Below, piece by piece: positions 1 to 64,000 of a stretch of 64,000 bases of DNA. The translations under genes and the position numbers were made by a program. The stretch covers positions 3,410,001 through 3,474,000 of the forward strand of contig JAWMAR010000067.1 in the NCBI GenBank assembly GCA_036785375.1, given 5' to 3'. Source of the stretch: Leucoraja ocellata (lineage: Eukaryota). Within the stretch, counting starts at the first letter, position 1. The number at the start of each line of letters is the position of its first letter. The notes below the pieces were generated by a model. It was not told the origin of the DNA. It ran no database searches and saw only the letters and a program-made list of their open reading frames with translations.

Positions 1-61
1 AACCATCCTCTGAGGCAGAGAATACCACAGACTCACCCTCTTTGTGAGAAAAAGTGTTTCC

Positions 62-3000
62 TAATGTTTGGGACAAAGACCCATCATTTATGTATTTGCC
101 ACTGTACTCCACAATTTGAGATTTGTAATAGAAAAACTCACATGAGGTTAAATTGCACATTGTCAGATTTTATTCAGGGGTATTTTTATACATTTTGGTT
201 TCACCATGTAGAAATTACAGCTGCGTTTATACATAGTCCCCCCATTTCAGGGCACCATAATGCTTGGGACACATGGCTTCACAGGTGTTTGTAATTGCTT
301 AAATGTGGTTAATTGCCCCCTTAATTCAGGTATAAGAGCTCTCAGCACCTAGTCTTTCCATCACACTTGGAAACCTTTATTGCTGTTTATCAACATGAGG
401 ACCAAAGTTGTGCCAATGAAAGTTAAAGAAGCCATGAGACTGAGAAACACGAATAAAACTGTTAGAGACATCAGCCAAACTTTCGGCTTACCAAAATCAA
501 CTGTTTGGAATATCATTAAGAAGATAGAGAGCACTGGTGAGCTTACTAATCGCAAAGGGACTGACAGGCCAAGGAAGACCTCCACAGCTGATGACAGATG
601 AATTCTCACTAATAAAGAAAAACCCCCAAACACCTGTCCGACAGATCAGAAATACTCTTCAGGAGTCAGATATGGATTTGTCAATGACCACTGTCTGCAG
701 AAGACTTCATGAACAGAAATACAGAGGCTACACTGCAAGGTGCAAACCACTGGTTAGCCTCAAAAATAGGAAGGCCAGGTTGCAGTTTGCCAAGAAGTAA
801 TTAAAAGAGCAACACAGTTCTGGAAAAAGGTTGTGTGGACATGTGAGATCAAGTCAAGTCAAGTTTATTCGTCACATACACATACGAGATGTGCAGTGAA
901 ATGAAAGTGGCAATGCTCGCGGACAAACAAACAACCAAACAAACTATAAACACAATCATAAACACACACATATTATTTTATATATTAAATATTGGAAGGA
1001 AAAACGTTCAGTAAAGTTAGTCCCTGGTGAGATAGGAGTTTACAGTCCGAATGGCCTCTGAGAAGAAACTCCTTCTCAACCTCTCCGTTCTCACAGCATG
1101 GCAACGGAGGCGTTTGCCTGACCGTAGCAGCTGGAACAGGCCGTTGCAGGGGTGGAAGGGGTCTCTCATGATATTGTTGGCTCTGGAGTTGCACCTCCTG
1201 ATGTATAGTTCCTGCAGGGGGGGCAAGTGAAGTTCCCATAGTACGTTCGGCCGAACGCACTACTCTCTGCAGAGCCTTCTTGTTCTGGGCAGAGCAATTC
1301 CCAAACCAGATGGTAATATTTCCGGACAAGATGCTTTCCACAGCCGCTGAGTAGAAGCACTGGAGGATCCTCGGAGACACTCTGAATTTCCTCAATTGCC
1401 TGAGGTGGTAAAGGCGCTGCCTTGCCTTACTCACGAGTGCTGAGGCGTGTGATGTCCATGTAATATCCTCAGAGATATTTAAAACAGCTCACCCTATCCA
1501 CAGGATCCCCATTTATCCTCAATGGAGTGTACGTCCTCGGATGATGTGCCCTCCTAAAGTCCACAATCAGCTCCTTCGTTTTTTTGATGTTCAAGAGGAG
1601 GCTGTTGTCCTGACACCAGAGTGCCAGATCAGCCACCTCCTCCCGGTTGGCCTTCTCCTCGTCGTCTGAGATCAGGCCCACCACCACAGTGTCATCAGCA
1701 AACTTAATTATTGAGTTGGGGCTGAACCTAGCCACACAGTCATGTGTGTACAGGGAGTACAATAGGGGGCTGAGGACGCAACCCTGGGGCGATCGTGTGC
1801 TCAGGGTGAGGGACTCCGATGTATTCCCTCCCATCTTGACTACCTGGGGCCTGGCGGTGAGAAAGTCCAGGACCCAGGCACACAGGGAGGTGTTGAGCCC
1901 CAATTCCAGTAGCTTCCTGGCCAGTCTGGTGGGGACTATCGTGTTGAAGGCTGAACTTAGGTCTATGAACAGCATCCTCACGTAGCCCCCCTTCTGGCTG
2001 TCAAGATGAGAGAGAGCGGTGTGCAAAACCTGGGAGACCGCATCGTCCGTGGATCTGTTCGGACGGTATGCAAACTGCAACGGGTCCATGTTCCGAGGGA
2101 GGAAGGCGCAGATGTGTTTCTTCACCAGCCTCTCAAAGCATTTCATGACTACCGAGGTAAGGGCCACCGGACGGTAGTCATTCAGACAGGCTGGGGAGAC
2201 ATTTTTTGGTACCGGTACAATGGTGGATTTTTTGAAGCAGGCAGGGACCACGGACTTGTCCAGGGAGAGGTTGAATATTGTAGTGAGCACTGGAGCAAGC
2301 TGCGTAGCACAGGACTTGAGTACTCGCCCCGAGATGCCATCTGGGCCTACAGCTTTCCTCGTGTTCACTCGTGTCAGAGCCCTCCTCACGTCGTGCTCGG
2401 ACAGCGAGAATGTGTGCACATTCCTCCCTTCAGCTTCGGTAGCCAGCCCGCTGGCGGTATTGTCGATAGTCGGCAGACCTGGGGTGGTGTTGCACATCTC
2501 GAAACGAGCGTAAAAGGAGTTCAGGTCATCAGCTAGGGAGGTGCCGGCAGTTGCGGATGAGGGTGGGGTGCTCCGGTAGTTGGTTACAGTCCGAAGATTA
2601 ACTTATATCAGTGTGATGGCAAGAGCAAAATATGGAGAAGAGAAGGAACTGCTCAAGATTCAAAGCATACCACCTGATCTGTGAAACACGGTGGTGGAGA
2701 TGTTATCGCCTGGGCACGTGTGGCTGCTGAAGGTACTGGCTCACTTATCTTCATTGATGACACAACTGCTGATGGTAGTAGCATAATGAATACTGAAGTG
2801 TATAGACACATCCTATCTGCTCAAGTTCAAACAAATGCCTCAAAACTCATTGGCCGGCAGTTCATTCTACAGCAAGCCAATGATCCCAAACATACTTCTA
2901 AAGCAACAAAAGAGTTTTTCAAAGCTAAAAATGGTCAATTCTTGAGTGGCCAAGTCAATCACCCGATCTGAACCCAATTGAGCATGCCTTTTATATGCTG

Positions 3001-3413
3001 AAGAGAAAACTGAAGGGGACTAGCCCCCAAAACAAGTTTAAGCTAAAAATGGCTGCAATACAGGCCTGGCAGAGTATCACCAGAGAAGTCACCCAGCAAC
3101 TGGTGATGTTCATGAATCGCAGACTTCAAGCAGTCATTGCATGCAAAGGATATGCAGACAAAATACTAAACATGACTAGTTTCATTTACGACATTGCTGT
3201 GTCCCAAACATTATGGTGCCCTCAAATGAGGGGACTATGTATAAAAACTGCTGTAATTTCTACATGGTGAAACCAAAATGATAAAAATGGTCTTTATTAA
3301 AATCTGACAATGTGCACTTTAAACACATGTTTTTTTTTCTATTACGAATCTCAAATTGTGGAGTGCAGAGGCAAATAAATACATGTCCCAAATATTATGG
3401 AGGGCACTCACTG
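62..3413 (+). mobile_element. Tc1/mariner DNA transposon (IR/DR type), decayed, split by a nested LINE
   Basis: Inverted termini of about 200 bp (62-270 vs ~3200-3413) with an internal repeat of cataatg(t/c)ttgggaca; the right end is followed by TA. Frameshifted transposase: HTH (ISQTFGLPKSTVWNII), GRPR, CKPLVS..KARLQFAKK, HGGGDV, FILQQANDPKH, SPDLNPIE. Confidence 0.93.
849..2592 (-). mobile_element. 5'-truncated Rex1/Babar-type non-LTR retrotransposon inserted in the Tc1 transposase
   Basis: ORF 1469-2497 has RT motifs LNDYRPVALTSVVMKCFERLV, DPLQFAYR, PQGCVLSPLLYSLYTHDC, KFADD. C-terminus KARQRLYHLRQLRKF...RLRRSFF. 3' end is AATAAA plus a (CTTGA)n tail at ~849-870. Tc1 sequence resumes at 2593. 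Confidence 0.93.
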
Positions 3414-4482
3414 TATGTTACCAACTGGGCTTGATGTTTTATAAGAGTGCAAAATAATTAGATCAATATTTTGTTCATGAGTGACCACATAAATACAACC
3501 ACTATTTGCTGCATCATCAAAAATATGCTGGCATTTCCATAACATAGTCTTGTGTAATGATAAAAGGCAATAAAACAAATCACTCCCAGCTGGAGGCATC
3601 GTGGCGTCTAAAGCTCCTCATTTTCGTCAACATTACAATTCAGCAGTTTCATTATCATCATGCTTCTTCAAAGAAACAAAATGCTTGCAAAATATTATGG
3701 TACTGATGGAATTCAGCAGTTAGATGGCAGCACCCTGCCCTTGTCAAAAAATAGCATTATATTTTTTTTGTATAAAATGTTAGAAGCAGCGTAAGCTTCA
3801 TTGCAGGCACAGTATGGAGTCCAGATTGTCAAAATATTTATCCATTATCAAATATTCATCACGTACAACATTTCCTGAAACTTTAATGTTCAAACCTATC
3901 ATTCAACCAACAAGTTAATTCATATAGTACAGGTATCTTCAATGTGTATCTCAAGGTGCGAGAGAATTGTTATCAGACAAGATACAAAACAGAGGCATAT
4001 GACCAAAGGTTTGATCAAATAATTAGATTTTAAATAAACATTTGAAATCAGGAAAGGCTGAAAAGCAAGGTTTACCTAGCTCTCAAGGGATCCATCCTAG
4101 GAAATTATCTTCCTTATCTACACTCCACTTCCCAGCACCATTTGTCATAGTTGCGTCCGAAATCATAGTGTTGTTACCCACTATCTAAGCTCTTTTCTAT
4201 GTCCCTCTCTGATTATTAACAAAGCCAAACCTTAATAGCACATTATTTAGGTGTCCCGTTTCACCCCAAGCTGAAGTGCAAAAGTCATATTCCCAGAAAC
4301 ATCTTTGTAACTTCACCTGGTTGTACCTCCGCGTATCAAAACTCTCAGATATTCATGACACCCAAGCTCAGCTTTGCCAGCACTCCACAATAGGTTGCGT
4401 TACTTGAACAAATATAGACTCCAAGTGGTATAGAAGTAGTTGGGGGCACAGCTGCCAGAGCTGCAGTGATGAAAACCACATT

Positions 4483-5220
4483 ATTATCTGAATGGTGGCC
4501 GATTAGGAAAAGGGGAGATGCAACGAGATCTGGGTGGCATGGTACACCAGTCATTCAAAGTAGGCATGCAGGTGCAGCAGGCAGTGAAGAAAGCGAATGG
4601 TATGTTAGCATTCATAGCAAAAAGATTTGAGTATAGGAGCAGGGAGGTTCTACTGCAGTTGTACAGGGTCTTGGTGAGACCACACCTGGAGTATTGCATA
4701 CAGTTTTGGCCTCCTAATCTAAGGAAGGACATTCTTGCCATAGAGGGAGTACAGAGAAGGTTCACCAGACTGATTCCTGGGATGTCAGGACTTTCATATG
4801 AAGAAAGATTGGATAGACTCGGCTTGTACTCACTAGAATTTAGAAGATTGAGGGAGGATCTTTTAGAAACTTACAAAATTCTTAAGCGGTTGGACAGGCT
4901 AAATGCAGGAAGATTGTTCTTGATGTTGGGGAAGTCCAGAACAAGGGGGTCACAGTTTAAGGATAAAGGGGAAGTCTTTTAGGACCATATTGAGAATCTC
5001 TGGAATTCTCTGCCACAGAATGTAGTTGAGGCCAGTTCATTGGCTATATTTAAGAGGGAGTTAGATGTGGCCCTTGTGGCTAAAGGGATCAGGGGGTATG
5101 GAGAGAAAGCAGGTACAGGATACTGAGTTGGATGATCAGCCATGATAATATTGAATGGTGATGCAGGCTCGAAGGGCTGAATGGCCTACTCCTGCACCTA
5201 TTTTCTATGCTTGCTTCTAT
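4483..5220 (+). mobile_element. CR1 LINE 3' fragment
   Basis: LYRVLVRPHLEYCIQFW...IEGVQRRFTRLIPGMSGLSYEERLDRLGLYSLE. 3' UTR ends gaagggctgaatggcctactcctgcacct followed by a (TTCTATG)-type tail. Confidence 0.9.
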
Positions 5221-5366
5221 ATATTCAAAAGGATAGACTTTTATTTTAGATATTAGAGATACAGCGTGGAAACAGGCCCTTCAGCCCAACCGGGTCTTTG
5301 CCAACTCCATATACAATAGGGACAATTAAAACATTTTAACCAAACACAATCAACCTACAAACCTCA

Positions 5367-5495
5367 GATAGACACAAAAAGCTGGAGTAACTCAGCAGGA
5401 CAAGCAGCATCTCTGGAGAGAAGGAATGGGTGACGTTTCGGATCGAGACCCTTCTTCAGACCCTAAACTTCTCGACCCAAAACGTCACCCATTCC
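5367..5495 (-). mobile_element. Penelope-terminus-derived short element with a minimal hammerhead ribozyme core (5428-5463)
   Basis: Minus strand reads GGGT CTGAAGA A GGGTCTCGATCC GAAAC GTC ACCC: core CUGANGA/GAAA/GUC, stem II hairpin, stem I GGGU/ACCC. Confidence 0.75.
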
Positions 5496-7104
5496 TAGAA
5501 AGCATCCCATCAGGCAGGATGCTTGTTTATTCATTCACATTTTGGTGTTGGAACTGCTGTGCCAAAGACTGCGAGAAACCATTGACAGCTAACGCAACCC
5601 AGTCCCAAAAGAGCAATCAGAATCTCAATCATGGATCCTCTGACAGTACAACGCTTCCTCAGAGTCAGCACTGCAATGAAAAGTAATACTGATTTTTTGT
5701 AATACGTTAATTCATGTACTGTGTAATATATGCACAACTGTTCGGGCTCCGGAGACAGAGAAGATTTGCTTACATTAAAAAGGGTATACAGAAGGTTACA
5801 AGCATGACAATCAGCAACTACAAAATCAGCAATCAATCTGAAACACTAACTCTGTTTTTCCTTTCACAGTTACCAGGAATTTCTGATTTTGTTACAAGTT
5901 TGATATCAGATACCATAAATATTAAAGACAATGAAAGATTGAGGTTTGGACCTATGGCATGAAAAATGAAGATAACAAAGAAATTTAATTAGAACAAATA
6001 AAATATTAAAACATCCAGTTTAGGAAAGACATTGCATCCACTTTCAAATGAATAGAATATAACCAGATAAAATGAATAAAAATGAGCAAAGAGTACATTC
6101 AACGAAAGACATTTAACATATACTTTTGACAACATTTTTGAAAACATTTTATAACTTCAATATTTGAATTTTCTGTTACTGGCAAAAGCAAAAGCCAGTT
6201 AAAATATAGTTGAATATCCCTGACCCACTGACTTTGTGTTTTGCTAGAACATTGGAATCAGAAGAAGGGTCAAAACCTAAAATGTCTCCTATCCATGTTT
6301 TCCACAGATGCTGCCTAACTCGCTGGGTTACTCCAGCACTTTGTGTCCTTTTGTGTAAACCAGCATCTGCAGTTCCTTGGTTCTATGATCAAATGATCTA
6401 CTGAGCAAGTTTGAGGGGTCAAATAGTCTACATCTCTCTTACTCTTTTGTTCCTCTTAAGTAGCATGATCGCTTCAACGATCCCTCTTTATTTGTAATGT
6501 TATATTTTGTACCTTGCTAGGGAAGTTGCTTTTATTTACTAGCAAAAACGTTCTAACTATCTCCCCCCAGTGGAAATGGCTCATACTGCAACCTGGTCAA
6601 CTTACTGCTATGTTCTTGCTCTTTTGTTCCACCTTTATCCGGACAACCAAGGTACGTTCCTGAATCAAATATCAACCTCATTAATTAAGAAAACTGGGAT
6701 CTTAAGAAAATATACCAATTATTATTTCTGAACAGAGGAATCAGTTGTGAAATCTATCTATAAAACATTGCTGATTAAAATCTCGTGGATAAGAGGATGA
6801 ACTCTGAAAAAAGGAAATGCTCCATTTTTTTTGTGGTGCTAGGATTAGAAGGACTTGGTATAATGGGGCCGCTGCAGCATGTAAATGTTCTTATTCCAAC
6901 TTCTGCCCAGTCTACCTTCCCTATAGCCAGTATTTCACTGTGCATCCTGCTGCAGAGAGGTACTGAAATCAGGCATAAAGCTTAATGGCAATATCTTCCC
7001 TACTAATTATCTAATGCATAAAATTTATCTTTGTGTGATACTATTAGCTAATGTATTACTATTTGCCATATCATATATAGCTACAATTTTTCATTCTTTA
7101 CTTT

Positions 7105-7390
7105 TAGACTTTAGTGATACGGCGCGGAAACAGGCCCTTTGGCCCAGCGAGTCCTCGCCGACCAGCAATCACTCCGTAAATCATCACAATCCTACACACG
7201 TGGGACAATTTACAATTTACCGAAGCCAATTAACCTTTTTAGAATGTGGGAGGAAACCGGAACACCCGGAGAAAGCCTATGCAGTCAGAGAGAATGTTCA
7301 GACTCTGTACAGACAGCACCCGTGGTCGGGATCAAACCTGGGTCTCTGGCGCTGCAAGGCAGCAACTATACCGCCATGCCACCCTGCCGC
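7105..7390 (-). mobile_element. tRNA-derived SINE (V-SINE/HE1-like) with CR1-type 3' end
   Basis: Minus-strand head ggcagggtggcatggcggtatagttgctgcc has A- and B-box-like motifs. Central ggtgttccggtttcctcccacattc domain; tail gggccaaagggcctgtttccgcgccgtatc. Related copies lie at ~12360-12750, 14385-14668, 18190-18460, 42998-43200 and 50925-51217. Confidence 0.75.
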
Positions 7391-7883
7391 CCTCATGCTG
7401 CATTAATATTCTTATTAATTAGTAGTTTATAGCTTAAAATTTAAAATGAAATCATGTGCTGTAGTTTCTGCTGACACTATTGAGAGCATAGAGAAACCTG
7501 ATGGAAATTTGCCCCGCAACACTTTAAAACATAGATGCATCAAAAGTAGAGTGCTACCTAGCACAAGGCTTAGATTGCTTCCAGGAATTTCTGGACAAGT
7601 ACTTGAAAGTCACACATTGCATTTTATATTCTCCTTTGCATTTTAGAAATTCTTTACCCAAATCCATAGGGATGTAATAATAAGTCTATCATTCAAAAGA
7701 AGAATACTCTTAAACATTTCCTGCCCTGTAACTTATTAAAACAAATAATAGTCATGATGACTACAAAACTACAAGATTGTTATTATATGTTACCTGGTTC
7801 ACTAATATCCTACAGGGATGGAAACCTACCCTCCTTATCATAGTTTATAAATCCCAGTTTATACATGACTCCAGATCTACTAA

Positions 7884-8044
7884 AGATACACACAAAATGC
7901 TGGACTGAAGTTTGAAGAAGGGTCTCAACCTGAAACGTCACCCATTTCATCTCTCCAGAGTTGCTGCCTGTCCCACTGAGTTATTCCACCATTTTATGTC
8001 TATCGTCCGTTTAAACCAGCATCTGCAGTTCCTTCACACACATA
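7884..8044 (+). mobile_element. Hammerhead-type Penelope-derived short element with 14-bp TSD
   Basis: Flanked by tccagatctactaa (7870-7883 and 8045-8058). Contains tgaagaagggtctcaacctgaaacgtcaccc. Confidence 0.75.
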
Positions 8045-11000
8045 TCCAGATCTACTAATGTGATTAACTAGACAATAGCCTTATAAGAGCTATGAGAGAT
8101 AGGAAAATAAGGCTGGCATTCATGGGGGGAGGGAGGGGGGGGGGGGAGATTGGTTTTCATGGTGAAACTATTAGCATAATATTTAGTTCATCTCCTGGAA
8201 AGGATGCTATGCACAGTGATGCTTCAAAAGCAAAGCAAATGAATGTCGAATTTACATTAGAACAGTGAAACTAAGAAAATAATTGAATCTGTATCCTACT
8301 ATAACCACAAGAACAACAATATTTAGTTAAATAGCACCATAAACATTGCAAAGCATCTTAAATGTGCAAAGAAACAAAATTTGACATCAGCCACGCGGCA
8401 AGATATTAGAGCTGAAGATATAAAGCTTGGTAAAATAAATGGATTTTAAAAAGGAATTTGAAGGAGAGAGCTACAGAGGTGGAAAAGGGGTTAGGGGAAG
8501 AGGGCAGGAGAATGGGGTTAGGAGGATGAGATAAATCAGCCATGATTGAATGGCGGAGTACATGATGGACCAATTGGCCTAATTCTGCTCCTATCACATA
8601 TGGAAAAAAATAGCAGGGCTTGGTTAGTAAAAGCACATTATGAACTATGAAGAGCAATTAATTTGGTGGATAATTACCAAGTCAGCAAGGAAAGAGGCAG
8701 ATTTCTTCGTCACTAAAGGTCAAGATGCAAGTGCAACAAATGTAACTATTGGTAGGAGGGTTCTTTATTAAGAAGAGATTTGATTACAACAGTAAATAAG
8801 TCTAATTGCAATTATTTTTAGCTCTGGTGCGACCACACCTGGAATATTCTGTAGTTTTGATATTTGTACCCAAGGAAGGATGTACCTGTCATAATGGATT
8901 AGCTCCAGCATTGGTGGGTTTGCTGTCTGAGAGATAGTGTGCAGGGGACATATTCTTTCGAGTTTGGAATAAGAGGAGATTTTATTGAAACATAACACAA
9001 TTGTAAAAGAGATTGACAGGCCAGAAGCAAGGAGGATATTTCCCTCGAGTGAGAAGTTTTAGGCCAGAAAGCACAATTTGAGAATAAGAAATTGGCTATT
9101 CAGGGCTAAGATGAGAAGAAATTTTTCATTTAGTGAGCAGTGAAGCCTTTAAATTCTTGGCTTGAGAAATCTGTGTGGTTATATTCATTCATAATAAAGA
9201 TGGATAAATGAGTGGGAAAGTTAGTTAAGATATGTACATACAGTATATTTACATTGTTTGCACAACCCCATTGCAAATAAGAAGCGCTAATGTTATTGAG
9301 GTGAAGCTATGATTGTAGACAATCTAGTTTAGCCAGACAGTTATGGGGAATAGAGTTTATGGAATGTATCCAATGAAACTTGCTTAGCTATCGATGCCAG
9401 AAAGCAGGATGTGGAAAATGTATCTTGTCAACAAAGTGAAAATCTTTTTTATTCACACCAAAATGACGCCATGAATTCGCCAACTTCGATATCTCAAAAA
9501 TAGCATATTTTGAAGAAGCTGTTTGACTTTTATGATTCTAAATATTGATAAAAAATACATCTGTTGATGCTCCTGAACACATCATCAGTGATGTAACCTG
9601 AGCTGTTTGACTTTTATGATTCTAAATAAAACAAATTGGGTGCCCAGTGGTTACAACATTGAAGTTCATTATCAGGCAGGAGGTATAGAAGCCTCAAGTC
9701 ACACTCCACCAGGTTCAGAAACAGTTACTTTCCCACAACTATCAGGTTCTAGAAGCAACCCGCACAACTTTAATCCTACCTCGACATCAGAACCACCTCT
9801 TGCACTACCTTGGATTTATTTTTTACTGTGTTTTGCACAAATGTCTTTTTATTTTTGCTTTGCTGTCTTGCACAATTTATGTTCTTACGTTTGTCTGAGT
9901 CTATGTGACACTGCTGCAAGCAAGATTTTCATTGTTCCTACACCATGTGCACATGGCAATAAATGTGACTTGTCTAACTTGAAATTCTTTAAAGGCATTA
10001 AAAGCTGAATGTTGTTAAGGAAGCCATCAGATTGCAGAATTTTGTAGTAACAACCTTGTAGAAATTTAGTACGACTTCTTCCAGTCTACATTCCCTATCA
10101 TGGCCCAGTGCCAATTTAATGCCTTAAAGTGATGACACTTGCATAAATTTTCTGCACAAATACAAATGCAACCCAAGAAAACCGCAACAAATGGGTTTTT
10201 AAAGAATGGTATATATATTTGCAGAACAGAAAATATATTAATATGATTTATGCAATGCTTTGCCAAGGAGACAGGATGAATCCTTAATTCATTCGAGGAA
10301 TAAGCTTCCAAATACTCTGATGGGTTTTTAGAATTCACCAACGAGAACACTATTCGGGAATATGATCTTTTATTTAGTTATAAATCCTTCTGACAAAAAT
10401 GTTCATAAAAATAATTGAATAGACCATACTAATAATGTAAGCAGAACTTGTTCATGTGTATCTTTTTCCTATTTCCTTTTTCCTACATTGTGTAGTTAAG
10501 TTCCAGATGTAACGGACAGAAAGAAGAGAAGCTTTGAGTCTGTATATTGTTTTATCCATTCCTTTTAAGGTACAGGTATCTCAAGTAAAGACTGATAATA
10601 GCTCCTGAACCATCCTACCAAAAATTAGAGAGCAGTCCTGAACTACTTTCTATCTCATTGGAGATCCTTGGACTTTCTTTGATCGGACTTTACCGACTTT
10701 ATCTTGCACTGAACGTTATTCACGATATCTCCTTTGTGATGTACCTGGATTGTAATCATGTATTGTCTCTCCGCTGACTGGTTAGCATGCAACAAAAGCT
10801 TTTCACTGTACCTCGGTTCACATGAAAATAAACTAAACTGAAACTGAATGTGTAAATCATAGCAGCCTAGAATTCTAGTGTACTCTACAAGTGAATTGGG
10901 GATTGCAACCTCTCGTCATAGGTTGTGCAGCATAGCTGAAGCGTATAAGAATAAAGGATGAACTTGTAGAAACATATAAGGGATTGATAAGCTGGATGCT

Positions 11001-14000
11001 GACAGAATGTTTCCGTTGGTAAAGATATCAAGAACTAGATGGTATAAACTACTACCCTGTGTTTGAGAGGGAAATTTACAACTTGCCAAAGAAACCATTA
11101 TATAGGAATCTGAAAAATCAAAATTTGTTTTGATTTGACTGGAAATGGTTGTATCCTTAATCTTGTAGTATTTTAACTTTATTTTTTGCTGTGAAGAGGT
11201 TTATAGAAATACAAGACTATCTTGTAACTAAGAAGCACATAAGCTGATATCTATTTGAAATTAGATTTTTATGTATCATCACAAATTAATCTTATTAGAA
11301 TGAATACAGAAACCTTTGCTATCAACTCAATCAACAATAATTAATCAGAAATGTTATAACGAGAAATTTAATTCATTTTTAAAATCCAAATTTAAAGGTT
11401 TTTAACTACTTAGAATTTAGAGCACTACATCAAAATTGTATTACTATAATAGAACATAGAGCACAGAACAGTAAAGCACAGGAACTAACTAAATATCTAA
11501 AAGCTTTTTAAATGCCACTATCGTATTTGCCTCCACCACCGCCCCTAGCAATGCGTCCCAGGCCCCCACTATTTTCTGTGTAAAAAATCTGCCCCGCACA
11601 TCCCCATCATCTATGTTTTTCTTAATTGTATATTTATCGGAAGCAGGAAACTTCAAGTTACTGACAGAATAAGCAATATATTAATATTGAGAAAGCCTTC
11701 ACAAAAAAATCATGATGTAAATGCACCAGAAGTTTCAAATAGCCTTTTCAAACAGTTACTTTCGCCAATCTATTCAAAGTAACTGTAATTGGCATTTAGA
11801 ATATAAGAAAAATGCTCTGAATAATTAATCTGCGTAGATTTTCATCCTTGAAGTAGGTGTCATAGCATCATGATTTGTGACGTTCAAGACCCCATTATAT
11901 TCCTGCAATCAGTAAGTCAATTATTTTTGATGAATTCCTCTATTAATTATTTCTTTTTTTAATCTTAATAATATTTCTGTTCATTTGTCTTCCCTTTCTT
12001 TCCTGCTTACATTTACATCTTACATTTCTAAATGTGCAAAAATATATATATATTTACTATATCCTATCCTTTTTCTCCAACAAGCTCATAATGCTTTACT
12101 TGTTTAACTATGCAGGAGTAATAATTTGAACTATTTTTCAGTTATAAAGTCATAGAGGCGTACAGCACGGAAATCTGCCTTTCGACTCAACTTGCCCATG
12201 CCAACCAAGATTGCCCATCTATGCAAATCCCACCTGCCTTAGAACTTTCCTATCCATTAATCAATTTTCTGTTGTAAAGTCAGAAATGTGCACTCACACA
12301 TATTGATAGCATCACTACAATGTGAAAAGTACAACAGAGAAATGACCTACGTTATAACATCCTAGAGGGATACAGCATGGAAATAGGCTCTTCAGCCTAC
12401 CTACTCCACAGTGATCTATCCCCAGCTATTAACATTACTCCTACACTCACGTCATTCACGGTACAATCTATCTACACCCCAGATTCTAGCACTCACTTAC
12501 AGCCTAGGGGCCATTTTAAGTGACCAATTAATCTACTGACCAGCACGTCTTTGCGATGTGGGAGAAAACCCACGTAGCCACGGGATGACTATGAACCTGT
12601 TAGTAAAATGGTTCACAAGGGTCGCAAGCCACAAACCACAATTTTCAAAACACAAATTTTAGATCAAGCTCCATACAGATAGTACCCAAGTTTAGGAGTG
12701 AACCTGGGTCTCTGGTGCTGAGGCGGCGGTTCTAATAACTGTGCCACACTATTAGGGTAATCATAACATGAGGTGCCTATTCCAATTCCCTGTTGAGCTA
12801 GACATCACGGGGCAAACATTTAAAAACATGTACCAATTGCTTTTATTGAATAGCTTGCACACAAACATTATTTTTTTACTCTTTCAATTTTTAGGAAATG
12901 TTCTTTCTGATGGAAGTTTTCTGTTTTTTATTATGGGTAATGTGCTCTATATTGGCAACAAAACTTGTTTTTGTTATTTCTTTTCCCAATTCCAATAAAA
13001 GATAACAATGCTTTTAATTCCCAACTCCATCTCAATGTCTCAATTTTCTATTTTACTGCATGAAGAAAATGATTTGTTTTGTACTACCATTTTGTTTTTG
13101 TGACCCTGTGGATAGACTTCAGGAATTATACCACAATTTTCAAAACACAAATTTTAGATCTTAAGTGCTGAAGTAAATTACATGAAATTCAATCTGCCTC
13201 GGAAACCTGGAAATATGTCAAGCAGATATTGAAGAACATAGATCACAATAAAAACAATTAATAAGTTAGCAGACATAAATAGGCGGCTCTGGTTAGTGGC
13301 AGAGGGAGACACAAGGAAAAAAAGATGAAACAAACAATGCAAATAGAAAAAATAAGTAAAAGTAGAAAGAAAATAAAAGGCTAATAATAACATAAATAAT
13401 TGTGGATTGAAGTGTTGAGGTACTGATGCTGAAGCTAATGTGCAAATATATATATCAAGTGCTTTGTATTTATTCATTCCTGCTAGGAATTCAATGTACC
13501 TTATCACATTTTCCATTCCACAATGTTGACATTATCTCACAGTTATAAAACGATAAATCTCCCAATGCCGATGCCCAGAAATTAATTACATAAAGCTCGT
13601 ATTCGTATTCCAATGTAATGCTTCTGAAAATTCTACTACTTGTGTACCTCTGGAAATTCAACCAAATACTTCTGGGGGACAAGTCATCTCTACAACCCTG
13701 GAGAACTGTAAGGAAACTTGGCCTTGTATCCTTGGAGTGCACATTGGTTGGTACTCCCATGTCAATAGGCCCTCCCTACTGTAACGTGTACAAGATCACG
13801 AGGGGCATGGATAAAGTGAATGCTCAGTCTTTTTTTCCCCAGAGTAGTACATTCTTAAATTAGAGGGCATAGGTTTAAAGTGAGAGGGGAGAAACTTAAG
13901 AGGGTCCGAAGGGGCACTATGTCATTCACAGGGCAGTCTGTAACTAGAATGAACTGCCACAGGAAGCTAAAGAAGCCAATACCATTATGGCATTTAAAAG

Positions 14001-15468
14001 ACATTTGGATAAGAGGGTTTAGATGGCTGTGGACCAAATGCACTCAAATTAGACTAGCCCATTAAATCAAATTAGTTGGGCTGAAGGGTCTGATTCCATG
14101 CTGTACAGTTTGTATTCTATGGCCGTCCCAGGTTTAGGATTAAGCCAAGTTAATGAATGCCTAGCATTTATTCTTTTCCTTTGACCACATTAAGGTTGCT
14201 GCTGGCGATCGAAGCGCAGATATTCTCATGCTTGGAGGATGTGATGGATAGCAATTGGCAATTGGGAAGCTGGTAATGACTTTTTATTGTTGCGGCATGG
14301 GGAAGAAATAGAGATTGGAGTTTAGGGGTTTGAAAACAGTGAATGGGGAATCAGCGGCCCAGAAGGGAAGAGGGAATTAGATTTACAGTGGAGATACAGT
14401 GCAGGAAATACTTCGGCCCATTGAGTCCGTGCTGATCAGCAATCATCCCATACACTAACAGTATCCTACACAATAGGGCCAATTTACAATTTTTACCAAA
14501 GCCAATTAACATACAAACCAGCACGTCTTTGGAATGGGGGAGGAAACCGGAGCTCCGGGAGAAAATACGCACATTCACAGGGAGAACGTACAAACTCCAC
14601 ACAGACAGCACCTGTAGGATCGATCCCAGGACTCTGGTGCTGTATGGCAGCAACTCTACTGCTGCGCATGTTTAGAAATGCCCATTAAATATTACGACAT
14701 ACCTGGGAACAATTCTTATCACGTTCCCTTATTACAAAATTAATTTCAGTTGAATGGTACCGGAAAAGAACACTATTGCATTGAATTTTCTGGCGCCCAG
14801 TGTAACATTGTAACTACAGGTATCTAAATTCATTCGACATTTTCACTACTAATTGGTTGATAGGATAGACAATAGCATCTTAAAGTATGGATCATCTTGT
14901 CACAATCATTAATAAGCTATTGTGAAAATTCAAGTATTTTCAATGGCATAATACATTAAACATGACCTATACATCAAAACTGAAATTATGAATAGTTAAA
15001 ATAACAGGCTTAGTAGATAATACATAACCTATTCAACATACTCAGCTTCAGTTCCTTTGGTAGAAGAGTGTCTGGAATGCAAATTTCAATCACTTAAATC
15101 TTGCCCATTTCTACCATAACTTTTCACCTCCCCCACTTTACTTCTGAAAGTGACACCTATTCCTTTGTCATCTGTAGATTCAATGAATTCCTAAATTGCA
15201 TCTCATGCTGTTCCCTACACAAATTCTGCTGCAATCTTTGTAAATGTTTTCTGTGGAAAATCATATCAATTACTATCTACTGATATTAAATGCATTAAAG
15301 AGTTATCTTTATCAAAAAAATCTATAATTTAAAGTTGAAGTTAAATGTAAAACTTTAATTCAATTTCAAAAATCAGGCAGTCCCTAATTGCATAAGGGTT
15401 CTGTTCCTGAGAACTGTCTGAAAGCGAATGTCATTATAAGTGGGAAACATCCATTTTTTATAATGTAA

Positions 15469-16305
15469 CTAGACCAAGTTGGACCCATCTGGTCCCGTCC
15501 CCCAACACGGCATCACAGGGGAGGGCTGGTCCCTGAAGGCAATATTCCACCACTCACCCAGAGGTCCCAATACTCACCACTCCCTAGGGGGGTAAAAAGG
15601 GAGAGGTGGTAAAGAAGGAGGGGGGTGGGGGGTAGAGAGGGAGGGGGGGGGGGTAGAGAGGGAGGGGGGGGGGTAGAGAGGGAGGGGGGGTTAGAGAGGG
15701 AGGGGGGTTAGAGAGGGAGGGGGTACAGACAGAGGGGCGGCAGAGAGGGAGGGGGTAGAAAGGGAGGCGGAGGGGGTAGAGAGGGAGGGGGTAGAGAGGG
15801 GGAGGTGGAGAGGGAGGGGGAGGTGCAGGGGGTAGAGAGGGAGAGGGAGGGGAGTAGAGAGGGAGGGCGAGGGGGATAGAGAGGGAGAGGGGCAGAGATG
15901 GAGGGGGGTAGAAACCCTACCCCATCTCCCTCCTCCTCATTTCCCTCATCCTCCTCCCCTCACTTCCATTCCCTGCCCCAGGACCTACCCAGGTCATAGA
16001 GCAGCGCCAGGGCCTGGACAGCTTGGGAGCCCATTGTGATTGGTGCACTGTGAGAGGCATTGTGAAATCATCACTGGACGCTCTCTGAGAACGCGGTTTT
16101 GGCTTTTTTTGAAAGTTTAAATCATGAATAACTTCGTAAATATAGGTCAGAAAGCGACGGGAAAATGTTTATGGCTTTGACGGGAAAAATATGAGTAGAA
16201 TATGTGAAAATGGGAAGGCTGTGGCCGAGCGTATGGAAGAAGATAGGAAAAAGCAGAGTAGAGTGACACATTGCTGGCACAAACAAAGAGTTTTAGTTAT
16301 ATAGA
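15469..16305 (-). mobile_element. Non-autonomous Helitron with internal G-rich minisatellite
   Basis: On the minus strand A|TCTATATAACTAAAACTC...GGGACCAGATGGGTCC hairpin...CTAG|T. Canonical TC/CTAG ends in an AT target, no TSD. (AGAGAGGGAGGGGG)-like array at ~15600-15910. Confidence 0.85.
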
Positions 16306-18789
16306 TAAAAAGGAACTGCAGATGTTGGCTTACACCAAAGATAGACAGAAAATGCTGGAATAACACAGCGGGTCAGGCAGCATCTCTGGAGAAAATGAAT
16401 AGGTGGTGTTTGGGGTCGGGACCTTTCTTCAGGCTGATTTGGGGGGGGGGGGGGGGGGGAGACTGGAAGTGAGAGAAATCCCTTTTTCAAGATCCAAATT
16501 ATTAGAAACATCATCTCTCCATTTTCTCCAGCGATGCTGCTTGACCCGTGGAGTTACTCCAGTATTTTGTGAATATTCAGTTTTTATACCTACCCAGATC
16601 ATTACAGTCTATATACACTCAGTACAAGTCTTTAATTTCATTGAATAATCATCTTAACACTACCTGGAATTAACCTAATGGAATATATATTATATCCAGT
16701 CCTTATTAAATACCATGAAATATCATTACAGGTATTATTATTATCTGTCTGAAAAAAGGTCCCGAGCTGAAGTCGCCATCCATTCAATTCAGAACTGCTG
16801 TCTGGCCTGCTGAGTTACTCCAGCATTTTGTGTTTTGCTCATGATTCCAGCTCTTGCAGTCTCTAGTGCCTCCATTATTATTATTACTAGTTTGGAAAAA
16901 TGCTTTAAGAATGAATGGGGACATTTACATAAAAATCAAATTTTTATGAAACTAGTCATTCGGAACTTTGGGAACCCCGACTAAATCATGCACTTGTGAA
17001 ATGGAATAGTGGAACTTTGTTTGTTTGGGCACACAATAAGATGTCAAGCAAGAACTGAGTGGAAATCAGATTTAACAAAAGGTAAATCACAGCCAGGCAC
17101 AAGCACAAAACACTCTAGTGTTATTTGTGCTAAACAATGTATTAACTATTTCCAACTAAATATATTCACTGTTCATAAGTTTAGTCATTATGAACAGATT
17201 ATTCATAACAAAGAAAATGAAAAACTAAGCATGAATTGGTCTATTAATGGGGCTGGCAAGATGGCACATCTAGACTACAACAGAAGGTATTAAAGCACTT
17301 AAATCAAAGTATATGAATCAACCAGTTCTTAATTAAACTTACAGAAATAAAAATATTACAAAATGAAAATGGAGTAGCTGTGCTTTACATAGACATATCC
17401 CATGAGACCTAAAAATAAGGGAAATCAGATTAAACAGAGATTTGATTTCATACTTTGAACGGATGATGGGTCAAAAGGACCTCTCTTTTTCATTGTTTAC
17501 GAAAGAACTGCAGATGCTGGAAAAATCGAAGGTAGACAGAAATGCTGGAGAAACTCAGCGGGTGAGGCAGCATCTATGGAGCAAAGTAGGTGACGTTTCA
17601 GGTCGAGACCCTTCTCACTGCAATTCTTCTTCTTCCTCCTGCAATGGGCAAGGGTGTGCCTGGAATATGACAATATTTTGAAAGACACAACCAAATAATC
17701 TCTGGGGATGACAGCAGAGAATCTCCTACCTGTACAGGCGGCAGGATCTTATGTTGAAGACCATGATGACAGTCTCCACAACGTTCCTGGTGGACAATAG
17801 CTATGTTTTTCCTTATCTGCCAACACTGGACAGCACAGAGTCACAGCAGATAGTTCGGCTTACCTGGGTTTGATCCTGACTTTGTGTGGAGTTTTATCTG
17901 TGAATGTATAGGCTTCCCCAAGATGCTCTGGTCCTGCCTCCCCCCATCCCAAAGTACACGCTAGGCAGTTAATTGGTCTTTATAATTTTCTTCTAGTGTA
18001 GATGGGTGGCAGAAGAATCAGGAAGGAGAAGATGTGAGGGAGAATAAGTCATAGGAAAGCAAACAAGGGAGTGAGATTGACTGAAATACTATGAGCCAGC
18101 ATAGACTCGATGGGCAAAATGCCCTCCAGTCATGAGAAAGTACGAGTTATCAAATGTCAAATGACCAATGATTTCCTGGCAACCAGATAGAGAATGTTAG
18201 AGCTGCTGCCTCACAATGCCCGAGACCTGGGTTTGATCATGACGTCGGATGCTTTCTGTGTGGAGTTTGAATGTTTCCTCTGGGTGCACCAGTTTCCTCT
18301 CACTTCGCAACAACGTGTGGGTTTGTAGGTTAATTGGCATCTGTGAAATTGCCCCTGATGTTTAGGATGTGGATGAGAAAGCGGGATAACATAGAATAGT
18401 CGATGGTCAAACTGGACGGTGGGCCGAAGGGCCTAGCCTCCATGCTGTATCTTTCAATCAATTCAATCAATCCATAAAGAGGAGAACCCTCATCCTCCAG
18501 AAGGATCTGTTGGCCAGCTGCAGTGGATGAAAAGTGGCATGGAACATACAAGTAATTCATGCTTCCCTGATCCACCAGGATCTTTAACAAGTTTGAACAT
18601 ACTTGGTGAACAACAACCTTTTCTAAAAAATGGAAAAGTCAAAATGCACGCATTGAGCTCTTAGACCAATAAATATGCAGTCTATTTCCTTCACCCTTGA
18701 GAAGATTGCTGTCTGAAATTCTGTGTGTGTCTTCTCTTTTGCTGTTTACTGAAGGAGAAGGAGAATAAATCAATGAATCTGTGGTTTAA

Positions 18790-19400
18790 TTGTGCTTTTA
18801 TTGTCACATGTGCAAAGTGCTAACACAGTGAAACTATTTGTCATACAAAGAGTTCATAGAGTATTGCCATACCCCCGATCCTCCATTAGCGAGTGTACAG
18901 AAATAATTTACAGACCTGGCATGCAAGAGGCACCATGTTTTGGCACCATTTTCAAAGTCCACGCTCAAGTTCTTATTAACCTGTTGCAAGCAAATCCCAG
19001 GCTGTTGTGGGGCCTCCTGCCATTTCCTTCCTTGGACGCCAAGTCCCTCTCCTCACCCGTCCACCTTTACTCTCTGGGGATGCCTCCTGCAGCCGACCTC
19101 GAGGGCGCAGTAGGCCAGGCCCTAATTTCTTCTCCTCTCCTACCAACCTTGTCCTTAGCCCATTGCGTCCATAATTGATGATTCCATCGTCCCAGTCTCT
19201 GGACTTCGGGGGATGAGCTGTGGACCGACTCAGCGGCTTCCTCCTGCAGGACGTGAACCGCAAGATCTTCCGTCGGCCGCGGGAGATCGGCTCGGTAGGC
19301 TCCCTCTGAATCCGCAGGACCTTAAGTTCGTCTGTGCAAGAGCCATGGCCTCCCGGGAGCATGGACAGCCGCGCGCAGCCTCCTTTTCCATTGAGTAGAA
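18790..19400 (-). mobile_element. GC-rich non-autonomous retroelement with LINE-like 3' end
   Basis: Minus-strand end tttcactgtg...catgtgacaataaa resembles the Rex1 3' ends in this window. The body is CpG-rich with no credible protein. Confidence 0.5.
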
Positions 19401-20714
19401 AACCTCCATCAAGCAAGATTGCATGTGATATGAAATATAGCATTTATCAGCTGTTGCCACATTTATCAGCTGTTGGTTTATGCATGCAACCAATCATATA
19501 TAGGTTAGCATCACTAACCCCGCCTTACTGTGTCATTTATATTAACACCCACTTCCTTTGCTACGCAGTTCGGGTAGCAGACAGGATGCAGTGACAACTA
19601 ACATGCTATTGTGCTGTTAAGTCTGTATGTAGATTAAAGATGATCTTAAATTACATGACGTGTATATGTCTTATCTACACCACCTACAATGAGCTGGAAG
19701 CGTTCACTACTACAGGAGAGCAATCCAGGCAAGAATGTCCATTGTAACTCTGGTTGCAGCAGGTGCTATCACTGCCTATAAAAATCTTAACTCCCATTGT
19801 TCCTGTTCATATGTGCATGTAGGAATGTTGCTTGCGCATGATTCTTGAGAAATAGGTCCTTCCAGTGCAAGCGCTTTTCCTTTTCTACCTTGGCATCATC
19901 TGGCAAGATACTGTAGATCCAAAGTTTGCAATAATGGATTTAAAGAGAAGCTCAGTGGCAGATTGGTTATTGGTTTCTGATGTTTGGAGAAAATGAGTTA
20001 TCGAACAAGAAAAATCCCATTAAACCAACGGTAGTTACAAAATATATTTTATGAAACAAATTGACTTAGTAACTGAAAAGCGAAATAATTGTAGATGCTT
20101 GAAATCTGAAATCAAAACAGAAAATGCTGGTATACTCAGCAGGTTACGCATCACCTGTGGAGAAAGAAACAGAGTTAAAGTTTGAGGTCAATAAAAGTAA
20201 GAAAGCAATTATTATATTGTCCTGAAGCAAAAAAAAAAAATTGCTGGAGGAACTCTGTAGGTGACCAGACTCCAGCACCAATAGTCTCTTTTGTCTCCAT
20301 TTCACTGCAATTTTTTGTTGTACGCCCACTTTAAAGAAGTTCTCCAGCTCCCTTTGCCTGGGATTTTGTGAATCCTTCTCCCACTGTTCTCCCTCCATTA
20401 TTTTCATTGATCTTCTGCTCTTTGACAATGTTCTCACCTCGATTCAGTACCATAGCCAGCTGCCCGTTTGACCTGCTGAGATCCTCCAGCAATTTGGGTT
20501 CTGAACCTGAAACCTTAACTCTGTTTTTCTCTCCAAGGATGTGCCTGGTCTGTGTATCCCCACCATTTCCTTTTATTTGGAACTATTGATTACTTACTAC
20601 AAATTCGCTTCCAATCTACTGTAAATAACTTCACACACAAGGAGTGCATCACAAAATACTGAGATTAGAGTCAAATATTGTTATAATCTATCAGCATACA
20701 TATGGCGGTGCTGG

Positions 20715-21536
20715 GACATCAGGTGGCGCTGTTGATGGCTGCCTCCGCCTAGAGTCTATTTGTCTTTTATATTTGTAGTTGTTTAAAGTTTGTTTTTGGA
20801 GTTTTTTTTGTACGTTATGTGGGGGAGGGGGGTAGGGTAAGGGGGGAACCGTCTTTCAGTCACTTCCTGGCGAGGATACGATTATTATCCGAGTCGCGCC
20901 CTCGCCCCCTCCTCATGGCCTACCTACTGCATTGGCGCGGCCGGGATCCGGACCAGAGCTTCAGCAACGGCGGCGCAGCGCTGGATACATCGCGGAGCGG
21001 GCGATGCCTCTCCTGGGATCGCCGTTTGAGGCTCTGGAGTGTTGGGCCTGCTGCATCGACATTGCGGAGCTGTGGTTTGTGGAGCTCCCAGCGCGGACGG
21101 CGCTGACCATCATCGCGGAGTCCTGGGACTCTTGGCATCTCTTCCCAGCTTGGACTGTGGACTTCAGGAGCCACGGACTCCGGTGGGAGGTGGCAGATTT
21201 GGAGGTCCAGGCCGCTGAGGATGTTCTTCCGTTCGACGTCAGGGTTCCATCGTTCCTGGCGAGAGGGCCTGAACATCGGGCCACCTGTAACAGTGACTGC
21301 GGGGGTCGCGGGAGGGCACGACCATGGGTGAACATCGGGGAACATCAGTGAGGAGGTTGACTGGACTTTGGCCCTTCCCTCACAGTGGGGAATTTTGGTG
21401 CCGCTGTGGGGATGTTTGTGTTGTGGACTATCGTGTTCTATGTTTTTGTCTTTTTTATTCGTATGACTGTATGGGAAATAGCATTTTGTTGTCTCTTACT
21501 TGAAGACAATGACAATAAAGTTGAATCAAATCAAAT
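20715..21536 (+). mobile_element. GC-rich non-autonomous retroelement (~820 bp)
   Basis: CpG-rich non-coding body, hairpin at 21378-21411, gacaataaa, then an (AATCA)n tail. The 3' part resembles 35700-35890 and 56150-56320. Confidence 0.65.
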
Positions 21537-21621
21537 ATTGAACACCAAACAACACTGAGACTGTCCCATGCAATGGAGACCCAATAAGCACTGTCATGAT
21601 TTTTCTAGCATTGAATGTTAC

Positions 21622-21697
21622 CTGCTTGAAGAGTTCTTTTGTTTGCATTCCCCTGGTGACAGAAGAGCAGATGGAGTGCTGTAACTTCGATGGAAAC
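21622..21697 (-). CDS. CLIP4: CLIP4 next coding exon (76 bp)
   Basis: gtgtatag|GT TTC CAT CGA...AGC AG|gtaac translates to (G)FHRSYSTPSALLSPGECKQKNSSS(R). Phase 1 entry matches the upstream exon. It resembles CLIP4 GFRRSFSTTSASSQKEINRRNAFSK (recalled). Confidence 0.85.
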
Positions 21698-24600
21698 CTA
21701 TACACCAACAACAACAGACGAACGATTTTAAGAAAATTATCATTGCTTTTCTTAACAAGCCTTCTAATGAGCAGGGTGTATTTAATCCTACGCAGAGCTA
21801 ATGTTCAATTTAAATAGCAATAAGAAATGAAACAATGTCTGCAAAAATGCAAAATGTGATGGTATTCTCACAAAACATTTTTTTAAATCATTCCTTTAAA
21901 AAAACTTATGCCCATAGATTGAATCTTTATATTAGGTTATCAATTCCCATTTTAACAGTGTAAGACTCCTATAAGGTTTCCAACAGATTGGGCATTAATC
22001 CATCAGTTTTGGTAGAACAGCCCATGGCTTAACCACTTAATTTTCTAACAACTACACTGGGGCGCTCAGAATGGCAGAGCTCCCAATCAAGAAGAGCACA
22101 AATTCACAGACCCAAATCCCAACGATGCCCATGACTCCTGCTTGTGCAACCAACAAGACATACAGAAGGTACTCATGCCATCTGGAAGAGGTGCTCAACT
22201 TCTTAAACAGCAGGAGCACAGAGTAAAGCTAAGAACATTTCACTGATCTCACCAGAGCCAACAATGGGCACTCTCTTCTTTTCCTGCTGGGTTTAGGTTT
22301 ATGCTTATTATTGTCGTGTACTGAGGTATAGTAAAAAGCATTGTTTTCATGTTTACCTGATCAGACTGTACCAAAATACAGTCCAGTCAAGCTCACATAC
22401 AAAAGGTAGAGAAAAGGAGAAGATACAGAGTCTAATCTCCCACCATGCCCTTCATAGTTCGCTCTAGATAAGGCCAGTTCTATCTTGGCTGTTTTACTAC
22501 GGCTATCAAATTCCCTCAAAACAATTAGACAATAGACAATAGGTGCAGGAGTAGGCCATTCGGCCCTTCAAGCCAGCACCGCCATTCAATGTGATCATGG
22601 CTGATCATCCAGAATCAGTTCCTGCCTTCTCCCCATACCCCTTGACTCCGCTATCTTTAAGAGCCCTATCTAACTCTCTCTTGAAAGCATCCACATGTGC
22701 ATTACTCACATGTGCAACCCTAAATCCTCTTCCTCTACATAACAATCTAATTTAGCAACAAGATCAGATCAGTTGCAACCTAAAGGGTAATTGGAGTCTA
22801 TACTTTGCATGATTCAATCCTTACTCAAACAAATCCCATGGCTTAAGTTTTCTCCACTCTGCACAATCCTTCACAAAATTCATCTCTTGGGGTTTCAGCT
22901 TCCCTCTTAATTTACTTTTTACAGTGACATTCCTCTTTCAATTAAACACATTGAGATTATTTAATGTGAGTAGCACTGTACATATTCAACCTGTTCTGGC
23001 CCTCATTATGAATGAAAACAAAGGATGGCCACCTTAATTCAAGTTCAGAATGTTAATAAATTACTGCTGAACAAATTAAGCAGAAAAAGTCAAATTTAAT
23101 TTAAACTGAACTTTTATACAGCGCCATCTCCATTAAGCCAGATTTAGTTCAGAGAAACTGAAGGATTTTTATCGAGAGTTCTACTATTATCTGGCTATGC
23201 AGCCCACTGTTAAGAATACCTAATGTACTCTAACAGCGTAATAAATCATTGTCAATTTAGCCCAGTCACAATACGTGTATCAAATAGAAAAATGGAGTAC
23301 CCTTACTAACATCACTCTGAAATGAATGTCGCTCTATGAAATGAATGTTGATAAGGAATCTTATGATCTTTTCCTCCACTGGGAAGTGTAAACGCAGCAA
23401 GGAACCGAGTAAAACAAAGAAATGTCTGATTTAACCGAAAGGGTAGGCAATCTATTGCAATAAAAGCTAGGAATTGCTCATTGGTTTTAATGCACCTCTC
23501 AATTAAATGCATAATATGCAGAATACAAAGTCTTTATAATTAACTATTTAATTTCAAGCATTCCAGTTCAAAGCATGTCTCTGATTTTATTAGCATGACA
23601 AATCATTTATTCACCTAAACTCAAATTCTTCTTTTGTAAGCCTATTGTCAATATAGAAAAAATATTTCAATCATTTTTATGCAACAATCATTGTAATCCA
23701 ACAGATAATGCTGTAAATAGCTCGTTCTAAACTTCCCCCAGTCTAGTTTCAGTCAAAAATCACTGAGTCAAGCACTTGCGCATCTAAACTTTATTTTGAC
23801 AAAACACAATTACAGTTCCCACTACTGTACCTAACCACTGTGGGTTTGATCCTCGTATCTGCCTGATCAAGCCCTCTTTAGCCTCACTCAAGCAGAGACA
23901 CTCCAGAAGGTCACGCAGTCCCAAGCGCTCTCCCAGAAGATCGACACAGGACCTTGTGGGAGCAGACTTTTATAGGTCCCCGAACCTTGAGGGGCCGAAC
24001 CACATGGGGTTGGTCTCTATACAGTCCAATAACAGATATTGTTTAACACAGTATATGATAGACATTTCCCTAACCCAATAATACAGTAACTAATACAATG
24101 TATTTGAAAGAAAGTTCTAGAAACATAGAGACATAGATAATAGGTGCAGGAGGAGGCCATTCGGCCCTTCGAGCCAGCACCGCCATTCATTGTGATCATG
24201 GCTGATCATCCCCTATCAATAACCTGTGCCTGCCTTCGCCCCATATCCGTCGACTCCACTAGCCCCTAGAAGGAAGCAAACACGTATAAACATTGAAACA
24301 TGTGCCCTGAGGTTCAACCAGTTTCTCCAAGGCTCAACAGTTTGACCAATCATCGATTAACATGATGACCATCTTGCAACATTATTTATACTATTTACAA
24401 TGCTTTTGCAGCGATCCAATTGAAATGATGCAATTAGGGTTTGTTTGCAAAACTGCTATACATTTTATCAATTTAGGAGAAACAAGGAGAAGACCTGGAC
24501 CCCTCACCATCCTGCATACCGGTCTGGCTGGCGCCATTCAAAGCCTGTAAAGTTCAGCTGACAAGGGTTAAGCAATTCTGACAAGTGCAGGGATCCTCCA

Positions 24601-25149
24601 TTTTATGGTGTTTTTAATTTGGCCAATATTAACAATGCCACCAAAGGTATAATAAGGCTGAATGACTATGCATAGTATGATCAATCTAGTGTGCTCTATC
24701 CAATTGTTTGAGAAATGGGGAGACACAGTATACAGTCAAACTCTTTGGAAAGTATCTATTTTAAATTCAGGAGTGAATAATTCAACAAACAGATTCCTAT
24801 GTCTTTAAACTTCTATCTTTCAAGCAGTACTCCAAACTCTATTGGCCTCACATCTAAGATGCATTCACTTTTGAGATTTTTTTTTTCTTTTAGCAAAGCC
24901 ATTCAGATAGCAAATCTCTTCCGAAGGACTAAGATTCCTCCATTAAAGTCAGCATTTATGAACTGACTTGTATGTCCATGAACTGGCATGCTGTTCATGC
25001 TTGCAAACTGGTTGAAGCCAGCTATGAATAAAGAAAATCGAAAACTGCAGATGTAGGAAATCTGAAATAAAACCAGAAATGGCCAAAACAGCTAGTTAGG
25101 CAGCATTTGGAGAAAGAGAAAAAGAGTTGACAAAAATTTTTGCATTTTC

Positions 25150-26920
25150 TCTAAATGCAGGCGAGGTCTGGAGTACTGGAGAATGGTCAAATGCTGTTGC
25201 TATGTTTAAGAAGGGAAGTAGCGATAATCTAGGACATTACAGCTGGTGAGCCTGATGTCAGTGGTAGGGAAGCAAATGGAGGGGACAGTCAGCATGACTT
25301 TGTATGTACCTATATTGTCTTACAAACTTGATGAGTTTTTTGAGGTGAGAATGGTGGTCGATGAGGGTAGGGTGGTGGGTGTTGTCAACACGGATTTTAG
25401 TAAGGCATTTGATAAAGTTCCTCATGGTAGGTTGAAGCAGACGATTAAGATGCATAGAATCCACGATAACTTGATCGTTTGGATTCAGAATTGGCTTATA
25501 GAAATCAGAGGGTTGTCCTGGCTAGAGGTCTATGACTAATGGAGTTCCACAGGGATCTGTGCTGGGACCTCTGTTGTTTATGATCTATATACACAACTTG
25601 GACATGAGTGTAGATGGTTGGGATAGTAAATTAGCAAACAACACCAACATTAGTGAAGTTGCAGACAGTGAGGAAGGCTGTCCAAGTATACAGCAGGATA
25701 TATATCAGCTGCAGAAATGGATGGAGAAATGGTAGATGGGGTTTAATCCCAGCAAACATGAGGTGCTGCATTTTGGGTTATGTTAGAGGAGAGTATACAA
25801 TTAATGGCAAGGCCTCTAACAGTATTGATGTACAGAGGGATCTAGGGGTTCATAGCTCCCTAAATGTGGCCACACAACTACAGTGGTAAAGAAGGCATAT
25901 GATATGCTTGGCTTCATTAGTTGGGGCATTGTGTATGAGTCAAGAAGTAATGTTGGAACTTTATAGGGTTTTGGTTAGAATACCTATGGAGTATTATGTT
26001 CAGTTCTGGTCACCCCATTGCAGGAAGGAAGTGGAGGCTTTGGAGACAGTACAGACATGGTTTACCAGAATGCTGAACAAAACACAATGTGCTGGAGGAG
26101 CTCAGTGGGCAGGCAGCATTTGGGGAGGAATGGATCATAAGTGATTGGAGCAGAATTAGGCTATTCGGCCTATCGTCTATGCCATTCAACCATGGCTGAT
26201 CTATCTTTCCCTCCTAACCACATTCTCCTGTCTTCTCCCCATAACCTCCGACACCCTTAATAATCAAGAATCAATCTCTGCCTTAAATATATCTACTGAC
26301 TTTACCTCCATAGCCTTCTGTGACAAAAAATTCCACAGAGTCACCACCTTCTGACTAAAGAAATTTCTCCTCATCTCCTTCCTAAATGAACATCCTTTAA
26401 TTCTGAGGCTATGACCTCTAGTTCTAGACTCTCTCACTAGTGGAAACATCCTCTCCACATCCACTCTATCCAATCCTTTCACTATTCTATATGTTTCAAT
26501 GAGGTTCCCCCACATTCTTCTAAATTCCAGTGAGTATAGGCCCAGTGCCATCAAATGCTGATCATATGCTAACCTACTCATTCCTGGGATCATTCTTGTA
26601 AACATCCTCTGGACATGGAATATTTCTGGTTGGTACCCTTCTTTAGACCATTTTCACCAGAATTCTGCTGGATTAGAGGCTATTAGCTATAAAGAGAGGT
26701 TGGTCAAACTTGGATTGTATTCTTTGGAATGTCGGAGGTTGAGGAGACTGATTCGTAGTGTTGAGTTGCTGAGATAGGATTAGGGTTATGCTGGTTGGTC
26801 CAAGGAAATTAAGGGATATGGATCATGTGCAGGCAGAGATTAGTTTAACTAGGCATTATGTTCAGCATGGATATGATGGGCCAGAGGACCTGGTCCTGTG
26901 TATACTGTTCTATGTTCTAT
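25150..26920 (+). mobile_element. Decayed CR1 LINE, interrupted by a minus-strand CR1 3' fragment (~26137-26612)
   Basis: DFSKAFDKVPHGRL, GVPQGSVLGPLLFMIYI, LYRVLVRIPMEYYVQFWSPH on the plus strand. MFTRMIPGMSRL...RRNFFSQKVVTLWN on the minus strand. Confidence 0.88.
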
Positions 26921-27031
26921 GTTCACTTTTCAGTTTGAAAACCCTTTGTTCGGTACATCATCAGGTGCTTTTCTAAATGCTGCTTGGCATGATAGTGTTT
27001 CCAGCAACAAATCAGTAGCACTATCACCTTA

Positions 27032-27664
27032 AGGGCCTGTCCCACTTACTCGTCCTTGGCTCGCAAATTACACGACCTTGTGGTCGCTTGAGGCGTACGT
27101 GCACCGTATGGCCGCTCGGGGCCGGTCCCACTTAGAGGCGTATGGAGTTGTGCAGGGCCAGTCCCGACATCGAGCGGGGCTCCGAAATTCTTGCAGTGAA
27201 CAAAATCTTTGTGCGCCAACGGCCTGTCGCGGAACTGACGGCCAAAGTGGGACAGGCCCAAGTCCCTGGCTTGACGCAACGTGTCATCTTGAACAGCAGC
27301 AGAAGCAGGCAAATGATCGCCGAGCTCGGCCTGGGGCTCACAGCCGTTGCAGTCCGAATCCACCCCCACTTCTACTCCCAGAGCGGGGCCAAGAAAATTG
27401 AAGATAGACACAAAATGCAGGAGTCTGAAAAATGCAGACTGAAGAAGAGTCTCGACACGAAACGTCATCCATTGCTTCTCTCCAGAGATGCTGCCGGTCC
27501 CGCTGAGTTACTCCAGCTTTGTGTCCATCTTCAAATGACGTTGCGCGCTCCAGACGGCTGTACGTAAGCATGTAATCGCGCCCGACCTTCGCTCGACTGT
27601 CTCGGCTCAACGTGACAACATCGCGTAATTTGCGTGCCAAGGACACGTAAGTGGGACAGGCCCT
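27032..27664. mobile_element. PIF/Harbinger-type MITE with a nested hammerhead-type element (~27397-27533)
   Basis: TIRs agggcctgtcccacttac / gtaagtgggacaggccct, extending to ~45 bp; 3-bp TSD TTA on both sides. Confidence 0.85.
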
Positions 27665-27974
27665 TTACTTCCAAGTTCCAACATTGTTGAAGGTATTCAT
27701 ACAGCTGATCTTACTGTTCCATCAATTCACATTTGAATAATTGTAGGTGATTATGTTCCTACATATGGGACACTTGACTGCCTAAACAGTATCTCAGCCA
27801 CATGGTTAAATTGGAACCTTTGTCATTTCCGCTATCGTCTTTTTCAACCAACTCCGGAAGACAGGATCATTCAGCTCCAAGACCCTGTCACACTTTGCAA
27901 CAACTGATGACTGATCCGATATACATGCATTAGCAATAGCATGGTTTTGTGTGTGGGAGTTAATGACTCACAAA

Positions 27975-28950
27975 TTTGATTGGGTTTTTGAAGGTAGGCT
28001 GTTCTGGACGGTTCAATCATTGGGATCCAAGGAGAATTAACCAACTGGATAAAGAATTGGCTTCATGATAGTAAGCAGAGGATGATGGTGGAAGATTATT
28101 TCTCGGACTGGAGGCCGGTGACTAGTGATGTGCTTCAAGGATCGGGGCTAGGCCCATTGTTGTTTGTCAACTATATAAGAATTTGTCTCGAAGGGCCGAA
28201 TGGCCCACTCCTGCACCTATTTTCTATGTTTCTATGCTTCTATGAATGAGAATGTACAAGGCATGATTAGTTTGTTTGCAGACTATATAGATGATGGCAG
28301 ATGATAAAAGTGAGGTGTGGCATTTCAGGATGTCAATCAAAGGCAGGACTTGTGTGATGAATGATGGGGCCCTGGCAAGTATTGTAGAGCCGAGGGATCT
28401 AAGAGTACAATTACATAGTTCCCTGAACCTGACATCGCAGATGATAGGTGGTGAAGGCTTTTGGTACATTGGTCTTCATTAGTAAGAACATTTAGTATAG
28501 AATTTGGGGCATTTGCGTTACAGTAGCACAACATGTTGGTAAGGCCACAGAGAGTATTGTGTTCATTTCTGGTCACCCTGCTACAGGAAAGATGCCATTG
28601 AACCAAGTATTGAGAAGATTTATGAGGATGTTGTCAGGACGCCAAGGCCTTAAATGCAAGGGAGGCTGGGCAGGCTAAGACTTTATTCCTTGGCGCACAG
28701 GAGGCTTAAGAGTGGTCTTATAGAAGTGCATAAAATCAAGGGGGAAATAGATAGGTGAATGCCAAAGGAAGTAGTTGAGGCAGGTATAATAACAACATTT
28801 AAAAGACATTTGTACAGGTACATAGATAGGAAAAGTTGAGAGGTATAATGGCCAAACATGGGGCAAATGCAACTAGCTTAGATAAGGTATATTGATTGGT
28901 ATGGCCAAGTTGGATTGAAGGGCCTATTTCTATGCTTTATAACTATGACT
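27975..28950 (+). mobile_element. Decayed CR1 LINE
   Basis: Degenerate RT-region and 3' sequence, with a tiny second CR1 3' tip inserted at ~28185-28243. Confidence 0.75.
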
Positions 28951-29839
28951 GCTCAGTACCTTCTCTATCAACCTGCAATAAAGCCTAAAATCCAGTCAAG
29001 TGATTTAGCCTCAGCATCTTTTTACGAAAGTTAGTTTCCAAATTCCACTGCCTCTTTATGAAGAATTATTTTCTGAAACCACTCTTAATTTTAAGGTAAT
29101 AGGGGCTTGATCAGGACTGTAGAAGCAAAAAGCTGCAGATGCTGGATATCTGAAATAAAAAATAAAATGTCGGAATGCTCGGCAGATTTGGCAGCATCTA
29201 AGCTTCTCCAGCACCAGAAGTAACACTTTGGGTCAATGGCATTTCTTTGAATCTAATCAAACACCATCACTAAGTTCGCCATTGGAACAGTTGATTCGTC
29301 AAGTTCCATTTCTTGGAAACCAGTTTAGGAGAACTGACAAAGTGAAAGTGCAGATTAGCAAAATGGTTGTGATAAATTGAGGCTGTCAGCAAAAGCTGTG
29401 TATGCAAAAATAACAGTATACCTCCTGTTAGAATTAGAACGGGAAAATTGGGACAAGGTCAAAACTGAATGCTCTTTATCTGAATGCACTGCGTATTTGT
29501 AAGAAGGTAGAAGAATTAATGGAACTAATAGATATAAATGCTTACAATCCAATAGCCAATGTGATACGTGTCTGCAACGTGAAATAGGTTGAAAACTATA
29601 TATTCCAGTAGCTTTAATTTTCAGAAAGGAACTGGCAAATGGAAAAGGAAGCAGGACAGCCTTGATGTGAAAGAATGGGATAAAGAATCTTTGTCCACAA
29701 AATCAAGGAGTCGAATCAGTTTGGGCAGAGCTAAGCAATTGTGAGGAGCCGAAAACACTGTAAATTCCCAAAGAGTAATAGTAATTCAGTAATAATATAA
29801 ATTAAGAAATTATGGGTTATTACATGCAACAAGATTATT

Positions 29840-30800
29840 ATACTGTGAATCAGCGTACAGGAGAGGGATAGAGCACCTGGATGAGTGGTGCTATAACAAG
29901 AACCTCTCGCTCAGCACCACCAAAACCAAGGAACTAATTGTTGACTTCAGAAAGGGATAATTGAGAGGTTACTTGCTAATTTTCATTGGTGGGTCAGCAG
30001 CGGGAGTTAGCATTTTCAAAACCCTGTGCATTATCATCGCAGATGATCTGTCCTGGACTCAGCACATAGATGTCATCACAAAGACGGTCCCACCACTTTC
30101 TTGGAAGTTTAAATAAATTCCGTATGACATGACTGGCATGTAAGAGGCTGCAGAGGGTGGTGAACTTAGCCCGTCACACCGTTGGGTTCTGCCTGTCTCA
30201 CCATTGACGGAATCAACATAAGGCACTGCTACACGAATAAGGATTATAAAGAACCCACAATATTTGGACCATGCCCTCTTCTCACTGGTACCATCAGGCA
30301 GGAGGTGCAGAACCCTGAAGTTCCACACCAGTAGCTTCAGTTCCTACAACAATCAGGTTCTTGAGCCAACCTGCACAACCCTAATCCTACCTCAGCAATG
30401 GAACACCGTGGACCACCTCATGCACTAGCGAGGAATTTTAATTCTGTTTTTGCAGTCTTTCTTTTCACTGTCTTGTGTAATTTTTTGTTTCTTGTTTTGT
30501 CTGAGTGTATGTGCCTGTGATGCTGCTCCAAATATAATTTTCATTGCAAACAAAAAGTGCTGCAGTAAATCAGCGGGTCAGGTAGCAAAGGTAACATTGG
30601 TGAACATGGATAGGTGATGTTTCAGGTCGAGACCCTCCTGCAGAAAGTAGTCCAAGGTGTTCAATTGCCCTGACCCGCTGAGTTACTCCAGCACTTTGTA
30701 TCCTTCTGTGCATTAACCAGCATCTGCAGTTCTTTGTTTCTACAATATTTTCATTGCACCTCTACCTCACCATACTTGTGCATATAACAATAATCTTTAC
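29840..30800 (+). mobile_element. Old Rex1/Babar fragment containing an inverted hammerhead-type element (~30549-30746)
   Basis: aaaaccaaggaactaattgttgacttcag (KTKELIVDF) and LVPSGRR-like C-terminus. The nested unit is flanked by attttcattgca repeats. Confidence 0.7.
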
Positions 30801-31983
30801 TTAACTTTCTTTCCATTGACAGATAGACAAGACAAATCAAACTGGAAGCATTGCAGCAAAGATAAATTCAAGGATCGCATAGAGCCTTTACAGCCCTTTA
30901 AATCATTATGTTGAGGAATCAACAAGGGCCGTGGCTATTTTAGGTACAGTACTGTGTAAAGAGAAATATGAACCTGAATAGTTAAAGAGCCTTTAGGGAA
31001 CAGCAACCAAATATGATAAATTTATTTAAAATGTTCTGGTTCAATTGAAAACAATGATTTTCAATCTAAATAAAGCAAACTACAAAGACAAGATGGATGA
31101 TTTCAATAAGGGGCAGAAGGCTTCTGTGATACTTTCATTGGCTGGGCCTTAGAATAAAAGAGCAGGGAGATTACGTCTAGAGATGGTGCCTGACTCACTG
31201 AGTTATTCCAGCAGTTGTGTTCTACACAAATTTATAAATCATTGTTTAGGTCACAACTGATACAATAGACTGTCTTCAATTCTTATTGCCGTATTATCAG
31301 AAAGTTGTGATTGCACTGGAAATGGTGAAGAGGAAATTCACTAGGATGTTGCCTGGGATTGAAAGGTTCATTTATAAGGAAAGGCTAGATAGGTTGGGTC
31401 TGTTTCTCCTGGAGTGGTGGAGGCTGGGAATGGGTAACTAATAGAGGTATACAAAAATAATTGAGTTGTAAGAAAGTGTACCCCTTAGGAGAAGTACCTA
31501 AAATACAAGGGATGGGTTTAAGGTAAGGTGTACGATGTTACAGGGAAGAACGTTTTCTCCTGGAGCTTGGTTAACATCTGGAATGCACATTTGGGTGGCT
31601 ATTGAAGACAAATACTTGAGAAGTACCTAGATAAGCACTTGAATCGCCAAGTACTGGTAAATGGAATTAGTGTAGATAGATACATGATAATTGGCATGAA
31701 CATGATGAGCCAAAGGCACTGTTTCTGCGACATATGACTCCATTTAAATAATGAATACATAGTTTGCAAATTGCCTTAAGGCAAAAAAAAAAGTGGCAAG
31801 AGAAGTTAAAGGAAATATTAACTTAAAAGTCAAGGTTTATAATGCTGTCAAAGGAGTAGGCCTGAGGATTTAAAAAAAAATCAGTCTTCAGCAAAGACCA
31901 AAGCATTGATAAGGAAATAAAAGGTAAAATAAAATAAGTCAATAAGAAAAGCAAGAATTGACTGTAAAAATTAGAGACTAAAA

Positions 31984-32171
31984 GTTTAAGAAGGAACTGC
32001 AGATGCTGGAAAATCAAAGGTAGACAAAAATGCTGGAGAAACTCAGCGGGTGAGGCAGCATCTATGCAGCGAAGGAAATATGCGATGTTTCGGGCCGAGA
32101 CCCTTCTTCAGTTCTTCTCCATAGATGCTGCCTCACCCGCTGAGTTTCTCCAGCATTTTTGTCTAACTTAC
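31984..32171. mobile_element. Inverted-pair Penelope-derived short element with TSD
   Basis: The left arm (ctggagaaactcagcgggtgaggcagcatctatg) is mirrored by the right arm (catagatgctgcctcacccgctgagtttctccag). Flanked by agactaaaa. Confidence 0.75.
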
Positions 32172-33135
32172 AGACTAAAATGTTTGTTTTTTGCAAGACT
32201 GTAAAACCTTCTATAGATTAGTAAAATTAAAAAGATTAGCTGAAAGTGATGCGAGTCCCTTGCAGACTGAGATAGGCGAACTTATACAGGGGAATAAAGC
32301 AACGGCTGGGACACATAAAATCTTCCAGAAACATTGGAGGTCTACAGGTCCAGGATAAATGAAAGGGTAAAGGCCATTTGCAATGGTTAAAAAAAGTATT
32401 GCGGAAATTAAAGGAGATAAATGTCTAGGCCTCGATGACCTAGATCCAAAGATTTTGAGATGCTGGATGCACGACTTGTCATCTTCCAAAATTTCATAAA
32501 CTCCTGAATAGATCACACACATTAAAAGGTGGTAACTATAAATATGCTACATTATTTATGAAAAGGAAGCAGAGGATGTCAGACCAGTTAGTCTAACATC
32601 TGTTAGAAAAAAATATGCAATCTGTTTTCAAAGAAGACATAGGGTATTAGAAAATAGTAAATGAGGCACAGTCAATGTAGATTTATAAGGGCAAATCACA
32701 TTTCATAAATCTATTGAAATGCTTTGAGGTTGTAACTAGTAGAATACAGATTGAACTAGTCGTTGGACTTTAAGAAGGTCTTTAAAAAGGTTATACATGA
32801 TAATTTAAGACACAATTAGAGTGCATAGGATTGGGACTAATTTTGTGGTGTGGACTGCGGGACTGGTTAATATTCAGAAAACAATGAGTATGGAACAGTT
32901 GGAAGGACGATGGTGATTCGTAGGGTACTGTAAGCATTATTTGGCATCTTGCCCAGCAAGGGCATTGTGGGCCGAAGAGCATGTTCCTGCGCTGTACTAT
33001 TCTATGTTGCTCTATTGATCTTACCCGCTCTCCACTCTGCACTGGACCACTTGGACAATAAAAACACTTATGTCAGGCTGTTGTTTATTGACTACAGCTC
33101 AGCATTCAATACCATCATCCCCTCCAAGCTGGTTA

Positions 33136-36100
33136 TGCGAGGAGGTGTGATGTTTCGGAGCTCTCATCCAAACACAAGAACTAGTGTGTTAAAACATATT
33201 TTGGAATTCGGAGGAGGCACAGCGGTACATTTAAACATCTCTGTGTATTGCTGCGTCATTGCAGACTTGTTTTAAAGTTTCTGCTTGTTTTTGGGACTGC
33301 GAGCAATCTTATCAACGAACTGTTGAGCTCCCACAACTGCTGGCAACCTGCCAGGAACTGCGGTTCACCAAAAGGGAAGAGAAAATCTTTCTGGACTTTA
33401 ACACCTACGTCCAGAACAACCCCCCTTACTGCCTCGTCGGTGCTGTCCGGGCCGGTCTTGCTTTCGTGTGGTGTGGGAGGTTTTCTGCACCTGCATCGTC
33501 TTGACCTTTTTCTGCGGCCTTGGAGCCTGGAGCTGAAGACTAAGCCTCCTTTCACTCGGCAAAACCGATGGAGATAAGAGGCTACCAAAAACAAGACTGC
33601 AAGCAAGTCCCTTTTGTTGCTGTAGGAGTGGTGAAGAACAGCTGGGATTGCCTGCGAAGTTCAGCAGCTCACCAGGAAATGCAGGAGAGCCGAGAGAGCC
33701 AGGCGGAGGTGGTGACACAGCGGTTTTTCGGGGAAACCGTCATTATCAAGGTTCGAGGCGACATCACTTGCCTCCCTCCCTTGAACTGTTCCATTTGTTT
33801 TTGTGTTTGAACTTGGCCTAGTGCCATTTGGACTCTCTGAGTCAGTGTGTTGAAGTGCAATGTTTTAAATTGTAGTGCTTGATACCATACAGGGTCAGTG
33901 TTCTGGGGGAGCAGGGCCTTCCAGGAGCTATGCAAAGGTGGCTGCTTCAGCTGCTTCGGCTGCTCCTCTGGGGGCCCGGTTCTCCATGAGGAGCCTGCCT
34001 TTCGAGCATGGTATAAGGTGTTACTTGCCCCCTCATATGAACCTGGAGGACTGCACAGCTGTTGTGGCCCTGGCGGCGAAGCCCGAAGGCGTCCTGTACG
34101 TTGGCAGGATGTTTGGGATGGCCGTGTTCGTCCTCAAGTCTGTTGAGGGGGTGAACACGGCCGTGAGTAAAGGGATCTCAGTGGGTGGAACATTCCTGCA
34201 GGTCGAGCCCTTGGCGACCACTGCGCAATGAGTGGTCCCGTCCAATGACCCTGCATCACAAATGAGGCCATCCTTCCCCACCTTCACACCCTGGGGAAGG
34301 TACTCACGGACATCACCCTGATATCCCAGGGGTTCCGCAGGAAGGAGCTGCGGCACGTTCTTTCCCTCCAGTGCCAGCTGATGATGTTGCTGAACCGGGA
34401 GGAGGTAGTTGACGGGCGCTAATGTGTCCAGTAGGATGGCCGCGATTTCACCATCAACTGGACATCGGAGCGCCCAAGGAGACATTCCTGTAAGAAAGTG
34501 GGGCATATTCGGAGGAATTGCCCCAAACCCCGGGCGGAGGCCTCCGCTTCCGGTGCCACTAGACCCTCTTCCCCACCCCTGTAGTTGAATCAGGGAACCC
34601 TGGGGTTGCGCAGAGCGTGAGAGGAGGTGGGGGGAGGGTCAAAAGAAGGGGGGCAAGGTGGCAAAGAAGATTAAACACATAGGGAACAATACTCCCAGAG
34701 ACAAGTACATTCCACCCATCCCATCACCTTGCATTAGGGAGTCTGCAAGCCCCACATTCCAGCCGGGGGCGGTGGGGATTGTGCGGGAGGAGGGGGTGCC
34801 GCAGAGGAAGGTTGCTCAGGTGACCCCAGAGTCTGTGAGCTCCTACCCATCGAAATCGAGAAGGAGGAATCTCTCTATGGAGGAGCGGAAGGGGGACGAA
34901 CGGGGATCCTCCAGGGAGGAGGGGAATACTGTGGCGGAGGAAGACTCCCGCCCTCTGGTTCGGGCCCCGGTCCCATGTTATGGAGGGGATTCTGGGGAGG
35001 GTGGCGATGGGGACCTCTCGGGTGTTATGGAGCAGGAGGAGATTCCTGTTGGGGAGGGAGTCCCACATCAGGCACTCGAGGAAGCCCAGGAGCAACACCA
35101 CCCAGGATGAGGCGCAGAGAACACCTCTGAATGTAGAGACTGTAGGCGGGGAAGGGGTTGGGGAAACCAGCCCTTCTCTCCCTCAGGACCTGGCTCCAGA
35201 GGGACTCCCTGAGTCTGGTGCACCAGAGTCCACTCTGGACCCAACTAGGGGAGAGAGGGATAGTCACCCCCACTGTTGATGGTCTTGATTCCCCAGGTAC
35301 ATTGGGGGAAGGCCCCTCTGCCACTGGTCCCAGGGATGGGATTGAGGTGGAGGAGAGACCAGCGGGTGGGGCAGAGGCAACCGCCGCACAGCGTGAGCTG
35401 GGAGTATCGGGCACTAAGGTTGTGTCCGGGGGTGGGGAAGGTGTCTCCACCTGCAGTGAGCAGGTGGAAGGAGACTCCTCGGACAATGAGTCAATGCGGC
35501 CTGTGAACTTACCATCAAGGGCTCACAGTCTCGACCAGCCCCGGCACGAGGTTCAATCGCTTGGTGCGGGGGAGCTGACAACCCCCCGATGCAGGAGCTG
35601 AACGCCTCGACGCGGACGACCCGAACTCTGCTGGCTACGGGAGTCCAGACCGTCCCGTCAACGGAGTGCTCAGAGCCCCCGACCGAGGAAGAAAAAAAGG
35701 AAGGACTTGAACTATATTTCACCTTCCATCACAGTGAGGAATGTGCAGGAGTAACTGTGGTGGATGTTCATGTTAAAATGGGTTTTTGAGTCTGGTGCTT
35801 TTAATTGTATGACTGACCTGGCCAGTGAAATTCCTCGTATGTTGCAAAACATACTTGGCGAATAAAATCTGATTCTGATTCGGATTCGGATGTTCTCGCT
35901 CTCCCCGATGCCACTCCACTCATTCCAGTGGAGGAAATCCGCAAATTCATCCAGGCCACCGATGGAGCCCAACATCGGCCCAGATTGGCCTCCCTCCGGT
36001 GGCCAGACCTACACGGTCTCACCAGCTCTCTGACCCTCATCCTCAGAAGGAGGGGGAAGGGCAAGGGGGTGAAGCGGAACGACCAGCGTCAGCTCAGGTC

Positions 36101-36602
36101 CTTCTTGGACGACCTGAAGAACGATGCCAAGACCAAGAGCAGTGTCGTTGTGGGTAGAGAGACCAGTAGAGTGTCCCTTGTAGCCAGGGTCCGGAGGACA
36201 AGGAGCACCGCCACGCCACCTAGGGTCCGTAGGGGAAGGAGTGGCTCTGCTGCCAGTCACCAAAGGACCGGTGATGGGATCTAGGGAATGGGCAGGGCTG
36301 AAGATGTCCTGGTTGGGTTGCTCTTAGGCCTGACCAAGCTGGCCATCCGCGAGTCACGGTGCCAAGTAGAAGAGGGCTGTGCCTGAGCCAGATGTTTTCC
36401 CTTTACCAGGGTTACGTCCGCGCCCGAGTGGTGTTGGAGAGGCTGGTGTTATCTGTAACATAGTTGTTTGTAATTTAATGTCTGAATAGTTTGGTGATTC
36501 TGTAATATGGTGGTGGGTATGTCACCACAGTTTTGGTATTTTTTGGCTTTTCTATCATGTTGAAAATTAAATAAATTATTATTTTTTGATACAAATAAAA
36601 GT
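33136..36602 (+). mobile_element. L1-Tx1 clade retrotransposon derivative: 5'UTR, decayed ORF1 and only the last codons of ORF2
   Basis: 7-bp TSD ctggtta (33129-33135, 36603-36609). ORF1 N-terminus HGIRC..LEDCTAVV..GRMFGMAVFVLKS..GISVGGTFLQVEPL; zinc-knuckle remnant CKKVGHIRRNCP (~34488). ORF2 tail EDVLVGLLLGLTKLAIRESR at ~36300; A-rich end. Confidence 0.85.
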
Positions 36603-36719
36603 CTGGTTACCAAGCTCACGGAACTGGGTCTCTGCGCATCCCTCTGCAATTGGATCCTCGACTACCTCATCCACAGACCACATTATGTTCAAATTGGCAG
36701 AAATATGTCACCCTTCACC

Positions 36720-36813
36720 GTCTGAAGAAGGGTCTCGACCCGAAACGTCGCCTATTTCCTTTGCTCCATAGATGCTGCCTCACCCAGCTGAATTTCTTCA
36801 GCATTTTTGTATA
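36720..36813 (+). mobile_element. Hammerhead-type short element with intact core
   Basis: gtctgaagaagggtctcgacccgaaacgtcgcc, flanked by ccttcacc repeats inside the Rex1 RT. Confidence 0.75.
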
Positions 36814-38498
36814 CCTTCACCCTCATTAACAATCAGTGCGGGAGCACCTCAAAGCTGCATGCTCAGCCCCCTGCTCTACTCACTCTATATTCATGAATGT
36901 GTAGCCGGACATAGTGCGAACTCCATTATCAAGCTCGCCGATGACACCACCGTTGTGGGATGAATTACAGATGGTGATGAGTCAGAGTTTTAGAAATGAG
37001 ATCGACCGATTGACCAAATGGTGCCAGCACAACAACCTGGCTCTCAATATCACTAAAACCAAAGAACTGATTGTGGACTTTGGAAGAGGAAGGATGAGGA
37101 TCCTCAATCCTGTTTATATCAATGGGACGGTGGTGGAGAGTCAAAAATTCAAATTCCTGGGCCCAGCACACTGATGCAATTATAAGGAAAGCACATCAGC
37201 GTCTCTACTTCCTGAGAAGATTACGGAGATTCGGTATGTCAAAGAGGATTGTCTTGAACTTGTACAGGTGCACAGTAGAGAGCATACTGACTGGTTGCAT
37301 CATTGCCCGGTTCGGCAACTTGAACGTTCAGGAGTGGAAAAGACTGCAAAAAGTTGTGAACACTGGCCATCACCGGCTCTGACCTCCCTACCATCAAAGG
37401 TATTTAACGGAATCGCTGCCTCAAAAAGGCAGCCAACATCATCAGAGACCTACACCATTCTGGCCTCACACTCTGGCCTACCACTGCCATCAGGAAGAAG
37501 GTACACGAGCCTGAAAACTGTGACATCCAGGTTCAGGAACAGCTTCTTCCCTACAGCCATCAGGCTATTAAACACTACAACCTCATATAAGCTCTGAACT
37601 ACAATAGACTATTATTATTATTATTATTGCACTATTTTGGGTTTTTTTGAGTATGTGTGTATATATATATAAATATAATGGGAGTATGTGTATATATACG
37701 CACTGAACTCTTTTCTCTCTTATTTATCATATCATACTATGTTTACATATTCTGTTGTGCTGCAGCAAGTAAGAATTTCATTGTTCTATCTGGGACATAT
37801 GACAATAAAACACTCTTGACTCTATTAGTGATTGCTCTCCAGCATCTGATAATCTGGAAGGCAATGATAAATTTGGATAAATTTGGATCAAGTGCAAAAA
37901 GGGCAAGTCCAAGTCCAAGCTTGCCGATGATACAAAACCATGTGGCAGTATAGGCAGTATAGATCAGAGAGTTACAAACAGAAAATGCTTGAAACACTCA
38001 ACAGGTCAGGCAGCATCTGTGGAAAGAAAAAAACATTAACATTTCAGGTGCAGTTGAGGATAACTGATAATCCTTGATCTAAATAGGGTTCTTGCACTTG
38101 TTTTTGTTAAAAAGCTTAGTATGGAAAACAATTGTTCAAAATTTAAGCAGAGGGAGGCAGGTGGCAATGAGTATGGTTTGTTTCCATTATTTCCCCTGAA
38201 GACATGAAACTTGATGAGTTTTGCTGATTCTATTCTGAGAGATGAGATTTGCATGTATTTTGAAATGCAAGGACTGATTAGGAATTGTCAGCATTACTTT
38301 GTGTGTGGGAAATTGTGTCTTGTGACTCATGTAGGGATTCTTGTCGTTTGTATTTCATGTTATTGGAAACCAATAATATGCTGCTCTGATTACTCTGTGA
38401 TACAGCTACCTAATATTAAGCTTGACATCGAGTCAGATGTAGTATTTTGTTCTAGAGATCAGATTCCATGTAATGAAGGCAACAAGACAATTACCTAC

Positions 38499-38563
38499 CT
38501 ATAAGTGATCGATTGAATTTGCTGGTTGGAATATCTGAGAAGGAATCCATTGCTTCAGTCACC
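38499..38563 (-). CDS. CLIP4: CLIP4 next coding exon (65 bp)
   Basis: tctgtag|G GTG ACT GAA...ATA G|gtaggt translates to (R)VTEAMDSFSDIPTSKFNRSLI(G). Phase 2 entry matches the upstream exon. It resembles the CLIP4 segment VTDSLDTLSEISSNKQNHSYPG (recalled). Confidence 0.88.
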
Positions 38564-40276
38564 CTACAGATTGAAACAGGTACAATATACTTACAGGAGA
38601 AACAATGTACAAACTAAAATATAAATTTATTCACACCTTAAAATTCAAGAACAATGTAGAGGCATTATAATGTTGACTTTCATCTTAACATTACACTTAG
38701 AATGTTAATGGGGCAGGAAAGATTAAGAAAGGACAGATTTGGAGCAAATGGTTGAAGGCACCACTTGAAATGTAGGTATGTTTTTCCAATAACTAGAAGA
38801 CAGAATGGTGCTCCATATTATTCTAGCTGATGAGTATGTATGATAGCAAATCTCCACCACACCCAGTGAAACCTGATAGGAAGTAAACCTAGCAACAGCT
38901 GGAGATGGGAACTTGAGAAAAACATAATCAAAACATTCATTGATGCTGTGCCCAATATAACAGGCAGCGTGCTCAGGAATATTCTGCTGTAAATCACCAC
39001 CATCAGCTGCATTCAAAAAGATTCCTAAATCCAAGCCTGCCTCCCAAAGAGTTATGATGGGACCTCCATCTCTCTTCTGTGCTAAATGAGTTCTTTGTGC
39101 ATTTGAGACGCACTTTCCAAATTTTTCTCACCATACTCTCACTGTGTGTCGTGCAGTCAGTATAAACAATCCTTTTTTTGTATGTGCAGCCTTAATGATA
39201 TCGTAAAAGTCCTTTTTTTTCTTAATTGTTGTACATGAGGTAAGGAATAAGCAATTAGAAATTAGCTCTGAATCTTTTCATTTCCTATAAAAAGATTATG
39301 TAAATGATTCATAATTGCCCAGAACAATCCATAAATGTCATCTAATTAAATAAGTACCTTTTCAGTGGTGATGGAATTTTAATCATCACTTTCAAGACAA
39401 TTTTGTCTTCTTAATAACTTCCTACAACGGTATCTAGTATAACATTGTCCCCAAGCTCTGGAATCATTTACAAAGGGCAGACTTTCTCCCCAAAGATTTT
39501 GGTGAATCAGGTTACCTTCCCTTAAAGGAAGACTTTTATTATGCACTTATCTACCAATATACTCAAAGTAGGAAACAGGAGCAGTCAGATTTACCAGCAT
39601 ATCAGTGCTGTCACAGCTACCACAATTAGCATCAATTTGCACACACTTATCCAGTAATTGTAATTTACTTTTAATTATTACATATATTTTTGGGCCCATG
39701 AGGTTGGAGCAAACAGATATTATACATCATAACGTCAGGCTGATGCATCAATAACGAGCTTAATGAAAGCTCTCTGATGGACCAATCAACACTAAATTAC
39801 CTTCCTTTGCTTCAAAATGTGATGACCTGAACAGGTGAGATAAACTTTCATGGTATAAACTGCATATTAACCGGTAAAACATTAGACTGAGAAAAATGCA
39901 GGTGCTACAAAGTAGCAATTACAAAGTTTATGATTTCCATATTCTTCATTAGTTTCAGAATAGTTCATAAAAAGGCTATATCGGTCATTGGAGATGAACA
40001 AATAGTAATATGTTACTTCTTTCACGCTAAATGCCTGGGTGCAATCTAAGAAGATAAGAAGCTGGAGTAGGTTTTACAGCCCTTCAAGCCTCTAGTATTT
40101 GATAAGGTTTGTGCCTAGTTCACTTTCCCACATGATTCTCATATCTCATACCACATAGTCATACTGCAAGGAAACAGGTCCTCGGCCCGCTTAGCCATGC
40201 CAACCAAGAAATCCCATCGGAGCTATTCCCATTTGCCTGCATTTTGTTCATATAGCTCAAACCTTTCCAATCCATA

Positions 40277-41025
40277 CAGGGTCGGAAATCCTGGGGGGTA
40301 AAGAGGGGACACGTCCCCCCCCCCCCATTCTTTGAGAGGTGAGGGACAATCCCCCCCATGTTTTGTCATCCGGACTTTATCAGCCGCTTTTTAAGGGCTG
40401 AATCGGCCCATTCGCGGGGCCTTTCAGTACCTGTCGCGGTTTAAAATCAAACTGCTGCACCGAGACGATCAAGGCTCCCGATGGTGAAGCCTCCGCCGGC
40501 TGATGAAAGACCCGTGAACGGGCCGATTCAAGCCCACAGCTGAAGCTTCGCATGCATCTCGCTCTCTCCTCCAGCCCAGCGCACTGCTTGACTCGGGGGC
40601 GATTCGGTACAGCGTGGAGTCAGCGCCCGATGAGCAGAGGGAACCGGGACCGGGTCACCGCCGCTGCTAGCAGGTACACAGAGAGAGAGAGAGAGGCCAC
40701 TCGGTCTGCGCGGTTGCTGCTCCCTCACAGCTGCATGGACACTGGTTTACATCCTGGCTCCAGCCGCTGTCTGTACAGAGTCTTTTTCTCCCCATTAGCA
40801 CCTTGTCTGATGTTGATCTCACCCTTGCTGCTGAACCGACTGAGCACCAGCACCAAGTGCTCACTCCACCACCTCTCTCGCTTAAGTTTATTTTGACAGT
40901 GAGTCTCCACAGGGCCCAAGGCTGAAGCCTGCGAAGCCTCGCGTGTGGGTGTGTGTGTGAGTGTGAGTGTGTGAGTGATTGCCACCCCGGTCCCCCCCAG
41001 GTTTTGATAGCGATTTCCGTGCCTG
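40277..41025. mobile_element. hAT-type non-autonomous DNA transposon inserted in a CR1 3' end
   Basis: Termini cagggtcggaaatc / gatttccgtgcctg; 8-bp TSD aatccata / aatccatg. Confidence 0.8.
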
Positions 41026-41129
41026 AATCCATGTACCTGTCCAAGTGCCTTTTAAATATTATGATTGTACCTGCCACAACTACCTCCTCTGGTAGTTCAT
41101 TCCATACAACCGGCACCCTTTGATTAGAA

Positions 41130-41919
41130 CAGGGCTGAACTCTCACTCATTGAGCGTGAGATTCACGCATTTAATAAAATCCTCACGCTGATCACAGAAT
41201 TTCGCACTCTCACATTTAAATAAATAAATAACAAAGTCACGAAGAATTCAATTAACTGAAGGCTTCCAGCTCTTCTCCACACTTACCAATGAGAATAGTT
41301 TTCTGTCGGCGGGTTTCCCGTAAAGAAAGACCAATTTGATTTGCTTAAGCCCATCGCACACTATTTAAAATGGCACGGTAGACAAAAATGCCGGAGAAAC
41401 TCAGCGGGTGAGGCAGCATCAATGGAGGGAAGGAATAGGCGACAGTTCGGGTCGAGACCCTTCTTCAGACTCAAGCATTTCTCCAGCATTTTTGTCCACA
41501 ACGTGTAGTTTCATCTAAACTAAGCTACACATTCCCATGCAGATAGTGTGATAGGTGGTCCCAGCACCGACTCCTGGCTGGAGCACTTCTCTCACCTCCG
41601 GCGGCTCTGTGTCCGTTGGCCGCTCTGTCCACACCCCATGGAGTTTTAACCCCGGCCCGGAGCCAGGAGCGAACCAAGTGAGTAGGGGCGTCGGTGCCGC
41701 CTCCAGAGCTGCGGGGATGAATCTCGGGCTAAGGCTCTGCTCCCGGAGCCCCGAGCCACCGTCCCTCGCCTCCCCCTGACCCCAGCTGGCCTCAGAGCAC
41801 CTGGGCTGGCCCGCATTCCCGGGGGGGGAAACGCTCCCCGGACATCGCCAACTCCGCTTACTCCGGGTGTTGTCGCCGCTAAACTGGCAGACACTCTCAC
41901 ACACAACCTAGCACACTCT

Positions 41920-41967
<48 letters not shown>

Positions 41968-42299
41968 CGCACCACACACACACACACACACACACACAAG
42001 GTTTAAAGGGATATGGGCCAAATGCGGATAAATGGGACTAGTACACCTCCCGCTGCCTTAGCAGGGCAATGAAGATCATCAAAGACAGCTCCCATCCTGC
42101 GTTTGGACTGTTCGACCTGCTGCCCTCTGGAAGGCGCTATAGGTGCATCAAATCCAGGACAAATAGACTCAGAAATAGTTGCTTTCCGAAAATTATAACT
42201 ACTCTTAATTCAAATTCACACATGCACTGACTTCACAGCCCAAGACCCGGACTTCCATCTGTATATATGTATATAGCGCCGCAGAATTGTGCACCTATC

Positions 42300-42342
<43 letters not shown>

Positions 42343-43426
42343 TTCTCCTTCTGTTTTTTGTTTTTCTGTTTCTTGTTTTTTGTACTAAATTATATGTATG
42401 CACTGAGTACGAGCAGCTTTCAATTTCACTGTACATGTATAGTGACAATAAATGGCATATCTATATCTTTAGATGGGGCATCTTGATCTGCATGGACAAG
42501 TTGGATGAAGGGCCTGTTTCCATGCTGAAAGACTATGACATATTGTAGAAAGGGTGCAATTGCTCTGGAGAGGATCCAGGGGCGATTTATGAAGATGTTG
42601 GCAGGGCTGGAATTTTTTTTTCACTTTGAAGAAAGATTTGATAACTGGGATTGCATTCTCTGCAGCAACGGAGGTGAAGAAAATACTTAGTTGAGGTGAA
42701 TAATATTATGAGCTGTTTCACTTAACAAAGAGTGCAGGAAGGAACTGCAGGTGCTGGTTTAAACTGAAGATAGACACAAAACGCTGGAATAACTCAGCGG
42801 GACAGGTAGCATCTCTGGAGAGAAAGAATGTGTGATGTTTTGGGTCAAGACCTTCAGACTTAAGAGGTTGAAAACCAGCCATAAAACACAATGACTGGAG
42901 ATGTGTGTTATCCAACTAAGGGCAGAAATCAGAATCATGTGTTCATCTTTATTGACATGACACCATAATAAATATATTACAGAAAAAATAATTTAATACG
43001 GTGGCGCAGCGGTAGAGTTGCTGCCTTGCAGCGCCACAGATCCAAATTTGATCCTGACTACGGGTTCTGTCAGTACAGAATTTGAACATTCTCCCTATGA
43101 CCACATGGGTGTTCTCCAGATATTCCGGTTTCTCCCACATCCGTAATATGTGCAGGTTTGTAGGTTAATTGGCTTCTGTAAATTGTCCCTGGTGTGTAGG
43201 TACGATTAATAAGTACAATTAGTAATCCAATTTTAAGCATAAATGTTGCATTCACGTGTAGCTTAAGGGTCGCTACAGTATGCACCAGATTGCACAATTT
43301 CAAGTTGAAAAATGCAAAACCTCCCTACCATGGGAGGGGGCCCCCCTCCCACACCCTTCCCCCCTCGGTCACTACGCTCCCTTGCAATTTCTCACTCTCA
43401 ACTCTCACCCAATGTTGGCAGCCCTG
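41130..43426. mobile_element. Probable hAT element with nested repeats
   Basis: Termini cagggctgaac / gttggcagccctg. The minus-strand CR1 broken at ~41120 resumes at ~43430. TSD imperfect. Confidence 0.5.
41921..41998. repeat. (CA)n microsatellite
   Basis: Directly visible, with minor interruptions. Confidence 0.97.
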
Positions 43427-44200
43427 TGATTGACTGTGCCCCCAGGCTCTCATTAAATCTTCTCCCCACTACCTTAAAGCTATGTCCCCGGTTCTTGATT
43501 CCCCTACCCTGGATAAAAGTCTGTGTATTCACTCTATCAATTCCCCTCATAATTTTAAATACCTCTCTAAGATTACCCCTTGGCCACCTGCCTCCAAGGG
43601 AAAAAGTCCTAGCTTGCCCAATTTTTCTCTGTTGCTCAAGCCCTTAAGTGCTGGCAACATCCTCATAAATCATCGCTGTACCTTCGCCACTTAATAACAT
43701 CTTTCCTACAGCAGGGTGACCACAACTGAACACAAGATTCTAAACACAGCCTCACCAATGTGCTATGCATTTGAAGCAGAATGTGCCAACTTGTATAATC
43801 AATGTCCTGACTGATGAAGATCAATGTACCAAATGTCTTTTGAACCACCCAATCTACCTGTGACACAACTTTCAACAAACAATGTAATCAAACTCCTAAG
43901 CCCTTCTGCTATAGAGGACCCTACTATTCATTGTGAAGATCCTGCCCTGGTTTGCCTTCCCAAACGCACTTATCTGCATTAAAGCCCATTAATCATTCCT
44001 CAGTCACATGCCCCGCTGAGGACCGAGTAAGTCTTCAGATCTAGATCCTGCTGTAATTTTGATAACTCATTTCACAGTCCATGATACCAGCTACTTTAGT
44101 GTCATCTCCAAGCTTACTTATCATACCTTGCATATTTTAAACTAAATTGTCAATATAAGCCACAAACAGCAATGGGCCGAGCACCAATACCTCAGGCACG
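43427..44200 (-). mobile_element. Decayed CR1 LINE
   Basis: ORF 43663-43878: LVRLCLESCVQLWSPCCRKDVIK. Confidence 0.8.
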
Positions 44201-44805
44201 CCAGTCGAAATCAGCCCAACTATTCCTGAGTAAAAAACAAAATGGCTTTTGGATAGGCACATGGAAGTGCAGGGAATAGAGGGAAATGGATCATGTACGG
44301 GCAGATGAGATCAGTTTAACTTGGCCTCATGTCAGGCACAATCACAAACATTGTGGGCACAAGAGTCCGTTCATGTGCTGCACTGTTTTATGTTCTATAG
44401 CCATCAGGCTCTTGAAGACTACATTACATTAACCTCGGCAATTATGGACTTGGTTCCTTTTTTTCACTGGAATGATGGTACTTAATTTAATGATTTTATT
44501 TTGAATATTTTATTTACCTGCGCTTATTCTGTCTATGAGCCTGTTAAGCTGCTGCAAGTAAGAATTTCAATGTTTCATTATCGATACATATGCCAATCAA
44601 ACACTCCTGACCCTTGAATATTAGTGAAGAAAAAGTTTTAAAATAAATATTTTCACTATTAATGACCTTAACAAGAACTGTCTAATCAAATGCATATAAT
44701 TTAGGATAGGCATATTTCTGAAGTGAAGTCAAGTTTTATTGTCATATGTCCCGATAAGGAACAATTAAATTCTTACTAGCAGCAGTTCAACAGATATGTA
44801 AACAT

Positions 44806-45075
44806 GATCATCGTCATTGAAAACATCAACGGGCACGGTGCCTTACAATGCTATGTACGATACTGATCGCAACTTTTACAGAAGTGTGGATGGCCGTTGG
44901 CTCGCTAGGAGCTCATCCACCCTTTGACAGGTCTTGTTTTTGGTCCTGCTGGAGGTCCACAGCCCCCCTCCTCACCTGGCAAACCAGGTGGGGGAGACGG
45001 TTTAGTCACCGACTATCTGACCATGGAGCAAGTAGCACGGGACCCATGGCGGGGGGAACTCCCCCCAACCTGATC
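44806..45075 (-). mobile_element. Short structured retro-insertion with (ATG)n-like tail inside a Rex1 3' end
   Basis: Flanked by taaacat repeats. The minus strand ends tcaatgacgatgat. Several GC-rich hairpins. Confidence 0.55.
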
Positions 45076-48000
45076 TAAACATAGTACGCGGTAAACACCA
45101 TAATAAACAATTAAAAGGTTCAGCATATACTTGTATAAAAAACAAACAAACAATCATAATGCAAAGACAAAAAAAATGCCCCAATTCTATGTAGATCGGA
45201 GTTTATTTAGAGGTTGTAGTGTTTAATAGTTTGATGGTTGTAGGAAGAAGTTGTTCCTGAACTTGGACATTACAGTTTTCATACCTTCTTCCTGATGGCT
45301 GGAGAGAAATGAGGGCATGGCCTGGGTTGTGTGGGTCTCAAATGATGCTAGCTGCGTTTTTGAGGCAGCAACTCTTGTAGATCCCTTGAATGCTCAGGAA
45401 CACCGGTCACCACCTCAGGGATGTCATCTGGCCCCTCTGAATCAGTAGCTCTTGGTGGATTTTGGGCCACCTCGTTTTGAGTGTCTCTGGGCATGTACTT
45501 TTTGACACTCGATACATTTCTCTTATAGATTACATTTTCTGGAGACTTGACCATTTCGGAGTCACCTTGTGATGATGGATGCGTGTGATTCTCATGTACT
45601 CAGCAAACGTCTCGGGAACAAACTGTGGCCCGTTGTCAGAATACAACGTAATAGGCAACCCGTGTCTGGCGAAGATCTCTACTAATGCCTGCCCAGACTT
45701 TTCTGCTGTAGTTGACTTCGTCACTGCATACTCGTAGTACCTGCTATAGTAGTCTACCCACTACCATAATTGATTCACCTATTGGAGTGGTCCAAGAAAA
45801 TCAACAGCTACGTCAACCCATGGTCCTGTTGGCAACTTTGTACCTCTAATTGGTTCTGGTGGGTTGCTCCTGCTTGTGATTTGGCATCTGTGACGGGTCT
45901 TGACTAATTTTTCGGCATCTTTCTCACAACCTGGCCACTACACTTTGCTCCGCAAATTCTGTTTGGTACCGACGATGCCTAAATGTCCCTTCATGAGCTA
46001 ATGACACAATCCTTGTTCGTAGTGTCTGCAGGATCTCCAATCTGCTACCTCTCAGCACACATTGACCAATTACACAAAATTCATCTTGTATGGGAACATA
46101 TGCTTTTGTAAGGGCATTGATCCCATTGCCCACTGTGAATACGCTCTCTGATATCTTTTGAGTTCAGGATCATGTTCTGATTCCCTTTCAACTTCCTTCG
46201 TTGTCACGTCTCCTGGCATTGACTGAATTGCGACGAATCGCACAAGGTTCTCTGCTTCCATATCTAACATGAATGTTGCTCTCAGCTGTTCATCCTTCAA
46301 CAGTCTCGACAGCGGGTCTACGATGTTTGCTTTCCCAGCAATGTGGACTACTTTGTACTTGTACTGTTGGGAGTCTCAGCACCCAACGTTCTATTCTGAC
46401 ACATGGCTTAGACCTTGTCGAGTAGATCGCTTCCAACGGCTTGTGATCTGTAACAAGTTCAAATTCAATGTCGAACAAGTAAGCATGGAACCTTTCACAG
46501 GCCCACACTAGTCCCAGTGCTTCTTTTCTGTTTGAGAATATCTTCTCTCCACGCTGGTTAACGATCTACTGGCAAATGCTATGATTCTGGGTCCATCTGC
46601 ATGTGTCTGTACCAGCACTACTCGTAAGCTGACCGGACTAGCATCTGCTATGATTTTTGTTGGTGCAGCTGAATCATAATATCCAAGGGTTTCTGCACTC
46701 ATTAGACACTGTTTCAGTGCTTTGAATGCCTGTCTCTGTTCACTACCAAACTGGAATGGTACGTCTTTTCTGGTCAACTTTCTCAGCGGATCTGCCAGTG
46801 TAGTAAAATTTGGAATCCATTTTGCACAATAATTGACCAGTCCTAGAAAACGCCTCATCTCGGTTGCATTCTGAGGTTCATGTGCATCTGCAACAGCTTT
46901 CACTTTAGCCTTGGCCGGGTTCAGCCCTTCACTTGTGAGTCTGTGTCCCATGAAATCCATCTCAGAGACTCCAAACTTGCACTTGAATTCATTCACGGTG
47001 AGTCCTGCTTCTTGAAGTTTAGTCAACACTAGCTTCAACCTCCTGTCATGCTCTTCATGAAATGATGCATGATCATCTGATGTGTTTGCTGCGCTTGGTA
47101 CACCTTGAATCACTGTGGATTTCATACTGATAGATCTCGGGAGCAGCATTGATTCCAAAAATGTGTCTTTAGTACCGGTACAATCCGCAGTGAGTGACGA
47201 ATGTTGTCACCTCTCTTGACTCTGGATGTAATTCCAATTGGTGATATCCCCACTTGAGATCAATTTTGGAGAACACTTTACTGGTTGATAACTCTTATAG
47301 CAACTCATCGACCGTTGGAATTGGGTGTCTTTCTCTGATTATTGCCTCATTGGCTCTCCTCATGTCAATGCACAGTCTAATATCATCATTGGGTTTCGGC
47401 ACAATCACTACTGGACTCACCAATGGTGTTGAACGTTCACCTGGTTCAATAATGTCCTGATCAATCAACTCCTTGATTTTAGCTTCTACTTTTCCATGAT
47501 GTCGAAATGGCGTTCTCCGCACCGTTTGAGCTGTTGGCTTGACAGCTTCATCAATGGCTAACTTCACTTGCCGGCCTTTCAATTTTCCAACAACTTGGAA
47601 TACTGAGTGAAATTCCCATCATATGAGTGCACTGAATTGAAATGCACTCCGATGTGAAGCACCCCCAGCTCTGGAGCTGTACATCTACTGAGCAAGGGTT
47701 CTCCCTTCTCCTCTATCACCACAAATTCTGCTTCAGTTTCTCTATCTCCAACCTACTTTAGCCGTGAAACATCCAATGGTCTGCAATGGTTTAGTTGCGG
47801 TGTATGGATATAACTTCCTACTACACCTCCTTGACATGCACTTGATTTTCTGCTGTTTCAAGTATTCCCAAAGTGATCTGTCAATTACGTTGCTGTCACT
47901 ACCAGAATCTTCAGTCACTGGCGCTGTAACACCTCCGATGGTCACTGCATCTTTCTTGTGATGGCTATCATTCAATGCAAACTGATAATTCCTTTTAACA

Positions 48001-48981
48001 GCATGCTCACCAACTTCATCACTGTCTTCATCACTTCCAAAATCCCCCTCTACGTGATGGACATGACCCTTCTTTTTCTGCCAAGGTCTGTCTTTCTTTT
48101 CACTGGACCCTGCCTTGGAAGATTCACTCTTGTTGTAATTACTTGTCTTGTACCTGGCCTGACTTTTACATTTCTTTGCAAAATGTCTTTGCAAAATGTT
48201 CTACCTTTTGCTGGACAACATGCATCTATCCCTCTGTGACCCTTGTTGCCATACCTGTAACACTCGATCTCACGTTCAGGCTTGCTTCTTGGTCTACCAT
48301 AGGACAGCTGGGTAACTTGCCCAGTCTTGGAATCTTTCAGTTTCATGCTGTGAAATTGTCCCTCAACAGCTTCCATTGTCACTGCAATCGACAAAGCATC
48401 ATTAAGGTTTAACTCACCCCCTTTTTCTAGCAGCCTTCTCCTGAGCTTGTCTGACCTGCAATGCTGGACAACCTGATCCAATATCTGGTTTTCCACATCA
48501 GCAACCATATATTTACATCCTACAGACACCTGTCTGTCTTGTCACAAATCAAGCAGTCTCGCCCTCTTCCTGCTTTGTTTTGTGGAATAAATGGCGTTGA
48601 AATGTAGCATGCGGTACCACCACATAGTGACTGTTCAATGCATCAACGGCTTTCTTATAGTCTTCCTTCATTCCAGTGTCAGGGAGTGTTTTAAACATTC
48701 GAACCGCTGGCCCTGTGGTGAAGAGAAGCAATGCTCTCCGTTGCGCCTTATGCCCCGGCATACTCTCATCAAGAAAGAGCCCGCGACTGTCGGCATAGGC
48801 CTCGAATTCCTCCAGCCAAGCATTCCACTTCACGTTGACGGTTCTCGCATCACCCGTCGGATCGAAGTGAGGAACTCGGCGAAGTGCGAACAAATCAGCT
48901 CCAGCGGTTGCCATTATGAAACATTTTTCTAACCTTTTTCCAGCTCCTAGCCACGGATTCAGAATCCAAAATATTCAAAAT

Positions 48982-48994
48982 ATCCTCGTCGCCA
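48982..48994 (-). promoter_or_regulatory. Primer binding site, tRNA-Ser(GCU)-type
   Basis: TGGCGACGAGGAT is complementary to the tRNA-Ser(GCU) 3' end ...AUCCUCGUCGCCA (recalled); 1 nt from the LTR end. Confidence 0.8.
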
Positions 48995-48995
48995 A

Positions 48996-49196
48996 TGTCA
49001 CATCTTCGCCGAAGATGTGGAATAATAATACTGACACAATATTTACAGGTTACATTCCTTTGTCTCTGTTTATTATCTCCCCCGGCCATGGCCTCCTGCC
49101 TTGGCTTACACAGCGCACATGCGACCTGACCTCCAAGTCAGCTGATACAAAGGTCAAGATATTTGCATATCATTATCATGACTCATCATCATGACA
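48996..49196 (-). repeat. 5' LTR (201 bp) of the Gypsy element
   Basis: TGTCA...TGACA termini, internal AATAAA on the minus strand, immediately followed by the PBS. Confidence 0.8.
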
Positions 49197-51755
49197 GTGA
49201 CTACCTGTGATAGACTGGGCAGATTGAGTGCAGATTGAAAATGGATAATCAGTTTTGACTAAAGGCAAAAATACTCTAAAATGTCATTAGTTACATTTCT
49301 TTTCCTGGTCCTGGCCCTTCTACTGGGGCAGACGCAGAGCAGACAATATTTTTCAAAGGAGAGTGATGTTCAAGCAGAAAGCATTACAGTAAAATTAGGA
49401 GTTGTGGGTCATTGATTAATGACAGTATGGAGTGAGTGGGCAAGAATAAGGGAAATTTGAGAGAATGTGTGGAAAAAAAAATCTGAAGTGCTTGAAGAAA
49501 GGTCCCGAGCCGAAACTTCTCCTATCCATGTCATCCAGGGATGCTGCCTGCCTGCTGAGTTACTCCAGAACTTTGTATCCTTTTGTGTACACTAGCATAT
49601 GCAGTTCCTTGTTTCCACATCTAGAACCATCTTTAACTTGGTCTGCATCTGCAAACACAACAAGGTTGGCCACAGATGCCTTGGTTGGTGGCAAGTAAAT
49701 AGGCCCCAAGGATCAAGACTTTGAGTGCTGCTCAACAGAGTTTTTATGAGGAGAGTTTCATGGATTGGACAAATAAGTACATGGAACATAGGGAGGGTCG
49801 GGAAGGGTGGTTAGTAAGGGGAATGGCAGTTAGGTGACTTTGGGTGTTCATGATAAGGGGTTTGGAGGTTTGGGATATTCATGCTAAGGACATTTAGGTG
49901 TGAGATCTGGATCAGTAGTTTACTAGAATCCCAGGGAATTATGGATCAGGCAGGAACATGAGGTGGATGCTCAGCCCTGATCTTATCAAATGATGGAGCA
50001 ATCTCAGGGGTATTTCAGACAGAAGAAGGATCTCGACCTGAAATATCACCCATTCCTTCTCTCCAAAGTTGCTACCCTGTCCCGCTGAGTTACTCCAGCA
50101 TTTTGTGTCTATCTTCAGTGTTAATCAGCATTTGCAATTCCTTCCTACACATTTCGTCTGTGGTATTTCCATGGATAAACAGCAGTGATTTGAAAGAGGT
50201 ATTCTACAGCCAGCACAGGAGTACAGCTTGGACAATATCAAGTTCTTAAATCTTAACATTACACAGTTAATGATTTTAGCGTGAAATTTATTAATTATGC
50301 TACCTGTTAAAATTAATAATTTAAATGTATTTGTTAAAATAGCAAACCATGGATGTAATGCGACTGTATAAGCCATTCCTCGATTAATATTTTGATTGCA
50401 TAGCAACAGGTACCTGCAACACTTGCACTATAAGTCTGGCTGTGATGAAGCAGCATATAATTGTGACAAATGATCTCAAGTAAGCTGCTAATGAGAAATA
50501 GTATTGGTTAAGCAACAATGTTATTTTTTCCAGGCATATAATTACAGAAGATAACGGATGTATCCTTGCACAAAATGGCATCTGATAGTCTGAAAGATTT
50601 GCAATGTATCAGGGTCATCAAGCAATCCATGTGTTGATTGATGAAGTGATCACTGCCTAATGAGGTCACACCTGCCATCCATTATTTATCTACTCCACTA
50701 CAGAAACCGTTTACAGCCCATAACCCTACTCAATGTCAAGTGATTGAAAGACCCTGGCATTATTCGGGAGCTGTGAACAATATAATTAAGGCAATGACTA
50801 TGCTGCCCAGCAAAATTAACCAACGCTGCATGAAGAGCCAAAATAATTAGCAGCAACAACACAAAAGTGCAATGTGTAATAATGTTGAATATATTCGCTG
50901 TATTTTATAAAGCTTCACTTACGACTTTACTTTAGACTTTAGAGATACAGCACGGAAACAGGCCCTTCGGCCCACCGAGTCCACGCATTTCAGCGATCAC
51001 ACCATACACTAACACTGTCCCACAGACCAGGGACAATTTTTACAACTTACAAAGCCAATTAACCTACAAACTTGTACATCTTTGGAGTGTGGGAGGAAAC
51101 CCACGCGGTCACAGAGAGAATGTACAAACTCCGTACAGACAGCTCCCGTAGTCAGGATCGAACCTGGGTCTGGTGCTGTGAGGCAACAAGTCTGTTGCTG
51201 CGCCACTGTGCTGCCCTGATTTGTTTCTGATTTGATTGAAGATCACTTCGTAAAAAGGAAAGTTGACTGAGAACACTTTCTCCCTTAAATTGTAAATAAC
51301 ATCTTTGACTTTTTATATTATTATTTACTTGACAGTAAATTAATTAAGATTAGTTTTCATGTCCTGATAACATGATGGATTGAATGTGTTTCACACCATC
51401 TCACTGACCTCCCTTTCTTTCATGATAATCTTGAAAATGAACTCCACAATTCAAGAAAGTGTTGCCAAATACTTAAATCATTTACCTGGAATTGAGCCAC
51501 TGAAATACTTTGTTGTTCCACTTTTCAATATTTTACTCAGGACGTGAAAACTAATCTTAATTTAAAACCTGATGAAAGAAAATAGCTTTTTTAACCCCTT
51601 CTTTGCAAGACACACCACAGGAATACAAAAGACAAATAATTCAAAATCTTGAGGAAAAATGTAAAAATATCTACTCTTGGATGGATAAAGTAATGAGTGC
51701 CAGCCATGACTCAGCTGAAAACACTCTTGAAACAAAGTTGTAATTTCAAGCCTGA

Positions 51756-52072
51756 AGGGGCTGTCCCACTGTACGAGCTAATTCAAGAGTTCTTCCGAGT
51801 TTCCCCTGATTCGAACTCGGAGAATTACGGTAATAGCCGCTCGTAGGTACTCGGGGCTCTCGTGGACATTTTTCAACATGTTGAAAAATCTTCACGAGTC
51901 TTCATGAGCTTACCGCGTTTCCCGAGTACCTGCCGTTAGCGTTACGAGCCGCTAAGAGACATCCCGAGCTCCGACGTACCCGCTACGTACATTCTACATG
52001 CTACCACGAGCTTGATTTTTTTTTTTAACTCGGGAGAGCTCTTGAATCAGCTCGTACAGTGGGACAGCCCCT
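51756..52072. mobile_element. PIF/Harbinger-type MITE
   Basis: TIRs of ~45 bp aggggctgtcccactgtacgagct / agctcgtacagtgggacagcccct; 3-bp TSD TGA. Termini are related to the 27032 MITE. Confidence 0.85.
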
Positions 52073-53692
52073 TGACTCAATAGACCTGATGCAAAGATCT
52101 AGATTTACATGACTGTAGTGCTGAGAACATGCAGCACTATTGGAGGTGCCATCTATTGAATGAGATGCCAAACCAAAGCTTTGCCTTCCCAGTAGAAACA
52201 ATTTCATGCCGGGACCCTTCTTCAGACTCTTGAATGGTGAACAATATCATGTCTGAACGAGGGTCCTGCCCCGAAATGTCCATGTTCTCCAGAGATGCTG
52301 CCTGACCCACTGAGTTACACCAGCACTTTGTGGCCTTAATGCCACAAAGTGCTTCTTAATGCCAGAAGTAAATCCTTTGGCTGATGTCTTTCTGTCTCCT
52401 GTCTCCTGTCTCCAAGTTTCAGTTAGCAGGACTAGGATTCAAGTTTCCTACACTCTTCTCCTGCGTTAATGAGTTGATATTCCAGGTAGGTAAAGATGAG
52501 TTGAAATAATTCCTGGAGCAAGTCAAGAACACGGATCAATGCACTGTCCAAAGGAATCGTGTACTATCCTTCGACATGATCAACAGTCTTAGCACAACAT
52601 AAGGGTTTGCTTCGTTTGAAAATAAAATTGGTGTATTGTCTTTTACAATCAAGGTTAAGGAATCAAACAATTCTAAAAGTGTTATTTTACTTGGAAGTTG
52701 ATTCCATCACCATTAAGGAGAAAAACACCAGTTAGCATAGCTTTCCCATGGCAGTGATGTAACTTTGTTAAGAAGGCTGCCTTCAGCCAAAACTCAAAAT
52801 AGACCAATGACGTTAGTCAGCAACATTTCCTACATCTCCTCACTCCTCCTTCTTCATAGCACAGTATTTATTCAACAGAAAGAATATACTTGCCCCTCGA
52901 CTCAATTATCAGATACATAAACTGAGTCCATACTTTCAACAGATGTTTAATTAGTGGATTTGGTGAACCCCAAGAGTGAAGAAGGACCAGAAAATATATC
53001 TCAGAAATAGTGGTGGGCCAAGGAGAGTTAGGGCAATGTACGTAGATCATTAAAATCACATGGACAGATGCAAAATATTATCCAAATAGCTGATGCAATA
53101 TCATTCTGTATCTTCCAATCCTCTAGAGATAACGAGACTACAGATATATAAACTATGCTTAGATTATATCTTGAACACAATACACCACTGGACATTGCAC
53201 TTTAGCAAGTATGTATTGTTTTCTGATGGAATGCAGAGTTAATTTACCAAAATGATACCTGAACTCCAAGGCAAAAATTATGAATCAGTAACTATTTCCA
53301 AGAATCCAGATTAAAGCTCGATACAATTACTTTTTTATTACTTTAAAGGGAACATTATGACATTTATGCAGTGGATTAGTAATTCATGCTGGTTGGGAAA
53401 TCTCAGACAAAGAATCATGGTTTAAAAATTAAACTCTAGTGCTGTAAGGCAGCAAATCTACCGCTGTGCTGCCCCTTATCGAGTGGATAGGGAAAGCAAC
53501 AATAGATAGTAGTAGACCATATGGTTTGCTCCTGAAACTATTATTTTGTTGTAAACGACAATTTAAAAAAGTTTACAAATCTGAATCTTGCTGTAACATA
53601 CTAAAAATAATCTATTTTTTCAGTCATTCTCAAATTATTATTTTTTTTAGTTTTGATGGTAATATGATTACACAAATTACTCAAGTTCACCT

Positions 53693-54795
53693 GGACCATT
53701 TCCGACATCTCCCTACCGTTCCTTGATCTCACCATCTCCATCGCAGGTAACAGACTACTGACCGACATCTACTACAAACCCACTGACTCCCACAGCTATC
53801 TTGACTACACTTCTTCCCACCCTGCTTCCTGTAAGGACTCTATCACTTACTCCCAATTCTTCCATCTACGCAGCATCTGCACCCAGGATGAGGTGTTCCA
53901 GACCAGGGCATCGGAGATGTCCTCATTCTTTAGGAAACGTGGGTTTCCCTTTTTTATTATAGATGAGGCTTTCACCAAGGTCTACTCTATATCCCGCAGC
54001 TCCGCTCTTACTCCCCATCGCCCTACTCATAACAAGGGCAGAGTCCCCCTTGTCCTCACCTTCCACCCCATCAGCGGTCGTATCTATATTACTAAATCTC
54101 TGTTTTTGACCGCTTTTGGCCTTCTGTGCTGCGATTTCAGAGAGAACGCCTTCATTTTTGGCCACCTCGCTCAGAGCCCCCCTCGCTCAGAGCCGCATGT
54201 GTGCCGAGGATTTTTCCCGTCGATGAAAAATGACAGAGATATTAATGTTTTTACAAAACAACAGTCTTTCCAGGTGAGGCAGAGGTTCACCTGCACCTCC
54301 TCCAACCTCATCTACTGCATCCGCTGTCGTAGGTGTCACCTTCTCTACATTGGCGAGACCAAGCGTAGACTCGGCGACCGCCTTGCCCAACACCTCCGTT
54401 CAGTCCGTACTAACCAACCTGATCTCCCAGTTACCCAGCACTTCAACTCCCCCTCCCATTCTGAATCTGACCTTTCTGGCCTGGGCCTCCTCCATTGCCA
54501 GAGTGAGGCCCAGCGTAAATTGGAGGAACACCTCATATTTTGCTTGTGTAGTTTACACCCCAGCGGTATGAACGTCAACTTCTCTAATTTCGGGTAGTCC
54601 TTGCTTTCCCCCTCCTTCCCCTCCCCCTTCCCAGCCCTCCCACATAGCCTACTGTCTCAGCCTCTTCATTTCTTTTTCCTGTCCCCCCCACCCCACATCA
54701 GTCTGAAGAAGGGTCTCGACCCAAAACGTCACCTACTCCTTTTCTCCATAGATGCTGCCTCACCCGCTGAGTTTCTCCAGCATTGTTTGTCTACA
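53693..54795 (+). mobile_element. Penelope-like element 3' fragment (RT C-terminus, GIY-YIG endonuclease, terminal hammerhead-like motif)
   Basis: TDIYYKPTDSHSYLDYTSSHP; SSFFRKRGFP; FTCTSSNLIYCIRCRRCHLLYIGETKRRLGDRLAQH; HPSGMN. Followed by ctgaagaagggtctcgacccaaaacgtcacc at ~54703. Confidence 0.92.
54085..54257 (+). mobile_element. Helitron 5' fragment inside the Penelope element
   Basis: a|tctatattactaaatctctg resembles the 5' ends of the other Helitrons here. It replaces Penelope linker sequence. Confidence 0.6.
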
Positions 54796-55441
54796 CAAAT
54801 GCAATACATGTTTTGAAGATTTTATAAGAAATGAGATTGATTATTTGGATACTTGCAGATTCTGAAAATTTAAAAAGTGTGTCTGACTATTTTGTCAGGT
54901 CTCAATAGCCTGAATAATCAGCTCATCACCATGAAATACAAGTTCTTTGTTTTTGGTGTCAAGACATTTTATGTTCATCGCATATCAGCAGAAGTATTAC
55001 TGCCTGCTAACATTGTTCTTTAGTTATTACAGTGACTTTACCACATTGCAATGTACTTTGGAGACCTATTCACTACATATTGAGATGATTCACAGTGAGA
55101 AAATAAATCTAGCACCATCTTCCTTTATGATCCACACCTCTTTCTCCTCCCTCCCTTTCAACATTTAGATGGGACTATGCCTTTTGTGACTTTCATCTCC
55201 ACCAACTACTCCCGGCACTCTCCTGCAACAACGGAAAATGCAGCACAAAATCCTTCACCTTATCCCTTCGCACTGGCCAGGAAAATGCACTGTCCTTTCA
55301 GGTGAAACAACAATTTACCTATATGTCTTCCAATCTATATATTATAATGTCCCATCATCACACGTGAGGGCTGGTTGCCAACACAATATTCCACCTCTCC
55401 ACCAATTCTAATATTGGTGGCTAGTGGGAGTGGGGTGGGGT

Positions 55442-55476
<35 letters not shown>

Positions 55477-55652
55477 CTGGAGTGCTAGTATGGGTGTTGT
55501 GGGCTGAAAGGTCTGGTTTCCAGAGGGCTAGTATGGACATTGTGGGCCGAATGGATTCTTGGGCTGGCGGCTCAAGCCTGTTGTGCTGGCAGTTCACTCA
55601 CTCACGGCTGGTGGGCTGGCAGTTGACTCATGGCTATTCCTTTAAATTCCAT

Positions 55653-55770
55653 TTCAAGCAGGGTGCAAGGCCACCAAATTCAAGTGCAGTTTCTTACCAC
55701 TTCAAGCAGGGTGCAAGGCCATCAAATTCAGGTGCAGTTTCATACCATTTCAAGCAGGGTGCAAGGCCAC
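55653..55770. repeat. About 3 tandem copies of a ~48-bp unit within a Helitron-related fragment (~55350-55860)
   Basis: ttcaagcagggtgcaaggcca occurs three times. Upstream gagggctggt...aatattccacc matches the Helitron at ~15520. Confidence 0.7.
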
Positions 55771-55859
55771 TAAAGGCAGCGTGTCATGACCTCTACCTCC
55801 TCCATCTTGCAGAGACTGAGCCACGCCCACACTTCTGGGTTTTATAGTCCCTCCCACTG

Positions 55860-56320
55860 TGGAGGGACTGTGGAGCGGCCAGCTGCGGGCAGCGGCGCTG
55901 ACCTTAAACATCGCGGAGCCTGGGATCTCTCGCCGAGATCGCCAATGGTGGAGCTCCGTCCAGCGCGTTGGCTTCGGAAGCCACGGTCTCCGGTAAGGAT
56001 GCGGCCGTTCCAGGCATCCCAAGCTGCTGAGAGGATTCTTCCAACGCCGGAGCACCATCACCCGGCGAGAAGGGTCTTAAAACATCGGCCCCCGTAAAGG
56101 CGACTGCGGTGGCCTCAATGGGCCTGACTATGGGTGGACATGGGGATGGGGACTGGACTTTGTGCCTTCCCCCACAGTGGGAACCATTGTGGGGGATGTT
56201 TTTATGTTTACATTTCTTTACTATTGTTATGTATGTATTCTTTTTAATGTGCTGCAATGGCAACTTGAATTTCACTACACCAATTGGTGTATGTGACAAT
56301 AAATGAACCTTTGAACTTTT
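55860..56320 (+). mobile_element. GC-rich non-autonomous retroelement, 3' part
   Basis: Hairpin 56168-56196, terminal stem-loop, gacaataaa and (TTTGAAC)-like tail. Confidence 0.65.
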
Positions 56321-56794
56321 GAAGATTAGAGGTTGTTCAGCCAGAGCTGAACACACTTCTCGGCATCTGCATACAATGGTGTCTGTCTTGCGCTTCTTGT
56401 GCGTGGTGGTGGACAGATTGGTGAAAACAGGGCCGCAACGTGAACACTCTTTCCTTGACCCCACTTCCACATTAATCTTTGTACACAGTTTTCCAAAATT
56501 GGCCTTACCAAACTCTTCAAAAGATGACGTCTCAGCTACTGGACGCAATACCCTGACTGATGAACAGTGGCGTGCCAAACACCTTCTTCACCACCCTGTC
56601 TACTTGTATAGCCAACTTCATGGAACTATATATTTGTACCCTTAGTCCATATTATATAAGATCTTTTCTAAATTAAATCGACAAAACATAAACATTACAC
56701 GTATTAACTGGTGAAATTTCTTCAATGATTTACACATTTTATCTTGAATTCTTTATGGTACTTCTGGTTCTTTTTGTCAATTAAACTTCTATGG

Positions 56795-57082
56795 CAGGGG
56801 TCAGAAACCTTGTTCTGCATAGGGGCCAGGACCCACGTTTGTGAGCGGATGGTGGGCCACATTGATCGCCATTGTGTAATGCTTTGTGTTATTTTTTGCA
56901 TTCATTTTCACGTGTTTTTTAATTCGTTTTCTGCAGTTCCCAGGTCCCTCGCTGACTGGCTGTAGTGCCCAGGTTGCCTTCGTGCCCCGGGATTGGCTGG
57001 GATTTGAAAACTAATTGAAAAAAAATACGCATGCGGGCCGGATAATTTTGGGTTACGGGCCGGTTCCGGATGCCGACCCCTG
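56795..57082. mobile_element. hAT (Charlie-like) MITE
   Basis: Termini caggggtcag / ccgacccctg; perfect 8-bp TSD ttctatgg. Confidence 0.88.
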
Positions 57083-57665
57083 TTCTATGGAATAGTTGTC
57101 TATGAGAATGCAAGCAAGAATTACGTAACAGCTGCTTTGGTTAATAGAAAAGGTACAGAGGGATATGGGCCAAACGCGGGGAGGTGGGACTAGTGTAATT
57201 GGGGCATCTTGGTCGGCATGGACAAGTTGGACCGAAAGGCCAGTTTCCGTGCTGTGTGACTATTTATGTACTGAATCCAGAGAACATGCAGTTTTCAGTA
57301 ATCAAACAAATGGCATGGTTTAAGTTATCATTTTGACTTTCTTCAAAAAGTGTGGTCATTTATACTGTAGAAACAAGGAACTACAGATGATGGTTTACAA
57401 AACAAAACTGCTGGAATAACTCAGTGGGTTGGGCATTACCACTGAGACATGGATAGGTGACGTATCAGTTCATCTACCATTTTTTCCAGAGGTGCTGCTT
57501 GACCTGCTGAGTACTCCAGTACTTTATCGTAGGTCATAACATTGATAACACAAATCAGGTTCTGCATTGGTATATACATTTTTAAATGTTAGGATACACT
57601 GATTTACTTTGGTATTCAAATATATGCTGAGAGCATGCCAAGTGTGTAGAATTTGCAATCCTTAC

Positions 57666-57789
57666 CTCTGAACTCTCGATGGAGGTGCAAACACACCATG
57701 CTTTGGCTGACAGGTGAAATATTGCACGCCCCCTACGGAGCCATTGTTTCTGCCATTCGGTTTATCCAATTCAATCCCATACCAATAAC
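57666..57789 (-). CDS. CLIP4: CLIP4 internal coding exon (124 bp), C-terminal half of a CAP-Gly domain
   Basis: Minus strand tttcatag|GT TAT TGG...CAG AG|gtaag translates to (G)YWYGIELDKPNGRNNGSVGGVQYFTCQPKHGVFAPPSRVQR. This is a CAP-Gly GKNDG-type motif. GSVGGVQYF and FAPPSRVQR match CLIP4 better than CLIP3 (recalled sequences, no search run). Confidence 0.93.
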
Positions 57790-59376
57790 CTATGAAATGA
57801 CATATTAAAAAAAAATGCACAGCATTAATAACATAATTCTATCTATGTCCATCCTGAATTGAATAGACAAAGGTGGCATTTGACTCTCATTGAAATTTGC
57901 AAGTTATCATTTTTGCGAACCCAAACTATACTTGTAAGATGTTCCATTCAGTGGTGGAACAGACCATTTTCTTGAGCATCCCCACTGGCTGCCTAATATA
58001 ATATGGCTCTTTCATCATTAACTGAGGAGGTTGATGACTGTCTTACACCTAACAAGGTAAAGAAACAGGGATGAATAGAGTAGGAGCTAAAGATAGACAC
58101 AAAGTACCAGAGTAACTCAGCGGGTCAGGTAGCATCTCTGGAGAAAAAGTAGGAGTTAGATCAGGTCTGCTTAGAACTTACACAATTTTTAAAAAATCAT
58201 TGTGGAACCAAACAAAAAATATGCCCTTTGCATTACCATTCTTTAATTGCTCCCCATAGCTAACTCGCACCATTATCATCACCATCTCCCATTCTATCCC
58301 TTACTTTATATCCGCAACTCCCCCATCCTGACTACGTCTACATTTTAGGCCACAGCTAATAAGACAATTGGTTAAGGACTTATTCTCCAAAAATGGATGA
58401 TTTACATATGTGATGGCAACAGTAGAAATAATGATTATTTAAACATGCTGAAAAGGTATTTATTCTGCAACAAACAATCTGCTGGACGAGCTCAGGGGTT
58501 GTCGATGTTTCAGGTCAAAATCCTACATTAGGATCCATTTCAATCCAAAACATTGACAATTCCACACCCTCCACCCCTCCTAAAGATACTGATTGACCCA
58601 ATGAGTTCCTCCTGCAGACTGTATATTGCACCAGATTCCAACACCTGACATCTCTTGTGGCTCCAATATATTTAATCAGTTACTTTTAAAAGTTACATTT
58701 GTATGTGATCCTTCTCACCCAAGCATTTGGCACGGTTGACAACACAAGATTCCAACAGTGCCTCTCCAGCATCATCTACCTGGGTGGTTCTGCACGTACC
58801 CAGTTCCATTCTTAGCTATCCAGTCCTAGTTATAGAATTAGGCAATCATTTATATCTCACGCCTGCACCATTAACTCTCATGTTCCAAAGACGTATCCTT
58901 GGCCCTACTTACCTCTCAACTACATACTATCCCAAATCAACAAGATCTGAAAATGTAGCATCAGTTTCTACATGTATGCCACTGTTACAGTTCTACCTAC
59001 AAATACCACTCTTGCTACTCTTCATTGTTTATAAAGTAGCACAATGCTTGTTTGACATTCAGTACCGGAGAGCGGAGATTGTTCGAAGGATGAAGCCACT
59101 GCATTCAGTATTCTCTATAAATTCCACTTGATGCGCACCAATTTCACCCCTCCATCTGTCAATTGTCAGAACCTAGAAATTTTTCTTCACTTGTCTATCT
59201 CAACATTTTCCTGTCCACTTTCATTTGTTCTGTCTTTTGGAAACTTGAAGTCATCTAAAACTCTTCTTTCTGCGACCTAACTCACAATAAGTCCCAGACA
59301 TCCACTAATTTAGCCTGGCTCCAGGCTAAGCAATTTGAAAATTCTTATCTCGGTTTGATTACTTCTCTTATCCTTA

Positions 59377-60459
59377 TCCTTACAACTATAAAACTCTGAT
59401 CTTGGATGTGTGTGGGTGTGTATGTGTATAATCACATCTGCTCGAAAAAACGACGCCCTAATGGTAAAATCTTTACATATTCCGATAGAAGTTTATCCTG
59501 TGGACTCCGAAATTGCCTCATCTGAAAAAGCATGCATTATTTCTCAAGTTATTAATCAAAATGTTCGCAAATCTCAAATAACTTGGAAAATAAAACCGCT
59601 GGCATTGGCTGATCACGTGATGACGTCACAATGGCTGCACGCTGTGTTCACGCGCTGCGAGTGACGTCGCCCGGTCACACCATCGCAAGCCCAGCCCAGG
59701 TATTCACAAATCTGAAAGACCTTTGAAAAAACCCTTGCTGTCTTCTTGCTCGCACTGCGAGAGACGTCACTCCCCCCCCCCCCCCCCCCCCGACCACTCC
59801 CCCAGTTCTCGGTCCCTGCCTGCAGCCTACAGCCTGCAGCGAAGGAGCCGGCAGCAAGGGAGTATTGCGTTCGGGAACCAGCCCTCCCCTGTGACGACGT
59901 GCCCCCACCCCTCTCCCTCTCTGCTCCCCATTCTCCCTCTCTGCCCCCTCACGCTTCCTCTAGCCCCTCTCCCTCTCTGTGCCTCTGTGTCCCTCTGTGC
60001 GTCTGTGTCCCTCTCTGTGCGTCTTTGTCCCTCTCTGTGCCTCTGTGTCCCTCCCTTTGCCTGTTTCCCTCTCTATGCCTGTGTCCCTCTCTGTGCCTCT
60101 GTGTCCCTCTCTGAGCCTGTGTCCCTCTCTGTGCCCCTCTCTGTGCCTCTGTGTCCCTGTGTCGCTCTCTGTGCCTCTGTGTCCCTTTCTCTCTACCCAC
60201 CTACCTCTCTAGCCACGCCTGCGAGTTGAGGGCTATGCGTGAGTGGATAGGGCGGGGGGTGGGGTAAAAGAAGTGAATGAATAATATTAATATAATATCA
60301 ATGGGGGTGGTTAGTGTGTGTGTGGAGGTGGTTAGTGCGCGCGTGTGTGTGTGTGTGGGGGGGGGGGTTGGTTAGTGTGTGTGTGGCACCGCAGGCAGGC
60401 CCCTCCCCCCGCAACCGCGCGTTGAGTGGACGGGACCCAACAGGTCCCACTTGGTCTAG
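59377..60459 (+). mobile_element. Non-autonomous Helitron with (TGTGTCCCTCTC)-like minisatellite
   Basis: 5' a|tc..ctataaaactctgatc (start uncertain by ~6 bp). 3' hairpin GGGACC-caaca-GGTCCC (60432-60448), then CTAG|T. Confidence 0.85.
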
Positions 60460-60571
60460 TTATCTGTAAAATTGTCTCTATTTCAACAATTTTCCAAGAT
60501 ATCTGGATATCATAGAATTCCTTCGCTGCACCGTTGTCCCTCATTCCTCCTTCAAGGCTCCTTAGAACCTA

Positions 60572-60825
60572 CAGTGCCTCCATAATGTTTGGGACAAAGA
60601 CCCATCATTTATTTATTTACCTCTGTACTCCACAATTTGAGATTTGCAATAGAAAAAAATCACATGTGGTTAAATTGCAAATTGTCAGATTTTAATAAAG
60701 GCCATTTTTATACATTTTGGTTTTACCATGTAGAAATTACAGCAGTGTTTGTACATAGTCCCCCCCATTTCAGGGCACCATAATGTTTGGGACACAGCAA
60801 TGTCGAGTAAATGAAAGTACTCATG
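60572..60825 (-). mobile_element. Isolated right end of the same Tc1 family
   Basis: TA|cagtgcctccataatgtttgggacaaag TIR. The inner sequence is the reverse complement of ~3170-3210. Confidence 0.88.
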
Positions 60826-61954
60826 TGGGTGTGTGTGGGCGGGTGGTGTGGAGGGGAGGGGTGTGTGTGTGGGCGGGGTGTGTGTGTGGGCGGGGGGATT
60901 GTGGGCAGGGGGTGAGCAGGGGGTGTTGTGGAGGAGGGGTTTATGGGTGGGGAGGGTTGTATGGGGAGGAGGGATGGGTTGTGGGGGGGAGGGGAGGTTT
61001 GTGGGGGGGAGGGGAGGTTTGTGGGAGGGGGAGGGAGTTGTGGGGGGGTTGTGGGGTAAGGGAGGGTTGTGGGTGAGAGGGGTGTGTGGGCGAGGCGGTG
61101 TGGCGTTGTGGGGGGGAACGTTGTGGGGGTGTGTGGGCAGCGGAGGTTGTGTGGGGGAGGGGTTGTGTGGGAGGGGGGTGTGGGAGGGGAGGGGTTGTGG
61201 GGGGAGGGGTGTGTGGGAGGGGTGTGTGTGGGCAGGGGGGTTGTAAGGGGGGGAGGGGTGTGGGGGAGGAGGGGGGGAGTGGTGTGGGGGCTGGGGGTAG
61301 TGGTGTGTGGGTGGGGGGGGAGGGGTGTGGCGCAGGGGGGAGAGCTCAGAGAAAAGACGGGGAAGAGCCATAGGGAAGAGTGCGGTATCACGGGGGAAGG
61401 GGGCAGGAGCCAGTGAGGGGGACCAGAGGGGAAGGGGTTGGCCGTGCGATGGGGACTCACAGCGGTCTTTGGTCGCTGGCCGCTGGTCACTTCGCTGGCC
61501 ACTGGTTGCGCTCCTCCGCCGGGATCAGAATCTCCACTTTCCGTTTGGTGACATCGGTGCCATTTCCGACCACCTCGAGCTGGGTCGGCCCTTTTTCCGA
61601 AAATTGTGTCCGGTTGGAAACCGCCGCTGGCCATCCAGGGCCTCCCGCAGCTGCAGTAAAGACATGATGGCGCAGGAAGGGGCGGACCGTCCTGCGGAGT
61701 GACAGTAGAAGGGACCAATCCGCGCGGCTCTGAATGGCAGGAGAGGCAATCGATCTGTGCACGCGCGTTTTTTAAGATTTTTAAACCCCCGATAAGTCTT
61801 AGCTGCTTCCACCGATCAGAACGAAACTTGGTGCAATCGCAGCACAGGAGAACGGTGAGTAAGCTGGCGAAAAATCGTAGCGCTATCGCGTACCGTTTTT
61901 GTGCAAATAGAATGACCGCCATACCGGAAGATAACCAGATCAGAGTTTTATAGA
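60826..61954 (-). mobile_element. Helitron-like element (5' end present, 3' end not seen) with G-rich minisatellite
   Basis: Minus strand a|tctataaaactctgatc, the same start motif as the 59377 element. (GGGTTGTGGGG)-like array at ~60826-61340. Confidence 0.65.
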
Positions 61955-63286
61955 TAACCATATATATTATGATATATGCATCCACCTACAGATATACAAT
62001 TCTGCTCAATTTTTACTTAGTTATTGTGCTTATTGAAAATATCAGCCCTTTATGCACCAACGTTGAAAAAGCATAAAGTTAATCTTCAACACAAATATAT
62101 ATTCCAGTATTTTTTTTATTTCTGTATTGCAAAGTAAATATTTTCTTGAATAAAAATTCAAACAGTACTTAAAGAATTAACCATCACAGAAGAATGGCAA
62201 CATTGTTTTTACGCTTATTCTTATGGTGACTTACTAAAGTTATTTTTTTCTTCTAATCGCCACCAGAATTTTACTTTCAATATCAGTATGGCACAGAGGA
62301 AAATGTGATAATGAACCTGTCTCATCTAATACTGACCACATTTTATCAAAGGAAATTAGATCGGGCTGGAGGAAAAGATGGAAGATCAGGTCACTAGCTT
62401 TTTCCCTTTGTGACATGGACCCATGAGAATAAACACAGGGACATTAATTTGTCTAGCAAATGTTCCCAAGGCAATTCAAAGCCAGTAAATTACTTATGGA
62501 GTACAATCATCCCTGTAGTATGTGATAAATAAAACAACCAAACTACACACAACAATGAGATAAATGATCTCGTAATGTTTTTGTAATGTTTGAGTAAATG
62601 ATAAATGTTGGCTAGGAAATTAGGAAAATTCCCTGAAGACTTCAAATAGTACCACAGGATCGACAATATAAGCCCTTGATATTCAGCATATTCAACACCA
62701 AATATACTGAAGCACTCCTCCTTTTGCATTAAAGTGGCCATCTGGGTATATACTCAGTTGTCTGTACTGCAGCTTGAATCTATGACCTCCAGCTCAGAAA
62801 CCAATGAGCAATAACAACCAGCAGACAATGGAATTACTGCATTTGGGCAACATGGTCAGCTTAGACACTGTGGCAATGGGGCTGTTTCTGTGCCATATGA
62901 TTCCATGAGTAACCACTGAGTTAAGACTGGCACTTCATAAAGAAGAAGGTATAATTAATTGTTTAAGAAGGAACTGCAGATGCTGGAAAAATCGAAGGTA
63001 GATATAAATGCTGGAGAAACTCAGCGGGTGAGGCAGCATCTATAAAGCGAAGGAATAGGTGACGTTTTGGGTCGAGACCCTTTTTCAGACTTGTGACAAT
63101 TACAATTTGTGGTATAATTCCAAAAGAGATTTTATCAAAATATTCTGGAACAATTAGTTCTGTTCAATTTTATTTCATACAAAAAAAGTAAGATAACAGC
63201 TATAGCAATAACTCTGATTTCTATACTATTAACTGATCTATGAGAAAATCCATTGACACCCAAACCCAAGTATCGTTACGACTTCA

Positions 63287-63517
63287 TGTGCAGGAAGGAA
63301 CTGCAGATGCTGGTTTATACCAATGATAGACACAAAATGTTGGAGTAACTCAGCGGGTCAGGCAGCATCTCTGGAGAATAGGAATGAGTGATGTTTCAGG
63401 TCTGAACCCATCTTAAGACCCTTGCGAAGAAGGGTTCTGACCTGAAACGTCACCTATTCTTTTTTTCCAGAGAAGCTGCCTGACCTGCTGAGTTACTCCA
63501 GCACTTTGTGTCTATCA
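63287..63517. mobile_element. Inverted-pair Penelope-derived short element with 11-bp TSD
   Basis: Mirror arms around a ~15-nt centre, flanked by ttacgacttca (63276-63286, 63518-63528). Confidence 0.8.
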
Positions 63518-64000
63518 TTACGACTTCAAATGTCTTTGATGGACTTGTGACAATTACAATTTGTGGTATGAAGTCTATAAATATACCTCACAATTGATGC
63601 TTAATTTTTTTTAATGGTGCATGTTCAACTTTAAATATTTTACCAGTTGGGCGTAATCTATATTCTCAACAGGAAAGATTTTTATACTGATTGTTCAGCC
63701 GTTTTTCAATCAGCACCCTCTAATGTATAATATAGCTCATTATCCATGTAGCTGCTATGATTCTTTACAACATGACATTTCACTATAATGTCAGCTATGC
63801 TTCAGTTGCAGGCAATCTTGCAGCTTGAAAGTTTTAGGTTGCAGACTCTCACTAGAAAATGAGTCTATAATCCAGGCTGACACTTCAACACCTCATTGAT
63901 GAAGCACTAAATGTTAGGATTCTCAGATTATAGCCTAAAGCCCCATTGAGCCGGATGGAAAAGGTCCCCATGCACAATTTAACAAAGTGCAAGAGAGTTC

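Follow-up and report, generated by a model that had tools for sequence, protein, structure and literature searches.

Hammerhead-bearing repeats along the window

The window, by which we mean the whole 64,000-nt stretch of DNA that was analysed, contains one confirmed exon of a CLIP4-like host gene (57666–57789, minus strand), which encodes part of a CAP-Gly domain and has CLIP4 as its top solved-structure match. It also carries short units of 100–135 bp, each composed of a hammerhead motif, a body and an optional 36-bp tail, which are described here as Penelope-like element (PLE) ends, on a reading argued below. The 31-mer by which an earlier note had represented the motif has no exact match in the window, three matches at one mismatch and 14 at up to six mismatches. 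Using a profile made from the window copies and a threshold of 20 bits, we recover all 20 positions at which that note had placed the motif, 19 of them at or above threshold and the heavily decayed remnant at 58505 (58493–58624) only weakly (9 and 17 bits), the top score in ten shuffled windows being 6.6 bits. The proposed recurrence is thus borne out, and at 20 bits or more the total reaches 26 loci (30 profile matches), seven of them beyond the earlier list. Orientation is unbiased (11 loci on the plus strand, 11 on the minus strand and four pairs), and neither a tandem array of the short unit nor a (TA)n target is evident in the window.

Two copies have a complete hammerhead: the B-type untailed end at 5360–5463, which with a short inverted arm (5470–5496) forms the minus-strand locus 5360–5496 (C3 at 5459, predicted cut after 5432), and the A-type untailed end at 36712–36821 on the plus strand, which starts 2 nt before C3 (36722), has a predicted cut after 36749 and is flanked by an 8-bp target site duplication (TSD, at 36712 and 36814). 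The latter breaks up a LINE, as had been noted, within its reverse transcriptase (RT) region. Tailed ends with a broken hammerhead comprise the older C-type copies at 6255–6383 (+) and 49489–49616 (+), a copy at 16305–16436 (−) with about 29 nt of pyrimidine-rich UTR, and the B-type copy at 50009–50169 (+; unit 50016–50151), with a further candidate 8-bp TSD, GGTATTTC, at 50009/50162. The tailed B-type end at 7870–8058 (+; unit 7908–8042, short inverted arm 7880–7905) has a mutated C3 and a 14-bp TSD (7870 and 8045), that at 42732–42860 (−) a deletion in CUGANGA; the tailed A-type end at 17494–17616 (−) is truncated within CUGANGA, and that at 62948–63119 (−; unit 62960–63092) carries mutations of G8 and G12 and a further 9-bp candidate TSD, GGTATAATT, at 62948/63111. 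An untailed A-type end at 41371–41500 (−; unit 41371–41472, short inverted arm 41477–41500) has a mutated GAAAC box, another untailed end lies at 52199–52334 (52250–52334 on the plus strand, short inverted arm 52199–52229 on the minus strand), and an old end with a broken hammerhead at 16746–16863 (+). The seven additional loci are old ends, one without intact hammerhead at 20082–20189 (−) and one without any at 29123–29235 (−), and body fragments at 16505–16578 (+, lacking the hammerhead 5′ half), 26070–26143 (−, old), 31175–31220 (+), 37977–38049 (−, old) and 58086–58168 (−, lacking CUGANGA).

The four inverted pairs each join a tailed and an untailed arm: 30537–30758 (untailed 30544–30644, minus; tailed 30669–30740, plus; 12-bp TSD at 30537 and 30747), 31975–32180 (tailed 31983–32113, minus; untailed 32115–32171, plus; 9-bp TSD at 31975 and 32172), 57370–57527 (tailed minus, untailed plus, CUGANGA missing from both) and 63276–63528 (tailed 63287–63421, minus; untailed 63426–63520, plus; 11-bp TSD at 63276 and 63518). 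All five TSDs reported previously are exact and flank their units. The claim that the units were inserted independently holds for most of them, TSDs exceeding the shuffled rate, but not for the copy at 27439: as had been stated, it sits in a MITE (27028–27668, about 640 bp, ending in inverted repeats, with TTAA left and TTTA right), where it occupies 27435–27534 (+, B-type) with a remnant left arm at 27398–27424, and since the same motif-to-MITE right junction recurs in 24 of 28 other loci examined, it is a passenger of the MITE. Genome-wide we find one locus per 2.8 kb, about 1.2 million by extrapolation; the density of roughly one copy per 3 kb noted within the host gene is the genome average, and the gene is not special.

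Source elements

The Penelope fragment of the window (53668–54794, plus strand) does end in the motif, as the earlier note had it: it is a 5′-truncated element with a 309-codon open frame (RT end and GIY-YIG endonuclease, the latter matched at E 3e-4, below cut-off), a pyrimidine-rich UTR and an untailed end whose hammerhead, at 54703, has G12 mutated to A. In a protein search all 20 loci returned have the same terminus behind an ORF, full or partly deleted, which supports the Penelope-like origin that had been proposed for the motif. One locus holds a full tandem, with 3,930 bp from hammerhead to hammerhead and a 529 bp direct repeat at 97.7% identity. In another, an open frame of 1,254 codons encodes DKG, YIDD, a CX4CXXC linker (residue 1121) and YIGET, and it gives an RVT_1 match of E 5e-6, below the curated cut-off; the linker is also found in Nematis and is not decisive alone. 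The layout is that of a single ORF, RT followed by a C-terminal GIY-YIG, with the first in-frame ATG about 167 nt past C3, and the traits of Neptune-type EN+ PLEs are present, namely a partial tandem, an inverted 5′ copy, a one-sided 30–40 bp tail and a TSD.

Window and sampled copies split into several subfamilies. Bodies of A, B and D type each occur joined to Penelope UTR and ORF, and some short copies (stubs) are identical to an ORF-linked end over their compared length (68/68 bases in two cases, L101:1536 and L172:8860, and 64/64 in L186:6406). We saw no ORF link in 28 loci of the older C subfamily, which gave one weak tblastn match; several carry only a pyrimidine-rich UTR-like leader.

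Boundaries of the stubs

We have analysed the 5′ ends of 113 well-matched single copies out of 1.1 Mb. They cluster at −5 to +5 relative to C3: of the 64 copies that are still at risk there, 46 stop in the 10 nt leading up to C3, or 7.2% per nt, as compared with 0.6–0.9% per nt at +10 to +50 and 0–0.7% beyond −20, an approximately tenfold excess that lies in the 10 nt ahead of CUGA rather than at the cleavage site. At −12 to −6, base composition in 80 stubs resembles that of the genome and not that of the UTR, so that the boundary is not alignment drop-out. It is a ladder across about 10 nt rather than one base, and reads and contigs of related organisms have heterogeneous loose ends at −2 and −3. 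A cap-derived G is not clear: where −4 is not C, it is G in 6 of 19 cases, and where −3 is not A, it is G in 10 of 18, counts confounded by A-to-G decay. In three sets of raw RNA reads from related organisms there is no position at which many molecules start or stop, a weak test given fragmented libraries swamped by embedded copies.

The 3′ ends fall at two places, around +94 and +130 from C3, the difference being the 36-bp tail. Among 396 sampled loci 312 are single and 62 head-to-head; singles end short in 151 cases, tailed in 137 and cut in 24, and 47 of the 62 inverted pairs combine one tailed with one untailed arm. TSDs of at least 8 nt are present around 19 of 61 inverted pairs and around 30 of 305 singles, versus about 1.4% in shuffled pairings.

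It had been proposed that the units form a single non-autonomous ribozyme-bearing family mobilised in trans by Penelope protein. This does not fit several subfamilies in which bodies of type A, B and D are linked to ORFs and young stubs match ORF-linked ends; a lineage apart from an autonomous partner is not seen for A, B and D, and C shows no ORF link. In favour of short copies that are themselves transcribed, a SINE-like master would give a defined 5′ boundary, and 5′ ends do pile up strongly over about 10 nt, although longer copies occur as well; stubs greatly outnumber ORF-linked copies (11 of the 113 singles extend more than 100 nt further), some might be sources if initiator and internal promoter lie within the stub, C has no demonstrated ORF link, and pLTR sequences acting in trans are reported for A. 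vaga. Yet stub sequence follows the ORF-bearing subfamilies, up to 100%, the copies form a continuum of lengths through UTR into ORF, young stubs have no common 5′ head or captured flank, and the core decays, so we consider a separate family improbable.

A further account is an RNA-processing origin of the boundary, in which the pyrimidine tract, AG and following TCTGA would be a 3′ splice site and stubs would derive from processed RNA. Most of the 10 ORF-linked ends listed do have a pyrimidine tract and AG ahead of −1, and the intron of D. virilis Penelope ends at the 5′ edge of helix I. Nevertheless, none of 235 non-UTR copies is a credible spliced copy (two have chance-like 12-nt matches), a joint at −1 was not found among the RNA joints listed, and the donor is not conserved across subfamilies, which makes this account quite improbable.

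Integrity and fold of the hammerhead

The minimal hammerhead core that had been claimed is arranged like the minimal type I motif of metazoan PLEs, but only 2 of 30 window matches are complete. CUGANGA, extra base, stem II, GAAA, palindromic CG and UH are all present in the subfamily consensuses, one old cluster with a CpG-decayed G12 call excepted. The core is intact in 46 of 68 ORF-linked ends and complete in 31 of 233 sampled matches covering the motif (about 13%). CpG sites are 25% diverged, and the excess conservation of core nucleotides that the earlier note had set as a test largely fails, core bases decaying about like others (core versus body, T 6.7 and 5.8%, G 4.9 and 5.9%); core A is less diverged than body A (4.2 versus 8.2%, p = 0.0002), much of which is driven by one 20% body column. 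The hammerhead would be a passenger which decays after insertion.

Helix I has 2 bp in most copies, short of the 4–5 bp norm, and 4 bp at 5459, and helix II has 4 bp; in the youngest subfamily the cut site reads GUU. At the stem II closing pair (216/58) and in helix I (109/49), U-A has changed to U-G on one side only; double changes are seldom seen (the first pair has 12 in 307) and may be due to decay. A search with the Rfam covariance models at E up to 1 gave 11 matches, none of them to a hammerhead family. The predicted hammerhead fold is weak (−4.3 to −8.4 kcal/mol), lies above the minimum-energy fold in three of three cases and has unremarkable z-scores.

These values bear on the possibility that stubs are 5′-truncated copies from the downstream repeat of a long RNA, on which RT halts or comes off, be it at the fold of the hammerhead, at some bound protein or at the pyrimidine tract that lies behind. 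The boundary matches the helix I 5′ strand and is a ladder, not a point; a new start site is unnecessary, and a C-rich tract starts just upstream in every ORF-linked end among those listed. However, at the boundary the enzyme is already past stem II and core, the fold is weak, and subfamilies with different UTRs have stub starts in one shared interval. We consider stalling unlikely.

Stubs could also have been copied from hammerhead-cut RNA, or the ribozymes could act in place in host pre-mRNA. Source elements do keep the core, complete motifs persist among the sampled matches, and in a predicted dimer cofold of the 5459 copy helix I, stem II and the ACGU palindrome pair. Against this, 5′ ends form no peak where the motif would be cut (+28 accounts for 4 of 113 singles, the bin +21 to +30 for 9 of 97); stubs hold the whole motif, so that their template was uncut at the hammerhead; the other 28 window matches are incomplete and the complete two lie 31 kb apart on opposite strands, without any orientation bias among loci; and published minimal hammerheads are inactive as monomers and weak as dimers. 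We regard this explanation as very improbable.

Proposed origin of the stubs

Taken as a whole, the evidence is probably best explained if the units are the terminal 100–135 bp of several Neptune-type PLE subfamilies, and we hold with considerable confidence that they are PLE ends rather than a separate family. Likely, the stubs are made by the element's own protein on its own RNA and are dead on arrival. A tandem element would be transcribed from an initiator-like site, TCAGTCT, just 5′ of the hammerhead; its protein would cut AT-leaning DNA and begin reverse transcription at +94 or +130, within the RNA, in the way shown in vitro with the anole element, for which internal initiation at two tail-bounding sites and extension of both strands are described (PMC11167929). 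The cDNA would run off the RNA 5′ end and join the target, giving a stub, and extension of both DNA ends, one per start site, would give an inverted pair within one TSD.

That run-off at the RNA 5′ end causes the boundary we put at an even chance. Counting against it are that no RNA 5′ end was seen, that the boundary is a ladder, that there is no clear cap G and that the start in D. virilis is elsewhere: a 75-bp intron, the end of which falls at the edge of the hammerhead, begins 46 bp after the start site of Penelope, which is hence not at the hammerhead. The C subfamily without ORF link and the less diverged core A count against the explanation as a whole.

Outside the window we observed a young, clustered 66-bp tandem derivative of these ends, which looks like a real non-autonomous parasite. 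A joint reading, speculative and rather unlikely, would make the stubs the Penelope equivalent of retroviral strong-stop DNA, with the 66-bp parasite homing into old resident ends and spreading locally along chromosomes. The RNA would have its start some 3–5 nt ahead of CUGA and its end where the hammerhead of the downstream repeat is cut, which would make the 31-nt ribozyme core its terminal repeat; the first short cDNA would jump across this core to copy the rest of the element, and failed jumps would leave the million stubs. If true, this would give PLE hammerheads a function.

As a ribozyme family these repeats add little, the kind being already published and most copies broken. Their value is as a record of PLE insertion, a process still poorly understood: about a million insertions yield sharp rules, namely that there are two 3′ ends, that an inverted pair combines both, and that 5′ ends lie just before CUGA instead of at the cut site, and these carry the 2024 in vitro result over to a genome. 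The young source subfamily has near-intact open frames and is thus open to assay.

Comparison with known systems

The comparisons that follow draw on parts of the cited reports. Cervera and De la Pena (2014, PMC4209133) described minimal hammerheads in pLTRs of metazoan PLEs, together with single motifs dispersed in their thousands, which they ascribed to truncated PLEs, and motifs closely paired on opposite strands. The motif here shares with theirs CUGANGA, the extra base between 9 and 10.1, G10.1-C11.1, GAAA, the palindromic 15.2-16.2, the lack of helix III and the location in PLE terminal repeats. It differs in GUU at the cut site of the youngest subfamily and, relative to S. mansoni (helix II 7–8 bp, helix I 4–5 bp), in helices of 4 bp and 2–4 bp. 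The extrapolated 1.2 million loci, perhaps 13% of motif-covering matches being complete, compare with 4,000–9,000 motifs in coelacanth and Xenopus; the part of that report used here names no cartilaginous fish.

Animal non-LTR retrozymes (bioRxiv 10.64898/2026.07.22.740005; PMC7229834), reported in one chondrichthyan, are likewise non-coding, hammerhead-bearing, related to PLE pLTRs and found also as dispersed monomers. They are described as tandem units each with a complete hammerhead, whereas window copies are single or head-to-head; with no tandem array in the window and the predominance of single and head-to-head loci in the sample, a retrozyme identity is not supported.

With the EN+ PLEs Neptune and Nematis (PMC8557442, PMC3846280) the elements share RT with C-terminal GIY-YIG, the CX4CXXC linker and partial tandems; copies in both are often strongly 5′-truncated, and there is an inverted 5′-truncated copy, a 30–40 bp one-end tail and, in some copies, TSDs of 8–17 bp. 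Unlike those as described, insertions here are mostly of the pLTR tip only, with the tenfold 5′-end pile-up at the hammerhead edge, and window copies show no evident (TA)n target. The Anolis element PAc (Frangieh et al. 2024, PMC11167929) belongs to the Poseidon clade and has its ORF start inside the hammerhead, unlike the ATG some 167 nt after C3 seen here, and run-off stubs were not found among what is described for it in the part of that report considered. In agreement with the present genomic record, PAc has two internal start sites that bound the tail, extension of both strands, uncut RNA as template and a hammerhead that lies about 100 nt upstream of those sites.

Copies of the motif in the window and in the genome

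A hammerhead-like motif had been listed at 20 positions of the window in an earlier note made from sequence alone, and a profile built from the window copies matches all of these, scoring at least 20 bits at 19 and weakly at 58505, the maximum in the window shuffled ten times being 6.6 bits. The 31-mer quoted there is not found exactly anywhere in the window; it matches three times at one mismatch and 14 times at up to six mismatches. In total the window holds 26 loci, corresponding to 30 hits and including 7 beyond that list, with no bias in orientation (11 on the + strand, 11 on the − strand and 4 inverted pairs, that is, two arms arranged head-to-head).

The five TSDs reported for these units are all exact and bracket the whole unit, inverted arms included. 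The landing in a LINE ORF is likewise confirmed, as the 36722 copy splits the reverse transcriptase (RT) region of a LINE between matched blocks, at residue 261. The copy at 27439 does lie inside a MITE, as proposed, but it is not an insertion of its own: it came with the MITE, because the same motif-to-MITE junction recurs in 24 of 28 other loci examined, and the genome sequences that match it best belong to further copies of this 640-bp MITE. This element (27028-27668), which we take to be Kolobok/T2-like, has terminal inverted repeats and a TTAA-like target, and belongs to a subfamily amplified after capture of an inverted pair of Penelope-like element (PLE) ends, the window copy being without most of the left arm. 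Weak remnants of old PLE ends also cluster on both strands at 20237-20568, where the frame 20289-20462 resembles the N-terminus of the PLE protein; the 5' part of an old PLE may therefore lie here.

The earlier note put the density at roughly one copy per 3 kb inside a host gene, which is about the genome average. Sampling of contigs C1-C450 at round coordinates, in 110 stretches each of 10 kb, gave 396 loci, or 1 per 2.8 kb; this amounts to 3.6 per 10 kb with a standard error of 0.25, and shuffled sequence gave none. The 26 loci in 64 kb are ordinary; extrapolation to the 3.44-Gb genome, which is probably that of a cartilaginous fish, yields about 1.2 million loci. A second copy of the entire window (G000:C67:3410001-3474000) lies 273-276 kb further downstream (C67:3683313-3750439, 96.4-98.5% identity) and is either a segmental duplication or an unpurged haplotype. 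Every unit is present in both copies, and hence their comparison offers no empty site; three insertions, of about 1.1 kb, 1.85 kb and 85 bp, are additional in the second copy, and no profile hit was found in its three larger insertions.

State of the hammerhead

In the following, positions are numbered from C3, the first base of CUGANGA (position 0). Stem II has 4 bp with G-C as first pair, helix I is reduced to 2 bp in most copies, and the cut site in the youngest subfamily is GUU rather than GUC. The Rfam scan matched no hammerhead family, and folding revealed no unusual stability in any of five stretches. Complete hammerheads account for 2 of the 30 window hits (5459, − strand; 36722, + strand). 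Among motif-covering hits of the genome sample the core is kept in 64 of 233, and everything in 31, as compared to a core kept in 46 of 68 ORF-linked ends (termini attached to the Penelope UTR and ORF, a set biased to young copies); therefore source elements keep the motif and the dispersed stubs lose it. An excess conservation of the core, which the earlier note set as a test, is largely absent: in 194 sampled copies T and G diverge in the core as they do in the body. Core A diverges by 4.2% versus 8.2% in the body, a difference driven in large part by one body column at 20%, the other five A columns being at 4.7-7.8%. G12 and the palindrome, which lie on CpGs, are 20-30% decayed.

The stubs and their source elements

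The stubs are probably PLE ends of 100-135 bp, composed of hammerhead, body and an optional 36-bp tail. A search with the Penelope frame of the window returned 20 loci, all of which have the same terminus, full or partly deleted, behind the ORF. Locus L053 has a full tandem element whose two hammerheads lie 3,930 bp apart, and locus L051 an open frame of 1,254 codons containing DKG, YIDD, CX4CXXC and YIGET; judging from these features, the element would fit a Neptune or Nematis type as described in PMC8557442. The tandem element (L053:1505-5971) has a 16-bp TSD overlapping its final tail bases, and a similar overlap is seen in the window at 36814.

Clustering of 287 near-complete hits resolves at least four subfamilies, here labelled A-D, with mean divergence from about 6% to 16%. 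The Penelope UTR and ORF precede each of the A, B and D bodies, and young stubs are identical to ORF-linked ends at 68/68, 68/68 and 64/64 bases. Identity to the best ORF-linked end is 90-95% for A-type copies of the window and 76-87% for older copies. For the old C subfamily UTR-like leaders are present, and no ORF link was found in 28 loci. Read most simply, the stubs would be the ends of successive autonomous subfamilies, and we consider it highly probable that they are ends of autonomous PLEs. The earlier interpretation, a non-autonomous ribozyme-bearing family mobilised in trans by Penelope, thus stands in part, in the connection to Penelope, the stubs being read here as autonomous PLE termini.

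Ends of the units and a possible mechanism

The units have two 3' ends, near +94 and +130. Single copies comprise 151 short, 137 tailed and 24 cut forms, and of 62 inverted pairs 47 combine one tailed and one untailed arm, 4 have two tails, 2 none and 9 a cut arm. TSDs of at least 8 nt were detected around 19 of 61 pairs and, among the singles, around 30 of 305 (both lower bounds); shuffled pairings yield them in 1.3-1.4% of cases. The ORF-bearing copies L056, L057, L062, L064 and L065 also have long inverted arms, of 250-2,600 bp; among those in which both 3' ends are visible, four show the one-tail arrangement or come close to it, and L065 carries two tails.

The 5' ends were analyzed in the 113 of 238 single copies well matched to an ORF-linked reference. 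Within the 10 nt up to C3, 46 of 64 at-risk copies stop (7.2% per nt), the rate being 2.2% in the two flanking bins, 0.6-0.9% per nt from +10 to +50 and 0-0.7% beyond −20; all 238 singles have the same shape (82/126). The commonest end is −3 (14/113), and there is no peak at the cleavage site, +28, where 4 of 113 singles end. Stub flanks at −12 to −6 have a genome-like base composition, and contigs and RNA reads of related organisms evidence heterogeneous loose ends at −2 and −3.

PMC11167929 reports cutting and extension of both DNA strands by the protein of the anole PLE, with reverse transcription beginning at two internal sites bounding the tail, on uncut RNA as template. In the stubs, the PLE protein would act close to the beginning of its own RNA, with the cDNA running off the 5' end of this RNA and so setting the stub boundary. 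We give this run-off an even chance; stalling at the hammerhead motif is a fair rival explanation of the same boundary. If run-off is the cause, the RNA would start at the boundary, whose sequence, TCAGTCT, fits the initiator consensus YYANWYY with the A at −3. The D. virilis Penelope promoter is internal and TATA-less, with a start about 120 nt before the hammerhead. Raw reads of related organisms have depth from −5 to +130 on either strand, a pattern that copies embedded in host transcripts would produce, and the RNA start site was not seen in these reads. A cap-G test on stub 5' ends yielded no clear cap signature, and a search for spliced copies gave no credible case among 235.

A young 66-bp derivative

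Outside the window we have found a 66-bp head-to-tail unit that corresponds to a C-like body between +20 and +85 and lacks both CUGANGA and stem II; it occurs in arrays of 1-10 junctions with 1% divergence (58/5,742 bases). The genome contains 25,456 exact matches to its 22-nt junction and none to the reversed control. These are clustered: the 110 random stretches contain 7, all in one stretch, and 140 kb of contig C1 contain 73, with none before 18 Mb of C1 among the + strand matches listed and none in the window. Arrays are found at L127:3879-4242 and 9069-9589, L251-L264 (G000:C1:20.36-20.55 Mb), L064:7443-7732, L079 and L203. By eye, many of the 43 arrays start and stop within PLE ends that are older, decayed and of a different subfamily, and many have in common a linker bearing a D-type palindrome. 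The unit looks like a young non-autonomous derivative of PLE ends, with putative insertion by homology (homing) and local spread.

Host gene and other elements of the window

One host exon was found, at 57666-57789 (−); it encodes a CAP-Gly segment, for which CLIP4 is the best match among solved structures, and a contig of run X3 spans just this interval. This exon is the sole match among the 80 of 159 candidate minus-strand frames scanned, which gave no other host exon. LINE RT fragments lie at 985-2602 (−), flanked by inverted repeats (85-273 and 3198-3385) and adjoined by a transposase-like frame near 250-900, and at about 36570-37600 (+). A broken LTR-retrotransposon-like region occupies 46508-48974 (−), and Pfam matches to RT and RNase H fall within its part 46511-47206. 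The GC-rich segment of about 3 kb at 33137-36284 has several overlapping open frames of 150-200 codons, little similarity to sampled repeats and no Pfam match in three frames tested. The CPEB3 ribozyme model is matched weakly and in part at 56429-56462 (−) (20 bits, E 0.88, below the gathering score), and RNA reads of run X21 pile up nearby, at 56141-56195.

Comparison with known systems

A search confined to papers, without the repeat databases and some of the supplements, retrieved no description of these PLE-end units, nor of the accumulation of 5' ends; an entry in Dfam or Repbase may well exist, and the supplements of PMC4209133 and of a 2026 preprint may list motifs from cartilaginous fishes. 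Retrozyme identity was rejected on the tandem criterion. With the minimal motif in PMC4209133 the unit shares the layout of CUGAAGA, an extra A, stem II, GAAA, a CG palindrome and UH, and the interval between +94 and +130 corresponds to the 30-40 bp tail already known for PLEs. The kind of motif has been published, and so has its presence, in dispersed form, on truncated PLEs; the same holds for the inverted arm, the tail and the TSDs of such elements.
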